Shown piece after piece: positions 1-64,000 of a stretch of 64,000 bases of DNA. Location of the stretch: NCBI GenBank assembly GCA_001724265.1, contig MEDY01000042.1:62001-126000 (forward strand), written 5' to 3'. The position numbers were made by a program, and so were the translations under genes. The stretch is from Rhizaria sp. SCN 62-66. Its lineage: Eukaryota. How positions within the stretch are numbered: the stretch's first letter is position 1; each line of letters begins with the position of its first letter. Under the pieces are notes generated by a model that saw only the letters and a list, made by a program, of their open reading frames with translations, was not told the origin of the DNA and did no database searches.

Positions 1-2579
1 GAGCGCGATCCTCAGTTACATGCACGCGCTGCTGCTGCCACCGCGCGCGCCACTGCCACCGCTGCCTCTCAGACCGAGTCGTCGTCTTTTAAGAGTAGCA
101 GCAGCCTAGCGAACGCTGCTGCGAGCAAGGACGGTGGTGTCGTCGGAGCGACTCTTGCGCGCGCTTTCACGCCCGGACAGCTGACTGCGCTGGAGCGCGC
201 GGACCCGCTGCTGCAGAGCCGCGTGGAAGAGCTGCTCTCGCTGCGGGCCGATGCGCTGACGAGCAAGGACATCCGCGAGAACCAGACTCTGCTCGACCAG
301 GTACTTTTCACTTCTCATTTGAAACGACTAGTACAATAAGTTACCCCTTGTTTAAAATTAATGTTGTGACATGAGCTACAAAATTACATACTCTAACTTT
401 GCTTATGTTGATTTTTCTTGAATGTTCATTTTTTGTTTTGCTAATATTTTAGCGTGCAGTTCTGCGCAGGCGGAAGCTCCTTGCGGTGGCCAAGCTCCGG
501 TCCCTTCGCGAGCGCCGCGCTGCCGAGGCCGTTCTTGCCCATGCCATCTCGCACCCTGTCTGCCACACGCGCCACGCAGTCCCTGGCGCCAGTGCCGACG
601 GCGATGCCGCTCTGGCGCTGTCCAACGGCGGCGGCGTCGTCTCAGCAGCGTCACACCGTCTTTTCGAGTCCACCCGCCTCCGCTCGGACACAACCGCGGC
701 GACTCTGTTCCAGAAGCCTCCGTTCCACAACTTTGGCGCCGGCAACATCTCGCAGCCTGCCGTACTGCCGCGCCCGCGCACTGCCGCCGCCGCGGGAGCC
801 TGCGCCGCCGCGTCCCGCTCCGTCTCCGGCGGCGTCTGCGCCTATGAGGGCGACTGCGGTCGGTCGAGCTGCGGCTTCCTGCGCGCTCCCACCGTGCCCG
901 GCCGCTCGCAGTCGGCGCGTGCGCTGCGGCAGGTGCAGGGCAGCGGCGACAACTATCTCGTCTCCCACAACGCTTACGCTGACGGCGCGTCTGCTGCCGC
1001 GATCGCGGCCGCAGCGTCCCAGGGCGGCAGCAGCGGCGGTGGCATCCACAGCAGCGTCACGGGCGCCGGCGCCGTCGTCACCGGCGGGCCCAAGAAGGCG
1101 ACGATGGCGGGCACGCGCCAAGTGTACCAGTCGGTGCGCCGCGCAGTGCGCAACCGCGTCGCCGCTGCTGCGAGTGATGAGCGGTACATCGCGCTCATGG
1201 TCGAGCCGCGGATGCGTCAGACGGTGGCTGCGGAGAAGCTGAGGCAGGGCGCTGAGCGGGCCAAGAAGGATGGGGAGATCGCGGGGTACGTGCCCGAGAG
1301 CTACTACATTGGCAGCAACTTTAGCCACGACAAGAATAACGATGGGAAGGCTGGGACGAGTGTGAGCGGGCTCACGGTCACTGATGGCTCCGGCAACACC
1401 TACAGCAGTCATTGCCTCGACGCAGGCACCGCGAATAGCGGCGCTAACTCCAGTGGCTTTGTCGGCGGCTCTAGCGGCAGCACTGCCGTGTTCGTCCCTT
1501 TATCGCCGTCGCACACTGTCGCCGCCGCGGGCAACCCTGCTGTGCGCAAGCCTCCGCGCGCGGCCAGGCCCGCCTCTGCACAGCCGCTGCGCGTGCCGCG
1601 CGGCGCCGGCGTGCTCAAAGTCAAGACGCAGGCGGACGAAGTTAAATCGCATGCGGGCGAAGTCAAGCCGCCCCGGTCCACGTCGCGCCCTAAGACGGGC
1701 CGCGGCGGCGGTGCTGCTGCTGTTCAGAAGACTGCGAACATCTGTCAGAAGAAGACAGTGCATTGGGACGACGAAAGCAACAGCAACAGGAACACGAACA
1801 CTGAGAGCAGTGCCACATGCGGTGGGGCGAGCACCGCGACTGAGCCTGCGCCTAGCCCCACAGCTTCTGCCGCAGCTCCCCAGTCACAGCTGCCGTCACG
1901 GTCGCAGACTCAGACGCTGGCACAGAGTCAGGACGCGACTTTGGCTGCGTTAATGGCTCTACTGCAGCAGCCGCAGCCTCCCGCGGTTGCCGCTGCTTTG
2001 CGCGCTACCGCCGCCGCCGCCGCCGCTGCTGCCAAGTCCACAGTTGCTCAGAACAATCCGAGCGCTGCTAGTGCGCCTCTACTACCGCTGTACACACACG
2101 TCGCGTCCACCGCGCCGAGTGAGATGGCGCTGAACTGCGCACAGTCGCCGCTGAACACGTGCTCAGAGTCTCCGTCGAGTGCGCAATACATGCAGTCACG
2201 GTCTCAAGTGAGCTCACAGTCGGTTCCCGCGGCGCGGCCCCGTGTCGCGCAGTGGCGTACGACATACGGCGACGACTTCACAGACAAACACCCCTCTGCT
2301 CACGGTCACTCCGCGGCGGCTCACGGCGCCTCCTCCGCCGCTGCCCACAGTCAGTTCGCGACGGCGCAGCTCGCGACAGCGCGCAGCCACGCGAGCCCGG
2401 TCTCGCTGCCGCTGCGGGCGCGCGCGGCGCCGGAGAGTCTGCCTGCGGCGGGCGTCGCGTCGCACGCGGTGACTGCGGAGAGGGCGCGGGAGGCGTGGCG
2501 CGCGGCTGACGCGAGCGATCCGTGTGCGATACACGCGGATGCGGCGGCCGCGGCGCTTTGCTCCGGCCCCATCTGGTGA
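1..2579 (+). CDS. Ala/Ser-rich hypothetical protein, 5'-truncated; exons <1-300, 453-2579
   Basis: Frame 1 is open from base 1 to CAG|gtactt at 300/301. AT-rich intron 301-452 ends ttttag. The phase-0 join gives ...NQTLLDQ|RAVLRRRKLLAVAKLRSL..., continuous with ORF 486-2579, ending TGA. No recognisable domain. Confidence 0.75.
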
Positions 2580-3004
2580 GAGAGAGAGATAAGAACGCAC
2601 TCGAGCGCCTATAACTGGTGGGGTACATGTAAGACTGTGATGCGGAAGCGAAGTCGAAGATAGAACCATCTTGTGATCGTGGCATTGTGGCGGACTGTTT
2701 AATGAAGATTACTTTCAATATTTTTACACTTTTAAAAATCACTATGAGAGATAAATCAGGCCAATTGGTCGGCTTAAGGTATTCCTTCAAATTTGAGAAA
2801 GAGAGGCAGTGGCATTTGATATAATAAATTGACTTAGTTTATTTCACTTGTTTTGAACTAACACATAGATTATATTAAACTATAAAGCCGCAGACAACCA
2901 CGTTGGCAGTCAAAATGAGCGAATGTCTTCATCAAGCGCAACACAGAGAGGGATACGTCTGTAGTTGAAGAACGGGTGCGAGCGAGTTTGAATCATTTAA
3001 CTGC

Positions 3005-3319
3005 TTACGCGACGACGACGTCAACGGCAGCCTTGCCCTTGGCAGAGGAGCCGACGGTGAACTCGACCTTCTGGCCCTCCTGGAGGGAGCGGTAGCCGGA
3101 GCCCTTAATGCCGGTGAAGTGGACGAAGACGTCAGTGCCATCGTCACCACCGATGAAGCCGAAGCCCTTGGTGGCATCGAACCACTTGACGGTGCCAGTA
3201 GCACGGGCGCCAGCAGAGGGAGCATCGGAGAAGAAGCGGGGGAGCGCGGTGGCAAGGGGAGCAACCGCGGCGGGCTTGGCGAGGAAGGCGATAGCGCGCT
3301 TGGAGAAGATGGACAGCAT
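3005..3319 (-). CDS. Cold-shock domain (CspA-like) protein with N-terminal mitochondrial-type presequence, 104 aa
   Basis: [16 protein letters not shown] (RNP1) ... DVFVHFTGI (RNP2) ... [13 protein letters not shown]. The first ~31 aa are basic/hydrophobic with no acidic residues and end ...LPRFFS-D. Stop TAA. Confidence 0.92.
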
Positions 3320-4181
3320 GTCGGCTAAGTCTGCGGTAATCAGGGAGATAAGACAAAGGGGTAGAAAGTCAGATTAGTCAGATAATTCTAGTAATACGAG
3401 CGTGCAACGACCATGTGAAAGTGCTGGAGCAACTCGCCGAGAAGTGAACATGTTGTGGCCGCTTGATATGGTGGCGCAAAACAGGGGACCAAAAATCATG
3501 CGGCAGTGGTGCGCAGAAAACATGCCGGGTTGTGCGAGTGCCTCCAAAAACAGGGAAGACGTCACGCACCAGTAGTGCGAAAATAAAAGATACATCAAGT
3601 GGTGCCTATTAATTTTAAGGAACAATGTCTGACTTCTATCCAACCGCGCACTGTGCCAATATGCACCTGGCAAATCCAACCCCAACCACACCACCGCAGG
3701 CCTTGCCAGCAATGACCGTGCAGACCGTGAGCAGGCCTAGTTCCCTCTCGCTCTTGCCAAACCGACTCCATATCTGGGCTCGTATTTGTAAAATGACACT
3801 ACGACACTTTGTTTAGACATTAATTTACTTTTATTATTCTAATTCTAGTTTCTTTAAGTCAACGACGATCGTCTTGACGATTTACCTGCCAGTTTTGCTT
3901 GCTTCCCGACCCCCTTTGTACCTTGGGCGTCGCACGGTTTCTGCCTCGAGCGCAACTATATTATCAGTAATTTCAATTCTGTATCTTGTTCTGTCTACTA
4001 ACCTAGTACCAATGTGTAATATTTTGCTTAAATAACTACTACTTATTGTTTTGATCTCTGAAACGCGTCTGTAGACCGAACTGCTTGTGTCTGTGGGTGA
4101 GAGCGACTTTCGCACCAACCTATCACACTTCACCACAGTCCTGCGTTCTGTCCCAGCGCTCTTTGCGTGCGCTCCCGTCGC

Positions 4182-4636
4182 ATGTCCACACATGCTGCTG
4201 CTGCTGCTGATGGCAGCGGTGAGATTTACGTGCAGCGTATGATTGCCGGCATCATCGTTTCCGCCATCACCTCTGCCGCACCCTCTCATTGTAACAACAA
4301 AGACACTGTGACCGCCGCTGCGGAGGACACTGCAGCTGCTGTGTCCTAGTGCGGCACTGAGGACGACGACAGCTCTGTTAAGGTGTACATCCGCAGTCTT
4401 ATCGAGGAAATTATTACCAGCGCCATCGCCCAGGCCTCCGCTCCCACTGCTGCGGTCGCTGCAGTCGCTCACTCCGCAGACGCTGGGGCGACCGCGTCTA
4501 CTGCAGACGCCGCCTCCGCAGCGCACCCTGCTCTGCCCGCTGCACTCTGCGCCGACCTCGCATCCGCGGCCGCCCGGTTGGCGTCCGCCCGCGCCGCCGC
4601 GCGCGCCGAGCTCGACCGCGGCAGCGAACACACGCG

Positions 4637-4668
<32 letters not shown>

Positions 4669-7600
4669 CGACCGCGCTGGCGGCCAAGCGCGCCGCCGAC
4701 GCCGCGTGGCGCGATCACGCCAGCAAGACGAAGACCGTGGCCGAGGCGGCGGCGCACGCGGCGGTGATCGCGGCGCAGGCGGAACGGACTGCGCTTAAGG
4801 CGTTGATGGCCAAGGAGAGCTCCCCGCTCGCGATGCTGTCCTCCGACTACAGCAGCAAAGACAACAACGACGACGACGCTGAAAACATCACCACAAACGC
4901 GGACGATTTTGCCGCCGTTGCTGTTGCTTTGAGTGCTGATGCTGGCATCGCACACGCGAGCGACGACGAAGAGGAAGAAGAAGAGATTGCACTTGAGGAG
5001 GACTTCACTGCCGCTGCCGCCGCCGCAGCCGCAGGGGCTGCTGACGCCCGTGCCAGTGCGAGTGGTAGTGATGGCTTGCTGCGCGTCTCTGTGCCAGAAC
5101 ACGAGGCACACATGCAGGAACACATGCGTCAACTCGCGCTCTCACTGCCCGGCGCCGCCGACGCCGCCGCGCGCCGCCGCGCAACCACCGCCGCTCTACG
5201 CTCGCAGCTCAAGACCCTCTCGGCCGACGCGGCGGCCGCGGCCGAGGTCGCTGCTGCCGCGCGCGCGGAGGCGCTGGCAGCGACACAAGAGGCTATGCGT
5301 GCGGTCACCACGCCTGTTATGGGGCCGGCGACGCCGCGAGCCGGCGCGGGAAGTCTGGCCGCCGGGGAAAGTCAAGCCGCTGCTTCAGCGTCATCGTCTT
5401 CGGCGGTGCTGCTCGTGCCGGAGCTTGACATCCGCGGCGCTCTTGACTCTGACTTGAGCACTACCGACGGAGCACACAACATTCAGAGCACTGTTGTTGA
5501 GCACAAGAGCCATGATAAACCCAACGCCACGACTGTTGTCGTCGACGCTGCTGCGTTCGACGCGCACTGCAACTGCGGCGCTGACGCTATCGCTGCTTCT
5601 GCTGCTGCTGGTGGCGCTGCTGCTGTCTCTGCGTCGTCGTCGTCATCGCTCTCTGCGGCGCTCCACGGCCCCTCGTGCCCCGCACTGCTTTCCTCCCCCG
5701 CCGCCGTGGCCGACCACGACCTTCCACCATCGGTGTCCGCCGTCGCCGAAGCCGTCGCCCACGCGCACGACCTCGCTGCAGGTCCGCGTGCGCCGCTGCT
5801 GGCGCTCACCTCGCCACCCGGCGGCCCGCAGCCCGCTCTGCGCGCTCAGCTGTCGCTTGTCTCCGCCGCCGCCGCGTCCGCCGCGATGGCGCGCGCAGAG
5901 GCAGCGACCGCGGCGGAGGAGACCCGCGCGAAGACCAGGGCTGCGGGCAAGGCGGCGGCCACGACCGCGGCGGCGGCGGCTGCGGCACACGCTGCTCTTG
6001 CTCAGGTACGTAATATCTCAAACAAAGCGAAACCTTACTTAGCTATCAAAAGTTGTCCGATACCTTTACGATTGAACCTTACACACGATTATTTTCCTGT
6101 TTTCACCCTCTTTTGTTTTGATTTCATAATAGGCGCGTGCCGGCCACCGCGCCGCGATGGCGAACGTGCTGGCCGACGTTAAGGCCGCCGCTGTCGAGCT
6201 CCGCTCCATGGCAGTCAGCGCGAACACCGACGCCGCGCGCGCCGAGGCCGACGCTGCCGAGGCTGAAGTGGAGGCGTTGATGGCGACTACGCTGACGGCG
6301 ACGCTGTCCAACTCGTACAACTCGCGTGGCAATGCGGTGACGGGGAAACCGACACTGGCGAGAGTCGGTGAGACTGAAGCCGACGAAGAGAAGACTTCTC
6401 ACACTGTCGCGAAAACCGCTGACTCTACTGCTGGTGAGTCTGTTGTAGCTGCGAAGGTCGTGCTCACTGTGACAGACTGCGCTGAAAGTCTCGCTAAGAG
6501 CAACTCTCGTGCGGGCAAGCCTGAGTTTGTCCCTGTGCCGCTGCAGTCTGTCGTCGCCTCTGCTGCTGCTGCTGCTCCGGAGGTCGCTGTCGACTCTGTT
6601 GTCAATCTAGACTTCATCAACGAGCAGTTGCGCGATGCCCAGCTTAAGATTGCTGCCGCCGAAGCCATGGCGGCCGAGGCCGTGTCCCGCGCGTCAATCG
6701 CCGAAGGCATGGCTCTCGCGGCGGACGGCCGGTCCGCAGCGGCCGACGCCAAGGCTGCCGCCGCCGAGGCGAAGGCCGCTGCCGCCGGCGTGGGCACTGC
6801 GGAGGCTGAGAGCGCGTTGCTCGCCAAACTGCGCGCTGCTGAGCAAAGCGCAGCAGACGCGCGGGCGGATGCCGCGGCTGCGAAGGCTGCGATCGCTCAG
6901 CTTGAGGCCGCATCCTCCACGGCAGCTGCGCAAACCGAGTCAATGCTCGCGCAGTCACAGGCCGAGGTTCTGCGTCTGCAGTCTCTGCTCACAGCCTCTC
7001 AGAGCGTCAGTGCTGATTCTGCCGATGCGATTGCGCGCGCCGATGCCGCTGAGGCCGCTTGGGCCACTGCCCAGTCGCGCGCCGAGACCGCTGAGTGCCG
7101 CGCCGCCGCCGCCGAGGCCCGTATCGCTGCTGCCGAGGCCGCCGCTACCGAGGCCAAGGCCGCTGCCGCTGAGGCTGCTGCAGCCGCCGCGGACGCTGAG
7201 GAACGTGCCGCCGAGGCGGAGGCCGCGGCCGCGTTTGGCGCCGCCGCGGACTCGCTTTTTGGCTCCCCCGTCGCCCCCATCGCTCCTCATAGTATCAGCG
7301 AGCCCTCGGACTCGGTCCGCGACGCCTCGTCGCGCTCTGCAGCGCAGGCGGAGAAGGTCGCCGAGCTTGAGACTGCGTGCGCAGGGCTCGAAGCCACTGT
7401 CGCGCAGCAGAGCGCTGAGCTACACCGCGCTCAGTCCGACGCGGCGCGCACCGAGGCAGCGTTGCGGCGTGACGTTGCCGCCGCGCGCGCTGATGCTGAC
7501 GCCGCAAGGTCTGCGTACGCCGCACTTCAGTCTGACTTTAACGCCGCTGTCGCCAACGCAAGAACAGGCGTAAATACGAGTATGAGTGCGAGTAATGTGG

Positions 7601-9591
7601 CGATCACGCACTCGCCGTCCACCGAGGCTGCAGTGACCGCCGCCGTGGCCGCCGCGGTGCGCGACACCAGCGCTAAGTTCGCCGTCGCCCTCACCGCTCT
7701 GCGCGCGCACATGGCCGCGCAGCACCGCGACGCCGAGGCCGCGCTCGCGCATCTGCGCAGTCAGCACGCCGCCGCGTTTGCCGCCGCCGAAAGGGCCCAT
7801 GCCGCGGCGTTAGAGGAGGCGCAGGCCCGTGGAGCGCAGAACGCAACCGCGCTGGGCCGCGCGGGCGCCGAGACGCTCGCCGAGCGCGCGGCGGCGCACG
7901 AGGCGGCGCTGGCGCGGGCGCGAGCACAAGTCGACGCCGCGCGCGAGGACGCTGAGTTAGCCGCGGAAGACGCCGCCGCCGCGCGTGAGGAAGCGGCTAA
8001 AGCGGACGCCCGCGTCGCTGAAGTCCTCGCCGCTGAGGAAGAGCGCCGCGCTGATTTAGAGCAGGCGGTGCGTGAGGCTGAGGAGGAGGTCAACGCCGCG
8101 CGCGCCGCCGCCGCGATGCAGGCGAGCACAGTGTCTGCGCAGGCCGCGCAGCTGGTTGAGCTGCACTCGTACTGCGTCGAACTGGAGGATTTGGTCGAGC
8201 AAGGTGACGGCGAGGCCGCGTTCGAGGGCCGCCGCACGCGCCGCGCGCTCGTTGAGGAGGCCTCTGCGCTGTCGCAACGGCTGGCCACGGCGCGAGTCGC
8301 CGCGGACAAGGCCCGCGAGGAGCGCAATCGTGACCGCACGCAGTGCGAGGCCGCGGTCGCCGCGCTGCTGGCCGGCTGGGTGCTCGGTGACCGGCCGCCG
8401 TTGGAGGCGCATGCGATGGCGGCGCGGCAAACCACTGCGCTCGCCCCCAGCAAGAGCTCGGGCTCGGTGGTCGAGGCCGCTGCCGCTGCGCGTGCGCGTG
8501 CGCTGTTGTATCTCCAGTTCGTGCCGCAAGATGTGCTCGCTTCTCCTGTCGCGCCCTCTGCGATCTCCACTGCAATGGCCACCGCCGTGAACTCCAGCAG
8601 CAGTAGCGGTGCGGGGTCGCCAATGTCTGCGCGCATGCAGTCTCCGTCCCGCGGGCCGACCCCATTTGCGTACCAGTCGCAACAGCAGCAGCCGCGGCGC
8701 GAGAGAGGCGTCGTGCTGCATTTACCGCCCGTCGCACTGCCCGTGACCGCACCCGCCACCGTCGCTGACGCTTCCGCGACCGCGCGCGCGCTGTCGGCGC
8801 AGATGGGCATCGACGCGGGGACCAAGAACGCGCACAAGAGGGCGGTTGACGCCATTGCTGGTGCGGCGGCTAGTGTGGAGGCCCGGGCGTACCGTGGCCG
8901 CGCGCGTAGCAGCCGTCGCGTCAGTGAGGAGGAGGAGGACGAACGTAAGGTGAACAGTGAGGATAACGACTACGACGTTGCCAATGAGGATTATGGTGCT
9001 TGTGGCGCTTACAGTGATAGCGATGAAGAAGGCGCACACGTGCGTTACGGCGGCGCTGCGAGCGGTCACACTAACAGCGAGTACAGTAACGGTCAACACA
9101 GCGACGAGGATGAAGATGACTATTACTACGAGCGCAGCAAGAGCAATATGACCGCCGCCCACTCGCACGCACGCCACGGTAGCCGCCGCGGGGATGATCT
9201 CGACGTCACTGTGGCGACATGCGCGACCCCCCGCAATCGCGTGTTGGCTGAGACTCAGTGTCAGGCTCAGACTGCGCCCAAGACGGTTCCGCTGTCGCTC
9301 GCAGTGCCGTACCCGTCCAACACGCAGTCACAATGCCAGAGGCCGCGGTCCCGCTCGCAGTCGCCCGCGCCCATGCGCCAGCAGCAGCAACAGCACGCGG
9401 CGCGCACAAGTGTCGCGATCGTGGCCGCATCGGGCAGCGCGCCGCCCCCTGCGCTGGTAAATCCGCCCAAGTCGCAGTGGAACGCGTGGCGCGTACAACC
9501 GAGCGCGCCCGCAGCGACAACAACAGCTGATCCTAGCCACGTGTACACGGTTGAGGACCAGCTTGATGATCTGTTTGCCGAGTTTCTGTGA
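4182..9591 (+). CDS. Large Ala-rich coiled-coil protein (~1760 aa if the in-frame TAG at 4347-4349 is read through); exons 4182-6005, 6133-9591
   Basis: ATG 4182, ORF 4167-4349 and ORF 4383-6182 share one frame, separated only by the TAG. Intron 6006-6132 (CAG|gtacgt...aatag|GCG) joins in phase 0 to ORF 6157-9591. Long A/E/R helical stretches. Stop TGA. Confidence 0.7.
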
Positions 9592-9957
9592 GAAATTGCT
9601 TTTATTTTGATGTATATATTCTCTGATTCGTTTGTTTTTGACCAGTGTGTGGTTTGGGCCAGGCAAGTGAAGGCTGTACCGAAGCCCGTTGCTCTTGTAT
9701 AGGCATTACGTCAGCCCTGAATCGTTAATTCAACAAACTATTGCGATTACGCGCAATTAGTATAACTAATATATAACCTCTTTTAATTATCACTCTAGAA
9801 TCGTTCATATTACATGTGTACTCTTCTTTGAAAGACTTTGCAGTTCTTTGCCAGAGCCGTTGCAAACCAACGTTATTGAACCCATATTTAATCATCTTAC
9901 TGATCTCAATTCGCGCATTAACCTTGATTTCTTGTTGTAACACACTGATTTTCAAAG

Positions 9958-11565
9958 ATGTCTGTGGGGCGCATCACCCCCGTGAAGAAGCGCGCCGTGC
10001 GCGAGGCTGACGGGACAATCCGTATTCTCGAAGACGGCGAGCAGCCAGGTGACTTTAAGGGCTCCTTCCGCGAGCCTCCGCGGCGCGCGCACAACGCGTT
10101 CAAAAACCCAGGCCACCACTTAGAGGACCGCGTGCAGAAGATTCTCACATGGGAAGGTTTTTCGCGCGTCGAGATCAACCGCCTTGTGCGCGACGGCGAC
10201 GGTAATTTATCGGAACTGGACGTCGTAGGCTGGGGCGGCCGTTACTTTTCGCGCTGGCTCCCGCGCTCCTGGTCTCCGCTCAAGTTTGGGCAAGGCTCTG
10301 TGTTTGTTGAGTGCAAGCGCTATAGCCAGGGCAACCCCGTGTCTCTGGCCGACGCCGCGAAGTTTAAGGAAGTCGGTGTTTTAAACAACCTCCCACGCCG
10401 CAACATGCTCATGGTAACGACATCGTCCTACGTGCCGCGCGCGCGCAAGATCGGCATCTCTACGGTCGACGGCGCCGCGCTGGCCAAGTGGGAGCGCGCG
10501 GCGTGGCGCCGGTTTCGCCAGCGCCGCGTGCGCCGCGCGGTGATCGGCGCTGTCGTCGGCGCCGCGGCGCTCACGGTCACCTGGGGCGCGTCAAAGGCAC
10601 GCGAGCTGCGCACAAAGCGGTGTGACTCGGCTCCGTCGCGCGACGCGTCGCTGTTTTCGCGCAAAGTGTGGGAGATGACTGGGACGAGTGCGCCAGCACA
10701 GAGGCGCGCGTTTCTGATGTCGTCGTCAAACACCAACGCTTCTGCCGTCACAAGTACCAGCGGCTCCTCACAGTCTTCGTCGTCGTCGTCTCGTTCAACG
10801 TCGACGTGGCCTGGACTGGGCGTTGTTGTGACGCTGCACTCAGCCACCGCGGCTGCGCGCGCCGCCGCAGACGCCGCGTCTGCTTCGGCCACCGCTCTCG
10901 AGACCGCCGCCGCCGCCGCCGGTGCCGCTGCCGCTACGAACAGCAAGGCACTCGCAAACAACAACAGTTCCGGTGCCTCGAAGACGGCGAGTGGGGCGAG
11001 CGCTGACTCTGTTGCTGCTGTGAACACGTCGTTTTCGGACACGATGTTGACGAACCCTTTCGAGTCGCTGTGGTCTGTTCCCGTCCGCGCCCTCAAGCAA
11101 ACCGAACTGGGCAAGTCCATCTCGAGTGTGCTAGAGCCATCTCTGGCGGACGAGGAGCAGCGCCGCCGCCGCAAGACCACCGGCGAGCTCTCCTTCGCTG
11201 ACCGCGCCGGTGACGTTGCCAGAGTCGGTTGGAGCGGGGCTAAGCGCGCCGCGTCGTGGCTGCGGCGGCCTGCGGGCGGGTTCCGGACCTGGTTTTGGGC
11301 CAGGAACGACGCTGTTGAGATCGTGTGGATGCCCGCTGGCTGCGCGCTGAGCCACCCACATGCGACCGTGGGGCCCGCATGCGCGTCGTGGTTCCCCGAG
11401 CAGGGCGAGACGCCGACACACACCGCGGCCGGGCGCAACCAGAGCGGGGGGGCCGCGCAGCATGAGAGTGAGGTGGTGCGGCCTGTAAGGCTCTTCAGGA
11501 TCCCGGTTCCACACTTTTTGTCCGTGCCAAAGGTTGGGGCTTTTGTGCCGCAGTCCTCCCGTTGA
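9958..11565 (+). CDS. Mrr-like (type IV restriction endonuclease fold, PD-(D/E)XK) domain protein with a TM segment and low-complexity tail, 535 aa
   Basis: GHHLEDRVQKIL..EGF..VE...ELDVVG...VFVECKRY...PVSLADAAKF...MLMVTTSSYVPRA...GISTVDGAALAKW follows the Mrr_cat pattern. Hydrophobic AVIGAVVGAAALTVTWGA follows a basic stretch. No intron. Stop TGA. Confidence 0.8.
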   Translation: MSVGRITPVKKRAVREADGTIRILEDGEQPGDFKGSFREPPRRAHNAFKNPGHHLEDRVQKILTWEGFSRVEINRLVRDGDGNLSELDVVGWGGRYFSRWLPRSWSPLKFGQGSVFVECKRYSQGNPVSLADAAKFKEVGVLNNLPRRNMLMVTTSSYVPRARKIGISTVDGAALAKWERAAWRRFRQRRVRRAVIGAVVGAAALTVTWGASKARELRTKRCDSAPSRDASLFSRKVWEMTGTSAPAQRRAFLMSSSNTNASAVTSTSGSSQSSSSSSRSTSTWPGLGVVVTLHSATAAARAAADAASASATALETAAAAAGAAAATNSKALANNNSSGASKTASGASADSVAAVNTSFSDTMLTNPFESLWSVPVRALKQTELGKSISSVLEPSLADEEQRRRRKTTGELSFADRAGDVARVGWSGAKRAASWLRRPAGGFRTWFWARNDAVEIVWMPAGCALSHPHATVGPACASWFPEQGETPTHTAAGRNQSGGAAQHESEVVRPVRLFRIPVPHFLSVPKVGAFVPQSSR

Positions 11566-11893
11566 AGTGGCTGATTTACAGTCCTTGCGTCGAGGTCTGT
11601 GTGGTGCAAAGTGTGACGTTATTTAACGCGTGGCCAAGTGCCAACGGTCAAATTTCTTCAAGTTGATCGAATCTTCGAGGATCATTTTGAAAGAAATTCA
11701 CTCGTTATATTGTGTATGTTTAAGTTTATCATCACATTTTTTTGATTGAATTTCTTGCTGTGTACGCTATTTGTTATTTAGACGTTGTATCTGGTTAGGT
11801 CTCCTGCGCTGATACATAACACCATTCTCTGCATCTTCCCAGTCTGTTCGTCCCTCGAATCGTTCGTGACTTCGCACAACAGCACCCACAACT

Positions 11894-14800
11894 ATGGGGT
11901 GCATTGCCTCCTCAATGGAGGAGCCAGTGCAAAGCTCTTTGCCGCAACAAGTTCCGAGCCCTGCAAGTGCTGCAAGTCCAGTGTCACCCCTCGTCGTATC
12001 CCTGTCTCATCGTGATCCCACGTCTGTGATGACACACAGCGACGAGATTGCAGAGGCGGCCACAACTGGCAGCTTAAAGCCAAAGCCATCTCAAAGCAAC
12101 GCAAAGTGCGCTACTTCAGGACCTATCGCACCGGTTGTGCGAGTGCGTAGCCGCTCAGATCTCACTGGCACATTCGGCACCTCGGACAGCGAAGGTGACA
12201 ACGTAAACGGGACTGCGTCTTCAAGTTGTCGCACCAGCGACACCAACGGCAACTTCTTTGAGATCGACACTGACGAGGAATTCTATCCAGACGCCGACGC
12301 CGTGCTGCGCGGACTTGCCATCGGCGCATTATCCCCGTGTCATCGGTCTGCGGCTAGGACAGAATCTTTCGCCCACAGCGGCACAGCGCCTGGCGCTACT
12401 GCGCAGCGGCTGGGTCTCGCTCTCACGCGGCCTGCTCCGGGGCGACACGCCACCTCACTCACTGCAACTGCAAGCAGCATGGAGCGCGTGCGCGCGAGTG
12501 TGCTGACGCAGCCACAGTGCTGTGTTGTGCGGCCGGCTGCGAGTGCGCGACTGTGGCTCGGTCCGTTTTTGTTGCGTGACTCAGTTGTTGCGCACAGCGG
12601 CCGCATCTGCACACTTGCATCAGCAGCTGTGAACTCGGTGAACGCGAGCAGCGGTGCAACAGAGAAGCGGTGCTATGCAGTGACTGTGGATGGCAAACAT
12701 GGTCTGCCGAAGCTGTGGGCAACGCAGCTGAAGCAAACACAAGCTCCGACTAAAGCAACTGAGGCTATGAAAGCTGTTGCGCTAAACAAACCCCAGCGCC
12801 CGCGAAGTGGTTTTGTAGCATTCTATGCCCCTGACACGGCTGATAGGGAGAATGCCAATCTGTGGGGCGAAGATGAAAATGACGCAAACGCTGGTAACGT
12901 CAAGGCTAGCAAAGGTCTTGCGAGCAAGCGCAATGGCGGAGATCAACGCACTCGTATCACCTTGGCGCACCCGCTGCTCGGTCACCACGCAAATGCACCG
13001 ATTCACGCTGTTGCATTAATGCCGTTTAAGCACCATACCGAAGAGAACGAGACGCTTGTGGTTGTCACAGGAAGCGAAGACTGCACGCTTAAGGTCGTAC
13101 GTTCAAAAAACGAGTGTGTTTGACTACTCTAACTTTCATATCGTAAAATTGAACCGACCCACTTAAGCTAACCTATGACTAAATCACATGTGTTTCATTT
13201 TATTAAGCGTAGTGGTGCCCTGAGACAGGCATGTGCGTCCGCACTTTTCTGCGTCACTCAGCAATTCTGCACGCCACTCTCATTACTGCACCGTTACCCA
13301 CAGCTTCTACAGACGGCAAACACGTGCAACACAGGGTTGAATGCCCGTGGGTGCTGTGGAGCGAGGCCGGCAGCAGCACTGTACGCGCGCTTGCGATTCC
13401 ACAAGAGAGGAATGTTGCGGCGCCAAGTTTTGATCGGACACATGGTCTTCCGTTGCACAGTGCATCATTGGCCACTGTACCGCCATCACCAAAGCGCAGC
13501 GCCACAGTTGGCACTCTTTCGTCTTCGATAGTGCTTGGGACTGATGAGAAGCATGACGAAGAAAGCACACACAACATGGCAAACGCCGCCAGTGGGACGC
13601 TGAGGAATGTTACTGGTGACACACAGGGTAAGCCAACGCCAACAGTTGATCGCAAGAGTGGGGGGGCCAGCTCAACTCATTGTGCTGCCGGCTTACAGTC
13701 GCATTTACAGCCAGTCAATAACGGCGTTCAAAATGTACCCACAAACTGTGCGCCTGCGGGGGTTATTGCCACTGCTGACAGGATACCTATTACTGGAGCT
13801 CGTGGTCTACCAAGGAGCCGCAGTGCCAGTACAGTAACTTTGTCTCCATCAAGTCGCACCTTGTCAACTTTCGAAGAAGATTTTTCATTTGCACATTTAT
13901 CTCGTAGCAACTTAGAGCACCGCGGAGTCAAAACTCAAAGTCAAGCACATGAAACAGTTGATCGCGATTTACTCGAGAGCAGCCACGGGCAGCGGTTCAG
14001 CGCACTGCACACGAATCCTCTTGGTGCTTACAGTCATCTGTCGCCTCGTGGCCGCATCAATGCAAATAACAGTGTTCATACTGTGCACGGATCCGTACAG
14101 CGTCGCGGTGACGCCTGTGTAAGCTCGGATGCGCGAAGCCACCTGCCTGCGCCCATCATTGCGGTCACTGACAAAACAGCATCTCACGGGCACAGTTCTG
14201 TTTTACATTGCAACACTGAGAGTCGTGCTATTTCGCCGTCACCTGCAACAAGTGCTGCATCTCGCGCTTTCATCTTTCCGACTTTGCCAGCTGTACCACC
14301 ACAGGTCGCACTCGTTGCATCTCCGACAATGGCGCGCGCATTCGCCGCCAGCAAACACACTGTGGATACGACACGCGCTGATGCACACACTGCCGTTGTC
14401 AACGGGCTGGATGAGCCGTTACGTCTACGCTCACACAGTCACCAGCCATGGGCACTGATACCAGTCAAGGCCGCGTTCTTTTTAAGTCCTCATAACGCAA
14501 CGCGTGGCGATGCTGATGCAGCTCAGCGCAACTGCTAGCACGACAGCGGTTACGGTGGGTGTTTGAGTATTGCGCGAGATGGGGTCCGTCTGTGGCGGCC
14601 ACCTGCGATGTTGCCAGTCGCATTGTGGCCACTGCCTGATGTCCCTGCGCACAAGGATCATCCGTCGACCGCATTGCGTCCGCTGCTCACAGTCACTGCG
14701 GCTTGTATCGGACCGCCTGGAGTTCTACTCCTTGCCGGTACTGTTGCAATCGACGCGAAGATCGCGATCACACAGCACTTGCCAGCAACGCAAGGGATTG

Positions 14801-15747
14801 TACTTGCTATCTGCGCATTTACTGGCACAGTAATCTCGTCAACAGTTCTCTCGCATCCCGTTGACGGTAAGGCTAAACCGGTGATTGCAAGCAGTGATAA
14901 GCGAGGATGGTTCACACGACTGATCAGTGCAAGTCCTACAGTGGACGCGGGGGTCAAGGAGCTTGTCACTGCGGCAACAGGAGACAATGCGATTTCCCGC
15001 AATTACGTAAATGCTGCCGGCACTAGGATTAAGAGCTCTAGTCACGCTAGTTTTGCCCACAATGCGCACGTTGGTTCTTCTGGCAGCAGTGCCTGTGTTC
15101 CTCATAAGATCGTCTCAATGGCGTTGCTTGGCCTCAGCGAATGCGCTGGCTGCGAAGTGACCGTGGCCGTTGCCCTCAATTGTGGTGCTGTCGGCACGCT
15201 GCACTGGAAGCTGTACAGCGAACACACTCCGATGTGGGCACCGGCGCATAGTCACCTTGAGGGTGATGTTCATGAACATTACACGAAAGAGAACTTGACA
15301 AGCAGTGCGAACAGCATGGTGGTCACAGATGCTGCACAGACTGCATTAACTACTTGCGTAAGCAGTGCGGTTGCAACCAAAGATACGTTACTTGATCACT
15401 CTAAGAACGTCTTGTCCAAAATAAGCGCTGACCAATCGCCAGTTAAAAACAACAACGAAGAAGTGACTGTTGGGCCGTGGGTTCGCGTAGTTAAGGGACT
15501 GGATGCTTGCTCTTGCAGCGCACAACAGCAACAGCAACGGACTGCAACTGCAGCTACTCATGGTTACCTGGGCGCAAAGAGCCACACCGTTGATAGCGTT
15601 CGGAGTGGACCTCATATGATTTTAGCAGCGGCAACAATGCCCACAGTAGCAGTAGCGGGTGCAAAGAGGCTAGAAGGGTCAGGGTTGTTGCTTGTGGCAC
15701 GCGAGGACACTCTTCAAATTGTGCAAACAAACCCAGATAAACAATAA
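11894..15747 (+). CDS. Degenerate WD40-repeat protein with long insertions (~1245 aa if the in-frame TAG at 14536-14538 is read through); exons 11894-13096, 13213-15747
   Basis: Splicing 13097-13212 (GTC|gtacgt...cgtag|TGG) reconstitutes a WD40 repeat GHHANAPIHAVAL...VVTGSEDCTLKV|WCPETGMCVRTF. ORFs 13231-14538 and 14563-15747 are in the same frame across a single TAG. Stop TAA. Confidence 0.7.
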
Positions 15748-16055
15748 TTCAACTCTTAATACAGATCCTCTTTTATTTCAAGTCGGTGCGGTGCCGACTA
15801 TCGTGACAATGTGCAACTTGAAATGAGAGTTGAGAGGGATCTGACTTGAAGCAAACAATTCTCGAGATCGCATCGTCATATCAAACGATTTATGTTGAAT
15901 AGAAAAGGTGAACGAGCGAACACATTCTAAGTCTTTATTATCTCACCAGATTTGTTGTGGTTGCTTCGCTCCATCTTGTTGAGGTTCAGATAGCAACAGT
16001 ACGATTCTTCGCCCAACTTCAAGTCGTCTGCGCTTATTCCCAGTGCCCGAAATTC

Positions 16056-17282
16056 ATGTCCACGAAGCCTAGGCTCCTCAGCGGGACTGGTCTACGTGCG
16101 CCGCAACACTTCAGCACACATGAGCCTCCTGCTATGCCAGCTTTGCTGTCGCAACAATTCAGCCTCGCACCGGGCCAGGGACAAGGACAGTACACAAGCC
16201 TTGCAGTTGAGCCCGAGGCCCTGCGCCGCGGCCTGCTCCAGCGCAGAGAGCTTCCTCCACTGCCAGAAAACTTCACACGCACCGAGTCCCGCTTGACAAC
16301 GTTAGCGCGCCGCTCTCGCCGCGACAACACTCCGTACACTCTCGCCCTCGAGACCGCAGACGGCAAACGCCGTCGCCTCAGCACCACAGTGGCACGAGAG
16401 CCGCAGAACGCATCCGGGTATGACTCCAATGATGACGATGACAGCGACAGCGATGGTGACGAATTGGCGCAAGCATTGCGCAGCTCACGACAACATCAAC
16501 GGCGCAGTCGTGTTCACAAGAGCAACCTCGATGATGGTTTAGCGTTTATGTGCGCATCAACACTTCTGTACCGCGCTCCTCTGCCCGAAATACCACGTCT
16601 CCCGCGCCGCTACGCCTACCACGTGCCCACCGCAGCCGCCGCGACAAATCTGCCGCTCACCGGAGACCGCAGTGGGGACACTAGTAGCATCATTGAGCAA
16701 AGCCGTGAGCAAAGCCGAGCGCAAAGCGGACGCGTGGTGATGCTTGCGCCGATATCGAAATCTGCAGTCGCCGCTCTGCGTCTGCGCGGCTTCACCGACC
16801 TCTCCTCGTTGCCCACGGTTACCGTCGATCCGGTGCCGGCGCTGCGGGCCGTCGCGCGCGTGCGTGCGGGCGGTGGCCGTGTGCTCGCCGCGTCCGCGTG
16901 GGCCGGTGAGACCATCAACGGCTCGCAAGCGCCCTCGGCCGCGGCGGGGGCTGTGCCGCTGCCAACGCTGCCGAGCAGTGCGGCCGGGCTGGACGCGGCC
17001 GTTGCGGCGCTAGGGTGCGCGGGGCACGCGGGCGCGGCGCACGGGGCAGGCGCGGGCGTGTTGGGGGCCGGCGTCGTGGCCGGGCGGGGGGTGGGCGGGC
17101 TCAGCACGGCGGGGAGGTACCAGCCAGCGGCCACGGCCGAGGCGATGAGGGAAGGACATGCGAACGCGGAGCTGATCTGGTTGCAACCAAAGCCGGCGTC
17201 TGCGTCACGGGGCGAGGTTATGGCCGCATTGGCGAGGAGCAGGGCAGCTATCACGGCGTGGGGACAAGCGCGGAAGTGCTGA
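16056..17282 (+). CDS. Hypothetical protein, 408 aa
   Basis: Open frame from ATG 16056 (MSTKPRLL) with coding-like GC bias, flanked by AT-rich spacers. No family recognised. Stop TGA. Confidence 0.65.
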   Translation: MSTKPRLLSGTGLRAPQHFSTHEPPAMPALLSQQFSLAPGQGQGQYTSLAVEPEALRRGLLQRRELPPLPENFTRTESRLTTLARRSRRDNTPYTLALETADGKRRRLSTTVAREPQNASGYDSNDDDDSDSDGDELAQALRSSRQHQRRSRVHKSNLDDGLAFMCASTLLYRAPLPEIPRLPRRYAYHVPTAAAATNLPLTGDRSGDTSSIIEQSREQSRAQSGRVVMLAPISKSAVAALRLRGFTDLSSLPTVTVDPVPALRAVARVRAGGGRVLAASAWAGETINGSQAPSAAAGAVPLPTLPSSAAGLDAAVAALGCAGHAGAAHGAGAGVLGAGVVAGRGVGGLSTAGRYQPAATAEAMREGHANAELIWLQPKPASASRGEVMAALARSRAAITAWGQARKC

Positions 17283-17700
17283 AGCAGGAGCTGTCACGGT
17301 CGGCCGAAGGATCAAGATATGCACATCTCGAACGTCCTAGAACAATTCAAAGAATACATTTACGTTAAACTAAAGAACGCCATATCCTGAAATATTCAAC
17401 GTCCATAACGAACTTGTTATGATTGAACTACACGTTGTTTTGGGTGATGTGACAGTCGGTCTAATGAGCGGCCTCACTTTTTTCGGCCCTGTCCGGTCAG
17501 GTGGTTGCTAGACACGCCGCTCATCTCTACCAGACCATCTGTAGCCTTGCAAACTCGTCAATTAGTGCTGTTGTTGATTAATCAAACTAATCATGTGCGT
17601 GAATATACTATACTTTAATTATTGCCCAAATCAATCTTACCATGCCTCTCTACAACGCTCCTCTCACTTGGTCGCTCCGCCCCTCAACCACCCAGGCCGA

Positions 17701-20378
17701 ATGTTGCGTCAGGTGGCCCAAATGGTGGCCCAGCGCGGCCTCCGGCAGTGCACAACCGCCGTCCCGCGCAACGCCCCCTTCACCACTGCCGCGCCTAAGC
17801 CCGCGGCCCCCGTGACCCCGGCTGCGCCCGCCACGCCCGCCGCCACGCCCGCCGCCGCCCCCGCCGCCGCTGCACCCGCGCCGCCCGCCGCTGCCCCCGC
17901 CGCTGCTGCCACTAAGCCAGTCCAGCCCGCCGCCCCCGCCGCCGCTGCCCCCGCGCCCACGCCCGCGGCCGTGCCCGCGCCCAAGCCCGCTGCCCCGGCC
18001 GTGCCGAACGCGACGACCGCGTTCAAGCCCTCTTCCGCTGGCTCCGCGCCCGCCAACGCCGCCGCCGGCAACAACAACGGCGGCGGCGCCGGCGGCAGCG
18101 CTGGCGGCAAGCCCCGCAAGTCTAGCGGCGGGTTTTACGCCTTCCTGGCGACCGCCGCGCTGGCCGCGGTGGGCGGCGCGCTCTACTGGCAGCGCGACTC
18201 GCACATGACGGCAGCCGAGCAACTTCAGATCCAGAAGCAGGCGGCCGAGAACGCGCGCGCGCGCATTCGCGAGCGATTCGAGGAGGATTCGGCCAAGGTG
18301 CGCGATGCCGCCGCCGCCGTCGCCGCTGCTGCGGCCGCTGGCCTGCCTGCGTCGGTGTCGACTTATGTCAACCATGCGCTCAAGAAGGATGAGGCTGAGA
18401 ATAAGACCCCCACTACCCCTGCTGAGCCTGCTGCTGCTGCTCCCGCTGAGCCCGTCGCCGCGGCTGTCCCCGAGCCCGTCGCCGCCCCCGAGGCCGCTGC
18501 CCCCGCTGCTGCTATTGCTGATGTTGCTGCTGAGCCCGTTACGACCCCCGAGTCCGTCGCCGCGACCGCGGCCGCCGCCCTCAAGCCCGTCCCCGTGACC
18601 GGCGCCGCCGTCGGCGAGGCCGAGCTTGTCCGCGCTTGGGAGCGTGCTCTGCGCGACGCCACGTCCGAGTCGGCCAAGGCGCTGGCGCAGGCCGAGGTTG
18701 AGATGGCGGCTATTTCGCGCCGCGTGGCTGAGCGCGTGGCCGCTTATGAGGCCGACCGTGGCGTCTACGTCGGCCGTCTCCGCGAGGTACGATCGCCCCC
18801 ATTCATGATATCTCGACCATATATTAACTAGATTCACTCATATGTCAATTTCATGTAATTTGTATCATTATGCATCGATGTATTTTGGTTTGGATTTCAA
18901 GCACTCACATCATGTCTGATTTGTCACTTTGTTCTTCTTTCTATTTTTACGACTCAGGCTTTGCCTCCTGGTGACGCTGCGATGGGCCGTCTCATCTCCC
19001 TGCTCGAGCACAAGGACCGTGAGTTCTTCGCCGAGTGCCGCCACATGCTTGACGACTACATGGTCGAGGCGTCCACTGCCGCCACCGCCGTGTCCGAGCA
19101 GGCCCGCGCCCGCCAGGTTCGTAATTCAATTTGATGAACAGACACGATCATTGTTGTTTTTTCTTCTCGTTTGATTGTCTGTATTTCTTTGTAAACGTGT
19201 CCTTTATTTTATTTTCAGTTGGTTTCGTTTGTATTTGCTCACATCATCGTGTTATATTATTTAATTTTGTTGTTGTATTGAACGCCACTCACAGGGTCAG
19301 GCCTTCGTGCGTCACCTCGAGGAGGAGACCGCGTCTGCGCGCGCCGTCCTCGAGCAGCACTACACGACGCAGCTTGAGGCCCGCGTTGCTGAGCACTCGG
19401 AACGCCTCGAGGCGATGTACGACGAGAAGCTTCTCAAAATGTCTCTCCAGCACGATAAGACCATGTCCGCTCTCAGTGCGCGGTACAGCGCTGTGATGGA
19501 TGAGATGGCGTCACGCGTTGAGAACCTGTCAGGCGTGCTTCAGCGCCAGGCCGAGTACCAGCAGCAGGCTGATGCGCTCCAGCGCCTCAACTCTGCGCTC
19601 GCGGTCGTCGAGCAGCTCCAGGTACGTACAATTCCTTATTCTTCCTACACAGAAACTAGAGCTCTTATCTATGCACATTGATAACACGAGATAAACATGG
19701 TGGAATGAATTGGCAATGCAAATCTGTTTCATGTTTGTCAATATTCTTCTATTTTCATTCCAATTCACTCACATCTGTGCCGTATATGTTCTATTTTTAA
19801 TCTTCTTTTTTTTTTTTCTACAGGATGCTGGTCAGCCGCTGCAGAAGGCGTGGGCCGAGCTCTCCGCGGTGGGCCGCAGCGACCCCGTCGTCCGTGCCGC
19901 CCTCGCCACCGTGCCCGCGGCCGTCGTCTCCCAGGGTGCGGCCCCCGTCACGCACCTTAAGGCGCGCTTCTCGGCCGTCGAGTCCGCTGCCCGCAAGGCC
20001 GCGTACATCTCCCCTGCGTCGTCGTTCACTTCCCACGTGCTCGCGAGCGTGTTCGGCGCCGTGACGCTCAAGGAAAGTGACCTTGTGACCGTGCCAGCGT
20101 CGGTGGCGGTCCCCGCCGACTCTAACCCCGCTGCGGCTTACACGACCGAGATCCCGCGCGACCACGCGCGGCTGTCGCGCGCCACGTACTTCGTGCAGCG
20201 CGGCGAGCTGGCGCAGGCCGTGGGCGAGCTCGAGGCGATCGGCGGGCTGCACTCGCGCAAGGCGTGTGATGGGTTCATCGCGGAGGCCAAGGAGCGCCTC
20301 GTGCTTGATCAGGCCGTCGCGGTCCTGCGCGCGCACGCGTTTGCGCTCGGCAAGGATATCGCCAACGCGCGCGAGTAA
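17701..20378 (+). CDS. MIC60: MICOS subunit Mic60 / mitofilin; exons 17701-18786, 18958-19116, 19295-19621, 19824-20378 (708 aa)
   Basis: Presequence-like MLRQVAQMVAQRGLR, one TM (FYAFLATAALAAVGGALYW), a coiled coil, and a C-terminal mitofilin domain (LKARFSAVESAARKAAYI...ARLSRATYFVQRGELAQAVGELEAI...FIAEAKERLVLDQAVAVLRAHA). Three phase-0 GT-AG introns keep the frame. Stop TAA. Confidence 0.9.
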
Positions 20379-20944
20379 GCGGTGTATCTAACTCAAGTAA
20401 ATATAGAGAGGATGGGTGACGGGGAGACGCGCAGCAATGCAAAATAAAGGCGGTGTGTCTCCAGTTCGTTCGTGCTTTCGTTCAATAACACAACAGTTTG
20501 GTTGGGGGTTGTTAAATGAAGGTTATTTCAAAATGACATATATATTCTAAGAGAAAAAATAGAGGCATTCTTTGTAGGAGCGCCGGATTAATACATAAAA
20601 ACATGATATAACACTGCATATTCAAGTCATTTGTGCAACTGCACTGGTGCGTGACTGTGAGCTCGGCTGACTGAAACAGCGCTGAGCTGCCTCAGAGGGG
20701 GCTCCAAAATGATGCACGGACTATTTATCTGGGGACATTCCTAGACGTCAATTGAGCCTGAATTTTGCTGACGCGTTAGTTCGATTTTTATAACATTTAA
20801 ATTATTTATTATACTTGCGTCAAAAATCATCTTTGCTGTCAAAATCACTCTTCCCGGACACCACATCTCACTCCTCTTGCGCATGGCTCTCTCGCTCGCG
20901 TCCGCACCCACTTCACTTGCTGTTTTAGGTCTGCAACAGCAACT

Positions 20945-23900
20945 ATGTCTGGCGACCTCACATGGCCGGTCTTCTACCGTCTGTTCTACAAGAACGAGAT
21001 CCCGAAGATCATCATCGCAGGCAAGCGTTACCGCGCTAACCTGAGCATGATCAATGAAATCGACGCCTTCCGCAGCGAAGACATCGCGAACGAGTGTCCG
21101 ATGACTCTGCGCCCTCTCGTCATCCCCATCGAGACGGGAGAGGAAGGCGCGAAGAAGTTCGAGTTCACCACAACCATTCAGACCCGCAACGTTCTCGTCA
21201 AGCCTCTGATGCACCGCGGCGGCCAAGCGTCTGTGATTTTTACAGTCTCGGCCACCCCGGTCCCGCTGCCCGACGCGGGCGTGCCGTTCCTGCTCCAGTT
21301 CGGCCTCAACCTGAACCGCATTACCTCGCACGTCATGCCCGCGTGCACGGAGCCGCTGCTGCTCGTGGCTGCCGACTCCCCGCTCGGTCTCAAGGCCCTC
21401 GAAGGCGACGACGGCGACAGCGAATGGTCCGACGACGAAGATGACGACGACGAAGAGGATAACCAGGACGAGGACGAGGATGATGACGAGCAGGATGAAG
21501 GCGACGAGGACCAGCGCGCCGCTGCCGCCGCCGACCGCGCCACTGCCACCAAGGCCCAGGCCGCCGCCCGCGCCAAGAAGGCCGCAGCAGCCGCTGCCGC
21601 CGCCGCCGCTGCTGAGCCTGGTGTCGACGACGCCGACAACGCCGACGCCGAGGCCGACGAGGACGAGGACGAAGACTACGATGACGAGGATGACGATGAA
21701 GATGAGGACGAGGATGGGGATGACGCGCGCATCCGTGCCGCCCGTGCCCGTCTCGCACGCGCGAAGGCCGGGGCCAAGGGTGGTGCGAAGACGCGCATCG
21801 GCCTCGGAGGCGATAGCGATGATGAGGTGATCTCCGACAACGACGACAAGGCTATCGACGACGGCGCCAGCAAGGCCTATACCAAGCTCGGCGCTGGCGC
21901 TAGCGTTGCGAATCCGGAGGAAGAGTACGAGGGCGACAGTAGTGACTCCGCGAGTGATCTTGATGATATGATGACGCCCAACAACCGTATCTACGAGCGC
22001 CCTGTCTCCCGCCGTCTCCGCAAGGCGACCGCGGATACCACTGACAACACTGCTGCTGCTGCTGCTAAGAGCAAGGCGAAGGCTATCCGTGAGGAGAGCG
22101 AGGATGAGGAAGAGGAGACGCCTGAGGCGAACGGTGCATTGGACGATGACGAGAACAAGGATCTCGAGCAGTACGACGAGTACGGCTCCGACTCCGAGAA
22201 GGAGGACCCTCTGCTGCAGTCCAAGGGCATCTACCACGCCTTCATGGTCGACCGCCTCATCCACGCCCGCCCCTCGGCCGCCATCGTCTCTGTGCTAAAC
22301 CCGACCGACTCCGCCGCGGCCGCGGCCGCCGCCGCCGCCGCTGCCGCCGCCGCCGCCGCCGCGTCCACCGCTGGCCCCGCGGGCGGCATGCAGATCACCG
22401 GCGCCGCGAACCGCCGCGCTAAGGCGCTGCCGCCGGCGCTGCTCGCCAAGCGGGCGCAGCAGCAGCAGCAGGCGCAGGAGTCAACCGCGGCTAACATGGC
22501 CTCCGTGCGCGCCGTCTCCGCCACCGCTGTTGCGAACGACGACTCCGGCGCGGTCAAGGCGCGCGGCGACGGCTATGTCGTTGGTCTCCGCACTCAGGGC
22601 GCGGCCGCGACGTTGCTGTCTGCGCCGTCCCCGGTCAAGGTCGCTGATCCCATCTCGGGCGCGTTCGCGGTCGGCGTCAGCAAGGTCCTGACAACGCTCG
22701 AGGAGCGGCAGGCGCAGCGCGAGGCGCTGTACGCGTACATTCGCACCGTCACGGGCACCAGCATCGGCTCCCGTGTGTGGGATGGCGGCGTGTATATGGT
22801 GCGATTCTTTGCGCGCCTCATCGCGCAGTCGCAGTCGTGGCTCGATGGACTCCGCGTGCTCGAGCTCGGCGCGGGCACGGGACTCGTCGGCATCTGGCTC
22901 TGGCAGGCGATTATGCAGCGCGCGTTTGCGCAGCGCAGGCATGTGTTGACGTCTCTGAATATTGACCCCAAGCGCTATGGCGATATTGATCAGGCGATTC
23001 TTGATCTCGATGGTCTTCCCATCGAGATGATTGAGGAAGGGTACGTTTACATTATAATTAGATGAATGTAGCGCAAGTGTCAAAAGAATCATATTTTTTC
23101 ACTTTATGTTTTGTTTTTTATTCTATCCGAATCATAATCACACATATTTTACTCATATCTGCATCTTTTTTGTTTCTTGCTTTCAAATAATTACAGTCTG
23201 TCGAAGGATGAACTGACAGCTGTGCGCGCCCTGCAGACGTACGGCGCCCAGCGCCCCATGGTGACGGTGACCGACCAGACCCAGCTGCGCCACCTACTCC
23301 GCTACAACGTCCGCTTTAACCAGTCATCCCCGCTGCCGATGTGGACGGCCACGCTTCCAGACGAGGTCCCCACCTCTGGCTGGGGCGCTCCGTGGGCCGG
23401 CGCGCCTCTGACGCACCGCGCCAAGTGGGCACCGACGGGGCTGCACGCGGCCGACGCGGACTGGGGGCTCCCGCTCTCGCTCCCGCTTTCGCTGCTCTGC
23501 GGCGTGCGCGTCGAGCCCGGCAAGTCCGCCAAGACCGCGTTCGAGCGCCCGCCCGCGGCGTCGGCGACTGCGCACCCGGCGTTCGCTGCGGCGCGCAAGC
23601 AGTTGGTCAAGGCGTACACTGAGTACCCGTCGCTGCGGCTCCCCACGCTGCCCGCCGACGAGGCCGCGCAGCTGGCTGGGTTTACGCCCGGTCTGGACCT
23701 CATTATCGGCGCCGATTGCCTGTACAACGAGCGCCATTTCGATGAGTTCCGGACCACGCTGACCGACTTGTTCACCGCGCATGCGCTCGCACACGCACAG
23801 ATCGCCGACGTTGCCGGCACTGATAAGGCCGCAGCGGCGCGTCCGTTCCCGCTCGTGCTGATCTCGTACCCTATCCGCGCGCACGGCGAGGAAGAGCGGA

Positions 23901-24283
23901 TCTATGAGATGTTCTTCAAGCCGCTGCAGGAGGAGCACGGTATCTGCCACACCGCGATCCCGCTCACGCGGCTGTTTGAGACCGTCGAGACGGGGCCCCA
24001 GGCCGCGCCCGGCCGCCACGTGAACGATATGGTCTCGCAGCGTATGCGCGAGCGTAAGGAACGCGAAGATGGCATCACGAACCAGATCCAGGCCAACGAT
24101 GAGACGCGCATGCGGGTGTCGCGCATGGCGGTGCTGTATCAGATTCCGCACAAGTCGCTGCCGGAGACGTCGTGCCCCGCGGAGCTATGGCAGAAGAGCG
24201 AGGGAACGGGCGTGCTGCCGTCGCCGCTGCCGCTGCTTACCACGAACGCGCAGCTCCTCTTCAGGCTCTTCCAGAACCTCTAA
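20945..24283 (+). CDS. Methyltransf_16 / METTL21-like SAM-dependent protein methyltransferase with acidic N-terminal region; exons 20945-23040, 23197-24283 (1060 aa)
   Basis: IGSRVWDGGVYM, LDGLRVLELGAGTGLVGI (motif I), VTVTDQ (post-I), LLRYNVRFN, DWG, LDLIIGADCLYNE (DxxY motif II). Phase-2 intron 23041-23196 (GG|gtacgt...ttacag|T). Stop TAA. Confidence 0.88.
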
Positions 24284-24958
24284 ATATGCGGTGATGTCGT
24301 GTGAGTATTGTCTGTTTCAAGTGTATAATCTCAGTTTTCATAATAAACCCAACTATATTTTACCATAAATCAGTGTTTACATTCGTCTTATTCGATATGA
24401 TGACATTAGAGACTGAAATGATAGTCGTGTCAACTATGTCAGAGACAGCTTGGGTGCGGCTGGCCACCCGTCCGCGCCAAGCTATCTTCCCGAACTAAGT
24501 CGAGACCATAATCCGAGGAATGTTTAACTGACTGCAGGGGTGTTCATGGTGTGGACGGGGCCATTAAAAGCGCGTTTGTTAGATAAATTGGTTTATTTAT
24601 TATTATGTCATTGCTTGGAGGCTCTACAAGGGCTTCGCACCGATCCCGCCCTTCGGTGACCCATGACTTCCCCTCATAGTGCTCGTCCAGGGTCGAGGCC
24701 GCGGTTATTGACCATTAATAGCACTGCAATCCAAATCCCTAACACGCCGTTATATTTTATTCATATCCTCTTAATTATTACCCGTGGCAGGTTGATCTAG
24801 ACTCAGACACAACCGTTTCGAGAGCTGATCCACGACACACTCAGTCTTTCATCCTCCCCTGCTGAAGTGCAGCGTCCCTGCACCTGAAGCCTTTACTACA
24901 CCTAACCCCAGCGTCGCGAGTTGAAACACAACGCGCGTTGTTTGCCAACCCTAGCGCC

Positions 24959-27900
24959 ATGTTCCGCCTCGTGGACCGCGAGCCCGCCGCCGCAGCCCCG
25001 GCCGCCGCGCCCGCTGGCTCTGTCGCAGGCCGCCGCAACGCCCTGCTCTCCGAAGCGGCCGCATCCGCGCCGCCGACCTCCGCACCCGCCGGCTCAACAC
25101 TCGCGATTGCGTCCTCACTGCTCACGGTTATCTCCAGCACCGCGCGCTCCGTCGCCCTTACGGAGGCGACTGCGACGATGGCGACAGCCGAGACCCTCGC
25201 CGGCCCCTTCTCGGATGCCGACCCGGCGCTCCCGGGCTCCGCCGCCGCGGCGGTCCAGCTCCCGCTCTCCGCCGACTCCGCCGATGCCAGCGCTGCCGGC
25301 GCTAGCTCCGGCGCGGCTGCGTCATCGTTTGGCCAAGCTGACTTACCAGCTACCGGGGTGTCAGCCCTAACAGACCTCCTGCCAGACTCACTGGCAGGCA
25401 TTGCCGAAGTCGACATCTCCAGCGATCCCCAGGCGCAGACGGCGCTGCTGAGTAAGTGGCGTGCCGAAGCGGCCTCCGCGCTGCCCACTGCGCTCTCCGC
25501 CGCGGCGCTCTCAGCCCCGTTTATCGCTCAGATGGAGACCGTGCGCACCCACACGCATGACACCCTGCGCATCGAAACCTCTGACCGCGCCAACGCGTCA
25601 GGCGCCGCCGGTGCTGGCGCGGCCGCGGCGGGCGGCGCATCGGCGACGAACCCGCTGCTGTCGCGCCGCGCGCGCCCGCTCGCCGCGCTCGAGGAGTCCT
25701 CCGCAGTGGCCGAGGACAGCAGTCTGAGCGCGTTCGGTACCCGCGCCAAGCTGGCGCCAGTCCGCGCCGGCCAGTTCAACCCCACGGCCGCGGCGCGCCG
25801 CATTGCCACTCGGGCGACCGAGGCTGCCGCCGGCGCCAAGCCGCGCACGGTTGGCCTGCGCTCGGCCGCGGAGACCGCTGCGTTGAGCGAGAATGCGGTG
25901 TCGTTCGCAGCGACGCTGCAGGCTCGAGCGGCGGTGCCGCTGCCGTCGTCGCTGCCGGCCGTCCCGGGCTCGCTCGGCGACGCGCCGCTGCCGGAGACCA
26001 CGGTGCTTGACGCCGCGCTTGCCGCCGCCGCCGCAGTTGCCGACGATACTGCCGCGGACGACGTCACTGCGCCGGCGCGCGTGCTCGCGTTTGCAAAGAC
26101 TCTCGCCGCGGCCCCTGCACTGCAGCTGAAACGCGAGGCCGCGGACGCCGCCACCGCGGCCAACGCCGCCGCTGTCGCTGACGCTGCTGTGACGGCCGCG
26201 CTGGCCGCGGGCAAGGTGGCCGACGCTGCGGCGCACGTGGCCGTGTTGGCGTCGCTCTCAGCCGCCGGCGGCGAGGCCTCCGTCACTGCGCGCGCCGCCA
26301 CAGCGCTGCACGCACTCCACGACAAACTCACCGTTTTCCAGTCTCCGAGCGACTCGAGCGACCGTGGCGCGGTGACCGCCGCATTGGCAACTGCGCAGAC
26401 CGCAGTTGAGTCAGTCCTCCGCTCAGCGTCACTGCGCATCACCCAGTCACCAGGCACTAGCAGCGCTGACACTGACTTCGCCTCCTCTGCGGCTGCGACG
26501 TCGCCTGCGCTGGGTGTGGCGGGTCTGGAGCGGTGGTGCGTCACTGCGCAGTGGGCTAACCTGCTTCAGCAGGCCGCGACCGGCGCGACGTGGGCCAACG
26601 AGGCTGAGACTATCGCCCTCGCAGACTCTATCGACAACACAGCCAACGCGTCCGACCCCATGTACGCGACCACAGCGGTACGCGAGGTCGCGGCGCTGTC
26701 GCTGCGGTCGATTCTGCGCGCGATGGGCACCGGCAACGCGCCGACGGTGGCGCAGATCGCGGCGCCCGTGTCGTCGCTGTCGTACATCGGTGGTCCGTTC
26801 GGCACTGCAAGCACGCTTGTCACGCAGGAGAGCGTGGCTCGCGGCGCGGCGCGGGAGCGGCTGCTGAACTACGGCGCCGCTGCATGTCTGTCGCAGTGCG
26901 GTGGGTTCGCTTTCGTGCACTTGCCTGCTATCGGCGTGCTTTTGAAAATCACCACTGGTCACAACTCAGCTGCTGATGACGTGAGTGCGACGACTGGCGT
27001 GGTTGTTAGCTACCGCACCGGTGTGCTGCCGGGCCGTCGCTGCGGCATCGCGACCGTGTGCACCAGTCAAACCAGTCACAATGACGACAGCTCTGTTGTT
27101 TTGCTGCCGTTGGAGCCTCTCGCGACGGTCGATGTGCCCACAATTGACTCGGCACGCGCTCTCGCCGCCGCCGCCGTGGACACCCACCCAACCGACCCTG
27201 TGGTCATTGCCAGCGTGCCCAGCGACGAGAAGGACGCTGGCGCTGAGAGCACTGACCGCGTCAAGAGCAAGAGCTATGGTGCGCTATCTCTCTCCGCGTC
27301 TGCTCCTCTGGGTTTGACCGGCGGCGCGCCTCTGCCTGTCTCCGCGCTTGAGGCTGTCGCAGCGCACCGCAGTGCGCTCGCACAGCGCTCGGCCCCTGCT
27401 CCGGCGATGGTCTCTGCCGCTGCCGACACGGATCCCGAGTCTGAGGCGGCTAATATTGGCAAGAACTCGGTGACTGCGGTCCCTGTGGCGATGCCTGCTG
27501 ACGCTGTTGTGGAGATCATGGACCGCATTCCCGCTCTCTCTGTCTACGCGGCGTCGGATCTGTCGGTGCGCGAGAAGGTTCTGCTAGGTTGCGATAGCGA
27601 TAGCGCCGTGCCGCGGTCGCTGTACCTCGGCGCTGAGCCCGGTGTGACATCGGCGCCTGTGCTGTTGAGCGATGGTCAGAAGCTCTATCTCGTCGCCGCT
27701 GAGACTTTGCCCGTCGAGATCACTGCTCGCGACACAAACTTCAATACTGAAAGCGACGATGATGTTTCTGTTGAGATCTCCGTGCGCGACTTGGATCCCG
27801 CGACCCCTCACCCGTGTAAGTTCGCGGCATCTAAAGGCGTCACCGCGGAGGAGATGACCGCTGTCGCCGCCGCCCGTGCCGCTACGACCGCCGAATCCCC

Positions 27901-30900
27901 CGCTGCTACCAGTGCAGCTGCGTCTTCCTCACTGACGTCCTTGTTGTCACCGCAGCCGTCGTTGTCGACAAAGGCGCCGACCCCGCCGCCCGCAATCGGC
28001 GCGCGCTATTACGTCGTCGACCTCACGATGACTGTGCGCACGGCGGTGGTGCTTGACGTGCTGCCGCAATCTGAGCAGGTGTTCATCGCGTATGACTCAC
28101 TGCCGCGCACGTGGGACGAGTGGATCTCGGCAAAGTCACCCCGTCTCCTCTGCACTGCGCGCTTTGCCGCGAACACTAGCGATGCGAATGAAGCTGCTGC
28201 TGCTCCTACTGCCGCTGATGCGGTGACAATGATTCCGCCCGGCGCCCCTCTCCCGCAGCTGGCCCCCGCGCGCGCTGCGCTGCTGACCGGCGCCCGTCTC
28301 ACTCAGGCGGCCCTGCGTGCGGCCAAGTTCGCTGACCCCGCCGCGATCTTGACGCGCGCTGAGACCGCGGTTGCGAAGGCGGTGCGCGAGCTCGGTCGTG
28401 CCTCTGCGGCGGTGTCGGGCCTTGGTGCAGCCGCCTTTGGCGACAACAGCGGTGACTGTCCTGACGGCATGCTTGCGCGCCGGTTCGACCGCACGTCACG
28501 CGTGTCGGTGTGGAGCTACGACTGGTCGCAGCTTGCGCGCACGCGCAGTGCGCTTGAGTCTGCGCTGAAGACTGAGCGCGGCATTGCCGGTGTTGCTGCT
28601 GTGGCGCTCACGGGCGTCAACGACCCGCGCGCCCGTGCATGCGCCCCTCACCCTATCTATTCGCACTCGCACGCTCACTCACATCGCTCGGGTCCCACGA
28701 TGAGTGATGCGGTCCCTGCATTCACTGGCGCCGCGGCGCCGTCCCTGCCCACACTGCGCGGCTACCGTGCTGCTGCTGCTGCCTCCTCTTCATCTGCAGC
28801 GACACTGACCGAGAGTGACAAGAAGCGCGCTGCCCGGTGCAAGCGTTGGGCGGACGCTCTGGACCTTAACGACTACCCCCTCGCGCCCACAGTCATGAAC
28901 GCTGCGAGTGTGGATGCCGAGGACGCGTCGCTCAACAGCGCGGCCAACCGCGCGCAGTCTGCGCTGCCCGCGTTTGCGCTGCCGCTGTGGGAGCGCGTGC
29001 GCGCTGCTGCTGCGGACAGGCGGGCTCTCGCGCGCATGCTTGCGGCTGCGCTTGGTGTGGCTGTTGAAAATGGCGCTGTCGCTATGGAGGCTACAAGTTC
29101 TGGCTTCACCGCGCTGCCGAGTGTGATGGAGCTTGTTGCGCATGCTATCGACGGCATCGCCATTCCGAAGAAGCGCTCTGCCTCACCCTCTGTGATTGTG
29201 ACGCCGACGTCGGTGAACGCCGACGTCTCTGCGGAAGTTGCAAGCAATCTCTCAGTCGACGACATTGCGCTCGCTCTGCGCGTGTTTGGCAACGATGCGA
29301 CGACGGCAACGTGGTGGCTGCTCTCTGGTGGTGCTGCTCTGCTTGCGAAGACTGCTCGCTGTCCGCTTGTCGCCGTCACGGCGCTCGCTCCCGCAGTTGC
29401 TGAGGCCGCGGATGCTGGTTTGCTCCCTTCTCACCTCAAGGACACGAGTGTCGACGCAGTGAAGCTTCTCTCGTGGGCGACGTCGGCTGCTGCGTGGGCC
29501 GCCACGCTCCCCACTGCCGCCCCCTCAGCTGCTGAGGCGTCGTCGTGGCCCACGCTCGCCGCGCCGGTCGGCGCAGTGCGCGCGCTGGCCGCTGTCCCCG
29601 CTGCATACACTGCGAGCCGGGGTTGCTTCACCGTCGCCGAATCCACCGCGGGCTCCGGTCTGACTCAAAGTCAAGCCGCTGCGCTGGTCGCGAGGCTAAC
29701 GTGGTCCCGACAGGCGTACATGCTACTGCACCCGCATCGTGTCGCGTGCAGCGGCATGTATCTGTCTAACGGTTTGCTTGTTTACGTCACACGTGGCATC
29801 CACAAGCCCGCCGCTGCGGCCACAGCGCTCGTGCCCATCGACGCCGCGACTGCCAAGTCCGCCGCAAAGGAGACTGTGTCTGCGTGCACGACGCTTAAGA
29901 CCGCTGCTGTGGAGGCCCTTAAGACCGCATTCGCTCCCGTGTCAGCCTCCTCGCTGCGCCTCACCGCTCCCAGTCCGCCCATCGCAACAGGCATCAGCTC
30001 AGTGACCGGGCTCGTCCCGTCCACTGCGGCGACCGCGGCCGCTGCCGCTACGACCGCGCCGGTGACGACGACGGCAGCCGTGTGGTTCCGCCTCAGCGAC
30101 GGCCGCCACTCTGGCACCGCGGGCGTGCCCTCGCTCCTCCCCACGGGCAGCGCGCTGGGCACGTGGCGCCGGTCCGCCGAGGGCCGCTCGCTCCGCGGTG
30201 GCGGCGACGGTGGCGCGGGAGGCGCTGGCGGCGCGCAGATCGCCGGCTCTGGCCCCGGGTCTCCGCTCTCGCCCTCGCCCGCTGCACTCGCTGCCGCCCC
30301 CGCTGCCGCCGCCCCCGCCGCCGCTGCCGCTGCTGCTGCTGCGCCCGCTGCTGCTGGCGACGACGCCCGCGATGCACCGAGGCCTGGTGAGAGTAACCTC
30401 GACTTTGTGCAGCGCTCTCTTCGCGAGGTCTTAGGCGCTGTGGGTGAAAACAACGATGGAAACGGACTGCCAAATCCTCAGGACATTCTCGGACGGCCGA
30501 ACCGCGCACTCGGTGCTGTTCGCATTGACAACAACCCCGCGGCCGCCGCCGCTGCTGTTGCGGCCGGTGCGCGCGCCCCGTCATCGCCCGTTGCGCCTGT
30601 GGCAGCCCCCGCATCTGGCTCAGTCCCCGCTGCGCCGTCGCCTGTCTCCAACGACGACGACAGCGCTGAGTGGTTTGGCGCGTCGACAACTCTCACTGCG
30701 ACCCAAATTGCGAGCGCGAGTGTTGTTTCTGATGCATGTACGCGCGTCATATGCTTTGATGCGCGTCACAACACGCTTTGGACCTTCTCACTTGAGCAGA
30801 ACGCTGGCTTTATCGCCTTTGACGTCCCCTCTCCGGCTGCTAGCAAGAGCGACAGTGCTGATGCTGACGTTGTTGTGCCTGTGTCTGAAGCATGTTTCTC

Positions 30901-33900
30901 AACCGTTGCACAGTCCGCATACTCAGTGCTCGCTTCCTCTCTCGCGATCCGTGCCGCCGCCCCGGCTGCATGGGCTCTCGCGCTCTCAGCTGCGCTGACG
31001 GTCGCCGCTGACGTCGCAATGTCAACCACGACAGCCACATCCGCACTCGCGCACCCGGCCGTGGTTGCACGCGCTCGTTTCCTTGCCGTTGCGCATACCG
31101 AGTCCGCTGCACGCGTCGACGCTCTCACTGCAGACAGCGCTGTCGAGACCGCGCAGGAGTCCCTCGTCGCGTGTGCCGTTGCAGAGCGCCTCCGGCTGCG
31201 CCTCATGCTCGCTGCGAGCACCCGGTCCGCGGTGGCGCGCGTTGAAGACGCCGCTGCGCGCGAGGCGAGCAAGGAGGACATGCAGGCCCGCACCGCGCGC
31301 CGCAGCGACCGCGCGCGCCGCCGCGCTGAGCAGACCGAACGCCGCGAGAAGCGCGCCACCGCGGTCTCCGACGCTGAGAACAAACGTGACAAGGCACAGG
31401 CACGCGTTGAAAAGATTGAGCTCCGCATTCAGCAGGCCCGCGAACGCGCGGAGGCCGCCGCCGCGCGCCGCGCCGCCCGCGCTGCGCGTCCGCCGTCGAT
31501 GCTCTCGCGTCTGCCCGCTGATATTCTTGACGGGCTCGACCGCGCCGGCCGCCGCGCGCTCAAGGCCCTGTTGGAGGAGAACCTCGAGCCCGGCGCGGAT
31601 CCGAACGCGCTCGGTGAGGACATGCTTGTCGCGTTCAAGTTCCAGGCAATGGAGGATGCGGCCGGGTTTGAGGTCTCTGGTGAGAGCGAATCTGACGCTG
31701 ACGACGGCGAGGACGAAGAGGTTGACGACGAGGGTCTCCCACGTCGGCTGTTTGGCGATGACGACAGCGACGATGATGACGATGACAATGATGACGACAG
31801 TGTCGGCCAGGAGGGTGTTCTCGCCAGCCCTGAGGAGAAGCTAGCTCTGGCGCGCTCCCGCAAGGACACCGCCGAAGCCGCGCTCGCCGCCGCACGCGAA
31901 GGCTCCGAGTCCCCCGACGTATCGTCCGACACGGACTCTGACAGCAAGAGCGCCGCTGGTGACGCCGCCTCCCCGCGTGCCGAGGCCGTCGCCGCGGCGG
32001 CGCGCGCAGACGCCGTGGTCGCGAGCGTGACCTCCAAGAGCGCGATGAAGCCGACGCCGACTGCGGACGAAGTTCTCACGTGGCTCGACACTCTCGACCC
32101 TACACTGTTCACCGCAGACCCCGGCACTACGGCGCACAACGCAGCGCTGGCTGCGGCGCAGGCCAAGGGCCTCGCGCGCGCGCGCCAGGAAGAGGACGAC
32201 GGTTTCGATGAGGAGGACGAGCTCCTGCCTCTGTACCCTACGCCACTGCTGCTTGCTACCGCAGCGCGCCTGCGTCGCTACATCGCTGAGCGTGACGCGC
32301 AGAGTGCGCTCGTCAAAGCCGCCGCGCTGAGTCGCGATGTTATCCAGCAAAACATCAAGATGCTTGAGGCTCGCTGCCCAGTCGCGCTCGCCCCTGGGTG
32401 CTTGTTCGATGACTATGTGCCCTTTGCGCTTGACACCGGTCTCGACACGGCTGACGCGCTTATCACGCGCATTTCCGCTCTGTTGCACTCGCCGGTGGAC
32501 ACACTGCAGACGCGCACTGTCGTGCGTTACGCGCTGCACACTGCGCTGCGGCAGTTTGATGCCTGGATGCGCCGATGGACCGCTGCGCGCACGCTGACAG
32601 GATTTATAGTTGAGTCCACCGCAGACACACTCGCGAAGCTTGTTGCTGAGACTGTCAGCAGCGACTCATCGGTGAGCTCCACTCTCGACTCGCCGACTCT
32701 GTCTGCTGCGCGCACGGCCGCTAATATATATGGCCGCACGCTGTTGATTGCACGTGCACTCCTCTCGCGCCGCTCTGTAGTCTTGCTTAAGTCCAGTGAC
32801 AACGCACGCGCTGTGGTGCCCGGTAGCAACGGCGCCGCCGCGCGCAACGTCGAGCACTACGCGACGCGCGATGACCTCGTCGCCGCGATCAAGGAAACGT
32901 CGCACGAAACGCCTGCTGCGTCACTCTCAACCGCGTTCGCGCTCTCCGACACAGTGTTTGTTGCGGCGTCTGAGGCAGCAGGCGCGCCGGCGCTGTCGTC
33001 CCGTCTCCGCATCGCCCCGTCGAAGCTGGCCTCTGCGATTGCCCTTATCCTGCCGCTGCACGTGCCGTTCGAGCTTATCTCAGCTTCGCTTCAGACTTCT
33101 GCATCTGATGATGCCGCCCCTCCCAGCAGCCCGATTGCCCCGTACCGAGCTGCCCTCGCCAAGGCGGCAACGCGCCCGTTCGACTCCGTGGCCGCAACGC
33201 ATGCGCGTGCCGTTGAGGGTCTCTCCAGTGCAATGTTGATGGCCGGTATGACTGTGCTCGACGAGAGCTACGGTGATATCTGCGCACCCGCTATCGCCCG
33301 CGCCACCGCTGCTGCTGCCACAGACGTCTCTGCTGCGCTGGAGGCGCCGCATTCGTTGTTCGCCCGCGCTGCCGCTGTGCTTGCGACCGCGGCTGGTGTT
33401 TCTGGTGTCTTCGTGCGCTCGCGTGATCAGCCTGACTGTATTGTCACGTTCCCTGCCTCCGCTGCCACGGCGGCTCTCGCACTGGAGTCAGACTCTGACG
33501 CGATTGTTCCAGCCCTGGCAACGCGCGTGTTGATGACTTCGCTGCCGTTGTTCCTGCCACGCAAGCGTGACGTGCTCGTGCTTTTGACCGCACTCCTTGC
33601 GCGATCTACTGCAACGCCGACGCCGTTGCTGCAGCAGCTGATGGTCTACGCCGCTCACTCGCGTGCGATCGCTGTGGCGCTGGCCTCGCACCCTGGCGAC
33701 GAGGACGCCGAGGCGCTTACTCTGTTCCTGCGTTGCGCTGGAGTGCCCGGCCAGCCTTGGATTCCCGGAATCGGCAAGAAGCACACTGTCCGCACCACTG
33801 CTGCTGACGACAGCAACACCAGCACAGCCACATCGTCGCTGTCGTCTGCCAGCAGCGCAAACACCAACACTGCGCGCGGCTTTGTCGACGCTATCGTCGC

Positions 33901-36900
33901 TGCCATCCGTCCGCTGGCCGACCTTACATTTGACTCGATCACGCTGACTCTAGCCCCGCTCTCGGACAGCGTTTCGAGCGCTAACTATGTGAACGCAGTG
34001 GAGCCCATGTCCGCGCCCGCGAACCCGGTGACGATGTTCATGGGCCGTGGCTTCTACTCCGAAGCCATTGCCAACGGCGCCAAGATTGCTCTCCCACCGT
34101 CGTCCTCCGCTGCGGCCGCAGCTCTCACGGCACTGCCCTCCGAGACGATCTTCGCGCGCGCTACGGAGCCCTGGCAGCGTCTCACCGCTGTCGCCGACGC
34201 CGTGGCCGCCGCTGACTGTGCCACGCACTTCCCCACTGAAGTCCGCCGTGCGCTGGCCGCTCTGCGCACCGATGGCCCCGCTGCGGCCGCAGCATGTCTG
34301 CCTGCTGCGCCGCTGCGTCAAGCCCCTGGACACAAGCTTCGGCTGTCGCTCACGGCCGCTGCGTCTGTCTCTGTGGTGCGCTGTGTTGCGCTGGCCGGTG
34401 GGATCCCCACTGGCTGGACTTCAATGCCCACATGGCTCGCCTCAACATCTGTGGGGCACATTGGCTGTACCAACCGGACCCTCTACCCCGCGCTCTCCGC
34501 CGGCGCCGCTGTTTCCGCTGCGTCTACCGCGCGCGTGCCGGATGTTTCCGCTTTCCGTGCTTCGTTCATCGTGCCCACTGCCAGCGCGGTCGCGGATGCT
34601 CTGCTGCAGTCTGCGGCGCTCGCGGGGTTCGACCTCACGACGACGCCCACCACAGTCGTGCGCGAGCTCGAGAGCGGTTCCTATGCACTCGCCCCTCTGC
34701 GCCGCGCTGTCTCCGTGCTTGTTGCATCGAGTGGTCGCATAGCGCTCACACCACCGCACCTGCGTGGGCACACTGTGCCAACGCTGCCGCCGACGCCGCT
34801 GGAAGACTTTGCTTCCGCATCTGCTCCTTCGGGCACCGCTGCGATGTCGTTGCACACTGCGCTGGCGCCGGCCTCGTCGCGCGTGCTCGACCACGCGCAA
34901 CTGGGCGTAGACGGGTCCAAATGGTCTTCTAACCGCGGGTTCGTCGGCCGTGGTGACGTCACGCGCGACCGCCGCAACGGTTTCGCGTGCCCTAGTCAAA
35001 CGTTGCTCGTTGCTGTTCTGACGCAGAGTCTAACTGAGTTCGCCGACGCTGTCGACGTTTCCAGCGCTAGCACTGTCGCGCTCGTCAGCTCCAAGGACAT
35101 CAGCTCACCGACGCATAAGCTGCCTGTAGCGGTCGCCACGACTGCGCGCGTGAACGACAAGCTTACTTCTGCTGACACTGCCGCGCTGACTGGCCGTGGT
35201 GTCGATCTCGCGCGCTTCCGCGTGCAAACACGCTGGACCGCGCGTATCATCGTTTTCACGCGCGCACTTCTGGCCGCTCACACGCGCACGCTGCGCGCTC
35301 TCGTCCAGCTTCCCGATTCTGCGCTTCTCGTCGCGCCCGACCGCGCGCGCGATGCCTCGCTGTCGGCCGCGCTTCCTTACGACCGCGCCGTCCCTGCCGC
35401 GAGCGAGCTCGCTGGCTGGCTCGACCAGTACACCGCGGGCGCGACCGCGACGCTGGCGCTGCTGCCGACGTTACTCGCCGCCTCGTCGTCGCCGCAACTG
35501 GCGCAAGACCCGCGGTTCGCGCTCGCGCTGGCCAAGCCGGCGGCGGAGTTTGCAGCCGCGCTTGACGCCGTGCTGAGCCGCTCGCGCACTTTGTGCGCTG
35601 AGGACAAGATCGCCGCGATGACCGCGCTTGCCGCCGCTGCAGAAGTGCCTGTCGTCGTCGAGAGCGCGCACCCGTATTCGAGCGGCAACGACGTACTGCT
35701 GCGCACGGTGACCATCCCACGCGCTGCTGCACTGCTCGTCACGTTTGACCGCCGGTGCGCACTTGAGACTCGCTCCGACTGTCTCCGGTTGTACCGCGAC
35801 GGCGACCGGCAGCAGCTCTTCAGCTCCTACGAGGGCGGTCGCCAGAGTACCGGGCTGCCGCGCAACTGCACCGTCGTCGTCCCCGGCGACACGGTCACGA
35901 TTCACCTCGCCGCCGTCTCCAAGGCGCGCGCCGACGCCGCAACGGCGCACGCGCGCTGGGGCATCCGCGTGCTCGTGCGCGCTGCCGATCTCGCCAACGC
36001 GGCGCCCCCGCGCCTCTGGCCTCTGGCCGCCGCGGCGGGTTTCCAGGCGTACGTGCTGCAGGCGCTGAGCTCTGGCACCGGCGAGGCGAACGAGCACGCG
36101 ATGTACGAACGCGGGTGGCACCGCGTGCCGCTGTTCCAGGGCGGACTGCGCAAGGAGATCCTCACGACGGCGATCCACCGGGACGCGAACGCTGCAGCCC
36201 GCACGTTCCTCACTCGCCACATGAGCGCGAATCGTTCTGCCTCGTCCTCGAGTGTGCCTGCGGCTGGCCTAACGCTGCGCAAGGTGACCCCGTCTGCGTC
36301 AAGCAGCGCTAGCTCCAAGGCGAGTGTGCGTCCCGTGCTGCCACTGCCTGGTATGTGGACCAGCGACGACTTCATGCTGACGCGCCCTCTCGCCGGCGCC
36401 ACCAGCAGCGTCCTCGCCGCAATGGGACTGACACCTGCCGTCATCATCGCCGTCGCTGCTGCGCACAACTACTCGATGGAGAGCATCACCAACACCGCTG
36501 CGGCGCTGCACGGCACCACGGAGCCCGTCACTCCCGCCGTCGCCGCTGCAGCCGCCACGGCCGCTGCGGATCTCGCTGTTTGGAACGGTGCCGCCGCCAC
36601 GGATGTGCGTCTGGTCGAACCACAGTGGTATGAGATTTGCGGTGACTCCGACGTTCTGCTGACTGGTGTTGCGGAGTCGTTATACGCTGCAGGCGTGCTG
36701 CCTACGATGTCTAGCAACAACACTGGCAGTAATTTCAGTGTTGCACAGAAGATGCTCTACGAGCTCGCGGGCCTCCCGACTCATAACAATAACGGCCTCG
36801 TCGAACCTCTAGCGCTGGCTCGTAGCATCAGTGGCATTGCTTCGACAGAGGCGACAACCGCAATCCAGGGCTATCGTGCGAGTTTCCTCGAGCAGTGGGT

Positions 36901-38362
36901 CTCCGGCTCTCCCCTCACCGCGCCCATGGACGTTGTCGCCATGGCGGTGCGGCCGCGCATGAACCCTGTCGCGATGCTGATGCAACGCCAGTCGCCCGAG
37001 ACGCGCGCCGTGTGGGCCACCGCGATCCGCGCATACGCGGCGTCCATGCTGCACCACCAGGGTCTGGGTGACGTGCTTGCCGCGGTTTACGCAACGGGCA
37101 ACTCCGCCGCCACGGACAATGCGGCACCGTTCGTGCGTGACCCGCGGTTCGCGCCGGTCACGCCCGACTCGGCGTTCGCGGCCTGGGAGCGCGCGCCCAT
37201 TGCGACCCGTGTCGCCGCTGCGGCAGCTGCTGTCTCTGCGGCGGTGCTTGCGGCTGAGGAAGGTTTTCAGCGTTCGCTGATGCAGCAAGTGCAGGTGCTC
37301 AAGCAGTGGAACGAGTACTTTGACGAGGACCACATGCGTCCTGTGTTTAGCACCACTGACGACAGCAAGTCTGCATTCCTTCGCTACGAGTTCACTTTCA
37401 CCGAGGAAATCTTTACTTCCGCGCTCTCCGGTGACAGCGACCGCGTGCGCGCGCTGGCCCAGGTTAAGCGCGTGTGGCCCGGCAACTTCGCCGTCCCATT
37501 CTCGCGTGCCGCCACGATCCGACGCTTGTGGAGCACGTTGCAGTCTGAGCGCGAGGCAAAGACGCAGTTCGCGCGCGCTGTCCCCGCCCGTGCGCATCAC
37601 GCGCTGTCGTGGGAGGAGACTGCACCACTGGCCTACGCCGAGGTCTGCCGCAACGCTATCACCGCTGCAGCGGGGCTTTTGTCCTTCAACTCCGCTGCCC
37701 CGATGATCCCCGCGCTCGCCAGCAATGCACTTGTGGCTGATCCGGTCAGTGCACAGCGTGCGCGCCGGAACGCGCCCCGTGGCACGCCGCAGCTGTTGGA
37801 GCTCCAGGTCACCGCTGCTGGCGCCAACGACGCTGCCGGTCCCGCCGGAGCGGGCAACGCCGACGCCGCCGCCGCTGCTGGTGGTGGTGGCAGCGCTGGC
37901 AGTGGCGAGAACGTAACCGGTGGCTCTAGCACCGGTATCACCGCAGTCGACGCTTCCGTCGAACCCTTGTATTCGCAACTCACCAGCAGCATGCCGCTAC
38001 GCGCGTGCGTCGACGCCGCGTTTCGGCAGACCATGCGTTTCCCTGAGCTTGTCTACACAGCAGCGCGTGCGACCCGCCGCGGCCAGGTTCGCGCCGCTGC
38101 GCTGGCACTGCTGAAGGAGGCCGTTGCGCCGCTGAAGCTCGATGCTGCGCGCATGCCGCTGCTGGCGCTGGTGCCGCGGTCGCTGACTGCGACGGGCGTG
38201 TTCACCACCGGTGGCAAGAGCGCGAGCTTCCTGTCTGCCGAGGGCGACAACGGCGACGCTGATGATGCCGGTAGCAACGCCAACGGTGCTGCTGCGCGTG
38301 GCGCTGGTGAAGACGACGACAGCGAGGCTAGTGAATGGAGCGATGGCCGCGACGACGACGAA

Positions 38363-38396
<34 letters not shown>

Positions 38397-41300
38397 GGAT
38401 GAATGATATGCACCATGCTGACGACGACGCCCCCGACTACGACTCGAGTCTCGAAGACGACGACGAGGACGCTGATGAAGGCGATTATCACGACTATGAT
38501 GATGCGATAGAAGGCGACGCCAATGATGGCCATGCGCTCGTCGTTCGCGGCGTTCGCCCTCCTCGCCCTGCTGGTGCTGCTGCTGCTGGTGCTGCTAACG
38601 GTGTCGCCGCCGCCCCTGCGGTTGATGGCGCTGAGAACGAGGAGGAAGAGGAGGAGGTCGGCGCTGTCGATCCTGAGGCTGAGTCTGAGTCGGAGGACAA
38701 CGGCGACGGTGCGGATAACAATATCGCCGCGGAACCTGTCCCCTTCACGCCCGACACCGACTCCGCCAATGCAGAGGCTGTTGAGCCTGCTGTGGTCACG
38801 CGCCCCGCATCTCTCTCCGCGACAGCGCGCCCCTTCATCCCCCTGGTTCTTCCGACCGCAGTGTCGAGCGTCGATGCCGCCGCACTCTCTGCCTCTGGGC
38901 TCACACACACTGCCAGTGGCGGCGCCTCGGCGTCCGCTGCCGTCGCCACGGGTCTCACGGCCGCGCTGGTGACCGCGCTGTCGAGTGCGAATCACCCGCT
39001 GTCGTTGTCGTGGCGTTCAGACCGTGGCTACCACGCCTGGGAGCCCGGGTACAAGCGCCACTGGTACGAAGGCACGCGAATGACAGTGGCTCCCGGCTCA
39101 CTGACGCCGCTCGTTGACGACCTCGCGTTCGCAGGCGCGGATGTGCGCGAGTGCGTTGCGCAGCAACACCGCGACCTCGCGACCACGCTCTTTACTGCTG
39201 CTGCTGCGGCCCGTCACGTTGCTTTGAGTGACTCCGAGGAGAGCAAGGAGCCTGAGAGTGAGTCGGCCGCTGTGCGCGACGTTTACGCGCACGCAGACGT
39301 GCTGCTGAATGGTGCGCGTCCCCCTGCGACCGGCGTCTGCTCTGTTGTTCATGGGACATATGGTGATATCGCCACTGCTTCCTCGACGCTCCCGCTGCCT
39401 CTGATTGAGACAGAGACGTACGACCACGTGTTCGCGCGCGCCAACACTCGCGCCGCGCACTGCGTTGTCCCCGCGACTCAGAGCTTCTCTTCCGTCACTG
39501 GTGGCGGAGTCAACAGCAGCAGTGCGAATAGCACGACCCCGCTTAGTGCCTACTGGGCGCTGTACGTCGCGACTTCTGTCGCTGCGCCGACGGCGTGGAG
39601 CGCTCGCGTGCCCACCCCCGCGACGGTGCTCGCACTTGCCGACACGACTCTATCGCAGCCGCGCGCCGAGCGCCTGCCAGCGTCCGTCGTGCGCAGCATG
39701 CTCGTTGCTGCCGCCGCGGTACTCGCGCACTCCGGTGTGTGCGACGACGCGGCCATCGTGGCGACTGTGGAGCGCAACACCCTCGCCCGTCACGCGCGCG
39801 AGTCTCTCATGCGTCTGCAGGCGCGCGCCACGTGGTCCGGTCTCAGCGTCGCGGCACTCTCCGGAGCTATCGGCCACCGTCACCCGGCGACGTCTTCGCC
39901 TGCCGGTGACGACATGATCACTTTCTCGCGGACGCTTCTTGACCCGCGCACGATGAGTTCGTTCTTCAACTCCACGATCGAGGCTGCTGTGCTCCGCGGC
40001 GGTCCTCCGCCCGAGTCTGAGATGGAGCCTATTTCTGGTCGTGGCAGCAAGGGTATGATCACGTACACTGCCGCCGCGCGCCCTGTTGTGGCCGTGGCGC
40101 CCGGTGTGACTGGCGCGGTTGACTTCAGCCGCGGTCGTCTTGGCCCGCTGCATCTGGCGGCGCAACACGAGGCCACTGCGGCCGCGCTTGAAGGCACTTA
40201 CACGCGCCGGGCGCGCACTGTCGCATGGGCTGCGTTCAAGTCGATTGCGATGCGCTGCTTCCAGGCCATGAGCAAGACGAACGCCAAGAGCTCCGACACC
40301 GTCGCCGGTGTGCGCCACAGCGACGACACGCTCAGTGCAAGCGAGATCGCGGACTGCTGCGCGTTCGTTCTGCGCACGCTGACGACTCAGATCACGCGCG
40401 CGACGGCGCAGGCCGTAGCGCACGCGCGCTGCCCGCTGCGTGTGTCTCTCGCCGCGGCCGCGCAGGAGCACCTGCTGCAGTGCCTCGCCACGCTCACCGC
40501 CCTGCTCGCTGCCGCTGGCCCGGCCGCGCGCGCGCCCGCCTTCTTGGCGCGAGCCGGCGCCGCGGACACTGCGGCCGCGGTCGCGGGCGTGCTGCTCGCC
40601 GACCCCGCCGCCGCGTCCGCCGCATTGTCTCCGCAGACGCTCCGCGTTGCCGCTCGTCTCGCGCGCTCCTGCCTGCTCACGGTCACCCCGGCCGCGGTTG
40701 CGCGCGCGCTGACTCGGGTCCCGTCCGTGCTCGCTGCGCTGCTGCCGGAGATCCCCACGGGCGCCGCGCTTGTCTCTAAGCTTGTGGCGCGCGCCGGCGC
40801 TTCTTTGGACTCTAGCGCACTGACCGCGCCGCCCGCTCTGCCGTGGCCGCTGCCGTTCGGCGGCGTTTCCCCTGCCGCACTTGCTGCGTGGGCCAAGACA
40901 GTGCAGTTGGCTCCGGACACGCAACAGTTGCTTTCCGCGTTCAACACTACGCTGACGCTCATCGCGACACCGAAGCACATCGACGATGCTGATTCAGCTG
41001 CCGGCGCTGACTGTGAGGCTGTTGTTGTCGGACACTGGACGCAGGCGACCGCGACGACAGAATTTTGGTGGGGCATTCTCAACACTCCTGCACTGGCGCA
41101 CCTTGTCTACGCCAGCGGTTTCCTGCCCTCGACGCCCATTGAGCAGCTTATCTCCGAGCGCAACAGGCGGCACGCGGCGCGAGTCCGCCAGCGCGCAGGC
41201 CCCGCTAAGGTCGCGCTGCGCAGCGCGCGCGGTCCCGTGCTGCTTGATCCGGCGATGAGCGTGACGTCACGCGTCGGCTTCTCGTCCTGGGTCGGCGAAG

Positions 41301-44300
41301 TGACCGTGAGCGGCGGCATCTGGGCTTACCAGGCCACGGTGCTGTCGATGCGGCGAATGCGGCTGGGTTGGGCTGTGAAGCAGCTCAACATCACGACGGA
41401 GGGACTCGGCATCGGTGACGTCGCCGGCTCCTGGGGCTGGGACGGCTCTGAAGGCAAGTGCTACGACGGCACCGGCAAGAGCCGCCCCACGCCCCGCTGG
41501 ACTGAACGCGACATTGTCACGTGTGTTCTCGATCTTGAGACCCCTGGTGGCAAGATCTACTACTTGCTCAATGGCGTTCAAACCGGCGTTGCCTTCATCG
41601 ACATCGCGGATGCAGTCCGTTCCTCCACTAGCGGCATCGGCCCTGCCGGCTCGCATGTACCCCAGGCCACCGCGCAGCTGATGTTCGACCCGTCGCTCAT
41701 GCAGCGCCCGCGCCCCGCCGCGGTGGCCGAGACGCTCAGCCAGCTCCACGCATACATCGCCGCGGCTCCGCCGCTGCAGGTGCCCCTGCCGCTCGCTTAC
41801 GCAATCGGGCCTCCCGCGCTTGTCGTGGGCTCGGCGGCCGCGACGGAGACATTCAACGCCTCTATGCGCGCATTCGCGCTGCCGCCTAATGCACACCCGC
41901 TTGAGCGCGACAGTGCGCTGCACGACGACCCTGCCCGCGCCGTGCGCGCCGAGAGCATTATGCGCTATCTCTCTATCACGGGCACGGTTGATCTCTACCG
42001 CGGCTCGCGCACGAGCGCCGTCGCCACCGCGCGCACGCTCGCGTCTCGCGGCGTCGCTGTGTCGATCGTCTCGGCTGCGTCCGCACTTGCTCCCGGTGGC
42101 AAGGTTGACTACCAGTCGTGCAACACTCTCGGCAGCCACACCGCGGAGCTTCAGCCTGCCGTGCTCACTGGCGCTGGCGCCGCCGCTGCCGCCGCTGAGC
42201 TGACCGCGCTCTGCAAGGACGCACTCACCGCGCCCTCGCTGCACCGTGACGACGCGCTGCTCGCGTCGCTCGCGCTCCGCCTGCCCGCCGTCGCCGCTGC
42301 CGCACCTGCGGGCACTGACGCCACTGCACCCGTGGCCGGCTCTGCCATCGCGCTCAGCCCCACTGCGCTGCTTAGCCCGTCGATGCTCTCTGGTGCAACG
42401 GCCTCTTGTGGCACGGGCCGCGGACTCGATGCGCTGCTCGACGCTTCGCCTGCTGCGGCGGCAACGCTGCAGAGCTGGGTCGCCTCCCGCACTGCACGCG
42501 CGCGCTGGCAGTCGCTGATGCGCAGTGAGATCACGCGCTCGCTGCTGGCTGACGTTTCCATTGTGTCCGCCTCCGCGACGGCGGCTGCTGCGGCGACTGC
42601 CGATAGCAAGAGTGCTGCTGACAACGCAGCGGTGCTCGAGGCTGGCCGTCGTCTGCTCGCTGCGCTTGCGCTTCTGGGTGGATCCAACGAAGCTGTCCGC
42701 ATCGGTGGACTTGTCTGCTCTCTGCAGAAGACCGCCAGTGCTGCGGCCACCGCGGCTAGCGTTGCGCCGAGCTCGATGCCCAGTGTGCTCACCCGCGCTG
42801 CGTCGACTGGCTCTGTAGCTGCGCTCGGTGACGCCACGCCTCTGCACGTTGGCACTCTCGCCCGCACAGAGTCTGCAACGCGCGGCGCTGCCGCCACTGC
42901 TACCACGCTCGCTTTGACGCGCGCCGATGTCGCGGCACTCGCTGCGGCGTCCGAGGTCGCGCTCTCGCCGCTGCCCGCACGGCTCCGCGCGTTGGCCCAG
43001 CGCGACGCGAGCGTCGTCATCCACGCAGTGCCCGGCGGCTCCACGCTCACTGTTGTCGCGCTTGCTGACTTGTTTGCCGCCGCGCCCGCGCTCTCTGCGC
43101 TTGCGACGCCGCCTGTCAGTGGCGCAGCGGGACTCGCGCGTGCAAACAGCAACCTTAGCATTCTCTCACGCTCTGCGTCTGCGCTCGCGTCACCCCCGTC
43201 AGCTGTGTCCACTGCATCGACTGGCAACAAGCTGCGTGTTCCTGCGGCGTTAACTGGCGCGACACTGTCCCGCTCGCCCAGTGCAATGTCCCCGGGCGCC
43301 GCTGTATCGAGCAGCACCAGCAGAGCGCTTGCCGCGTGCATGCCTCTGTGGTCCCGCCTCGCGCCGCTGCTCGGCCAGCCCGTCACCACCGCCGTTGTTG
43401 ACGCCACTGCAACGAACAATGTGGCGAGTGACGAGAGCTCGGCTGCAGCCGGTGGCCTCACGTCAGTGCGCGTTCACACAGTTGAGCTTGGCTCTGTGGA
43501 GCCGGTGGCGTGGCTCCCGGTCTCTCTGACCGACTTCCCTCTGTCGCCAGAGCTTCTCGAGGCGATGCGCAAGCTCGTCTCACTCTCCTCAGCGTTCGCC
43601 ACGGCCTCCGACGTTAATGCGACCAGCCCCGCGCTCCGCTGGCTCTGCTCCGAGCTCGGCTGGCGCGCGGTCGCTGCACTCGAGGCCCTGTCTTCCGCTA
43701 CGGATCAGACCGACTGCGCCCCGTCCCGCCACTCTACGTCAGCAGACGCTGCTGGCTCCGACTCGGACAGCGACGATGACAGCGACAGCGCGGCCGACGC
43801 GCTCGCGCTCACTGTACGCACACTCGCACGCGCACCGTCCGCCGGAAGTTCCGCTGACTCCGCTGCCGCTGGTGCTGTTGCTGGCTCTGTGCTGGTCACG
43901 CCTGGCGGTCTCGGCGAGCTTCGCCGCACTCTGTCCTCGCAGCAGCTTACTGCTGCCGGCTCATCTGGTTCCGCCGCCGACTCCACGGCAGCCGACTCCG
44001 CTGCTGCGGTTGCAGCGAGTGTGCTGAGCCCGGTGATGCTGGCTCCGGCGCGCGCGCGCTTCCGTGCGATGTGCCGCAGCGGCGCTCTGCTGCGTCGTCT
44101 CGGTCTCGACTCTTTCGCGTCTCCGCGCACGACTGGCATGGTGCGCCGCTTGCCGTTCACCGCAATGACCGGCAACGACGACGACGAGGTTAACGAGCAC
44201 AAGTCCGACGGCGACGATGACGACGACGAGCACGATGACTCTGAGGGGACTCGCTGGATGCGCCCCGCAGCCCTCGCTGAGTCTCTTCTCCACATTGGCC

Positions 44301-47300
44301 AGACCCTGCTGCTTGAGGCACTTCGCTGCCCGCTCGAGCGCTCGCTGGCGACTACCCGCGTTGCCGCTCTTGGCCTCCGCGCGCGCCGCCACGATCTCGT
44401 TACCACGGCTGCGTTGCGTGTGCGTCCCGCTGCAATCACCGTCGCCGACGCCGACAGTAGCGCGAGTGCGGCGGTTTCTTCGCAGTCTCCCGCTGCGAGC
44501 CGCATTGTTGTCAGCACAGCTTCCGCGCCCGTGGACCCCGGCGCTGCTGGTGCTGCGTTCATCTACAGTGACACACCGCTGTCGGTGCTCGCGTACGACC
44601 GCGGCGGCGTTGACGCCGACGACGGACTGGGCATGCTGCGCCACTGGGACCGCCACATCATCCCCTGGCTCTCGCACTACGTCAAGAACAGCTTCAAGGA
44701 GTACGAGATGGCTGACTACTTTGCCCAGTTGCGGTTGCCGCTGCGCCACAACAACCAGGAGGGCGCGCTCGACATCGCTATGCAGCTTTGCGGCAACCAG
44801 ATTCCGACTAACGTGACTTATCCGTCGGACGGACACGACTTCACGGCGCTGCAGTTCGACGAGCTCTCTCTGGGCCTCGCTGTCACGACCACGCCTGCGT
44901 CGGTCGAAACCGAGTCGATCTGGGTTCCCGCGCTCGCTGCCACCGCGGCCGACGGCTCTGTCCCGCTCGGCCGCCCGCCGCGTGACCCCGCACTGTGCTA
45001 CAGCCACCGCGCCAGCGACTTGCTCGCTCGCTCCTCGCTTGTGCTCAGCGCTGTCGGCACGATTGCCGCGCTGAGCCCGCTCACGGGCTCTGCGCTGGTG
45101 CAGTTTGTCGCCGATGACTCTGCACGCCTCGTGCACGTCTGGCTGCCCGCGCGCGCGCTGCACCGCGCCCCCGCTGCCGCGGCCACGAGTCTGCGCGCCA
45201 CGGGCACCGACGTGCGCACGCTCACGCACAGCGACGCAGCGACTGTGGTCGCGGCGCTTGAGGCTGAGAACGCCGCGCTTGCTGCGCTCATCGCGCGCAA
45301 GACCGTGTTTGCACTCATGGCGCGTGCCCCCGTGCCGCGCAACCTTAGCCCTACCGTCGCCGCAAACAACGCCGGTGCTGCAACGGCGCGCTCCGAGTCT
45401 AGCTTCCTCGGCTGGCTGCGCGGCCACTACGGCGCCGAGGCTGTCATGGGCATTGCCCTCGTCGTCGCTGCTGAGGCGCTCGATCTGTCTTCGCTGCCGT
45501 TGCTCGCCGCTGTGCTCGTGTCGCCTCTGGGCCGCGCGCGCACCGTTCCCGCTGTCGTCGCGTCCCCGGAGGCCATGCTGACCTCGAGCGAGCAGTTCTC
45601 GCTCGCGCTCTCGGCTGACGGCGCTGCTGGCGGCGCTGCGTCGACCGCAGCCGCGTTGCTGCGCGAGCGTTTCTCGCCTGACGCCGCGCGCGTGCTGGTC
45701 GAGTTTGAGAACACCGTCGCAGGCGCTCTCCAGAGCGCTGATGACGAAGTCGGTGTCAACGAGGCGCTTTTCGCGTCCGTTGTCGACGAGCTTGCCCAGC
45801 GCACTGGCGCCTTCTTGGCCCGCCACGCGCGCGTCACGAAGCTCACTGTCCCGTCATGCTCATCCAGCAACAATGGGCTCAGTGCCGACGCAGTGTCCGC
45901 TGCCGCTGCGGCTTCCGCCGCGGTCGCGCCTGTCCTTGACATGCCTTTGTCCGCCGCCGCGCCCAACGCCGCCGCAGTGGCCGCGCTCTCTGCCGCTGCC
46001 GCTGGTAACGCCTCCCTCGGTGCATTTGCTGACACCACTGACCGTGCGCCCGCTGGCGTTGTGTTGTTGCCCGCGCGTGCCGCCAAGATCAGCGCCGGCT
46101 CCCGCTTCAGCGTCTGCCGCGACGCGCAGTGCACGCGTGCGCTCGCCTCCGTCGTCGGCGGCTCGTCTCCGGCCGTCGGTCTGCTGCTGGCACCGCTAGC
46201 CGTCCCGCTCACGCAGGCGTGGCTGCACGTCACGCGCCCCGACTCCGTGTCCACCAACGCCGAGGTGCTTGCTGTGCCGTACCCGCCCGCGCTGCCGCTC
46301 ACTCTGTGGGCCGTCGCGTTTGCGCTCTCCCGCGCCGCCGCTGTCACCCCGGCGAACTCCGCCGATCCTGACACTGCGCGCGCCGCGTTTGCGCGCCGCG
46401 GTGGGTTCGCGTTCAAGCTGCTCGCGAGCGTCGTCAACCGCGTGTCGCTCGTTACGCTGCCGCCGTCCCCGGTCAAGGACATTCTCGTCGACTTGCTCAT
46501 TAGCACCATCCGCGGCCTCGCCGCTGACGCCGCCGATCTGCCCGGCGTAGGCGACGCTGACACCGACAGTGTGTCAGTGGCGGTGAATACAGAGGCGCGT
46601 CTCCTCGCGGCGCTCGCGCCCGAGGCTGCGGCCGACGTCGCCACTGTGGCGACTGCGCTCTCTGACCTCGCGACCGAGACGGAGGCACTGCTCACCGTCG
46701 AGACGCCGTCCCTCTCCGCCCCGCCCGCTACCGCCGCCGCCGCTGCGCCTGCCGCCGCGGCTGACGACTCTGACCTGGCCGCGACTGAGACGATGCCCGC
46801 CGACGTGATCGCGCGCGCCGACACAGTGCTGGCCGGACTCGACGGCGTCGCCGAACCTGATGCGCCCGCGCTCGCGCAGGATTACTCCGTCTACTTGCTC
46901 CGCGCACTCGAAGCTGTGGCGCTTGGCAAGGCACTCACGGTCACCACAGCAACTACTACCAGCTCTGTTAGCTCTAGCGCTAGCTCGAGCGCGAGCCCGC
47001 TTGCTGTGGCGTCGCCTTCCCCATCGAAGGCGTTGGTTGAGAGCAGCGAGCCCTCGCTTGCCGCTGCGCCCGCGAACGTCGTGCGCACTGCTCTGCGCCT
47101 GCGGAAGCGCGCTGCCCGCGACAGTGCGCGCGCGGCCGCCGCCGAGGCCGCTGCCAAGGCGGCCAAGAAGGCCGTTCCCGCGATTTGGGCGTGCGAGGTC
47201 TGCACGTTCGAAAACACCCCCAACATGTCTGCCTGCGACATGTGCGGCTCCCCGAAGCCGCTACGCGCTGTGCCGCTCGCATCGGTCTCCGCGGCCGCAT

Positions 47301-50300
47301 CGGTCAACGCCGAGGACCCCGCCGTGCTGGCCAAGGCCGCGGCCCGGCGCGCTGCGGCGTGGGCGCGTCTTGGCGACGACCGTGTTGCTCTGCGCGAGAC
47401 GCTCGCGATGCTGCAGTTCATCGACTCGCACTACGACTCTGCGCGCGCCGATACTGCTCCGGTCCTCGATGCCGCCACGCTCGCCGTGCGCTGGCCCGCC
47501 GCGGCGCGCGTGCTCGGCGCCGCGCTGGATGACATGCGCGTCGGTGTCGTCGAGCGCAGGCTGCTCGTTGTCAGCAACCTCCCCGCTGGCCCCGTCAAGG
47601 CCGTCGAGAGCGCACTGCGCGCCGCTGTCCGCGCCGCCGCGGGGCTTAGCGCCGGCAGTGGTGGCCTCACGGCCGTCGCGACCGCGCTTGCGGCAGCTGC
47701 GGAGTCCGCGGGCTGCGCCCCCGGGCTTGACGCGCTCGCGCTGAGTCAGACGCTGCTGTCTGAGGAAGCGCATGGCGTTGATCTCGCGCGCATTGTCCAC
47801 ATCTATGACGAAGATGACTCTGCTGCGTCAAGCTCCTTGGCGCTCACTTCTATCACTCCCGCGCCTTCGTCGTCATTGACGTCATCGTCAGTCAGCGCAT
47901 CGCCTAGTGTGGCCAACGCTGACCCCACGATGGTGGTCGTCGACAACTCGCCCGACCTACTGCGCACCTTCGTCCCGTCGCACCCCGGCGACAGCAACGG
48001 CATCTTCGCCTGGCTCGGCACGTACGCCGCTGCCGCGATTGCCGCCGACGCCACGTCCATCACGCCCCTGCAGCGCACGCTCGTCATGAGCCGCGCGTCC
48101 AACACCCCCGCGCTTAACACCGCGCTCGCAGACCCGGCGGCAGACCTCGCGGACCTTTGGCGCTGCGGTGCCACGCCCGTAGCGTTCGCGTCGGAGCGCC
48201 CCGCGGCCACGGTGTCCGGCGAGAGCGGCGTCGTGGTGCTGTCGGAGCAGTTGCGCAGCACGATCGCGGCGCTACCCGCGGTGCCCGGCAACGAGCGCGC
48301 GTCCGCTGTCATTGCCACGCTGCGCCGCGCAGGTGACGTTCACGCCGCCTTTGCGCCGGCGTACGGCCCCGCGTTCGCTGCCGCCATCGCCGCGCTGCTC
48401 CGCATGTTCGCCCAGTCGATGCTCTCTGCCAAGACTAGCTCTGACGACTCCACGAACACCGCCGACGCCAACGCCAGCGCGAATGTGAGTGATGGCCCGA
48501 CGCCGCGCGAGATCCTGGCTGCGCTGCGCAAGGCCGCGGACGCCGTGAAACTGCGCCGCGCGACGCTGCGCAGCACTGTGCACGCGTGGCTGGCCAGCAT
48601 CCCCACGGCCAAGGGACTCGCGGCGCGCTGCTGCCAGTTTGTCGACGCTGCCGCGGAGGCCTCGCGCAGGGATATCGCGCTCATCACCGCGCTCGAGACC
48701 GTCCTGCTCGGTGGCTGCAGCGTGACGCGCGGTGCTGACGCAACTCCTGCGTCGACTACGGCGTCGACTACGGCATCGTCGGTTGTTGGCAGACTCGGTG
48801 GCGTTCTTGGGCGTCTCGTTTCGAAGCTGAACCTCACTCCTCGCACCGCTGACACGTCGCCGCTACAGTCTCCCTCTGCGGAGACCGTCGCGGCCGAGCT
48901 CGACAAGGGCGTGCCCGCCGCGTTCAACGGTGACGTCGGTGCGTGGGACAAAGACACCGCGATGCAGCGCCGCCCCTGGTGCAACCCCGTTCTTATCCCG
49001 GCCTCTGCGCTCTCCATCGCGACCGTGCTCGAGCGCTCTGTATCCGGCATCTACGCGCCCCGCGAGTCTGCCACCACTGTGGGCGCTAAGTCGCCCGCAA
49101 GCCGCCGTCGCAAGACCGTCTCGCCCGCGGTCGCCGCGAAGCGCGCGCTGAACACGCTGCTCGGCATCGCTGAGGGCGAGTCGCTATCCTCGCCCAAGCC
49201 GACTAGCGCAAAGAAGACAACTGCAACCCTCAAGCCTGACGCGACCAACACGGCGAAGAACCCCCAGCTGGACGGAGTCGTGCCGCTCGTTACCGTAACG
49301 TCCTCTGCGCTGCACGCGTCGTCGGGCCCGCTGACGGACCTGCTTGCCCGCCGCCCCGTGACTGTGCGCGTGCACGGCTCGAACCTCAACTGGCTCGTCT
49401 TCACCATCGCGGGCCGCCGCGTCGCCCCCGTCGCGTACACGCTCCGCGCGCCCGCCAACACGGCTGTACAGGCGCCGCGACAGTGGACACTCGAGGGCTC
49501 GCAGGACGGTGGCCGCACGTGGACGCCGCTTGACACGCGCTCGCAGCCGCTGCGCCCCTGGAAGGCTGGGGACTCGCAGACCTTCTCGGTGCTGCCCACG
49601 GCGCCCGTGCCCTTTGGCGCGCCTGTTGGCGCTGTGACGGCTCCCACTCTCACGACGACGTCGTTCACTCACCTGCGTCTGTCGTCGAGCAAGGACTTCG
49701 GGGTCGGTGGAATCGAGTTTTTCGGAACCTTGGTCCCCACGGCGCCCGCCAGCGAGCTCCACACCTCGCGCCGGTGCGCGATCATCGAACTGACGACTGC
49801 TGATGTGTCTCGTGTCGCGCAGGTCGCGCGCGCAATCGGCGCTATCACTCTGCCGGCGTATATCCCCACTGTTGTCGGTGACAACACGGCTAACTCCAAG
49901 ATCGCCGCGACTGTCCCACTTGTGGTCCGCAATGTCGCGCTGCCGACTCACCTCGGCGAGCAAGACCTCGCCCGCGCGTGGCACTACACCAGCAGCCACA
50001 ACAGTGCTCGCCCCGGCGCTGCCATGTCCGACAGTGACTCTGTCACCAGCGACAGCGAGACTAACAGTGCCGTTGTCACTGCGGAGGTTGCGGCCGCTGC
50101 GATGGTCACCGCCCTGGCCCCGCCCTCAAACCCCAGCAGCGGCGAGACCCCCGCGCCCGCAACAGCCTCCGAAGCCTCCGCTGCCGCGACCGCTGTGCTC
50201 GCAGCCTTCTCCCGCGCCACGGCCAACGTGCCCAACGCTGGGACGAAGCCCGCCGTTCTTGACCCCGCTGCGAACGCAATCGTGCCTGCCCCCGGCGGTG

Positions 50301-53300
50301 TCCCCGTCGTTGCCGAGAGCGAGGGCGAGAGCGAGGATGCCCGCGTCACTCTGCTCGGCAGCACTGCCACGGCCCCGCCCGGCGCTGCTGTGCTCGCATC
50401 ATTGCTCGCGCCCACAGGCGGTGCCGACGCCGCCTCAGCCGCCGCCGTTGCCGCGGCCCCGCTCTGGCGCCTGCTGCCGCCCCGCCTGCAGTCGTGGACC
50501 GCGGCCCTCGCTGCCGTGCCGCTGAGCATCGCGCCCACGCACCGCTGCCGCGTCAGCGTGCACAGCGGCCTCAGCACACACTCGTGCGACGGCTGCCGCA
50601 CCGACTCCGCGAACGTCATGCGGCGCTGCGCCGTGCACGACTTTGACTACTGTCTTGCTTGCACCGGCTCGTCGACCGAGGGCGCAGCGTACGCGCAGGA
50701 GTGGGAGGACCTGCGCCTCAACATCGCGCTCGCTCTCAACGGCGCGATGCTCTCCGCCGCGGCCGGCGCGTCCTCGGCTGTTGCGGCCCCGCTGCTCCGC
50801 GCTGACGCTGGCAGTTCGTTGTCGGCGTCCGCGGCGACGGCAGCCGCGCTGGTCGCCGCGCTGCCGCTGACAGCGACGGTCGTGCTCGCGGTCGCCGACC
50901 CGCGCCGCGTGCGTCTGTCTGCGGCGCCGCTCATCGCGCTGGGCCCGCGCTCCCGCGTTGGCGCGCGCGCTCTGCACGCGCTGCTGCGTCCGCGTCTTGG
51001 CGCTGTGGCGCATGCGATGGTCAGTGAGTACGCCGTCGCCAACGCACTCGCCGCGCCCGTCACGCCCTTCACGCCGTTCGGACTCGCCAGCCCGCGTGCC
51101 GACGCCTCTAGCGGCGCGGTGTCACCCCTGGGCAGTGCTGGCAGCGCTGACAGTGAGGCTGTGGCCGTGCCTTGGTCCGAGCTGCAGGACCTGTGGGGCG
51201 ACGCGCTGCTCAACCCCGACGCGTGTGCGCAGGCTGACGCTAAGCTGCTCGGGCTGTCGCACTCGGCGGGCGCGCAGAAGGCGGTCGTGCGTCTCGCGCT
51301 TGAGACGCTCGACTGGGGCGTTGCGAGTAACTCCCCTGTTACTGCGAACAGCAAGAGCTCGCTCTCCAGCACTCACGTCTCTGAGGTTGATGAGACCGAC
51401 GAGTCCGACAACGATAACATTAACGACGACCGCGATGACGATGAGGACGATGATGAAGACGACGACGTCGCTATCGCGCGCCACATCGACCGGTCCACCG
51501 CCTCCGCCTCCGCGCGCGACAGCAGCGAAGAAGGCACACAGCTCTTGCTCCGCGCCGCGCGCGACGGCGGCGTCACCCGCAGTCTTACAGCCGCCGACAT
51601 CGCCGCAGTGCTCACGTCCGAGCTCGGCCCCGCGTCTGCGCCCAACAGCCGGTTCGCGTTCGGGCTCGCGCGCTGGCTCTCGGACCACGGCCGCGACGTC
51701 ACCGCGCGCTCCGTCGCCCCGCGCTCGCTCGCCCTCGCGCTGTCGCTGCTGCGCCCCGCGGCCGCGCTTGCGGACTCGACGACCACCAGCGCCGTGTTGC
51801 TGCCGACCGCGGCGCAGATCAACAGCGCGGTTGCGCGCCGCGCTCACACCACGGCCTCGCGCGGCCTGCTCGGGGCCGACGGCGCCGGCGCCATGGCCGA
51901 CATGGACCTGATGCAGGAGGGTGACGGCGACGACGGCACGGGCAACGCGGTGGACAACCCCGCCGAGAGCGCTGACGTGACGCGCGCTGAGGCTGAGAGC
52001 GAGCTCAAGCTTCCGCCTGCGCAGCTCACGACACCGCTCACAGTCGCCGAAGTCGCGGCTACGGACGCCTCCGCCGCGGCCGCCATCGCCGCGGCCGCCG
52101 CGACTGTCACCACCGCTGCGACCTTGGCGACGCGTGACCGCGCGACACTGGCGTTACGGCTCCGTTTCGCGGTGCTACGCCGCGTCAACACGCTCGTCGC
52201 ACGGCTGCTGCCGACCGTCGACCTCCGTGCCGCCGCACAGGCCGGCTCGCTGGCCGCCACGATCGTCGCCGCACACGCGCGCACGGGCGTTCTGTTCCCG
52301 TCCCCCCTTCGCGGCTACGTCGACCGGGTGCTGGCTGCCGTCGCCGTCCCGCTCGTCGCGCCTGCACCGCCCGAGATCAAGGTCGACCGTCTCGCTATCG
52401 CCGTGCGCGCGCAACGCGGCGATGCAGTGTCGATCTACAGCGACTCGCAGCTTGCAGCCGCGTTCCGCGAGCTGTTTGAGCGCGATCCAGCGCACCTGAA
52501 AACTGCGCGCCCCGTCGGTGACCCGCATTTGGCGTTCCACGTCCGCTTCGAGCGCGAGCTCGTGCTCGGTGTCGCGGGCCCGTACCGCCAGTTCATGTCC
52601 GACCTCGCGCGTGAGATCACCGACGGCGCGTTCCCCGACGCCGCGGAGCTCTTTGCGCGCTGCCCCAACGCCGTGGCCAAGGTCGGCGACAACCGCGACA
52701 AGTGGATGCCGCCTGTGCGCCTGCAGGACTGCGCGTACGCGCTCTCCGCGCCCGAGCAAGACTTTGCTGTCGATGGCGGCGGCGACGAGGAGGAAGAGCA
52801 CGAGAGCGACGACGGCACCGTCGCCGTCTCCGACTCGGACGCCGCGCACTCTGCGGCTGTCAGCGGCAACAGCGCGAGCGTGCTGGCGCGCCGCAGCGGT
52901 CAGATGCTCGAGTTCATCGGTATCCTCTTCGGCGTCTGTCTCCGCACAGGTGTGCGCTTCCCGCTGCGCCTCGTGCCCGTGTTCTGGAAGACTCTCGTCG
53001 GCGCTTCCGTCACGCCGGCTGACTTGGCTGCCGTCGACATTGTACTCTACAATCAAACCTACGGTGCCGCTGTCTCTGCACCCGCCAACGACGCCAATGG
53101 CCGTGGCGGTGCTGCGGCGCTTGGCTTTGATCTCCAGGCCGCGTTCGGCCCAGGCTCTGCGTTCGCGGCTAACGTCGACGCCGTGCGCCGCGGGCTCGCC
53201 CGCATTGTGCCGCTGCAGATGCTCGCGCTGATGGACTGGCGCGCCGTGGAGACCGCGGTGTGCGGCGTCGACACCATCGACATAGACATGCTGCGTCGCC

Positions 53301-53719
53301 ACACGCACTACGCCGAGGGCATCTCCCCGCGCTCGCAGCACGTGGCGTGGATGTGGGAAGTGTTGACCGAGATGGACCAGTCGGCGCGCCAGCAGTTCAT
53401 TCGCTTCGCGTGGGCGCAGGACTCGATCCCAGCCACGGACGCCGAGTGGACGCAGCTCGGTGCGCGCATGCTGCTCAAGCCCTCGCTCAAGGCCGTCGAG
53501 GCCCCGCCCGCGCGCGAGAGTGACGCCGACCTAGCGCCGCTGCCGCGCGCCGACACTTGCTTCTTCAACGTCGAACTGCCGAGCTACCACACCAAGGCGC
53601 AGCTCAAGCGCAAGCTTCTGTATGCCATCGCGTCGGGCTCATCGATGAACGCCGATGAGGTGCATCAGGAGGATGACGATGGTGGGTTCTTCCGCGCACT
53701 CTTCCGTCGCAGGCGTTAA
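24959..53719 (+). CDS. Giant intronless HECT E3 ubiquitin ligase, 9586 aa
   Basis: Single 28.8-kb open frame from ATG 24959. C-terminal HECT (AFHVRFERELVLGVAGPYRQF...FIRFAWAQDSIP...LPRADTCFFNVELPSYHTKAQLKRKLLYAI; catalytic Cys codon 53558-53560). Also SPRY, RanBP2-type Zn finger, ZZ-like finger and HECTD1-like beta-sandwich motifs. Stop TAA. Confidence 0.93.
38351..38392 (+). repeat. (GAC)n trinucleotide run encoding poly-Asp inside the HECT ORF
   Basis: GAC x3, GAA, GAC x10, within a longer acidic block. Confidence 0.85.
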
Positions 53720-54358
53720 GTTAGGCGCACCGCCAGCGCATATTTACAACGGTTGTTTATGACTTTGGATGATATTTAGTTTATTTTGTTTAAGCGTTGA
53801 TAATAATCTGTTTCTCGTGTTATAAGCTTTTCTTTCATCGTGTATATGTTTGTCTACTTGTATTTCGAATCTTTAGTGATACAAAGTCCATTTTATGCAT
53901 TAACGAAAACATTAACGAAAGCATTATCCCTCCTAGCAGGATGTCACCAGGGTGCAAAGTCAAGAAAATGTTGTGAATCTATATTATTAAATGTTGTCGC
54001 TTTTCTGAATGTATTGCTTTTATGATAAAATAGCTTGTTACGTCGCATTTGTGTATTCATGAGTGTCATTTGGCCGAGACAGCAGTGCTTCAAGTGAGCT
54101 CACACGAACGCAAAAAGCTTAACAACTCTGAGAGTCGGTCCCTTAATGTACATGATCGCAGTAACAAATGCTATCAAGCTGGCGGTAGTCCCAGTCATCA
54201 CTGGAGTGGCCTGCCTAACGAGTCCGAATAATAAATAAGACCACCTCACATCACAACTTTGCAAGAGCCTCGATCAATATCTCTTGTCCTCAGCAGTATC
54301 TGCACCGGCACTCGCAGCCACAGTATCCCCGCTCGCAGCCTCCGTACTCTTGTCCATA

Positions 54359-55129
54359 TCACTTGCTCACACTCGCAGCTGGGACTGTTGCTGCTGTGGC
54401 AGCTGTGGAGGCGGCTTGCTTTGCCGCGGCGACCTCCCGCGGGTCCACATAAGCCACCTCGCCTTCCGCCTCAGCCTCCGCGCGCGCCGCCGCAGCGTCC
54501 GCAAGCGAGCCGGGCGTGCCTGCGGCCGCGGCGGCGGCAGCGGCGTCGACAATCGTCCCCTTGCGCGGGACTGTGAGCGAGAGCCCGGTACTCTCGGGCC
54601 ACAGGTACCCGACAACGGGGTACTTGCTGATGAACTTGGACGTCCACTGCAGCAGCGTCTTGTGCTCCTTCGCGGTGATGGCAGAGATATCAGTTGTGGT
54701 GTCGGTCAGGGACATGGTGGCGAGAGCGCGGGAGGAATCGCGGCCCGCGAAGTCCTTGTACCCGCCGCGGCGGCCTGCGATGTAGCAACACAAAATAGAC
54801 GCACGCGGAAGTGAGCGCGCAATAGATACATACAAGTAAAAATAGACGGTATGCGCATAAAGGGAATTTTGTTGGAACGTACCGTAGAACTCAGGAGCGG
54901 ACGAGACGTCAAAGACGAGAACGGCGCGGTGGACTGAGGAGTAGGAGGCTAGCCAGAGGACGCTGGTGGCGCGGCGCTTAGCGAGCTCTTGTGGGGAGAT
55001 TGCGCGCTCGGAGAGGTCAATAACGGGCGGTAATGTTTTCGTGCTCGAGGCGTAAAGAGCCAAGATAAAGCCACCAATAAGGGTCATTGCGCCGACGAGG
55101 GCGGTCACAACCTGAGCGACGTCCGGCAT
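54359..55129 (-). CDS. MAPR-family (PGRMC/Dap1-like) cytochrome b5-like heme/steroid-binding protein; exons 55129-54883, 54774-54359 (220 aa)
   Basis: N-terminal TM anchor. After removing the 108-nt phase-1 intron (G|gtacgt...cgcag|GC): VFDVSSAPEFYG|RRGGYKDFAGRDSSRALATM...QWTSKFISKYPVVGYL, the MAPR signature. Stop TGA. Confidence 0.9.
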   Translation of the reverse strand: MPDVAQVVTALVGAMTLIGGFILALYASSTKTLPPVIDLSERAISPQELAKRRATSVLWLASYSSVHRAVLVFDVSSAPEFYGTFQQNSLYAHTVYFYLYVSIARSLPRASILCCYIAGRRGGYKDFAGRDSSRALATMSLTDTTTDISAITAKEHKTLLQWTSKFISKYPVVGYLWPESTGLSLTVPRKGTIVDAAAAAAAAGTPGSLADAAAARAEAEAEGEVAYVDPREVAAAKQAASTAATAATVPAASVSK

Positions 55130-56338
55130 GACAAAACCTGCGAGATATGCATAAATGAAGATACTTTGTGGGTCATCGATTTAGTATAATATAGCATATC
55201 CAATATAATGTAACATGTGTAGCACCTATAGTGGTTGACGATCAATTGGTTGTGCGGCATGTTGGCTCGTTCAGGAGACCAATTGACCCCTTGCCCTCGA
55301 CCACAACCGTCATCATCGCTGGATGAGACGAAATTGTGACTAAACAAGATATTTCTCGATGGCGTATTCATACATCATCTTCGAATCAAGATATATTAAT
55401 CTATCTGTTTTAAAAAATAACACGGCGAGTTTCTAGTTATAATTCTGCATATTCGCCTTCGATATGGTCCGCGAACGACGTTGCGTGGGCCTTGTGCTAA
55501 CCGAGATGCGCCACTCATGCACTAAAAATGCAAACGAGCCGTACGTAGCACCGTGCAAGCATGTCGCGTTAAAGAAACACATTTAACGATGCTGACGTTA
55601 GTTCCCACAACTCAGCTAGTTGGCTTTGTGCAGAAATGTGACTTGAATGATCTTCAAGTCATGTTATGGCTGTGAATGTCTTGGAATAACACCAGATAGC
55701 GTATTATTTCGCTTTCGAACTCTGTTAATAACGTATTAGTCATAAATTTTGTTTTAATTAATCGATGCCAATATATCATGATCAGTATATCTTCTCTACT
55801 TGTTTGTCTCTGCGCGTAAATTATTTCCTGTCTGAAAAATGAAGCACGGGCTAACAATATTTGACGTTGACGAAAACGCGCATATACATGTTGGGCAAAA
55901 TAAGCACGCAATATTCAAATGTATAAAATGTCAATATGAATAAATACAATGGTTTATTGCGCAGTGTTTTTATTTACGCAAGAAGATGTGATTGAATCGT
56001 CGTCACATAACCAGTTCTGGAGCTGACAAACCAAACGGAAGACATCGAATGCATTTGAGGATACATTGAGGATATGAATATGTTATAACCTTTGTATACA
56101 AGATTATGTTCTAAAATGCTAACTTATTTCTTTCTCTTTTTGATATTCCGCAACAGTACGCTGCACTGCAACAGACACCAAGGTCATTGTTGCATCATAC
56201 ACCGTTGACTAGCACACAAAACTGACCACCAACCACACTCCAATACCTGCTTAAATTACACTAAACTCCTTCCATTAAACGCGCTCGCTCTTACCCACAC
56301 GCAACAAGCCGACCGACTATTCACGTGATTCAGCGTGC

Positions 56339-59300
56339 TCACATGATGTCGAGCTTGAGGCGGGGCATGACGTTCATCGCCTGCAGCTCCTGGAACAGCA
56401 GCTTGCACGCGTACGGCAAGCGGATCGACACGAGCTGGCCACCGGCCTGGCAGTAATGGCACCAGTTATCGTAACCCAACAGACCGCAGTCCTTGCAGAC
56501 GTGCACGGGGAACGCGTCGGAAGACATGAGCAGACGCTCTTGCAGCATCGCCGATGCACCGTAGCCGATTAAGCAATCGCGCTCCATTTCACCGAGACGC
56601 AGACCACCGTCGCGCGAGCGGCCTTCCGTGGGCTGGCGCGTCAGCACGGCGCGAGGACCGCGGGAGCGGGCGTGCATCTTGTCCATGACCATGTGCTTGA
56701 GCTTCTGGTAGTAGATGGGGCCCGCGAAGACGAACGCAGACAGGGGCTCGCCAGTGATACCGCAGGTGAGGATGTCCTTGCCAGAGTAGGTGTAGCCCTT
56801 GTCGACGAGGATCTGGCTCACTGCCGTCACCTTGTCGCCGCCGAACGCCGTGCCGTACTTGAACGAACCCTGTTGGTGCGTAAAAAAATTATCAAAAAGA
56901 AAAAAGCCAGTGAGATACATATTGATATGTTATAATTGTGAATTTACGTATTATATCCCGAATTAAACAATTATTGCTAAATTACACGATATTATATATT
57001 ATATTTCATCAAAACAAGAGTTATTTGCACATATATGGCGTAATTTACGTACCTGAAGGACACCAGCCTTGCCGGCAAGGAGCTCAATCATCTTACCGAC
57101 AGTCATACGAGAGGGGAAACCGTGGGGGTTCATGACGAGGTCGGGATACAACCCGCGGTCCGAGAACGGCAGGTCCTCCTGCTCGACGATGATACCGCAC
57201 ACGCCCTTCTGACCGTGACGCGAGGAGAACTTGTCACCGAGCTCGGGGCGACGCGTGGACCGCATGAGGACCTTAACTAGCAGTGTATCGTTCTCGTTCG
57301 ACGAGAGGAGCACCTTGTCGACGTACGCGTACTGCGGGCCCTTGTACGACAGCGCGGCGGGGCGGTACTCCGAATCAGGCAGCGCATTGACGTTGGACAA
57401 CGTATCAGACGTGTTCTTGGGCATCTGCTTGTTGACCAGGATGTCTCCGGGCTCGATCTTGGCGCTGACGTGCGCGATGCCGTCGCGGTCGAGTCCGTTG
57501 TATTTGCGGTAATGAGCCGATGCGCGCATCGTAGCATCCATCTCGGGCGGGCACACGACGCGGTCGAGCGTCTGATTCGCATAGTGCTTCATCGACACGA
57601 CGTTCTTGCGCAGAACCTGGCACATGCCGAAGCCGCGGTCGAGCGAGGCCTTGTTGAGCACGATGGCGTCTTCGATATCATACCCAGAGTAGGACATGAC
57701 GAAGACGGACGCGTTTTGACCGGCGGGGAGCTTGTCAAACCCGACCATTTCGATCGTGTGGGACTGCACCATGGGCCGCTGCGGGTAGCAGAGCAGGTAC
57801 AGCAGCGTGTCGATGCGGTTGAGCTGGTTGTGTGCGATAGAACCGATGGCCTGCTTACCCATGGCACACTGGTAAGTGTTGCGGGGCGACTGGTTGTGGT
57901 GTGGGTAGGGAATCAGACCGGCGACGACGCCGAGGATGGTCATGGGGTCGACTTCGAGGTGCGTGGTCGCGGGCTGGATGTCCTTCTCACGGAGCGCGAT
58001 GAGCGTGTTGTTCTCTTCGTTCACGTCGATGTACTCGACGAGGCCGTCCGCGAGAAACGAGTCGAAGTTGCGGAGCCCCTGGTTGAGCTCACTGAGGTGC
58101 TTCGTCGTAATGCGCGGCACGCCGTTCTCGACGATGATGAGCGGGCGCGTCACACGGCCGCCGTCAGTCGCGATGTAGATCACGCGCTGCTCTTCGTTGA
58201 CGTAGATGGACACGAACACGGGCAGCATGCCCGCGCGGCGGAGAGTGCGGAAGTCGCGCGCGAACTGTGTCGGGTTCTGGTGCACGCCGTAGACCGTACC
58301 GTTGATGACAACGAGAAAAACGGACTTGTGCGCGAGCTCTTCACCGGTCATGAGCTCAGAGTCCTCGACGCCGAGGTTGAAGGCCAGGCGAGCCACGGGC
58401 AGCTCACGGTCGTCGGTGGTGACGTGGGTCAACAGCGCGAGGTTCTTGACGAGACCGCATGACTCGCCTTCGGGAGTGTCGGACGGACACAGCATGCCCC
58501 ACTGCGACGCCTGTAGTGAACGCGGACCGGAGACCTTGCGCGTCTTCTCGAACTGGGAGGTGATGCGCGTCACCATGCCGAGTGCGGCGATGAAAGAGAG
58601 ACGGGAGAGGACTTGGGTAACGCCGGCACGCTCCATGTGGAAACGCTTGACGTTCCAGTTGCCTGTCGCGATCGAGTTTACCAGGCCGTTCGTGATCGTG
58701 TCCTTTAAGAGAGCAAAACAAAGGACGGCGAAAAAAGACAAAAGTGAGGATATAGAGCGTACATAAACAATTTTCAGCGTTGATTTCGCGACAACGAGTG
58801 GATATTGCAGAGTAATGTCGATAGAGCAAACTTGAGCTTGAGAAAATTGAATATACGAGCGCAATGTTGCGATGAAAGAGAGAGTAGTGAAGCGTGATAA
58901 AGCGTACCTGGCGGATGGCCTTGAGGACATCGAACTGCTCCGCCCTGTTTTGCTTCTCCAGCACACTGTCCGCGTACTTACGGAGCTCGGTGTTGAAACG
59001 CTTGAACAGGTCTTCGAAGAGAAGCGAGAGCAGCTGACCAGCCAGCTCGAGACGCTTGTTACCGTAGTAATCCTTATCGTCGACGAGCTTGGGGTCACGC
59101 ACGGCCATGAGTACGCGGCGCACCATGAGCGCGAGGTACACGGTCTTGGCGTGGAAGTTGTAGTTGAGCACGGGGATGTGGGAGCACACAAGGGACGCGA
59201 GAGTGTCGCGGGCTTGGTCGGAGCGAGACTTGGTGGGCTTGCGCATGGGGCCGCTGCCGCTGAACTGAGTGCGGTTGCGGGAGATGCGGATCTTGCTGCC

Positions 59301-60374
59301 GATCCAGTCGAGCGCCTGCAAAATGATTACAAAACGGAGAACCAAAGAGAATTCGTGTGAGAAGTAAAAAGTAGGTGTGAGAACACGAAATCACACTAGA
59401 ATACAACGACAAAATCCCATGAAATGTGCAGTTAGAGTCACATCAGAGCGTATATGCCCTTGAAAGTGGAATGTTTGGCGTACCTGGCTCTCGGTCATGA
59501 GATCGAGCTTCGAGCACTCATCAAGCGAAGGCGCAAGCAGGTCCAGATACTGCGAGCCCACAAGCTGCACGATCGCCTGGTCACTGCCAGCGCCCATGGC
59601 CTTAAACACGGCCGTGATGGGGATGTCCTCCGTGAAGGAGTTGTGGTGCATGTAAACCTTACCGGCCTTGCAGTAGAGGTTCGTCTTAGACTTGCGCTCA
59701 CGGGAGGAGGTGACCGAGGCACAGATCTGGTGCTTCTTGTCGACTTCCACGATGATACGGTTCTTCGACAGCTGCTCCTGAATGAGAATCACCTTCTCGA
59801 CGCCCTTTACGATAAAATAACCTCCGGGGTCGTACATGCACTCGTTGATGGCGGCCAGCTCGCTCTCAGTCTTGCCTTGGAGAACGCAATGCGAAGACCG
59901 CAGCATGATCGGCAGACGGCCAATGGGGACGGCGTTCTGGCGCACGATCTGCTGTCCGTGCACGTACTCGACGTCGACGAGGATCTGCGCAGAGTAGGTC
60001 ATGTCGCGGAGACGGCACTCTTGCGGGGTGACGGACCGGTTGTTGGCGTCCTTTTCGGCGACGGTGGGGCCGCCGATGTAGATGTCGTTGTACTGGAAGT
60101 ACCAGTTGGGCTTCTTGTCGGACGTGATGCGCTGGTTCGCCATCATGATCTGCTTGATCTCGGTCTTGATGAAGTAGTTGTACGAGTCGATGTGTTGGCG
60201 CACTAGGCCCTTGAGCTTGAGGAAGGCGGGAAGCAGCTTCCACTTCTCTTCGAGAGACTTGACGGGCTTGACCAGCTCGTCACGGGAGCAGTCGCCCCAG
60301 AGTTCGCGGAGGTAGGCCGTGATCTCGATGTCGTCGTCGACACCGGCGCCATCGTTGTGGTGGACGTCAGCCAT
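56339..60374 (-). CDS. RPC2: RNA polymerase III second-largest subunit; exons 60374-59484, 59315-58908, 58702-57053, 56869-56339 (1159 aa)
   Basis: [117 protein letters not shown] and [15 protein letters not shown] are Pol III-type motifs. Three phase-0 introns restore the frame. Stop TGA. Confidence 0.97.
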
Positions 60375-60988
60375 ACTGCTTTGCTGCTGCTGAGAGTCTG
60401 GGAAGACTTCAGAGACTGAGGCGGAGGCAGAGACGCGTGCCGAGGGCACTGGTCAATGGAAAGCTACGTGCAAACGACGCCCTAGTGCGGGAAGAGCGTC
60501 GTGGGACGAACGTGGAAAAAGAAGCGGTTGCGCGCAGCGCCAGAACGCCCGTTCTGCGGTAAGAAAGGCGAAGGACTGGGTTGGCTTCGGAACGGGCAGC
60601 GCACTGGGGTATCCGGTGCGATGAACTCCGAACTGTTAGCAACAAAAACAACAAATACAAATAATATACGATTAGACAGGTTCGGGATAGAATACACACA
60701 TTTAAGCACGGTGTCTAGCGCTCTCTACCAGTCAGCTTTCGCACGGTCCTGAGCCGAACCGAGCGCACAACCACAAAAGCAATTTGGCTTTTTTCGACCC
60801 CCGTGCATATCCGAGACCGAATTACCACAAAGGCTCTCATGGTTGCTTTCTACGAGCATGAGTGATATAGTCTTCGATAAATTGTGTATTTCCAATAAAA
60901 TCAAGTACTTCATGGCCAGTTTCAAAGATATACACGACATTTATAGTCAATAGCAAAGATGTGCTGCGCCAAAGCTTGTGTTTGGCGC

Positions 60989-62080
60989 TCAGTCCTCTTT
61001 GGCAGAAGCCTCGGCAGGCAAGTCAAAGTAGTCCCGCGTGGCCGGCACAATGGCCGCGCCATCCCACGGCGGCAGCGGGGCCGGCGCCGCGGCCACGGGG
61101 GCCGGCGCGGAGACAATTGAGGAGAAGAATGAACCGAGCTTGCCCGCGATTGTGGTCGGGGGAGCCATCTCCTCAAGCTAAAACAGTGCACAAAAACAAA
61201 ACAGAACAATACAAAAGTACAGAAGACGTAAGAGAGTGTTAAAATAGCCATTCATATAACAGATCGCCGTGATTAGTAGACATATATCATACATACCTGA
61301 GTAGCACGGTTGTCGGCGAGCTTGAGAGCGAGCTCGTAGTTAGTGAGAAGGGACTGAATACGGTCGAGTTTAGCGAAAACAACCTCCATATCAGCCGCAG
61401 TGGCGCGCTAGAAAAAGCACATATCGAAGGAAAACAAACGTAGTCGTGTTAGGCAACCAATACGACACAGTTATTTAGAAATAATTTAGTTTGAAGCTGT
61501 TATTTTGTGGAGATATAATCGATTTCGTAGACGAACGTACGAGATCAGGAACAGTCGTGGTAGCCGCGTCTTTGCGCGCAGTGCCAACCTAGACAAACAC
61601 AAAACAAACAAAGAAGACAATATAAGTCACCTTCACTAGCAGTAAACAATATAGCAGAAGTGAAATAGACGTAAAGATTGAGGCATATATGGAATATGCG
61701 TGTTGAACGTACTGCGTGAATCATCGCATTGAGCTCGTCAACCTTGATGTTGTGCGCCTTGATGACAGCATTAAGTTTCAAAACCTACAAAAACAAAAAG
61801 ATTTGTTCAGAAACAGAAGTAAGCCCATTGGCATTCTATGGTGATGTTACGAGGAGCAATCTTGACGCAAAGACGCGTTGCTGGAGACGTGGGTTGAGAT
61901 GAGGAGAGGGAGACGTACGTGCGCCTCAGCGTCGGGGCCAGTCTTAATCTCCTGTGCAAGCTCAACAAGCTGGCTGACGGTCTTGGCGGACGCGTCGATA
62001 ATCGGGACGTGCTGGTTCAGACGCGACTCGGTGGCAGTGGGAGCCTGCTCAGCGGTCGCAGCGAGGGTGGGGGAGCTCAT
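60989..62080 (-). CDS. BLOC-1 subunit 4 (cappuccino/BLOS4)-like coiled-coil protein; exons 62080-61919, 61784-61713, 61588-61541, 61407-61297, 61177-60989 (193 aa)
   Basis: Four GT(AC/AT)GT...TAG phase-0 introns give a clean ORF: ...KVDELNAMIHAV...DMEVVFAKLDRIQSLLTNYELALKLADNRATQLEE...KLGSFFSSI...PWDGAAIVPATRDYF. The F.KLDR helix and C-terminal T.DYF recall the cappuccino family (from memory). Gene structure is more certain than the family call. Stop TGA. Confidence 0.65.
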
Positions 62081-62725
62081 TTCTCACCAGCACGAGTCAG
62101 TGGGTACAGAGTGGCGGCTCGGGAGGAGTGACGAAGGTTTCTAGAGCTATAAAAAAAAAGAAATAGCAGAAACTATTACGAAAAATCAGAAAGTTGTGTT
62201 GCACTGCCACTGACGGCTTGTTTGTCGAGATCCGCAATGGCTTCAGTCGCGGTCACTCATGAGGCGACGCTGCTCACAGTCTTCCGAAAGCGCTTCACTT
62301 CACTAGTAGATTCTCGCTCTGCTGAAACGTCAGGTGCTTATTTTATGCGCCCATGCCAACAAAGACACCGCTTTGTATAATGTGTTTTGATTATATTATC
62401 TGGAATGCAATCTGCCTTTCTCTGTAGTCGACCGAGCTAGTGCCAAGCTGCAGAGCACGTCTCTTGCCGAGATCCTCTACTCCAATTGCACATCCACGCA
62501 CATCTTTTGCATGTTATCAAATGATGCTGCCACTTCCTTGCTATAACTGCAATTTTACGCTCGGATCCCATGCTTATATTTCTCGACCTTGCGCGTACAC
62601 CGCTCTGTTTCTATCCCGGCCTTGCTCCGATTGCCTCCAGCTTCGTACACAAACCAGCTTCATTCAAGACATCCGCTGCGACCAGGCCCATCTTCCCTCA
62701 ACCACACGACCTGCGCGCCGGTGTT

Positions 62726-64000
62726 ATGTACTCCGCCTACGGCGCCCCGGCGCTGACCCCGTCCGCTGCGCCGCTGTTCACTCCCCACAGCGGCAGTTTA
62801 CTCTCGCCATTCTTTATTGCTGCAGCTCCTGTGCCCGCCACGCCCGCCGCCGCTGCTGCGCCTATGGCGTCCGCCGCGAGTGCGCCCGCGTTCCCTGCGC
62901 CCTGGCACGCGTCCGCGCATGTTCCACTTCCCGCGTTGAGCACGCTTGCCGCGGCTGGGGTTGTGTCGAGCGCGGGCAACAACGCTGCCACGCACTACAA
63001 CTCTCACGCCCACACAAGCGCTGGTGGTGTTAATAACGTGAGTACAGTCGCGAGTGCTGCTGCCAGCGACGTTGCTGGGCTCAACTGGGCTCCGATCCCG
63101 CACCCTGATGCCCCCGTTGTTGCTATCGTGCCACAGTTCGCCGTTATGCGCGACACTACTGCCCGCGTCAATGCTGCCGCGAGCAGCGCAAACGATATTA
63201 CGACTGCCTCGACTGCTGTGGCTGACTCTGCGCTGCTGCCCGCTGCTGACTTTGCGTCGACGGGCGAGCGCGGCTACGGAGTGTTTGGCGGCGTGTCCGC
63301 TGTTAATCCGGTCGAAAACGCGCTTAAATCGCTCACGAAAGCGGTGTTCATCACAACTGCAGTGCTGCCGAGCACTCCTTTCGCCGCCACTTCTTCGACT
63401 GACGGGAACTCGAACAGCACGGCGACAGCAAGCGCAGTGAGCGCAACGCTGCCCATTCTGGCTGAGGCGCGGGTGTCTCACACACTGATACACACGACGG
63501 ACCCTTATAATGCAGCTTCTGAGCAAGGTTCTTACGCGACTGCTAATGGAGCGATTCGTACGACGACGACGGTGTTGCCGTTGGCGGGCGCATGCTCATT
63601 GCTCGCGTTCAAACCCACAGCGCCGGTTCCTACGTCGAACGCGCTCTCGGGAGCCACCACAAACGCTTCTAGCAGCAGCAGTAACAACAACAGCTCTATC
63701 GGCGGTAATCACTGCAGTCGTCCTGAGGGCTCTGCTGCTGCGTCCCCGTCTCTCGCCACACTGACCTCACCGTCGCCGGCGCTGTCACTCGCGCCCGCGG
63801 TGCCAACCGAGAGCGTTTTTGCGCTCGCTGCTGGCGCTGCCGTGTCACTGTGGCAGGCAACCGGCCTTCCGACCACCGCCTCCGCCGCCGCCTCCGCCGC
63901 CGCCGCCGCAGCAGCAGCAGCATCAGCTGCGAGCGCGAGCGCGAGCGCTGTGGCTGTGAAGGACGCATGCGCTGCGACGTGCAGTGTGGAGTGTTTCTCC
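62726..64000 (+). CDS. Ala/Ser/Thr-rich protein, 3'-truncated by the window end
   Basis: The frame from ATG 62726 (MYSAYGAPALTPSAAPLF...) stays open to base 64000, which is why it is missing from the ORF track. An in-frame upstream ATG exists at 62570. Confidence 0.7.
   Translation, partial: MYSAYGAPALTPSAAPLFTPHSGSLLSPFFIAAAPVPATPAAAAAPMASAASAPAFPAPWHASAHVPLPALSTLAAAGVVSSAGNNAATHYNSHAHTSAGGVNNVSTVASAAASDVAGLNWAPIPHPDAPVVAIVPQFAVMRDTTARVNAAASSANDITTASTAVADSALLPAADFASTGERGYGVFGGVSAVNPVENALKSLTKAVFITTAVLPSTPFAATSSTDGNSNSTATASAVSATLPILAEARVSHTLIHTTDPYNAASEQGSYATANGAIRTTTTVLPLAGACSLLAFKPTAPVPTSNALSGATTNASSSSSNNNSSIGGNHCSRPEGSAAASPSLATLTSPSPALSLAPAVPTESVFALAAGAAVSLWQATGLPTTASAAASAAAAAAAAASAASASASAVAVKDACAATCSVECFS

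Follow-up and report, generated by a model that had tools for sequence, protein, structure and literature searches.

Two fixed in-frame TAG codons in a 64-kb window of an uncultured rhizarian: premature stops or decoding of UAG?

Gene models and gene ends

The 64-kb window (i.e. the whole stretch of DNA analysed) contains 12 gene ends and two in-frame TAG codons, the latter located in genes CD and E2F (1,761 and 1,246 codons in total, respectively; Table 1). The original prediction had placed seven TGA, five TAA and no TAG terminators in this region, and each was confirmed at its predicted position. A TAG at 18829-18831 had been rightly omitted from this count, as this triplet closes an ORF but falls within an intron of the Mic60 gene. 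Internal stops had been claimed only at 4347 and 14536. Exon models of CD and E2F agreed with this claim, and the models of seven further genes, complete or partial, had no internal stops. None of the four genes recognisable by their domains (i.e. RPC2, Mic60, Methyltransf_16 and the 9,586-codon HECT gene) contained an in-frame TAG.

Table 1. Coordinates of the in-frame TAGs, flanking motifs, exon models and terminators
Feature	Position	Strand	Remarks
In-frame TAG, codon 56 of gene CD	4347..4349	+	context TCC TAG TGC; +4 = T
In-frame TAG, codon 843 of gene E2F	14536..14538	+	context TGC TAG CAC; +4 = C
Amphipathic motif (19-20 residues), first copy	4218..4277	+	upstream of TAG 4347
Amphipathic motif (19-20 residues), second copy	4377..4436	+	downstream of TAG 4347
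Gene CD exon 1, 608 codons	4182..6005	+	Ala-rich; donor CAG/GTACGT at 6005/6006
Gene CD intron, phase 0	6006..6132	+	predicted; AT-rich; ends TAG; join leaves open frame
Gene CD exon 2, 1,153 codons	6133..9591	+	ends TGA
Gene E2F exon 1, 401 codons	11894..13096	+	joint 13096/13213 seen in cDNA contig
Gene E2F intron, 116 nt, phase 0	13097..13212	+	GT..AG; ends TAG; skipped exactly by X5 record 11
Gene E2F exon 2, 845 codons including TAG	13213..15747	+	ends TAA; GC3 only 0.46-0.49
Terminator TGA, gene A	2577..2579	+	
Terminator TAA, gene B (105 codons)	3005..3007	-	
Terminator TGA, gene CD	9589..9591	+	
Terminator TGA, gene E	11563..11565	+	Mrr_cat-like domain
Terminator TAA, gene E2F	15745..15747	+	
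Terminator TGA, gene G	17280..17282	+	
Terminator TAA, Mic60 gene	20376..20378	+	4 exons, 17593-20378; last intron joint seen in cDNA
Terminator TAA, Methyltransf_16 gene	24281..24283	+	2 exons, 20945-24283
Terminator TAA, HECT/SPRY gene	53717..53719	+	9,586 residues, 24959-53719
Terminator TGA, gene L	54359..54361	-	
Terminator TGA, RPC2	56339..56341	-	4 exons, 56339-60374; relative's protein aligns to last residue
Terminator TGA, small multi-exon gene	60989..60991	-	60989-62080

Reading frames around the two TAGs

Both TAGs are flanked on each side by coding sequence in the same frame. In gene CD, the coding score in frame 0 was positive from the ATG at 4182 onwards, including across 4347, and the 1,705 codons after this TAG contained no further stops. 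The first in-frame ATG past 4347 was located at 4806 (i.e. 152 codons away), yet the coding score of the ATG-free segment 4350-4805 was as high as that of sequence farther on. The copies of an amphipathic motif on either side of this TAG have residues in common that are partly encoded by different codons, indicating that both copies were long maintained as protein. In gene E2F, no in-frame stops were observed in the 402 codons after 14536, whereas the five remaining frames contained 8-23 apiece. The +4 base was G or A at 10 of the 12 real terminators as compared to T (4347) and C (14536) at the internal TAGs.

Homologues of the interrupted genes were sought in several searches. No Pfam family matched CD or E2F, and no orthologues were found for F (838 aa, TAG as X). 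A search with F2 returned its own 379-aa ORF alone, and the N-terminus of CD (95 aa), when compared to 1.84 billion representatives, matched only its own 39-aa fragment. By these searches both TAG-bearing genes are orphans, so that the amino acid is unassignable, as the original prediction had also stated on the ground that neither site lies at a conserved column.

Presence of the TAGs in strains, assemblies and cDNA

Base errors, heterozygous nonsense alleles and splicing had been named as potential sources of the TAGs. In run X4, which derives from a different study, a 572-base piece over 4347 (record 1, 3900-4471) exhibited one difference, at 4224, and a 3,359-base piece over 14536 (record 6) exhibited nine. 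The TAG was kept in both of these SNP-differing pieces, and no indels were observed between strains. Amongst the public assemblies on record, the ORFs were interrupted in all seven contigs for E2F (i.e. both ORF pieces flanking 14536) and in all six for CD (i.e. the short ORF ending at 4347). No intact allele was found amongst these 7 and 6 contigs, with runs spanning 2015-2025 and 11 studies, and no uninterrupted F protein was detected amongst proteins of 460-1,467 aa using the 838-aa query. Base error is excluded at 4347 and 14536; the TAGs are real and are fixed in all assemblies.

A cDNA contig of 3,100 nt (X5 record 11) had the 116-base intron of E2F spliced out, ended no more than 5 bases short of the TAA and contained an unchanged TAG at 14536, although such contigs lose minority variants and a contig spanning two genes does not prove a single transcript. 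At 14536, this contig excludes splicing as well as dominant RNA editing, and the TAG is present in spliced mRNA. For 4347, the sole donor-like site (4219) would produce a 131-base intron that breaks the frame, in a segment that is not AT-rich unlike real introns, and splicing-out of this TAG was rejected. A loose end at exactly 4349 in one contig of run X7 was taken as noise; 97% of X7 sequence diverges from the window.

Strain SNPs in E2F comprised four synonymous and four non-synonymous changes before the TAG and zero and three, respectively, after it (hypergeometric P = 0.21 by hand calculation, not significant). The direction of this contrast is as expected for a tail that is no longer translated.

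An error in the gene models would also produce apparent internal TAGs. TAG 14536 would then be a true gene end with 14608-15747 as a separate gene, whilst 4182-4349 would be an upstream ORF of a CD gene starting later. An ATG does occur 23 codons past 14536, gene callers call the 379-aa ORF there and the cDNA contig has the limit on single transcripts given above. Against these points, the resulting gap would comprise 69 GC-rich bases as compared to 309-676 AT-rich bases for six same-strand spacers, the reading frame is maintained across the TAG and F2 has no free-standing homologue. In CD, segment 4350-4805 would have a high coding score without an ATG and the motif copy at 4377-4436 would go untranslated. 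We consider erroneous models to be very improbable.

Recoding might alternatively be specific to these sites in an organism with the standard code, in that both UAGs undergo programmed read-through or are converted to UGG by A-to-I editing at particular stages. Such editing occurs stage-specifically in filamentous fungi, and UAG, found at both sites, is the sole stop that A-to-I editing converts to sense. In eukaryotes, C is the leakiest +4 base and CARYYA is a read-through context. Site 14536 resembles programmed read-through in having a UAG followed by an open frame and a +4 C, the subsequent CAC GAC being loosely like CARYYA, and the frame is likewise open past 4347. However, the full context is unmatched, the +4 base at 4347 is T and sequences downstream of either TAG folded no better than shuffles (z = +0.81 and -0.33), indicating an absence of stimulating structure. 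The UAG at 14536 was unedited in the cDNA contig, subject to the loss of minority variants, and no orthologues were found against which conservation could be judged. To our knowledge, neither programmed read-through nor A-to-I stop editing is known in Rhizaria. Site-specific recoding is, in our assessment, improbable.

Codon usage and chance

The extent to which this pattern could arise by chance was examined from codon usage. TAG accounted for 2 of 16,877 modelled codons, which is below the rarest sense codon, AGA, with seven. As the codons of the window are GC3-rich, with many CAG, GAG, AAG and TCG, TAG is the commonest product of nonsense mutation, constituting 64% of the predicted spectrum overall (CD, 68%; E2F, 39%). 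Random nonsense mutation would generate TAG at both internal sites with P = 0.26. Of the stop triplets found in non-coding DNA, 16-22% are TAG, and at this share the absence of TAG from 12 terminators has P = 0.05-0.12, in line with the original view that this absence is modest evidence by itself. The signal extends weakly beyond chance, and choice of the 64-kb window for its TAG oddity favours a chance origin.

Host organism and known variant codes

The RPC2 protein groups the organism with cercozoan-like Rhizaria. The organism is uncultured and recurs in wastewater and bioreactor runs from 11 studies. In a relative with a 77% identical RPC2, the LeuRS ORF is closed by a TAG at the homologous C-terminus. 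Further DNA of the organism or its kin was sought in three scans: P0002, compared to genome contigs, matched a single archaeal rpoB (41%), gene E had no match in metagenomes, and a scan with P0004 produced 80 loci, of which L002 alone was close and the other 79 (55-65% identical) were left out. Scans of the 64-kb window for tRNA genes and Rfam families detected zero of each, and eRF1 is not encoded there.

As described by Panek et al. 2017 (PMC5304391), Rhizaria sp. exLh (Sainouroidea) decodes UAG as Leu, with 384 in-frame UAGs in 71 mostly conserved genes, at conserved Leu columns. The two cases are alike in having a rhizarian host, UAG alone in frame and terminators that are solely UAA or UGA (56 and 15 in exLh; 5 and 7 here). 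In contrast to exLh, the two TAGs of the window, amongst ~17,000 codons, are confined to orphan genes and have an unassignable amino acid. UAG-only reassignment is also described for Iotanema spirale (Gln) and phyllopharyngean ciliates (Leu and Gln), where UAG has become independent of UAA and the latter still acts as a stop, as would be the case here if UAG is decoded (PMC5304391, PMC11687900). In these lineages, which are unrelated to the host organism, UAG is a widely used sense codon and suppressor tRNA genes are present in two genomes, unlike the findings for the window.

A lineage-wide loss of UAG as an efficient stop, through decoding by a tRNA-CUA (suppressor or reassigned) or general read-through with UAA and UGA kept, would account for several of these observations. 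TAG was found at 0 of 12 terminators and at both internal stops, is fixed across assemblies and SNP-differing strains, and is retained at 14536 in spliced mRNA. Coding-like open frames occur on both sides of each TAG with the motif kept on both sides of 4347, the +4 contexts differ from those of terminators, and the host belongs among cercozoan Rhizaria, which are home to the sole known UAG=Leu nuclear code (PMC5304391). Conversely, the codon is rarer than any sense codon and absent in frame from the conserved genes of the window, each statistic is weak singly, the window has no tRNA genes and was chosen for its oddity, and a relative employs TAG as a terminator. Furthermore, the UAG-only codes described in PMC5304391 and PMC11687900 all use UAG widely. 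On balance, the findings from the window tend to speak against UAG being an already established sense codon. The loss of UAG as an efficient stop would instead represent an early, leaky or ambiguous stage of a UAG-only change, with UAG gone from terminators and starting to enter genes, which we regard as unlikely though worth considering.

Fixed premature stops as the favoured reading

Fixed premature termination codons occur in fast-evolving, dispensable genes. Our favoured reading, with a probability of roughly 0.55, is a standard code combined with two fixed premature stops in fast-evolving lineage-specific genes. Two nonsense mutations to TAG would have become fixed in CD and E2F, and we infer that translation halts at both. 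E2F would have lost its final 402 codons, whilst CD would either be dead or begin at a start codon farther on. Frames past the TAGs would still be open because the mutations are young in comparison to the decay rate of an untranslated frame, and the lack of TAG amongst the 12 terminators would be a small-sample effect.

Several findings were counted for premature stops: the orphan status of the genes, with one stop per otherwise open frame in lineage-specific genes; a TAG-rich nonsense spectrum, such that the type of stop is predicted by codon usage; the P value of 0.05-0.12 for terminators; TAG-free domain genes; an absence of stimulating RNA structure; the SNP direction; and the TAG-ended LeuRS of the relative. 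The exLh usage of 384 UAGs in 71 genes versus two here was likewise counted in favour (PMC5304391). Other findings were counted against: fixed stops in 2 of ~13 genes are many for a free-living protist, and the stop in CD is at codon 56 of 1,761, between motif copies. In addition, no decay is apparent past either TAG, no intact allele exists in the assemblies, E2F continues to yield a spliced mRNA and the TAGs are followed by T and C at +4. The window alone cannot tell UAG decoding from simple truncation of two fast-evolving genes.

Implications

If UAG is not decoded, the locus demonstrates that nonsense mutations in GC3-rich genomes are mostly to TAG (64% here), so that a variant code is only weakly supported when TAG is the sole stop seen in frame, and that a dozen terminators are too few to show that one of the stop codons is missing. 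If UAG is decoded, this organism would represent the second UAG-only change in Rhizaria and the first to be caught with the codon almost unused. Such a case would provide a rare look at an intermediate stage of codon reassignment and at how UAG leaves UAA before the sense codon spreads. Recurrence of the organism in runs of 11 studies makes follow-up possible.

Genomic context and host

The window had a GC content of 0.54–0.71 per 4 kb and a eukaryotic gene content, with AT-rich introns of 116–203 bases lying between coding exons and carrying GT(A/T)CG-type donors, CTCAC-like branch sites and YAG acceptors. This sequence, in whole or in part, was present in 18 of the 20 listed wastewater/bioreactor metagenome runs (11 studies), three of them being possible sources of it. 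A single-gene tree of the Pol III subunit RPC2 was constructed from 38 rows, using homologues from a quick search. The window RPC2 fell within a fully supported five-row clade of metagenome proteins that nested with the chlorarachniophyte Amorphochlora (SH-aLRT 95), and the Amorphochlora-containing clade was sister (94) to Spongospora and Nonionella. This placement points to a cercozoan-like rhizarian host.

The HECT domain of the giant ligase lies at the extreme C-terminus with the SPRY domain ~5,450 residues in, and residues 1–5,000 matched no Pfam family. No relative of the Mrr_cat-like protein was found in JGI metagenome contigs. The product of the small minus-strand gene may be of the cold-shock-domain type, with a presequence at its N-terminus.

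Features of the window and of the two TAG-bearing genes (CD and E2F)
Feature	Position	Strand	Description
Small gene	3005-3319	minus	105 codons; gene model
Gene CD	4182-6005 + 6133-9591	+	1,761 codons; TAG (4347-4349) is codon 56
CD motif copies	4218-4277, 4377-4436	+	CD N-terminus; 19–20 residues, amphipathic
Mrr_cat-like domain protein	9958-11565	+	535 residues; weak Pfam match (E 1e-4, 22.8 bits vs cut-off of 21)
Gene E2F	11894-13096 + 13213-15747	+	1,246 codons; TAG (14536-14538) is codon 843
HECT ligase with SPRY domain	24959-53719	+	single-exon ORF, 9,586 codons
Pol III second-largest subunit (RPC2)	56339-60374	minus	four exons; Pfam
Mic60 C-terminal domain gene			Pfam
Methyltransf_16 gene			two exons; Pfam
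GTGAG words at TGA terminators	2575-2581, 9587-9593, 56337-56343		splice-donor-like

Gene ends and internal stops

The original prediction held that none of 12 gene ends uses TAG and that two in-frame TAGs are the sole internal stops of two genes. Rebuilt models agreed with the coordinates of all 12 ends (i.e. seven TGA and five TAA) and with both internal TAGs, one in each gene; the remaining modelled genes or gene parts of the window, seven in number, contain no internal stop. A TAG at 18831 is not a terminator, as its ORF ends within the first Mic60 intron. The base at +4 was T or C at the two internal TAGs, unlike the G or A found at 10 of the 12 real terminators, a difference favouring translation through UAG. 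Three of the seven TGA terminators lie within a GTGAG word, probably by coincidence, since at the RPC2 end the protein of a relative stops at exactly this point.

Both TAGs are genuine

Base error and splicing had been named as ways in which the TAGs could prove spurious. A sequencing run from another study (X4) retained both: one letter differed over 3900-4471 (at 4224) and nine over 13348-16706, none of them at either TAG. In contigs of a cDNA library (X5), two introns were spliced out: the final one of Mic60 and that of E2F (116 bases, GT..AG). The 3,100-nt E2F contig extended from 12527 to 15742 through the TAG with one differing letter, at 13444, indicating that the spliced sequence retains the TAG at 14536 with no visible editing. 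In a collection of 15 billion proteins, the ORFs on the two sides of the TAG at 14536 each occurred on seven contigs and short ORFs closing at 4347 on six, and contigs bearing these ORFs measured 121–397 kb; the protein search did not find an uninterrupted form. Both TAGs are therefore genuine in the DNA, and their observation is confirmed more firmly than a reading of the sequence alone could achieve. That they are fixed in different strains, in separate studies and over several years, and that no intact allele was found, favours decoding of UAG. Editing or read-through confined to these sites is improbable, and no RNA structure was found downstream of either TAG, which also counts against UAG decoding.

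The introns of CD and E2F (acceptors 6130-6132 and 13210-13212) both fall in phase 0 and close with TAG. An in-frame TAG followed at once by an open frame can therefore equally mark an acceptor here. As a candidate acceptor, the TAG at 4347 lacked an in-frame donor, and that at 14536 lies in a region shown by the cDNA to be unspliced. One contig of a further run (X7) matched the window only from 4350 onwards, directly after the TAG, and differed upstream. This contig probably represents GC-rich sequence with no relation to the window, given that 97% of X7 matches run on unlike it.

Reading frames across the TAGs

In gene CD, a codon-usage score derived from confidently modelled genes was positive from the ATG at 4182, across 4347 and past 4800, and no in-frame ATG followed the TAG until 4806. 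One copy of an amphipathic motif lies on each side of this TAG. Several shared residues of the two copies are coded differently (e.g. Ser as TCC or AGC), indicating that both have long been kept as protein; the motif, a putative amphipathic helix, may resemble helices of the RII/DPY-30-docking type in A-kinase anchoring proteins. The E2F frame contained no stops in the 441 codons upstream or the 402 downstream of its TAG, as compared to 7–23 in the other five frames. The lack of decay downstream of both TAGs argues for decoding of UAG, as does the loss that CD would otherwise suffer (1,705 of 1,761 codons).

The E2F island has a GC content of 0.535 and E2F a GC3 of 0.46–0.56, or 0.46–0.49 in its second exon, as compared to 0.70–0.87 in its neighbours. 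This atypically low value weighs against UAG decoding, and E2F may be of recent or foreign origin. The E2F protein begins with MGC, a putative acylation signal. Strain SNPs in E2F comprised four synonymous and four non-synonymous changes before the TAG but none and three, respectively, after it. This pattern leans towards an untranslated tail, again contrary to decoding, although the difference was not significant.

Strength of the case for a code change

In favour of decoding, two of ~13 genes with a fixed stop is a high number, and the host falls within the broad grouping that gave rise once to UAG=Leu, in Rhizaria sp. exLh (Sainouroidea); a search of the accessible literature found no further rhizarian code variants. 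Nevertheless, TAG is the likeliest nonsense product. Codon counts in the window were CAG 376, GAG 603, AAG 340, TCG 355, CAA 85, GAA 155 and CGA 28, and TAG would arise from 64% of single-base nonsense changes in window codons, 68% in CD and 39% in E2F, giving a P of 0.26 that both internal stops are TAG. Non-coding DNA and 3' flanks have TAG at 16–22% of their stop triplets, so that its absence from 12 terminators has a P of 0.05–0.12. Both TAG-bearing genes are orphans, with no Pfam family and no relatives found in protein searches, whereas the recognisable genes of the window contain no in-frame TAG. By comparison, PMC5304391 reports 384 in-frame UAG across 71 genes for exLh.

Further evidence against decoding came from a relative's locus (L002), detected in a metagenome scan, whose RPC2 is 77% identical to that of the window. 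The relative's gene is intron-free (10001-13294) in a genome of ~50% GC, whereas the window gene has three AT-rich introns. Long ORFs of this locus end in TAA, TAG, TAA, TAA and TGA, with the TAG terminating a LeuRS of bacterial type where solved LeuRS chains would place its end. A more similar RPC2, at 82% identity, lies on a 70-kb contig.

Evidence from this window for a UAG code change is thus weak. Genome-wide decoding or leakiness of UAG is unlikely, and mis-modelling of the genes very unlikely. The favoured reading of this one window, with a probability of roughly 0.55, is that the organism uses the standard code and that premature stops have become fixed in two of its orphan genes, both dispensable.

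Follow-up and report, generated by a model that had tools for sequence, protein, structure and literature searches.

Evidence that UAG is a sense codon, probably for glutamate, in the nuclear genome of a putative rhizarian

Our analysis of the window (the whole 64,000-nucleotide stretch of contig MEDY01000042.1 under study, numbered from its first nucleotide) began from a plus-strand gene whose first coding exon (4182..6005), read from the ATG at 4182, runs for 55 codons to an in-frame TAG (4347..4349) and then for 552 more open codons, as far as a GTACGT donor (6006); these dimensions bear out the preliminary description, which had noted about 550 open codons after the TAG, and the exon is 608 codons long if the TAG is a sense codon. 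An AT-rich phase-0 intron (GTACGT...TAG, 6006..6132 on the plus strand, about 34% GC) is predicted from the sequence, and joining across it stays in frame with a second plus-strand coding exon of 1,152 codons (6133..9591), giving an alanine-rich protein of about 1,760 amino acids that ends in TGA (at 9591). As the gene is read here ATG 4182 is its putative start; an AT-rich, intron-like stretch (3783-4074, plus strand) lies upstream, and an ATG at about 3712 precedes that stretch. The locus (4182..9591) is single-copy, and its protein has no Pfam family and no usable Atlas match. Divergent from this gene, at 3005-3319 on the minus strand, is a gene for a small protein that by eye resembles cold-shock-domain proteins and has an N-terminal extension like a mitochondrial presequence. 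Farther along the plus strand, a second lone in-frame TAG of the window (14536..14538) lies in an unrelated gene with open stretches of 441 and 402 codons on either side (it fails the coding-score filter described below and was added by eye), and a single Ala/Ser-rich frame is open without a stop for 9,617 codons (24866-53719).

The two flanks of TAG 4347-4349 appear to belong to one polypeptide, as had been proposed from a motif present once on each side of it. Copy 1 (IYVQRMIAGIIVSAIT, 4224..4271, plus strand), which has an amphipathic-helix pattern, and copy 2 (VYIRSLIEEIITSAIA, 4383..4430, plus strand) share 7 of 16 residues with a BLOSUM62 score of 36, a value that the second copy alone reaches among 141,907 windows of 16 residues from long ORFs of the same genome. 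Only 26 of the 48 bases are common to the two copies and four of the seven identical residues are specified by different codons, so the likeness appears to have been conserved at the protein level. The motif of the 1,760-amino-acid protein may be akin to the amphipathic helices by which A-kinase anchoring proteins are known.

A purely local explanation would have the TAG as the acceptor of a 42-nt intron (GTGACC...TAG, 4308-4349), whose GT at 4308 would keep the frame, or would have translation start at the next in-frame ATG (4806, which is 457 nt past the TAG and agrees with the earlier estimate of about 450 nt). The 42-nt segment is, however, 67% GC, has 6 T in its last 40 bases and lacks a pyrimidine tract, whereas the homology-anchored introns of this genome are AT-rich with GTACG-like donors; it is also unlike the gene's own intron, and the earlier observation that no GTACG donor or T-rich acceptor tract surrounds the TAG thus holds. 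A start at 4806 would leave both motif copies untranslated. Our intron finder, which returned 34 introns (shortest 52 nt, median 160 nt), requires AT-richness and so is blind to short GC-rich introns. Many TAGs flagged in the family searches described below were intron acceptors, and RNA cover at this site is thin enough to leave room for splicing: polyA run X5 gives exact contigs at 5003-5289 and 5526-5917, with a depth near the TAG of 0.67-0.93 and no listed piece there, and no splice joint at 4308-4349 is present among the 15 listed of 65 from this run. Neither form of the local explanation accounts for the TAGs in the eRF1, NEK and UBE2J1 genes or for the tRNA discussed below, and we judge it very improbable. 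Sequencing or assembly error is more improbable still. The assembly is a low-depth metagenome (contig depth about 5), but run X4, from a study that is not among the possible sources, has a contig over 3900-4471 that differs at one position (4224) and carries the identical TAG, so the TAG is not an error; run X3, a possible source, has no contig over the site, unlike X4. Errors would moreover yield TAA and TGA as well as TAG. The sequences at hand give no sign of splicing at the TAG or of a start downstream of it, and the independent run reads TAG rather than the CAG or TTG that the preliminary description had asked about.

This TAG had also been called isolated, but in the genome it is one case of a general change in the meaning of TAG. 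Codons were counted with a codon-pair model trained on long open frames, a codon passing if it is flanked on each side by 40 open codons that score as coding in the best frame; this filter was applied alike to every codon of 484 kb (the first 200 kb of contig C4 and of C9, and 84 kb of C42 around the window), a sample chosen without regard to TAG except for the window itself. The 100,237 codons that pass include 8 TAGs (TAG 4347 among them) and no TAA or TGA. The rarest sense codons in the same set are ATA (44) and AGA (67), so that TAG, at about 0.08 per 1,000 codons (0.008%), stands fivefold below the rarest of them. When all 179 loci and the window are taken together, a set that includes loci selected for having a TAG, there are 24 TAGs, 2 TAAs (both in one low-complexity locus) and no TGA; the analysis as a whole covers about 0.9 Mb of the 34.9-Mb assembly. 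From the supply of codons one step away, TAG is expected at about 65% of random nonsense changes, and both the larger set (24 of 26, p=0.0015) and the unselected one (8 of 8, p about 0.03) depart from this. Gene ends in 611 kb, a small sample, comprise 15 TAA, 11 TGA and 2 TAG by the filter, but one of these two TAGs has 52 open codons after it, the other has 16 GC-rich codons before a TGA is reached, and both look internal; the share of TAG among gene ends is thereby 0-1 of 27 against a background of 21.6% (p=0.002-0.012). UAA, the commonest gene end, is absent inside genes in the 484-kb count.

Family searches flagged a TAG inside the match for 11 of 142 kinases, 1 of 54 kinesins, 1 of 43 DEAD proteins, 2 of 18 dyneins, 0 of 20 ABC proteins and 1 of 23 ubiquitins. 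The flags of six kinases, the kinesin, the DEAD protein and both dyneins were dropped as intron acceptors or intronic; five kinase TAGs are exonic, one of them in the copy L071 (C148, 55601-62492, minus strand). This kinase and Sel1-like gene contains three TAGs and, within a Gln tract, an in-frame TAA, and its frame appears to shift in places; it is probably decaying, and its paralogues include L072 and L073. Three nearby single ubiquitin genes (L190; C3, 10811-14026) are unusually divergent, with a short tail past the GG, and two of them have different internal deletions. For tests on individual sites we used 24 TAGs: the 24 counted above minus L084 and L089 (likely in the wrong frame) and L071, plus window position 14536, L065 and the L072 kinase site. 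C follows the TAG at 9 of these 24 sites, which is not an enrichment (p=0.15 to 0.53), and the base after TAG 4347-4349 is T. Programmed site-specific readthrough does not fit a codon that is absent from gene ends and lacks the leaky C context.

One TAG lies in an essential gene, that for the release factor itself. The assembly contains one full eRF1 match (contig C63), with an in-frame TAG at the position of human residue 107; the exon is otherwise open, with 66-71% identity to homologues before as well as after the TAG. Among 117 homologues this column holds E in 106, D in 10, V in 1 and Q in none; the V is that of the closest relative found, P0004 (84% identical). Since the sole eRF1 found carries an in-frame TAG where 106 of the 117 homologues have Glu, the TAG must be translated. 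Two weaker matches on contig C34 are taken to be pelota, and a scan of metagenomes with eRF1 returned one identical contig (L180), with the same TAG in unspliced DNA, and nine distant ones; neither a spliced RNA nor a peptide that crosses a TAG was seen. The protein differs from its homologues at T32S (GTS becoming GSS), G57S, T58K, L126M and K130Q, and keeps E55, NIKS, L69, S70 and Y125/C127/F131. Position 32 is T in 116 of the 117 and S in this organism; T58K is common to P0004, from which T32S is absent. According to the available text of PMC5304391, T32 bonds with the G of UAG; the residue is altered in Iotanema, where UAG is decoded as an amino acid and UAA is not. A change from T to S keeps the hydroxyl, and T32S may be without effect on UAG binding.

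A tRNA that could read UAG is also present. The tRNA pattern search gave 26 matches, among them one full tRNA with a CUA anticodon (C84, 76008-76080, minus strand), a 73-nt standard cloverleaf with a 4-base variable loop that is also found by ARAGORN, scores 58 bits against Rfam RF00005 and is followed by a run of T. Its ARAGORN label, 'Pyl', comes from the anticodon alone; the body is Glu-type. Contig C84 fits the main sample in composition (r=0.93) and also bears a kinase and a kinesin. In a comparison with 14 of the organism's own isotypes (those outside it being His, Phe, Pro, Thr, Trp and Val) the best match is tRNA-Glu(CUC), with 47 of 73 positions; the first five pairs of the acceptor stem are identical to those of the organism's two tRNA-Glu, a likeness seen with none of the other tRNAs sampled. 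It also has U11-A24, U13-G22 and A46 and no base 47, features given in the accessible part of PMC9976931 as determinants of E. coli tRNA-Glu (a bacterial rather than a eukaryotic list). The core (positions 8-63) of this tRNA (L083, 1489-1561) is 75% identical over 56 nt to enterobacterial tRNA-Glu, against 34 of 56 (61%) to the organism's own, so that the gene may have come from bacteria or an organelle, or may have retained an ancestral D-arm. A blastn search of a phage collection gave 17 records that cover at least 77% of the tRNA (9 annotated as tRNA-Glu and 8 unannotated) with weak E values of 0.2-0.6. The pattern matched nothing in viral contigs; in prokaryotic contigs it made five matches, four of them called as CUA tRNAs and up to 52 of 73 positions alike, which were selected by the pattern and identify no donor. 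These four (on prokaryotic MAG contigs among L194-L198) have a Glu-type D-arm and are possibly from recoded phages. Among the organism's other tRNA genes (L003-L031), tRNA-Ala(AGC) has an unusual T-loop (GATCAA), tRNA-Lys(CUU) ends in U73, and the genes are clustered near contig ends.

TAG also interrupts genes for a mitochondrial/bacterial-type MetRS, UBE2J1, a CaMK-like kinase and a NEK kinase. In the last of these (L065) the orthologue P0365 (84% identical, with 20 identical residues flanking the site) has E at the TAG, as does the next closest match; across 287 distant segments this column holds a mixture of residues. The UBE2J1 column is variable (D 57, N 37, H 14, S 7, E 2 and T 2 among 120), as are those of two other kinases, in which E is among the commonest residues. 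Counted by residue, two sites point clearly to Glu (eRF1 and NEK), three fall in variable columns and five are Gln-like in loose sequence. Leucine, the meaning of UAG in exLh and in the TARA ciliates, was rejected as a candidate: it is not dominant at conserved sites, and the 73-nt tRNA with its 4-base variable loop matches tRNA-Leu at 36 of 73 positions.

Glutamine is the more serious competitor, UAG being in that case sense throughout the genome with the meaning it has in Iotanema spirale and some ciliates. Three TAGs sit in polyQ tracts, two stand opposite CAG in paralogous copies of L192 (C681, 1512-4727), and in human NEK1 the residue matching the NEK TAG is Q. (L192 looks decayed; this element-like ORF is lower in GC and contains a ubiquitin domain and an internal repeat.) When one class is forced on the residues flanking the 24 sites, Gln-like contexts (logL -46.4) fit better than Glu-like ones (-51.3); a half-and-half mixture is best (-44.2), however, and 16 of the 24 contexts taken singly score as more Glu-like than Gln-like. 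A flanking-residue classifier across all 20 amino acids gave no usable answer. Against glutamine stand the eRF1 column, which is without Q, and the E of the close NEK orthologue, and the only CUA tRNA found resembles tRNA-Gln least of all (33 and 29 of 73) and has neither the GG start nor the U73 of the organism's own tRNA-Gln. The polyQ cases would arise by C-to-T change of CAG under any meaning of TAG, and the mixture of Glu and Gln contexts suggests that many TAGs came from CAG in this way, in loose sequence. Because UAG is so rare, most TAG sites are probably recent point mutations tolerated where constraint is loose. All told, we consider glutamine unlikely.

It could also be argued that UAG is still chiefly a stop, the internal TAGs being nonsense alleles or parts of decaying genes that are partially rescued by a weak suppressor tRNA. 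The great rarity of TAG in coding sequence (8 occurrences, the rarest sense codon having 44), the single CUA tRNA gene set against 8 pattern matches for tRNA-Glu(CUC), and the decayed look of some TAG loci (L071 and L192) would all fit. Against it stand several of the features described above, namely gene ends without TAG, genes without internal TAA or TGA, a TAG in the sole eRF1 found, TAG 4347 unchanged in another study's sample and sites without enrichment of the leaky C, and we think it decidedly improbable. That UAG is a sense codon of one amino acid or another is thus held here with high confidence, and the likely form of the variant nuclear code is one in which UAG specifies Glu while UAA and UGA remain stops. 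The distribution of stop codons, the TAG in eRF1, the CUA tRNA gene and the eRF1 changes are there to be read in the DNA; from them we infer that the CUA tRNA, having the body of tRNA-Glu, would be charged by GluRS and would pair with UAG and not UAA, that the altered eRF1 (T32S, together with G57S, T58K and K130Q) would bind UAG less well, and that the ribosome would insert Glu at 4347 and go on to make the whole protein of about 1,760 amino acids.

The organism is probably a rhizarian, on the evidence of one gene. This is the gene for RPC2, the second subunit of RNA polymerase III (56999-60452, minus strand), whose closest relatives are environmental proteins with 70-82% identity. In a tree of 45 rows hand-picked from 120 matches, the organism and the environmental proteins fall together with Amorphochlora and Spongospora in a group of 16 rows, with an SH-aLRT value of 92 in a quick tree search, below the mark of 95. 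An 18S locus (L193; C706, 4459-8903) was left out of the placement, its composition being unlike that of the genome (r=-0.35); it is AT-rich, divergent and 4.4 kb long, with several insertions resembling group I introns, and may come from another organism. No intact polyubiquitin junction was seen on which to test for a rhizarian insertion. Sequencing runs of wastewater and bioreactors dated 2015 to 2025 contain DNA of the organism, and this recurrence suggests that it may be culturable.

Two nuclear codes known from the available text of PMC5304391 are most like the present one: Rhizaria sp. exLh (UAG=Leu), which probably belongs to the same supergroup, and Iotanema spirale (UAG=Gln), whose eRF1 is likewise changed at T32, both have UAG as sense and UAA and UGA as stops. 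The amino acid here is, by contrast, most likely Glu, and the CUA tRNA gene is seen where that report merely predicted one; the eRF1 of exLh has L69A, whereas here L69 is kept and T32S is present (PMC5304391). UAG alone is also reassigned in phyllopharyngean ciliates (Leu or Gln) and in Scotinosphaera (Ser), but none of the UAG-only cases covered in the accessible part of PMC11687900 has Glu, and our organism does not group with them in the RPC2 tree (which is without ciliates). Conversely, Oligohymenophorea sp. PL0344 (UAA=Lys, UAG=Glu), as described in the available text of PMC10553269, reads UAG as Glu with a tRNA(CUA) most like tRNA-Glu, as here, but it has UAA as sense and 10 CUA tRNA genes, against a UAA stop, one CUA gene found and very rare UAG in our case. 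In Blastocrithidia (UAR=Glu, UGA=Trp) and the peritrichs (UAR=Glu) UAG is similarly read by tRNA-Glu(CUA), but UAA too is sense there, and UAG makes up 1.4-1.7% of Blastocrithidia codons (accessible part of PMC12153298) against 0.008% here. In the available portions of these four sources (PMC11687900, PMC5304391, PMC10553269 and PMC12153298), UAG-only codes thus have Leu, Gln or Ser, and Glu occurs only where UAA is also reassigned. We found no report of UAG as Glu with UAA as a stop in the literature searched, though supplements and most subscription papers lay outside its scope and such a report may exist; the accessible text of the Rosculus genome paper (PMC10770858) makes no mention of the genetic code.

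The rarity of TAG suggests that its use carries a cost, for example residual termination by eRF1(T32S). Because TAG is fivefold below the rarest sense codon, eRF1 may still compete for it and limit its own synthesis, and one can imagine, as a speculation we regard as rather unlikely, that incomplete reassignment serves as a control circuit in which eRF1(T32S) still partly terminates at the UAG in its own message against a single Glu-type suppressor tRNA. The chance of a TAG in a 432-codon gene such as eRF1 is p=0.034 (noticed post hoc), and the codon after this TAG is AAA, the only one among the 16 Lys codons of the exon. Autoregulation through an internal stop is known in bacterial RF2 and in Mimivirus R726 and Megavirus mg280, and the available text of PMC3521657 gives such control as absent from eukaryotic and archaeal homologues. 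The likeness to these is a stop-type codon inside a release-factor gene; the difference is that the present gene is a cellular eRF1, accompanied by a cognate tRNA, and that its feedback would be hypothetical. The Val of P0004 at this codon speaks against the idea. If real, the circuit would extend feedback of the RF2 kind to a cellular eukaryote.

Reassignment of UAG alone to Glu, if true, would fill in the combination missing from the known codes, and few nuclear codes treat UAG differently from UAA; if the rhizarian placement holds, this would be the second code change in Rhizaria. With both the tRNA and eRF1 in hand, the manner in which eRF1 drops UAG and keeps UAA is directly testable through T32S. 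Since UAG is used so little, the genome may represent codon capture at an early stage or at one where it has stalled, which bears on the debate between codon capture and ambiguous intermediates. In practical terms, eRF1 comes out truncated when the standard code is used for annotation, and so, extrapolating from 0.08 TAG per 1,000 codons, would several hundred further genes of this organism.

Follow-up and report, generated by a model that had tools for sequence, protein, structure and literature searches.

An isolated TAG in an otherwise long open frame raises the question of whether translation ends there and, if it does not, how the codon is read. The frame lies in a window of 64,000 nt (G000:C42:62001-126000), the whole stretch of DNA that was analysed, which belongs to a eukaryotic metagenome bin of 34.9 Mb in 714 contigs. 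The likely answer, favoured here, is a variant nuclear code in which UAG would be read as glutamate (Glu) by a tRNA with a CUA anticodon, UAA and UGA would remain stop codons, eRF1 would be poor at UAG and the gene would yield a protein of 1245 residues. The features which bear on this are collected in Table 1.

Table 1. Positions of the features discussed (window coordinates unless a contig or locus is named)
Feature	Position	Strand	Description
Exon 1 of the orphan gene	11894..13096	+	401 codons, begins MGC; ORF 11870-13123; putative start site
Weak WD40-like motif	12974..13096	+	PF00400 match; its final Trp is the first codon of exon 2
Intron	13097..13212	+	116 nt, phase-0 GT..AG, 34% GC; absent from X5 contig 8, which has the joint 13096->13213
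Exon 2	13213..15747	+	844 codons and TAA; one in-frame TAG; X5 contig 8 covers it continuously to 15742
In-frame UAG	14536..14538	+	codon 843 of 1245; sense codon, probably Glu
True terminator TAA	15745..15747	+	
Second in-frame UAG of the window	4347..4349	+	flanked by coding-like sequence, with 82 open codons upstream and 610 downstream
In-frame UAG of eRF1	L046:1594-1596 = G000:C63:103463-103465	-	codon 107 (human numbering), N-domain
tRNA(CUA) gene	G000:C84:76008-76080	-	full 73-nt cloverleaf, 58 bits to RF00005, then a T-run

The orphan gene and its in-frame TAG

Around the TAG, the first-pass annotation had counted about 440 open codons upstream and about 400 downstream. The exact numbers are 441 (13213-14535) and 402 (14539-15744, followed by TAA), and the peptide matches the one that had been quoted. 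The annotation was right that this stretch is open and in frame, but it overlooked that the stretch is exon 2 of a longer gene with an ATG at 11894. Once spliced, the gene has 1245 codons, of which TAG is codon 843, with no further internal stop and no frameshift. Among 2000 random sequences matched to the downstream part in length and dinucleotide content, the longest stop-free run was 312 codons (mean 114), and therefore the downstream frame of 402 codons is not due to chance. The GC3 of the gene is low (0.47-0.55, with 0.47-0.49 in exon 2) compared with 0.67-0.83 in neighbouring genes. Below-average GC3 was also seen in many other TAG-bearing genes.

RNA and strain evidence came from four of the 18 sequencing runs listed, which were compared over 11700-16000. 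Contig 8 of run X5 (3100 nt, extending over 12527-15742 with one differing letter, at 13444) lacks the intron and is therefore derived from mRNA. This spliced contig keeps the TAG at 14536-14538, where it shows neither a joint nor an indel nor a substituted base, and a contig of run X4, from another study, covers 13348-16000 with six differences, none of them at the TAG. No contig of runs X7 or X8 spans the TAG; exon 1 has coverage from RNA-type contigs of runs X5 and X7. The TAG lies within an exon, is fixed and has not been edited in spliced RNA, where the absence of a junction refers to the major isoform only, since contigs hide rare variants. The view of the first-pass annotation that the TAG is no splice acceptor agrees with these data, as no junction ends at 14538 in the spliced contig of X5, and the triplet is also present in X4. 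A sequencing error or a polymorphism, both of which had been considered, is very improbable too, as the triplet is kept in contigs from different studies.

It is barely credible that the TAG acts as a splice acceptor, an A-to-I editing site or a site of gene-specific programmed readthrough, or that it is an assembly error. The two weak donor candidates that had been named, GTACCA at 14293 and GTCAAG at 14464, are present and both in phase 0, TAG is a common acceptor in this genome (four of the nine lone TAGs in kinase matches), and the base after the window's TAG is C. However, the contigs of X5 (spliced) and X4 both read TAG at this place, uninterrupted by a joint or an indel, which refutes an acceptor for the major isoform and would leave it at most to a minor one. 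No AT-rich intron precedes the TAG, as had been claimed: the 60 bases before it have 52% GC, compared with 34% in the real intron of the gene. Readthrough specific to one gene is also opposed by the mixed base that follows 34 TAG sites (C 15, T 7, G 7, A 5).

The surroundings of the TAG had been read as a WD40 blade, and it had been concluded that translation should not end at a codon which would cut a repeat in half. The conclusion stands but the reason given for it is unsupported: even with the E value relaxed to 10, 14380-14700 matched nothing in Pfam, a result that still allows for a highly divergent blade. When the gene was scanned in pieces, only the last part of exon 1 gave a Pfam match, a weak one to PF00400 (17.4 bits against a cut-off of 27, E 0.0068), and neither exon matched any family when scanned whole. 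Evidence for several WD40 repeats is confined to this one sub-threshold match in the piecewise scan, the whole-exon and homologue searches giving none. The likeness to WD40 beta-propeller proteins (PF00400) consists of one weak motif across the junction of exons 1 and 2; unlike them, the protein has no further detected repeat and none at the TAG, contains long low-complexity inserts and lacks homologues.

Structure prediction and an alignment of orthologues had been proposed as checks, and neither was of help. The fold of exon 2, predicted from the single sequence without an alignment, has a mean pLDDT of 32 and is uninformative, and among 1.84 billion representatives the only homologues of the protein are the gene's own two halves, as which it is stored, cut at the TAG, in the public protein set. 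The downstream half has no homologue among longer proteins, which is weak evidence. The protein is an orphan. It could perhaps be a beta-propeller that has diverged very far and has long inserts, and the MGC at its start, a lipid-anchoring motif, suggests attachment to lipid. No special role of the TAG in this protein need be assumed.

Elsewhere in the window, the TAG at 4347-4349 is exonic and lies in an unrelated alanine-rich gene. The gene at 9949-11565 encodes a domain resembling the Mrr_cat restriction endonucleases (E 1e-4), which is unusual for a eukaryote. An intronless frame of 9617 codons (24866-53719) encodes SPRY, RanBP zinc finger and HECT domains and contains no TAG; other HECT frames of 9,600-14,000 codons were found elsewhere in the genome.

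TAG at gene ends and inside genes

The causes that the first-pass annotation listed for the TAG did not include a genome-wide change of code. Gene ends were called in a sample of ~1 Mb of the 34.9 Mb by a coding model trained on the long frames of the genome. Stops after strong coding sequence numbered 111, of which 80 were terminal-like, 12 lay after a donor and 19 had coding sequence beyond them. The terminal-like stops were TAA in 48 cases, TGA in 31 and TAG in one, and this sole TAG has 1590 open codons behind it and is hence internal. With the gene ends of extra loci (TAA 4, TGA 2, TAG 0), the total is 85: TAA 52, TGA 33 and TAG 0. Because TAG makes up 102 of the 489 stop triplets in 3' flanks, the probability of finding none among 85 ends is ~2e-9. 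TAG is absent from these gene ends.

The 19 stops with coding sequence on both sides comprise 15 TAG, three TAA and one TGA. In 663 kb, the coding model counted 16 TAG, two TAA and no TGA of this kind, both TAA lying in one decaying kinase copy, and in 464 kb not selected for having a stop there were nine TAG and no other stop. A looser coding filter gave TAG 24, TAA 7 and TGA 6, with the TAA and TGA rows not individually inspected, and a model-free test gave TAG 26, TGA 14 and TAA 8, intronic and off-frame cases included. The window's own TAG was missed by the coding-model filter because the GC3 of its gene is low, and was recovered by the model-free test. Among 142 kinase matches, nine had a lone TAG (five exonic, four splice acceptors), one a lone TAA and none a lone TGA. 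Exonic TAGs were also found in eRF1, SUV3, MetRS, two USP proteins (a USP5-like one among them), a zf-PARP protein and at window position 4347.

Scans of ten other families had a low yield: DEAD, ABC, kinesin, dynein AAA_6, SNF2 (mixed-stop matches left out), AAA, HECT, TTL, WD40 and tRNA-synt_1c. The last of these gave candidate genes for GluRS and GlnRS on contigs C207, C27 and C9. No exonic TAG was found in the ABC, AAA, HECT, TTL or WD40 matches, and the TAGs checked in the DEAD, kinesin and dynein AAA_6 matches were intronic. The frequency of UAG is ~0.14 per 1000 codons (16 sites in ~116,000 coding codons); GAG occurs 27, GAA 6 and CAG 31 times per 1000. Extrapolation to the 34.9 Mb would give some 1,200 in-frame UAG sites. 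Taken over the genome, UAG is almost certainly used as a sense codon.

The kinases include an expanded family (L009, L010 and L011) with repeat-like C-termini, low GC3 and many in-frame TAGs. In one copy, L009, a TAA and a frameshift accompany the TAGs, and this copy looks decayed. Two lower-GC contigs, G000:C681 (L088) and G000:C651 (L087), look mobile or viral. They carry a ubiquitin domain behind a duplicated unknown domain and before a segment that presumably resembles a tail chaperone, and their in-frame TAGs sit opposite Gln of the genome's own ubiquitin and of the repeat.

It is very improbable that the orphan gene is decaying, with the window's TAG as a nonsense mutation in it, and that the excess of TAG in the genome stems from CAG-to-TAG changes in pseudogenes. 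The gene has been fixed for its TAG in two independent studies, carries it in spliced RNA, and runs for 1245 codons with no frameshift or other stop. Decay would fit its low GC3 and lack of homologues, the seven non-synonymous changes among 11 strain differences in its coding sequence, and the kinase copy with TAG, TAA and frameshift. The other four strain differences are synonymous, none is a stop or a frameshift, and together they neither show nor exclude selection on the gene. Moreover, pseudogenes would leave unexplained the TAGs of eRF1, SUV3 and MetRS, the missing TAG terminators and the CUA tRNA.

The release factor, the CUA tRNA and the residue inserted

Only one eRF1 gene was found (contig C63). 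It ends in TAA, is GC3-rich and otherwise well-biased, and has an in-frame TAG of its own. In an alignment of 117 of 120 matches, from which three long or fused ones were excluded, the column of this TAG holds E in 109 homologues, D in seven, V in one, and Q and K in none; the V belongs to P0004, the closest relative (85%). Two changes stand at conserved positions: T32S, where all 107 homologues with a residue there have T, and G57S, where all 117 have G. A third, T58K, is shared by P0004, whereas E55, NIKS, L69 and S70 are unchanged. According to Panek et al. (PMC5304391), it is Thr32 that touches the G at the third position of UAG, and Iotanema has another residue there. The changes T32S, in the GTS motif, G57S and T58K may weaken the recognition of UAG, as would be needed for a code with UAG as Glu. 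Two further matches, on contig C34, were rejected as eRF1 since they are pelota-like by eye.

A scan of metagenomes with eRF1 found one identical contig (L130) with the same TAG, perhaps from the same source, and no near relative. Four unrelated eRF1 transcripts from metagenomes (L132, L133, L134 and L139) have one or two in-frame TAGs before their first TAA; these could be terminal TAGs or belong to other variant codes. In plants, eRF1 reportedly regulates itself by readthrough. By analogy, the UAG inside the present eRF1 frame could act in the same way, or, as one site at the frequency of UAG, it may be there by chance. A more far-reaching proposal, which is attractive but unlikely, is that of a new nuclear code at an early stage, the second independent reassignment of UAG in Rhizaria, with the UAG of eRF1 as a feedback switch. 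UAG would have been emptied from gene ends and would be re-entering genes, at ~0.14 per 1000 codons and with one tRNA gene. As for bacterial prfB, more eRF1 activity at UAG would truncate eRF1 and thereby hold down termination at UAG.

A tRNA gene with a CUA anticodon exists on contig C84, which also carries kinase, kinesin, TTL and WD40 matches. It was one of four matches to a general tRNA pattern; a Gln-type pattern and a narrower one found no CUA tRNA. Compared with 50 other tRNA sequences of the genome, it is closest to Glu(CUC) (score 47) and next to Glu(UUC) (38), and its 13 best matches among them include no Gln tRNA. It is identical to tRNA-Glu at 47 of 73 positions. Common to it and Glu(CUC) are U1-A72, C2-G71, C3-G70, the T-stem, U11-A24, U13-G22, A46 and the missing base 47, and it has G73 in common with Glu(UUC); the genome's own Gln(CUG) tRNA has G1-C72, U46 and U73. 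When the Glu-type acceptor and T-arm were used as a search pattern, ten matches were obtained, namely the CUA tRNA, eight Glu(CUC) and one Glu(UUC). Among the Glu identity elements of E. coli are U11-A24, U13-G22:A46, the missing 47, U35, A37 and C36 (PMC9976931), of which C36 is lost here. The body of the tRNA is the main evidence for Glu, and suggests that a C36A change in a tRNA-Glu(CUC) gave rise to the single CUA gene, whose product would decode UAG. No UUA or UCA tRNA was found in 24 matches to a pattern that covers intronless, short-arm tRNAs only.

UAG could also be ambiguous, with substantial termination by eRF1 and partial suppression, so that the orphan gene would give products of 842 and 1245 residues. 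Little credence is given to this. One CUA tRNA gene was found, T32S is a mild change, and UAG is confined to some 16 sites per ~116,000 coding codons, with no exonic TAG in the ABC, AAA, HECT, TTL and WD40 matches and intronic ones where checked in DEAD, kinesin and dynein. However, some genes should still end in UAG if it terminated well, and 0 of 85 do; the only eRF1 gene found has a UAG in its own N-domain. Decoding of UAG is probably inefficient, since the codon is very rare and avoided in conserved domains. A small leak of termination is part of the explanation by a Glu code, and only substantial termination would set ambiguity apart from it.

Given that UAG is a sense codon genome-wide, its residue is probably Glu. 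Only the seven residues one step from UAG were scored against Pfam domains, at 11 sites (those of L009 and L088 included), and the summed bits were E 749.5, K 746.8, Q 745.5, S 740.2, Y 731.8, L 729.6 and W 724.3. The sum excludes Leu, Tyr and Trp, and separates Glu weakly from Lys and Gln, which trail by 2.7 and 4.0 bits, respectively. The lead of Glu comes mainly from a kinase hinge site, eRF1 and a CaMK site, and E was best at none of the four sites in a second Pfam batch. In six comparisons with solved structures, the residues opposite TAG were D/S, C, S/G, S, Y/A and Q (NEK1), and never E. Judged from proteins alone, the call of the residue is weak.

The context of 34 TAG sites, with those of L009, L087 and L088 excluded, was also scored. 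The difference between E and Q was +14, compared with 54 to 104 for true E and -173 to -47 for true Q. The flanks fit neither pure Glu nor pure Gln, as would be expected if most of the sites had arisen through mutation where constraint is loose. Tyr came first in this ranking; this was put down to composition and set aside, since Tyr lies 18 bits below Glu in the domains.

UAG might be sense throughout the genome but stand for Gln, as in Iotanema, or for a mixture of Glu and Gln, if GlnRS charged the CUA tRNA via U35; this seems improbable. In the closest paralogue or repeat, compared by eye, Q is opposite the TAG at four sites (the genome's own ubiquitin, an internal repeat and two kinase-paralogue sites) and D, K and T at one each, and Q is also found in NEK1. 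Three of these four Q sites, however, are in the decaying kinase copy or a mobile-looking contig, and at one Q site a second paralogue has D. Q accounts for 8.1% of residues in TAG flanks, against a background of 4.0%, but the flanks as a whole are far from pure Gln use. Of the codons one step from TAG, CAG is the most frequent (31 per 1000) and differs by a transition, and therefore a Glu code, too, would be expected to show sites derived from Q. In E. coli, several tRNAs turned into amber suppressors insert Gln (PMC9976931), whereas the body of the present tRNA is of the Glu type and unlike the genome's Gln tRNAs, and Q is found in 0 of 117 homologues at the eRF1 TAG. What we infer for the Glu code is that the tRNA is charged with Glu, that the altered eRF1 recognises UAG poorly and that the gene is translated in full through codon 843; the tRNA gene and the eRF1 changes themselves are observed.

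The organism and known variant codes

The organism, which is uncultured, has been present in several wastewater and bioreactor studies. An exon of RPC2 from the window groups with four sequences (support 100/99) inside a clade of 16 rows with Amorphochlora, Spongospora and Nonionella (85/90), in a tree of one gene with 52 rows (its own and 51 of 120 matches) that holds no stramenopile or clear alveolate row. On this basis it is likely a member of Rhizaria. The genome has ~11 dynein heavy-chain loci and many kinesins, which suggests a flagellate. An insertion at the junctions of polyubiquitin is a marker of Rhizaria. Divergent ubiquitins starting with MSMQIFVK were found at four loci (L086, L089, L179 and L180), with monomers that carry a short C-terminal extension or a fusion to L40; none of the assembled sequences contains a polyubiquitin junction. 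The 18S rRNA gene (L085, G000:C706:4459-8903), 4.4 kb long, is AT-rich and has diverged very far; it contains several large insertions that resemble group I introns, one with an ORF-like sequence, and has tandem repeats upstream and in the spacer. Rosculus vilicus, reported with 37.7% GC (PMC10770858), is a poor fit to the GC-rich window.

In the rhizarian exLh (Sainouroidea) UAG stands for Leu, and in Iotanema spirale for Gln; UAG alone is described as reassigned in both, and the eRF1 of I. spirale has T32G (PMC5304391). The present genome would resemble them in that only UAG is reassigned and UAA and UGA are stops, and exLh is rhizarian too. It differs in that UAG is probably Glu and very rare, and in its eRF1, with T32S and G57S and L69 kept; a CUA tRNA, which is only a prediction in that report (PMC5304391), was found here. 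Phyllopharyngean ciliates are reported to use UAG for Leu or Gln (Gln in Hartmannula and Trochilia) and Scotinosphaera to use it for Ser (PMC11687900). These codes also change UAG only and keep UAA as a stop, but with other residues and in other lineages. The features of a UAG-only code found here are in-frame UAG in conserved, expressed genes, gene ends with UAA and UGA but no UAG, a CUA tRNA with no UUA tRNA among the pattern matches, and an altered eRF1 N-domain.

The ciliate Oligohymenophorea sp. PL0344 reads UAG as Glu and UAA as Lys, with tRNA-Sup(CUA) genes 69-93% identical to tRNA-Glu; ten CUA tRNA genes and >10,000 Pfam-aligned UAG codons were described (PMC10553269). The likeness lies in UAG as Glu through a CUA tRNA most similar to tRNA-Glu (here at 47/73 positions). 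In contrast, UAA is reassigned too in PL0344, whereas the present genome uses UAA as its main stop and yielded a single CUA tRNA. In Blastocrithidia spp. and peritrich ciliates, UAR is Glu, with a tRNA-Glu(CUA), and the reassigned codons are avoided in highly expressed genes (PMC12153298, PMC11687900); Blastocrithidia also has UGA as Trp and an eRF1 with Ser70Gly (PMC12153298). The points of likeness are the tRNA-Glu(CUA) and this avoidance. UAA is Glu in these organisms, whereas here S70 is kept and no UUA tRNA was found. As to the features of a code with UAG as Glu, a CUA tRNA which appears to derive from tRNA-Glu is present and reassignment of UAA is absent, TAA being the commonest terminator. 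Alignment of UAG with conserved Glu is strong at eRF1, comes to a lead of 2.7-4.0 bits over 11 sites and is found in 0 of 6 PDB comparisons.

In print, UAG as Glu is described only alongside reassignment of UAA (PL0344, Blastocrithidia and the peritrichs), and reassignment of UAG only has been published for Leu, Gln and Ser. The literature searched, with few subscription journals in it, contained no code with UAG as Glu and UAA as stop and no such cercozoan. To our knowledge, only a small number of nuclear code changes lie outside the ciliates, and reassignment of UAG is almost always coupled to that of UAA.

A change of UAG alone to Glu would, if true, be a new entry in the table of codes. 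The tRNA, the changed eRF1 and the emptied gene ends occur together while the codon is still rare, which would make codon capture and an ambiguous intermediate testable against each other in this organism, and it may be culturable because it is present in several wastewater studies. T32S and G57S are natural candidates for an eRF1 that ignores UAG alone, and are of relevance to amber suppression. Standard gene callers split genes that bear TAG, and the orphan protein is public as two halves.
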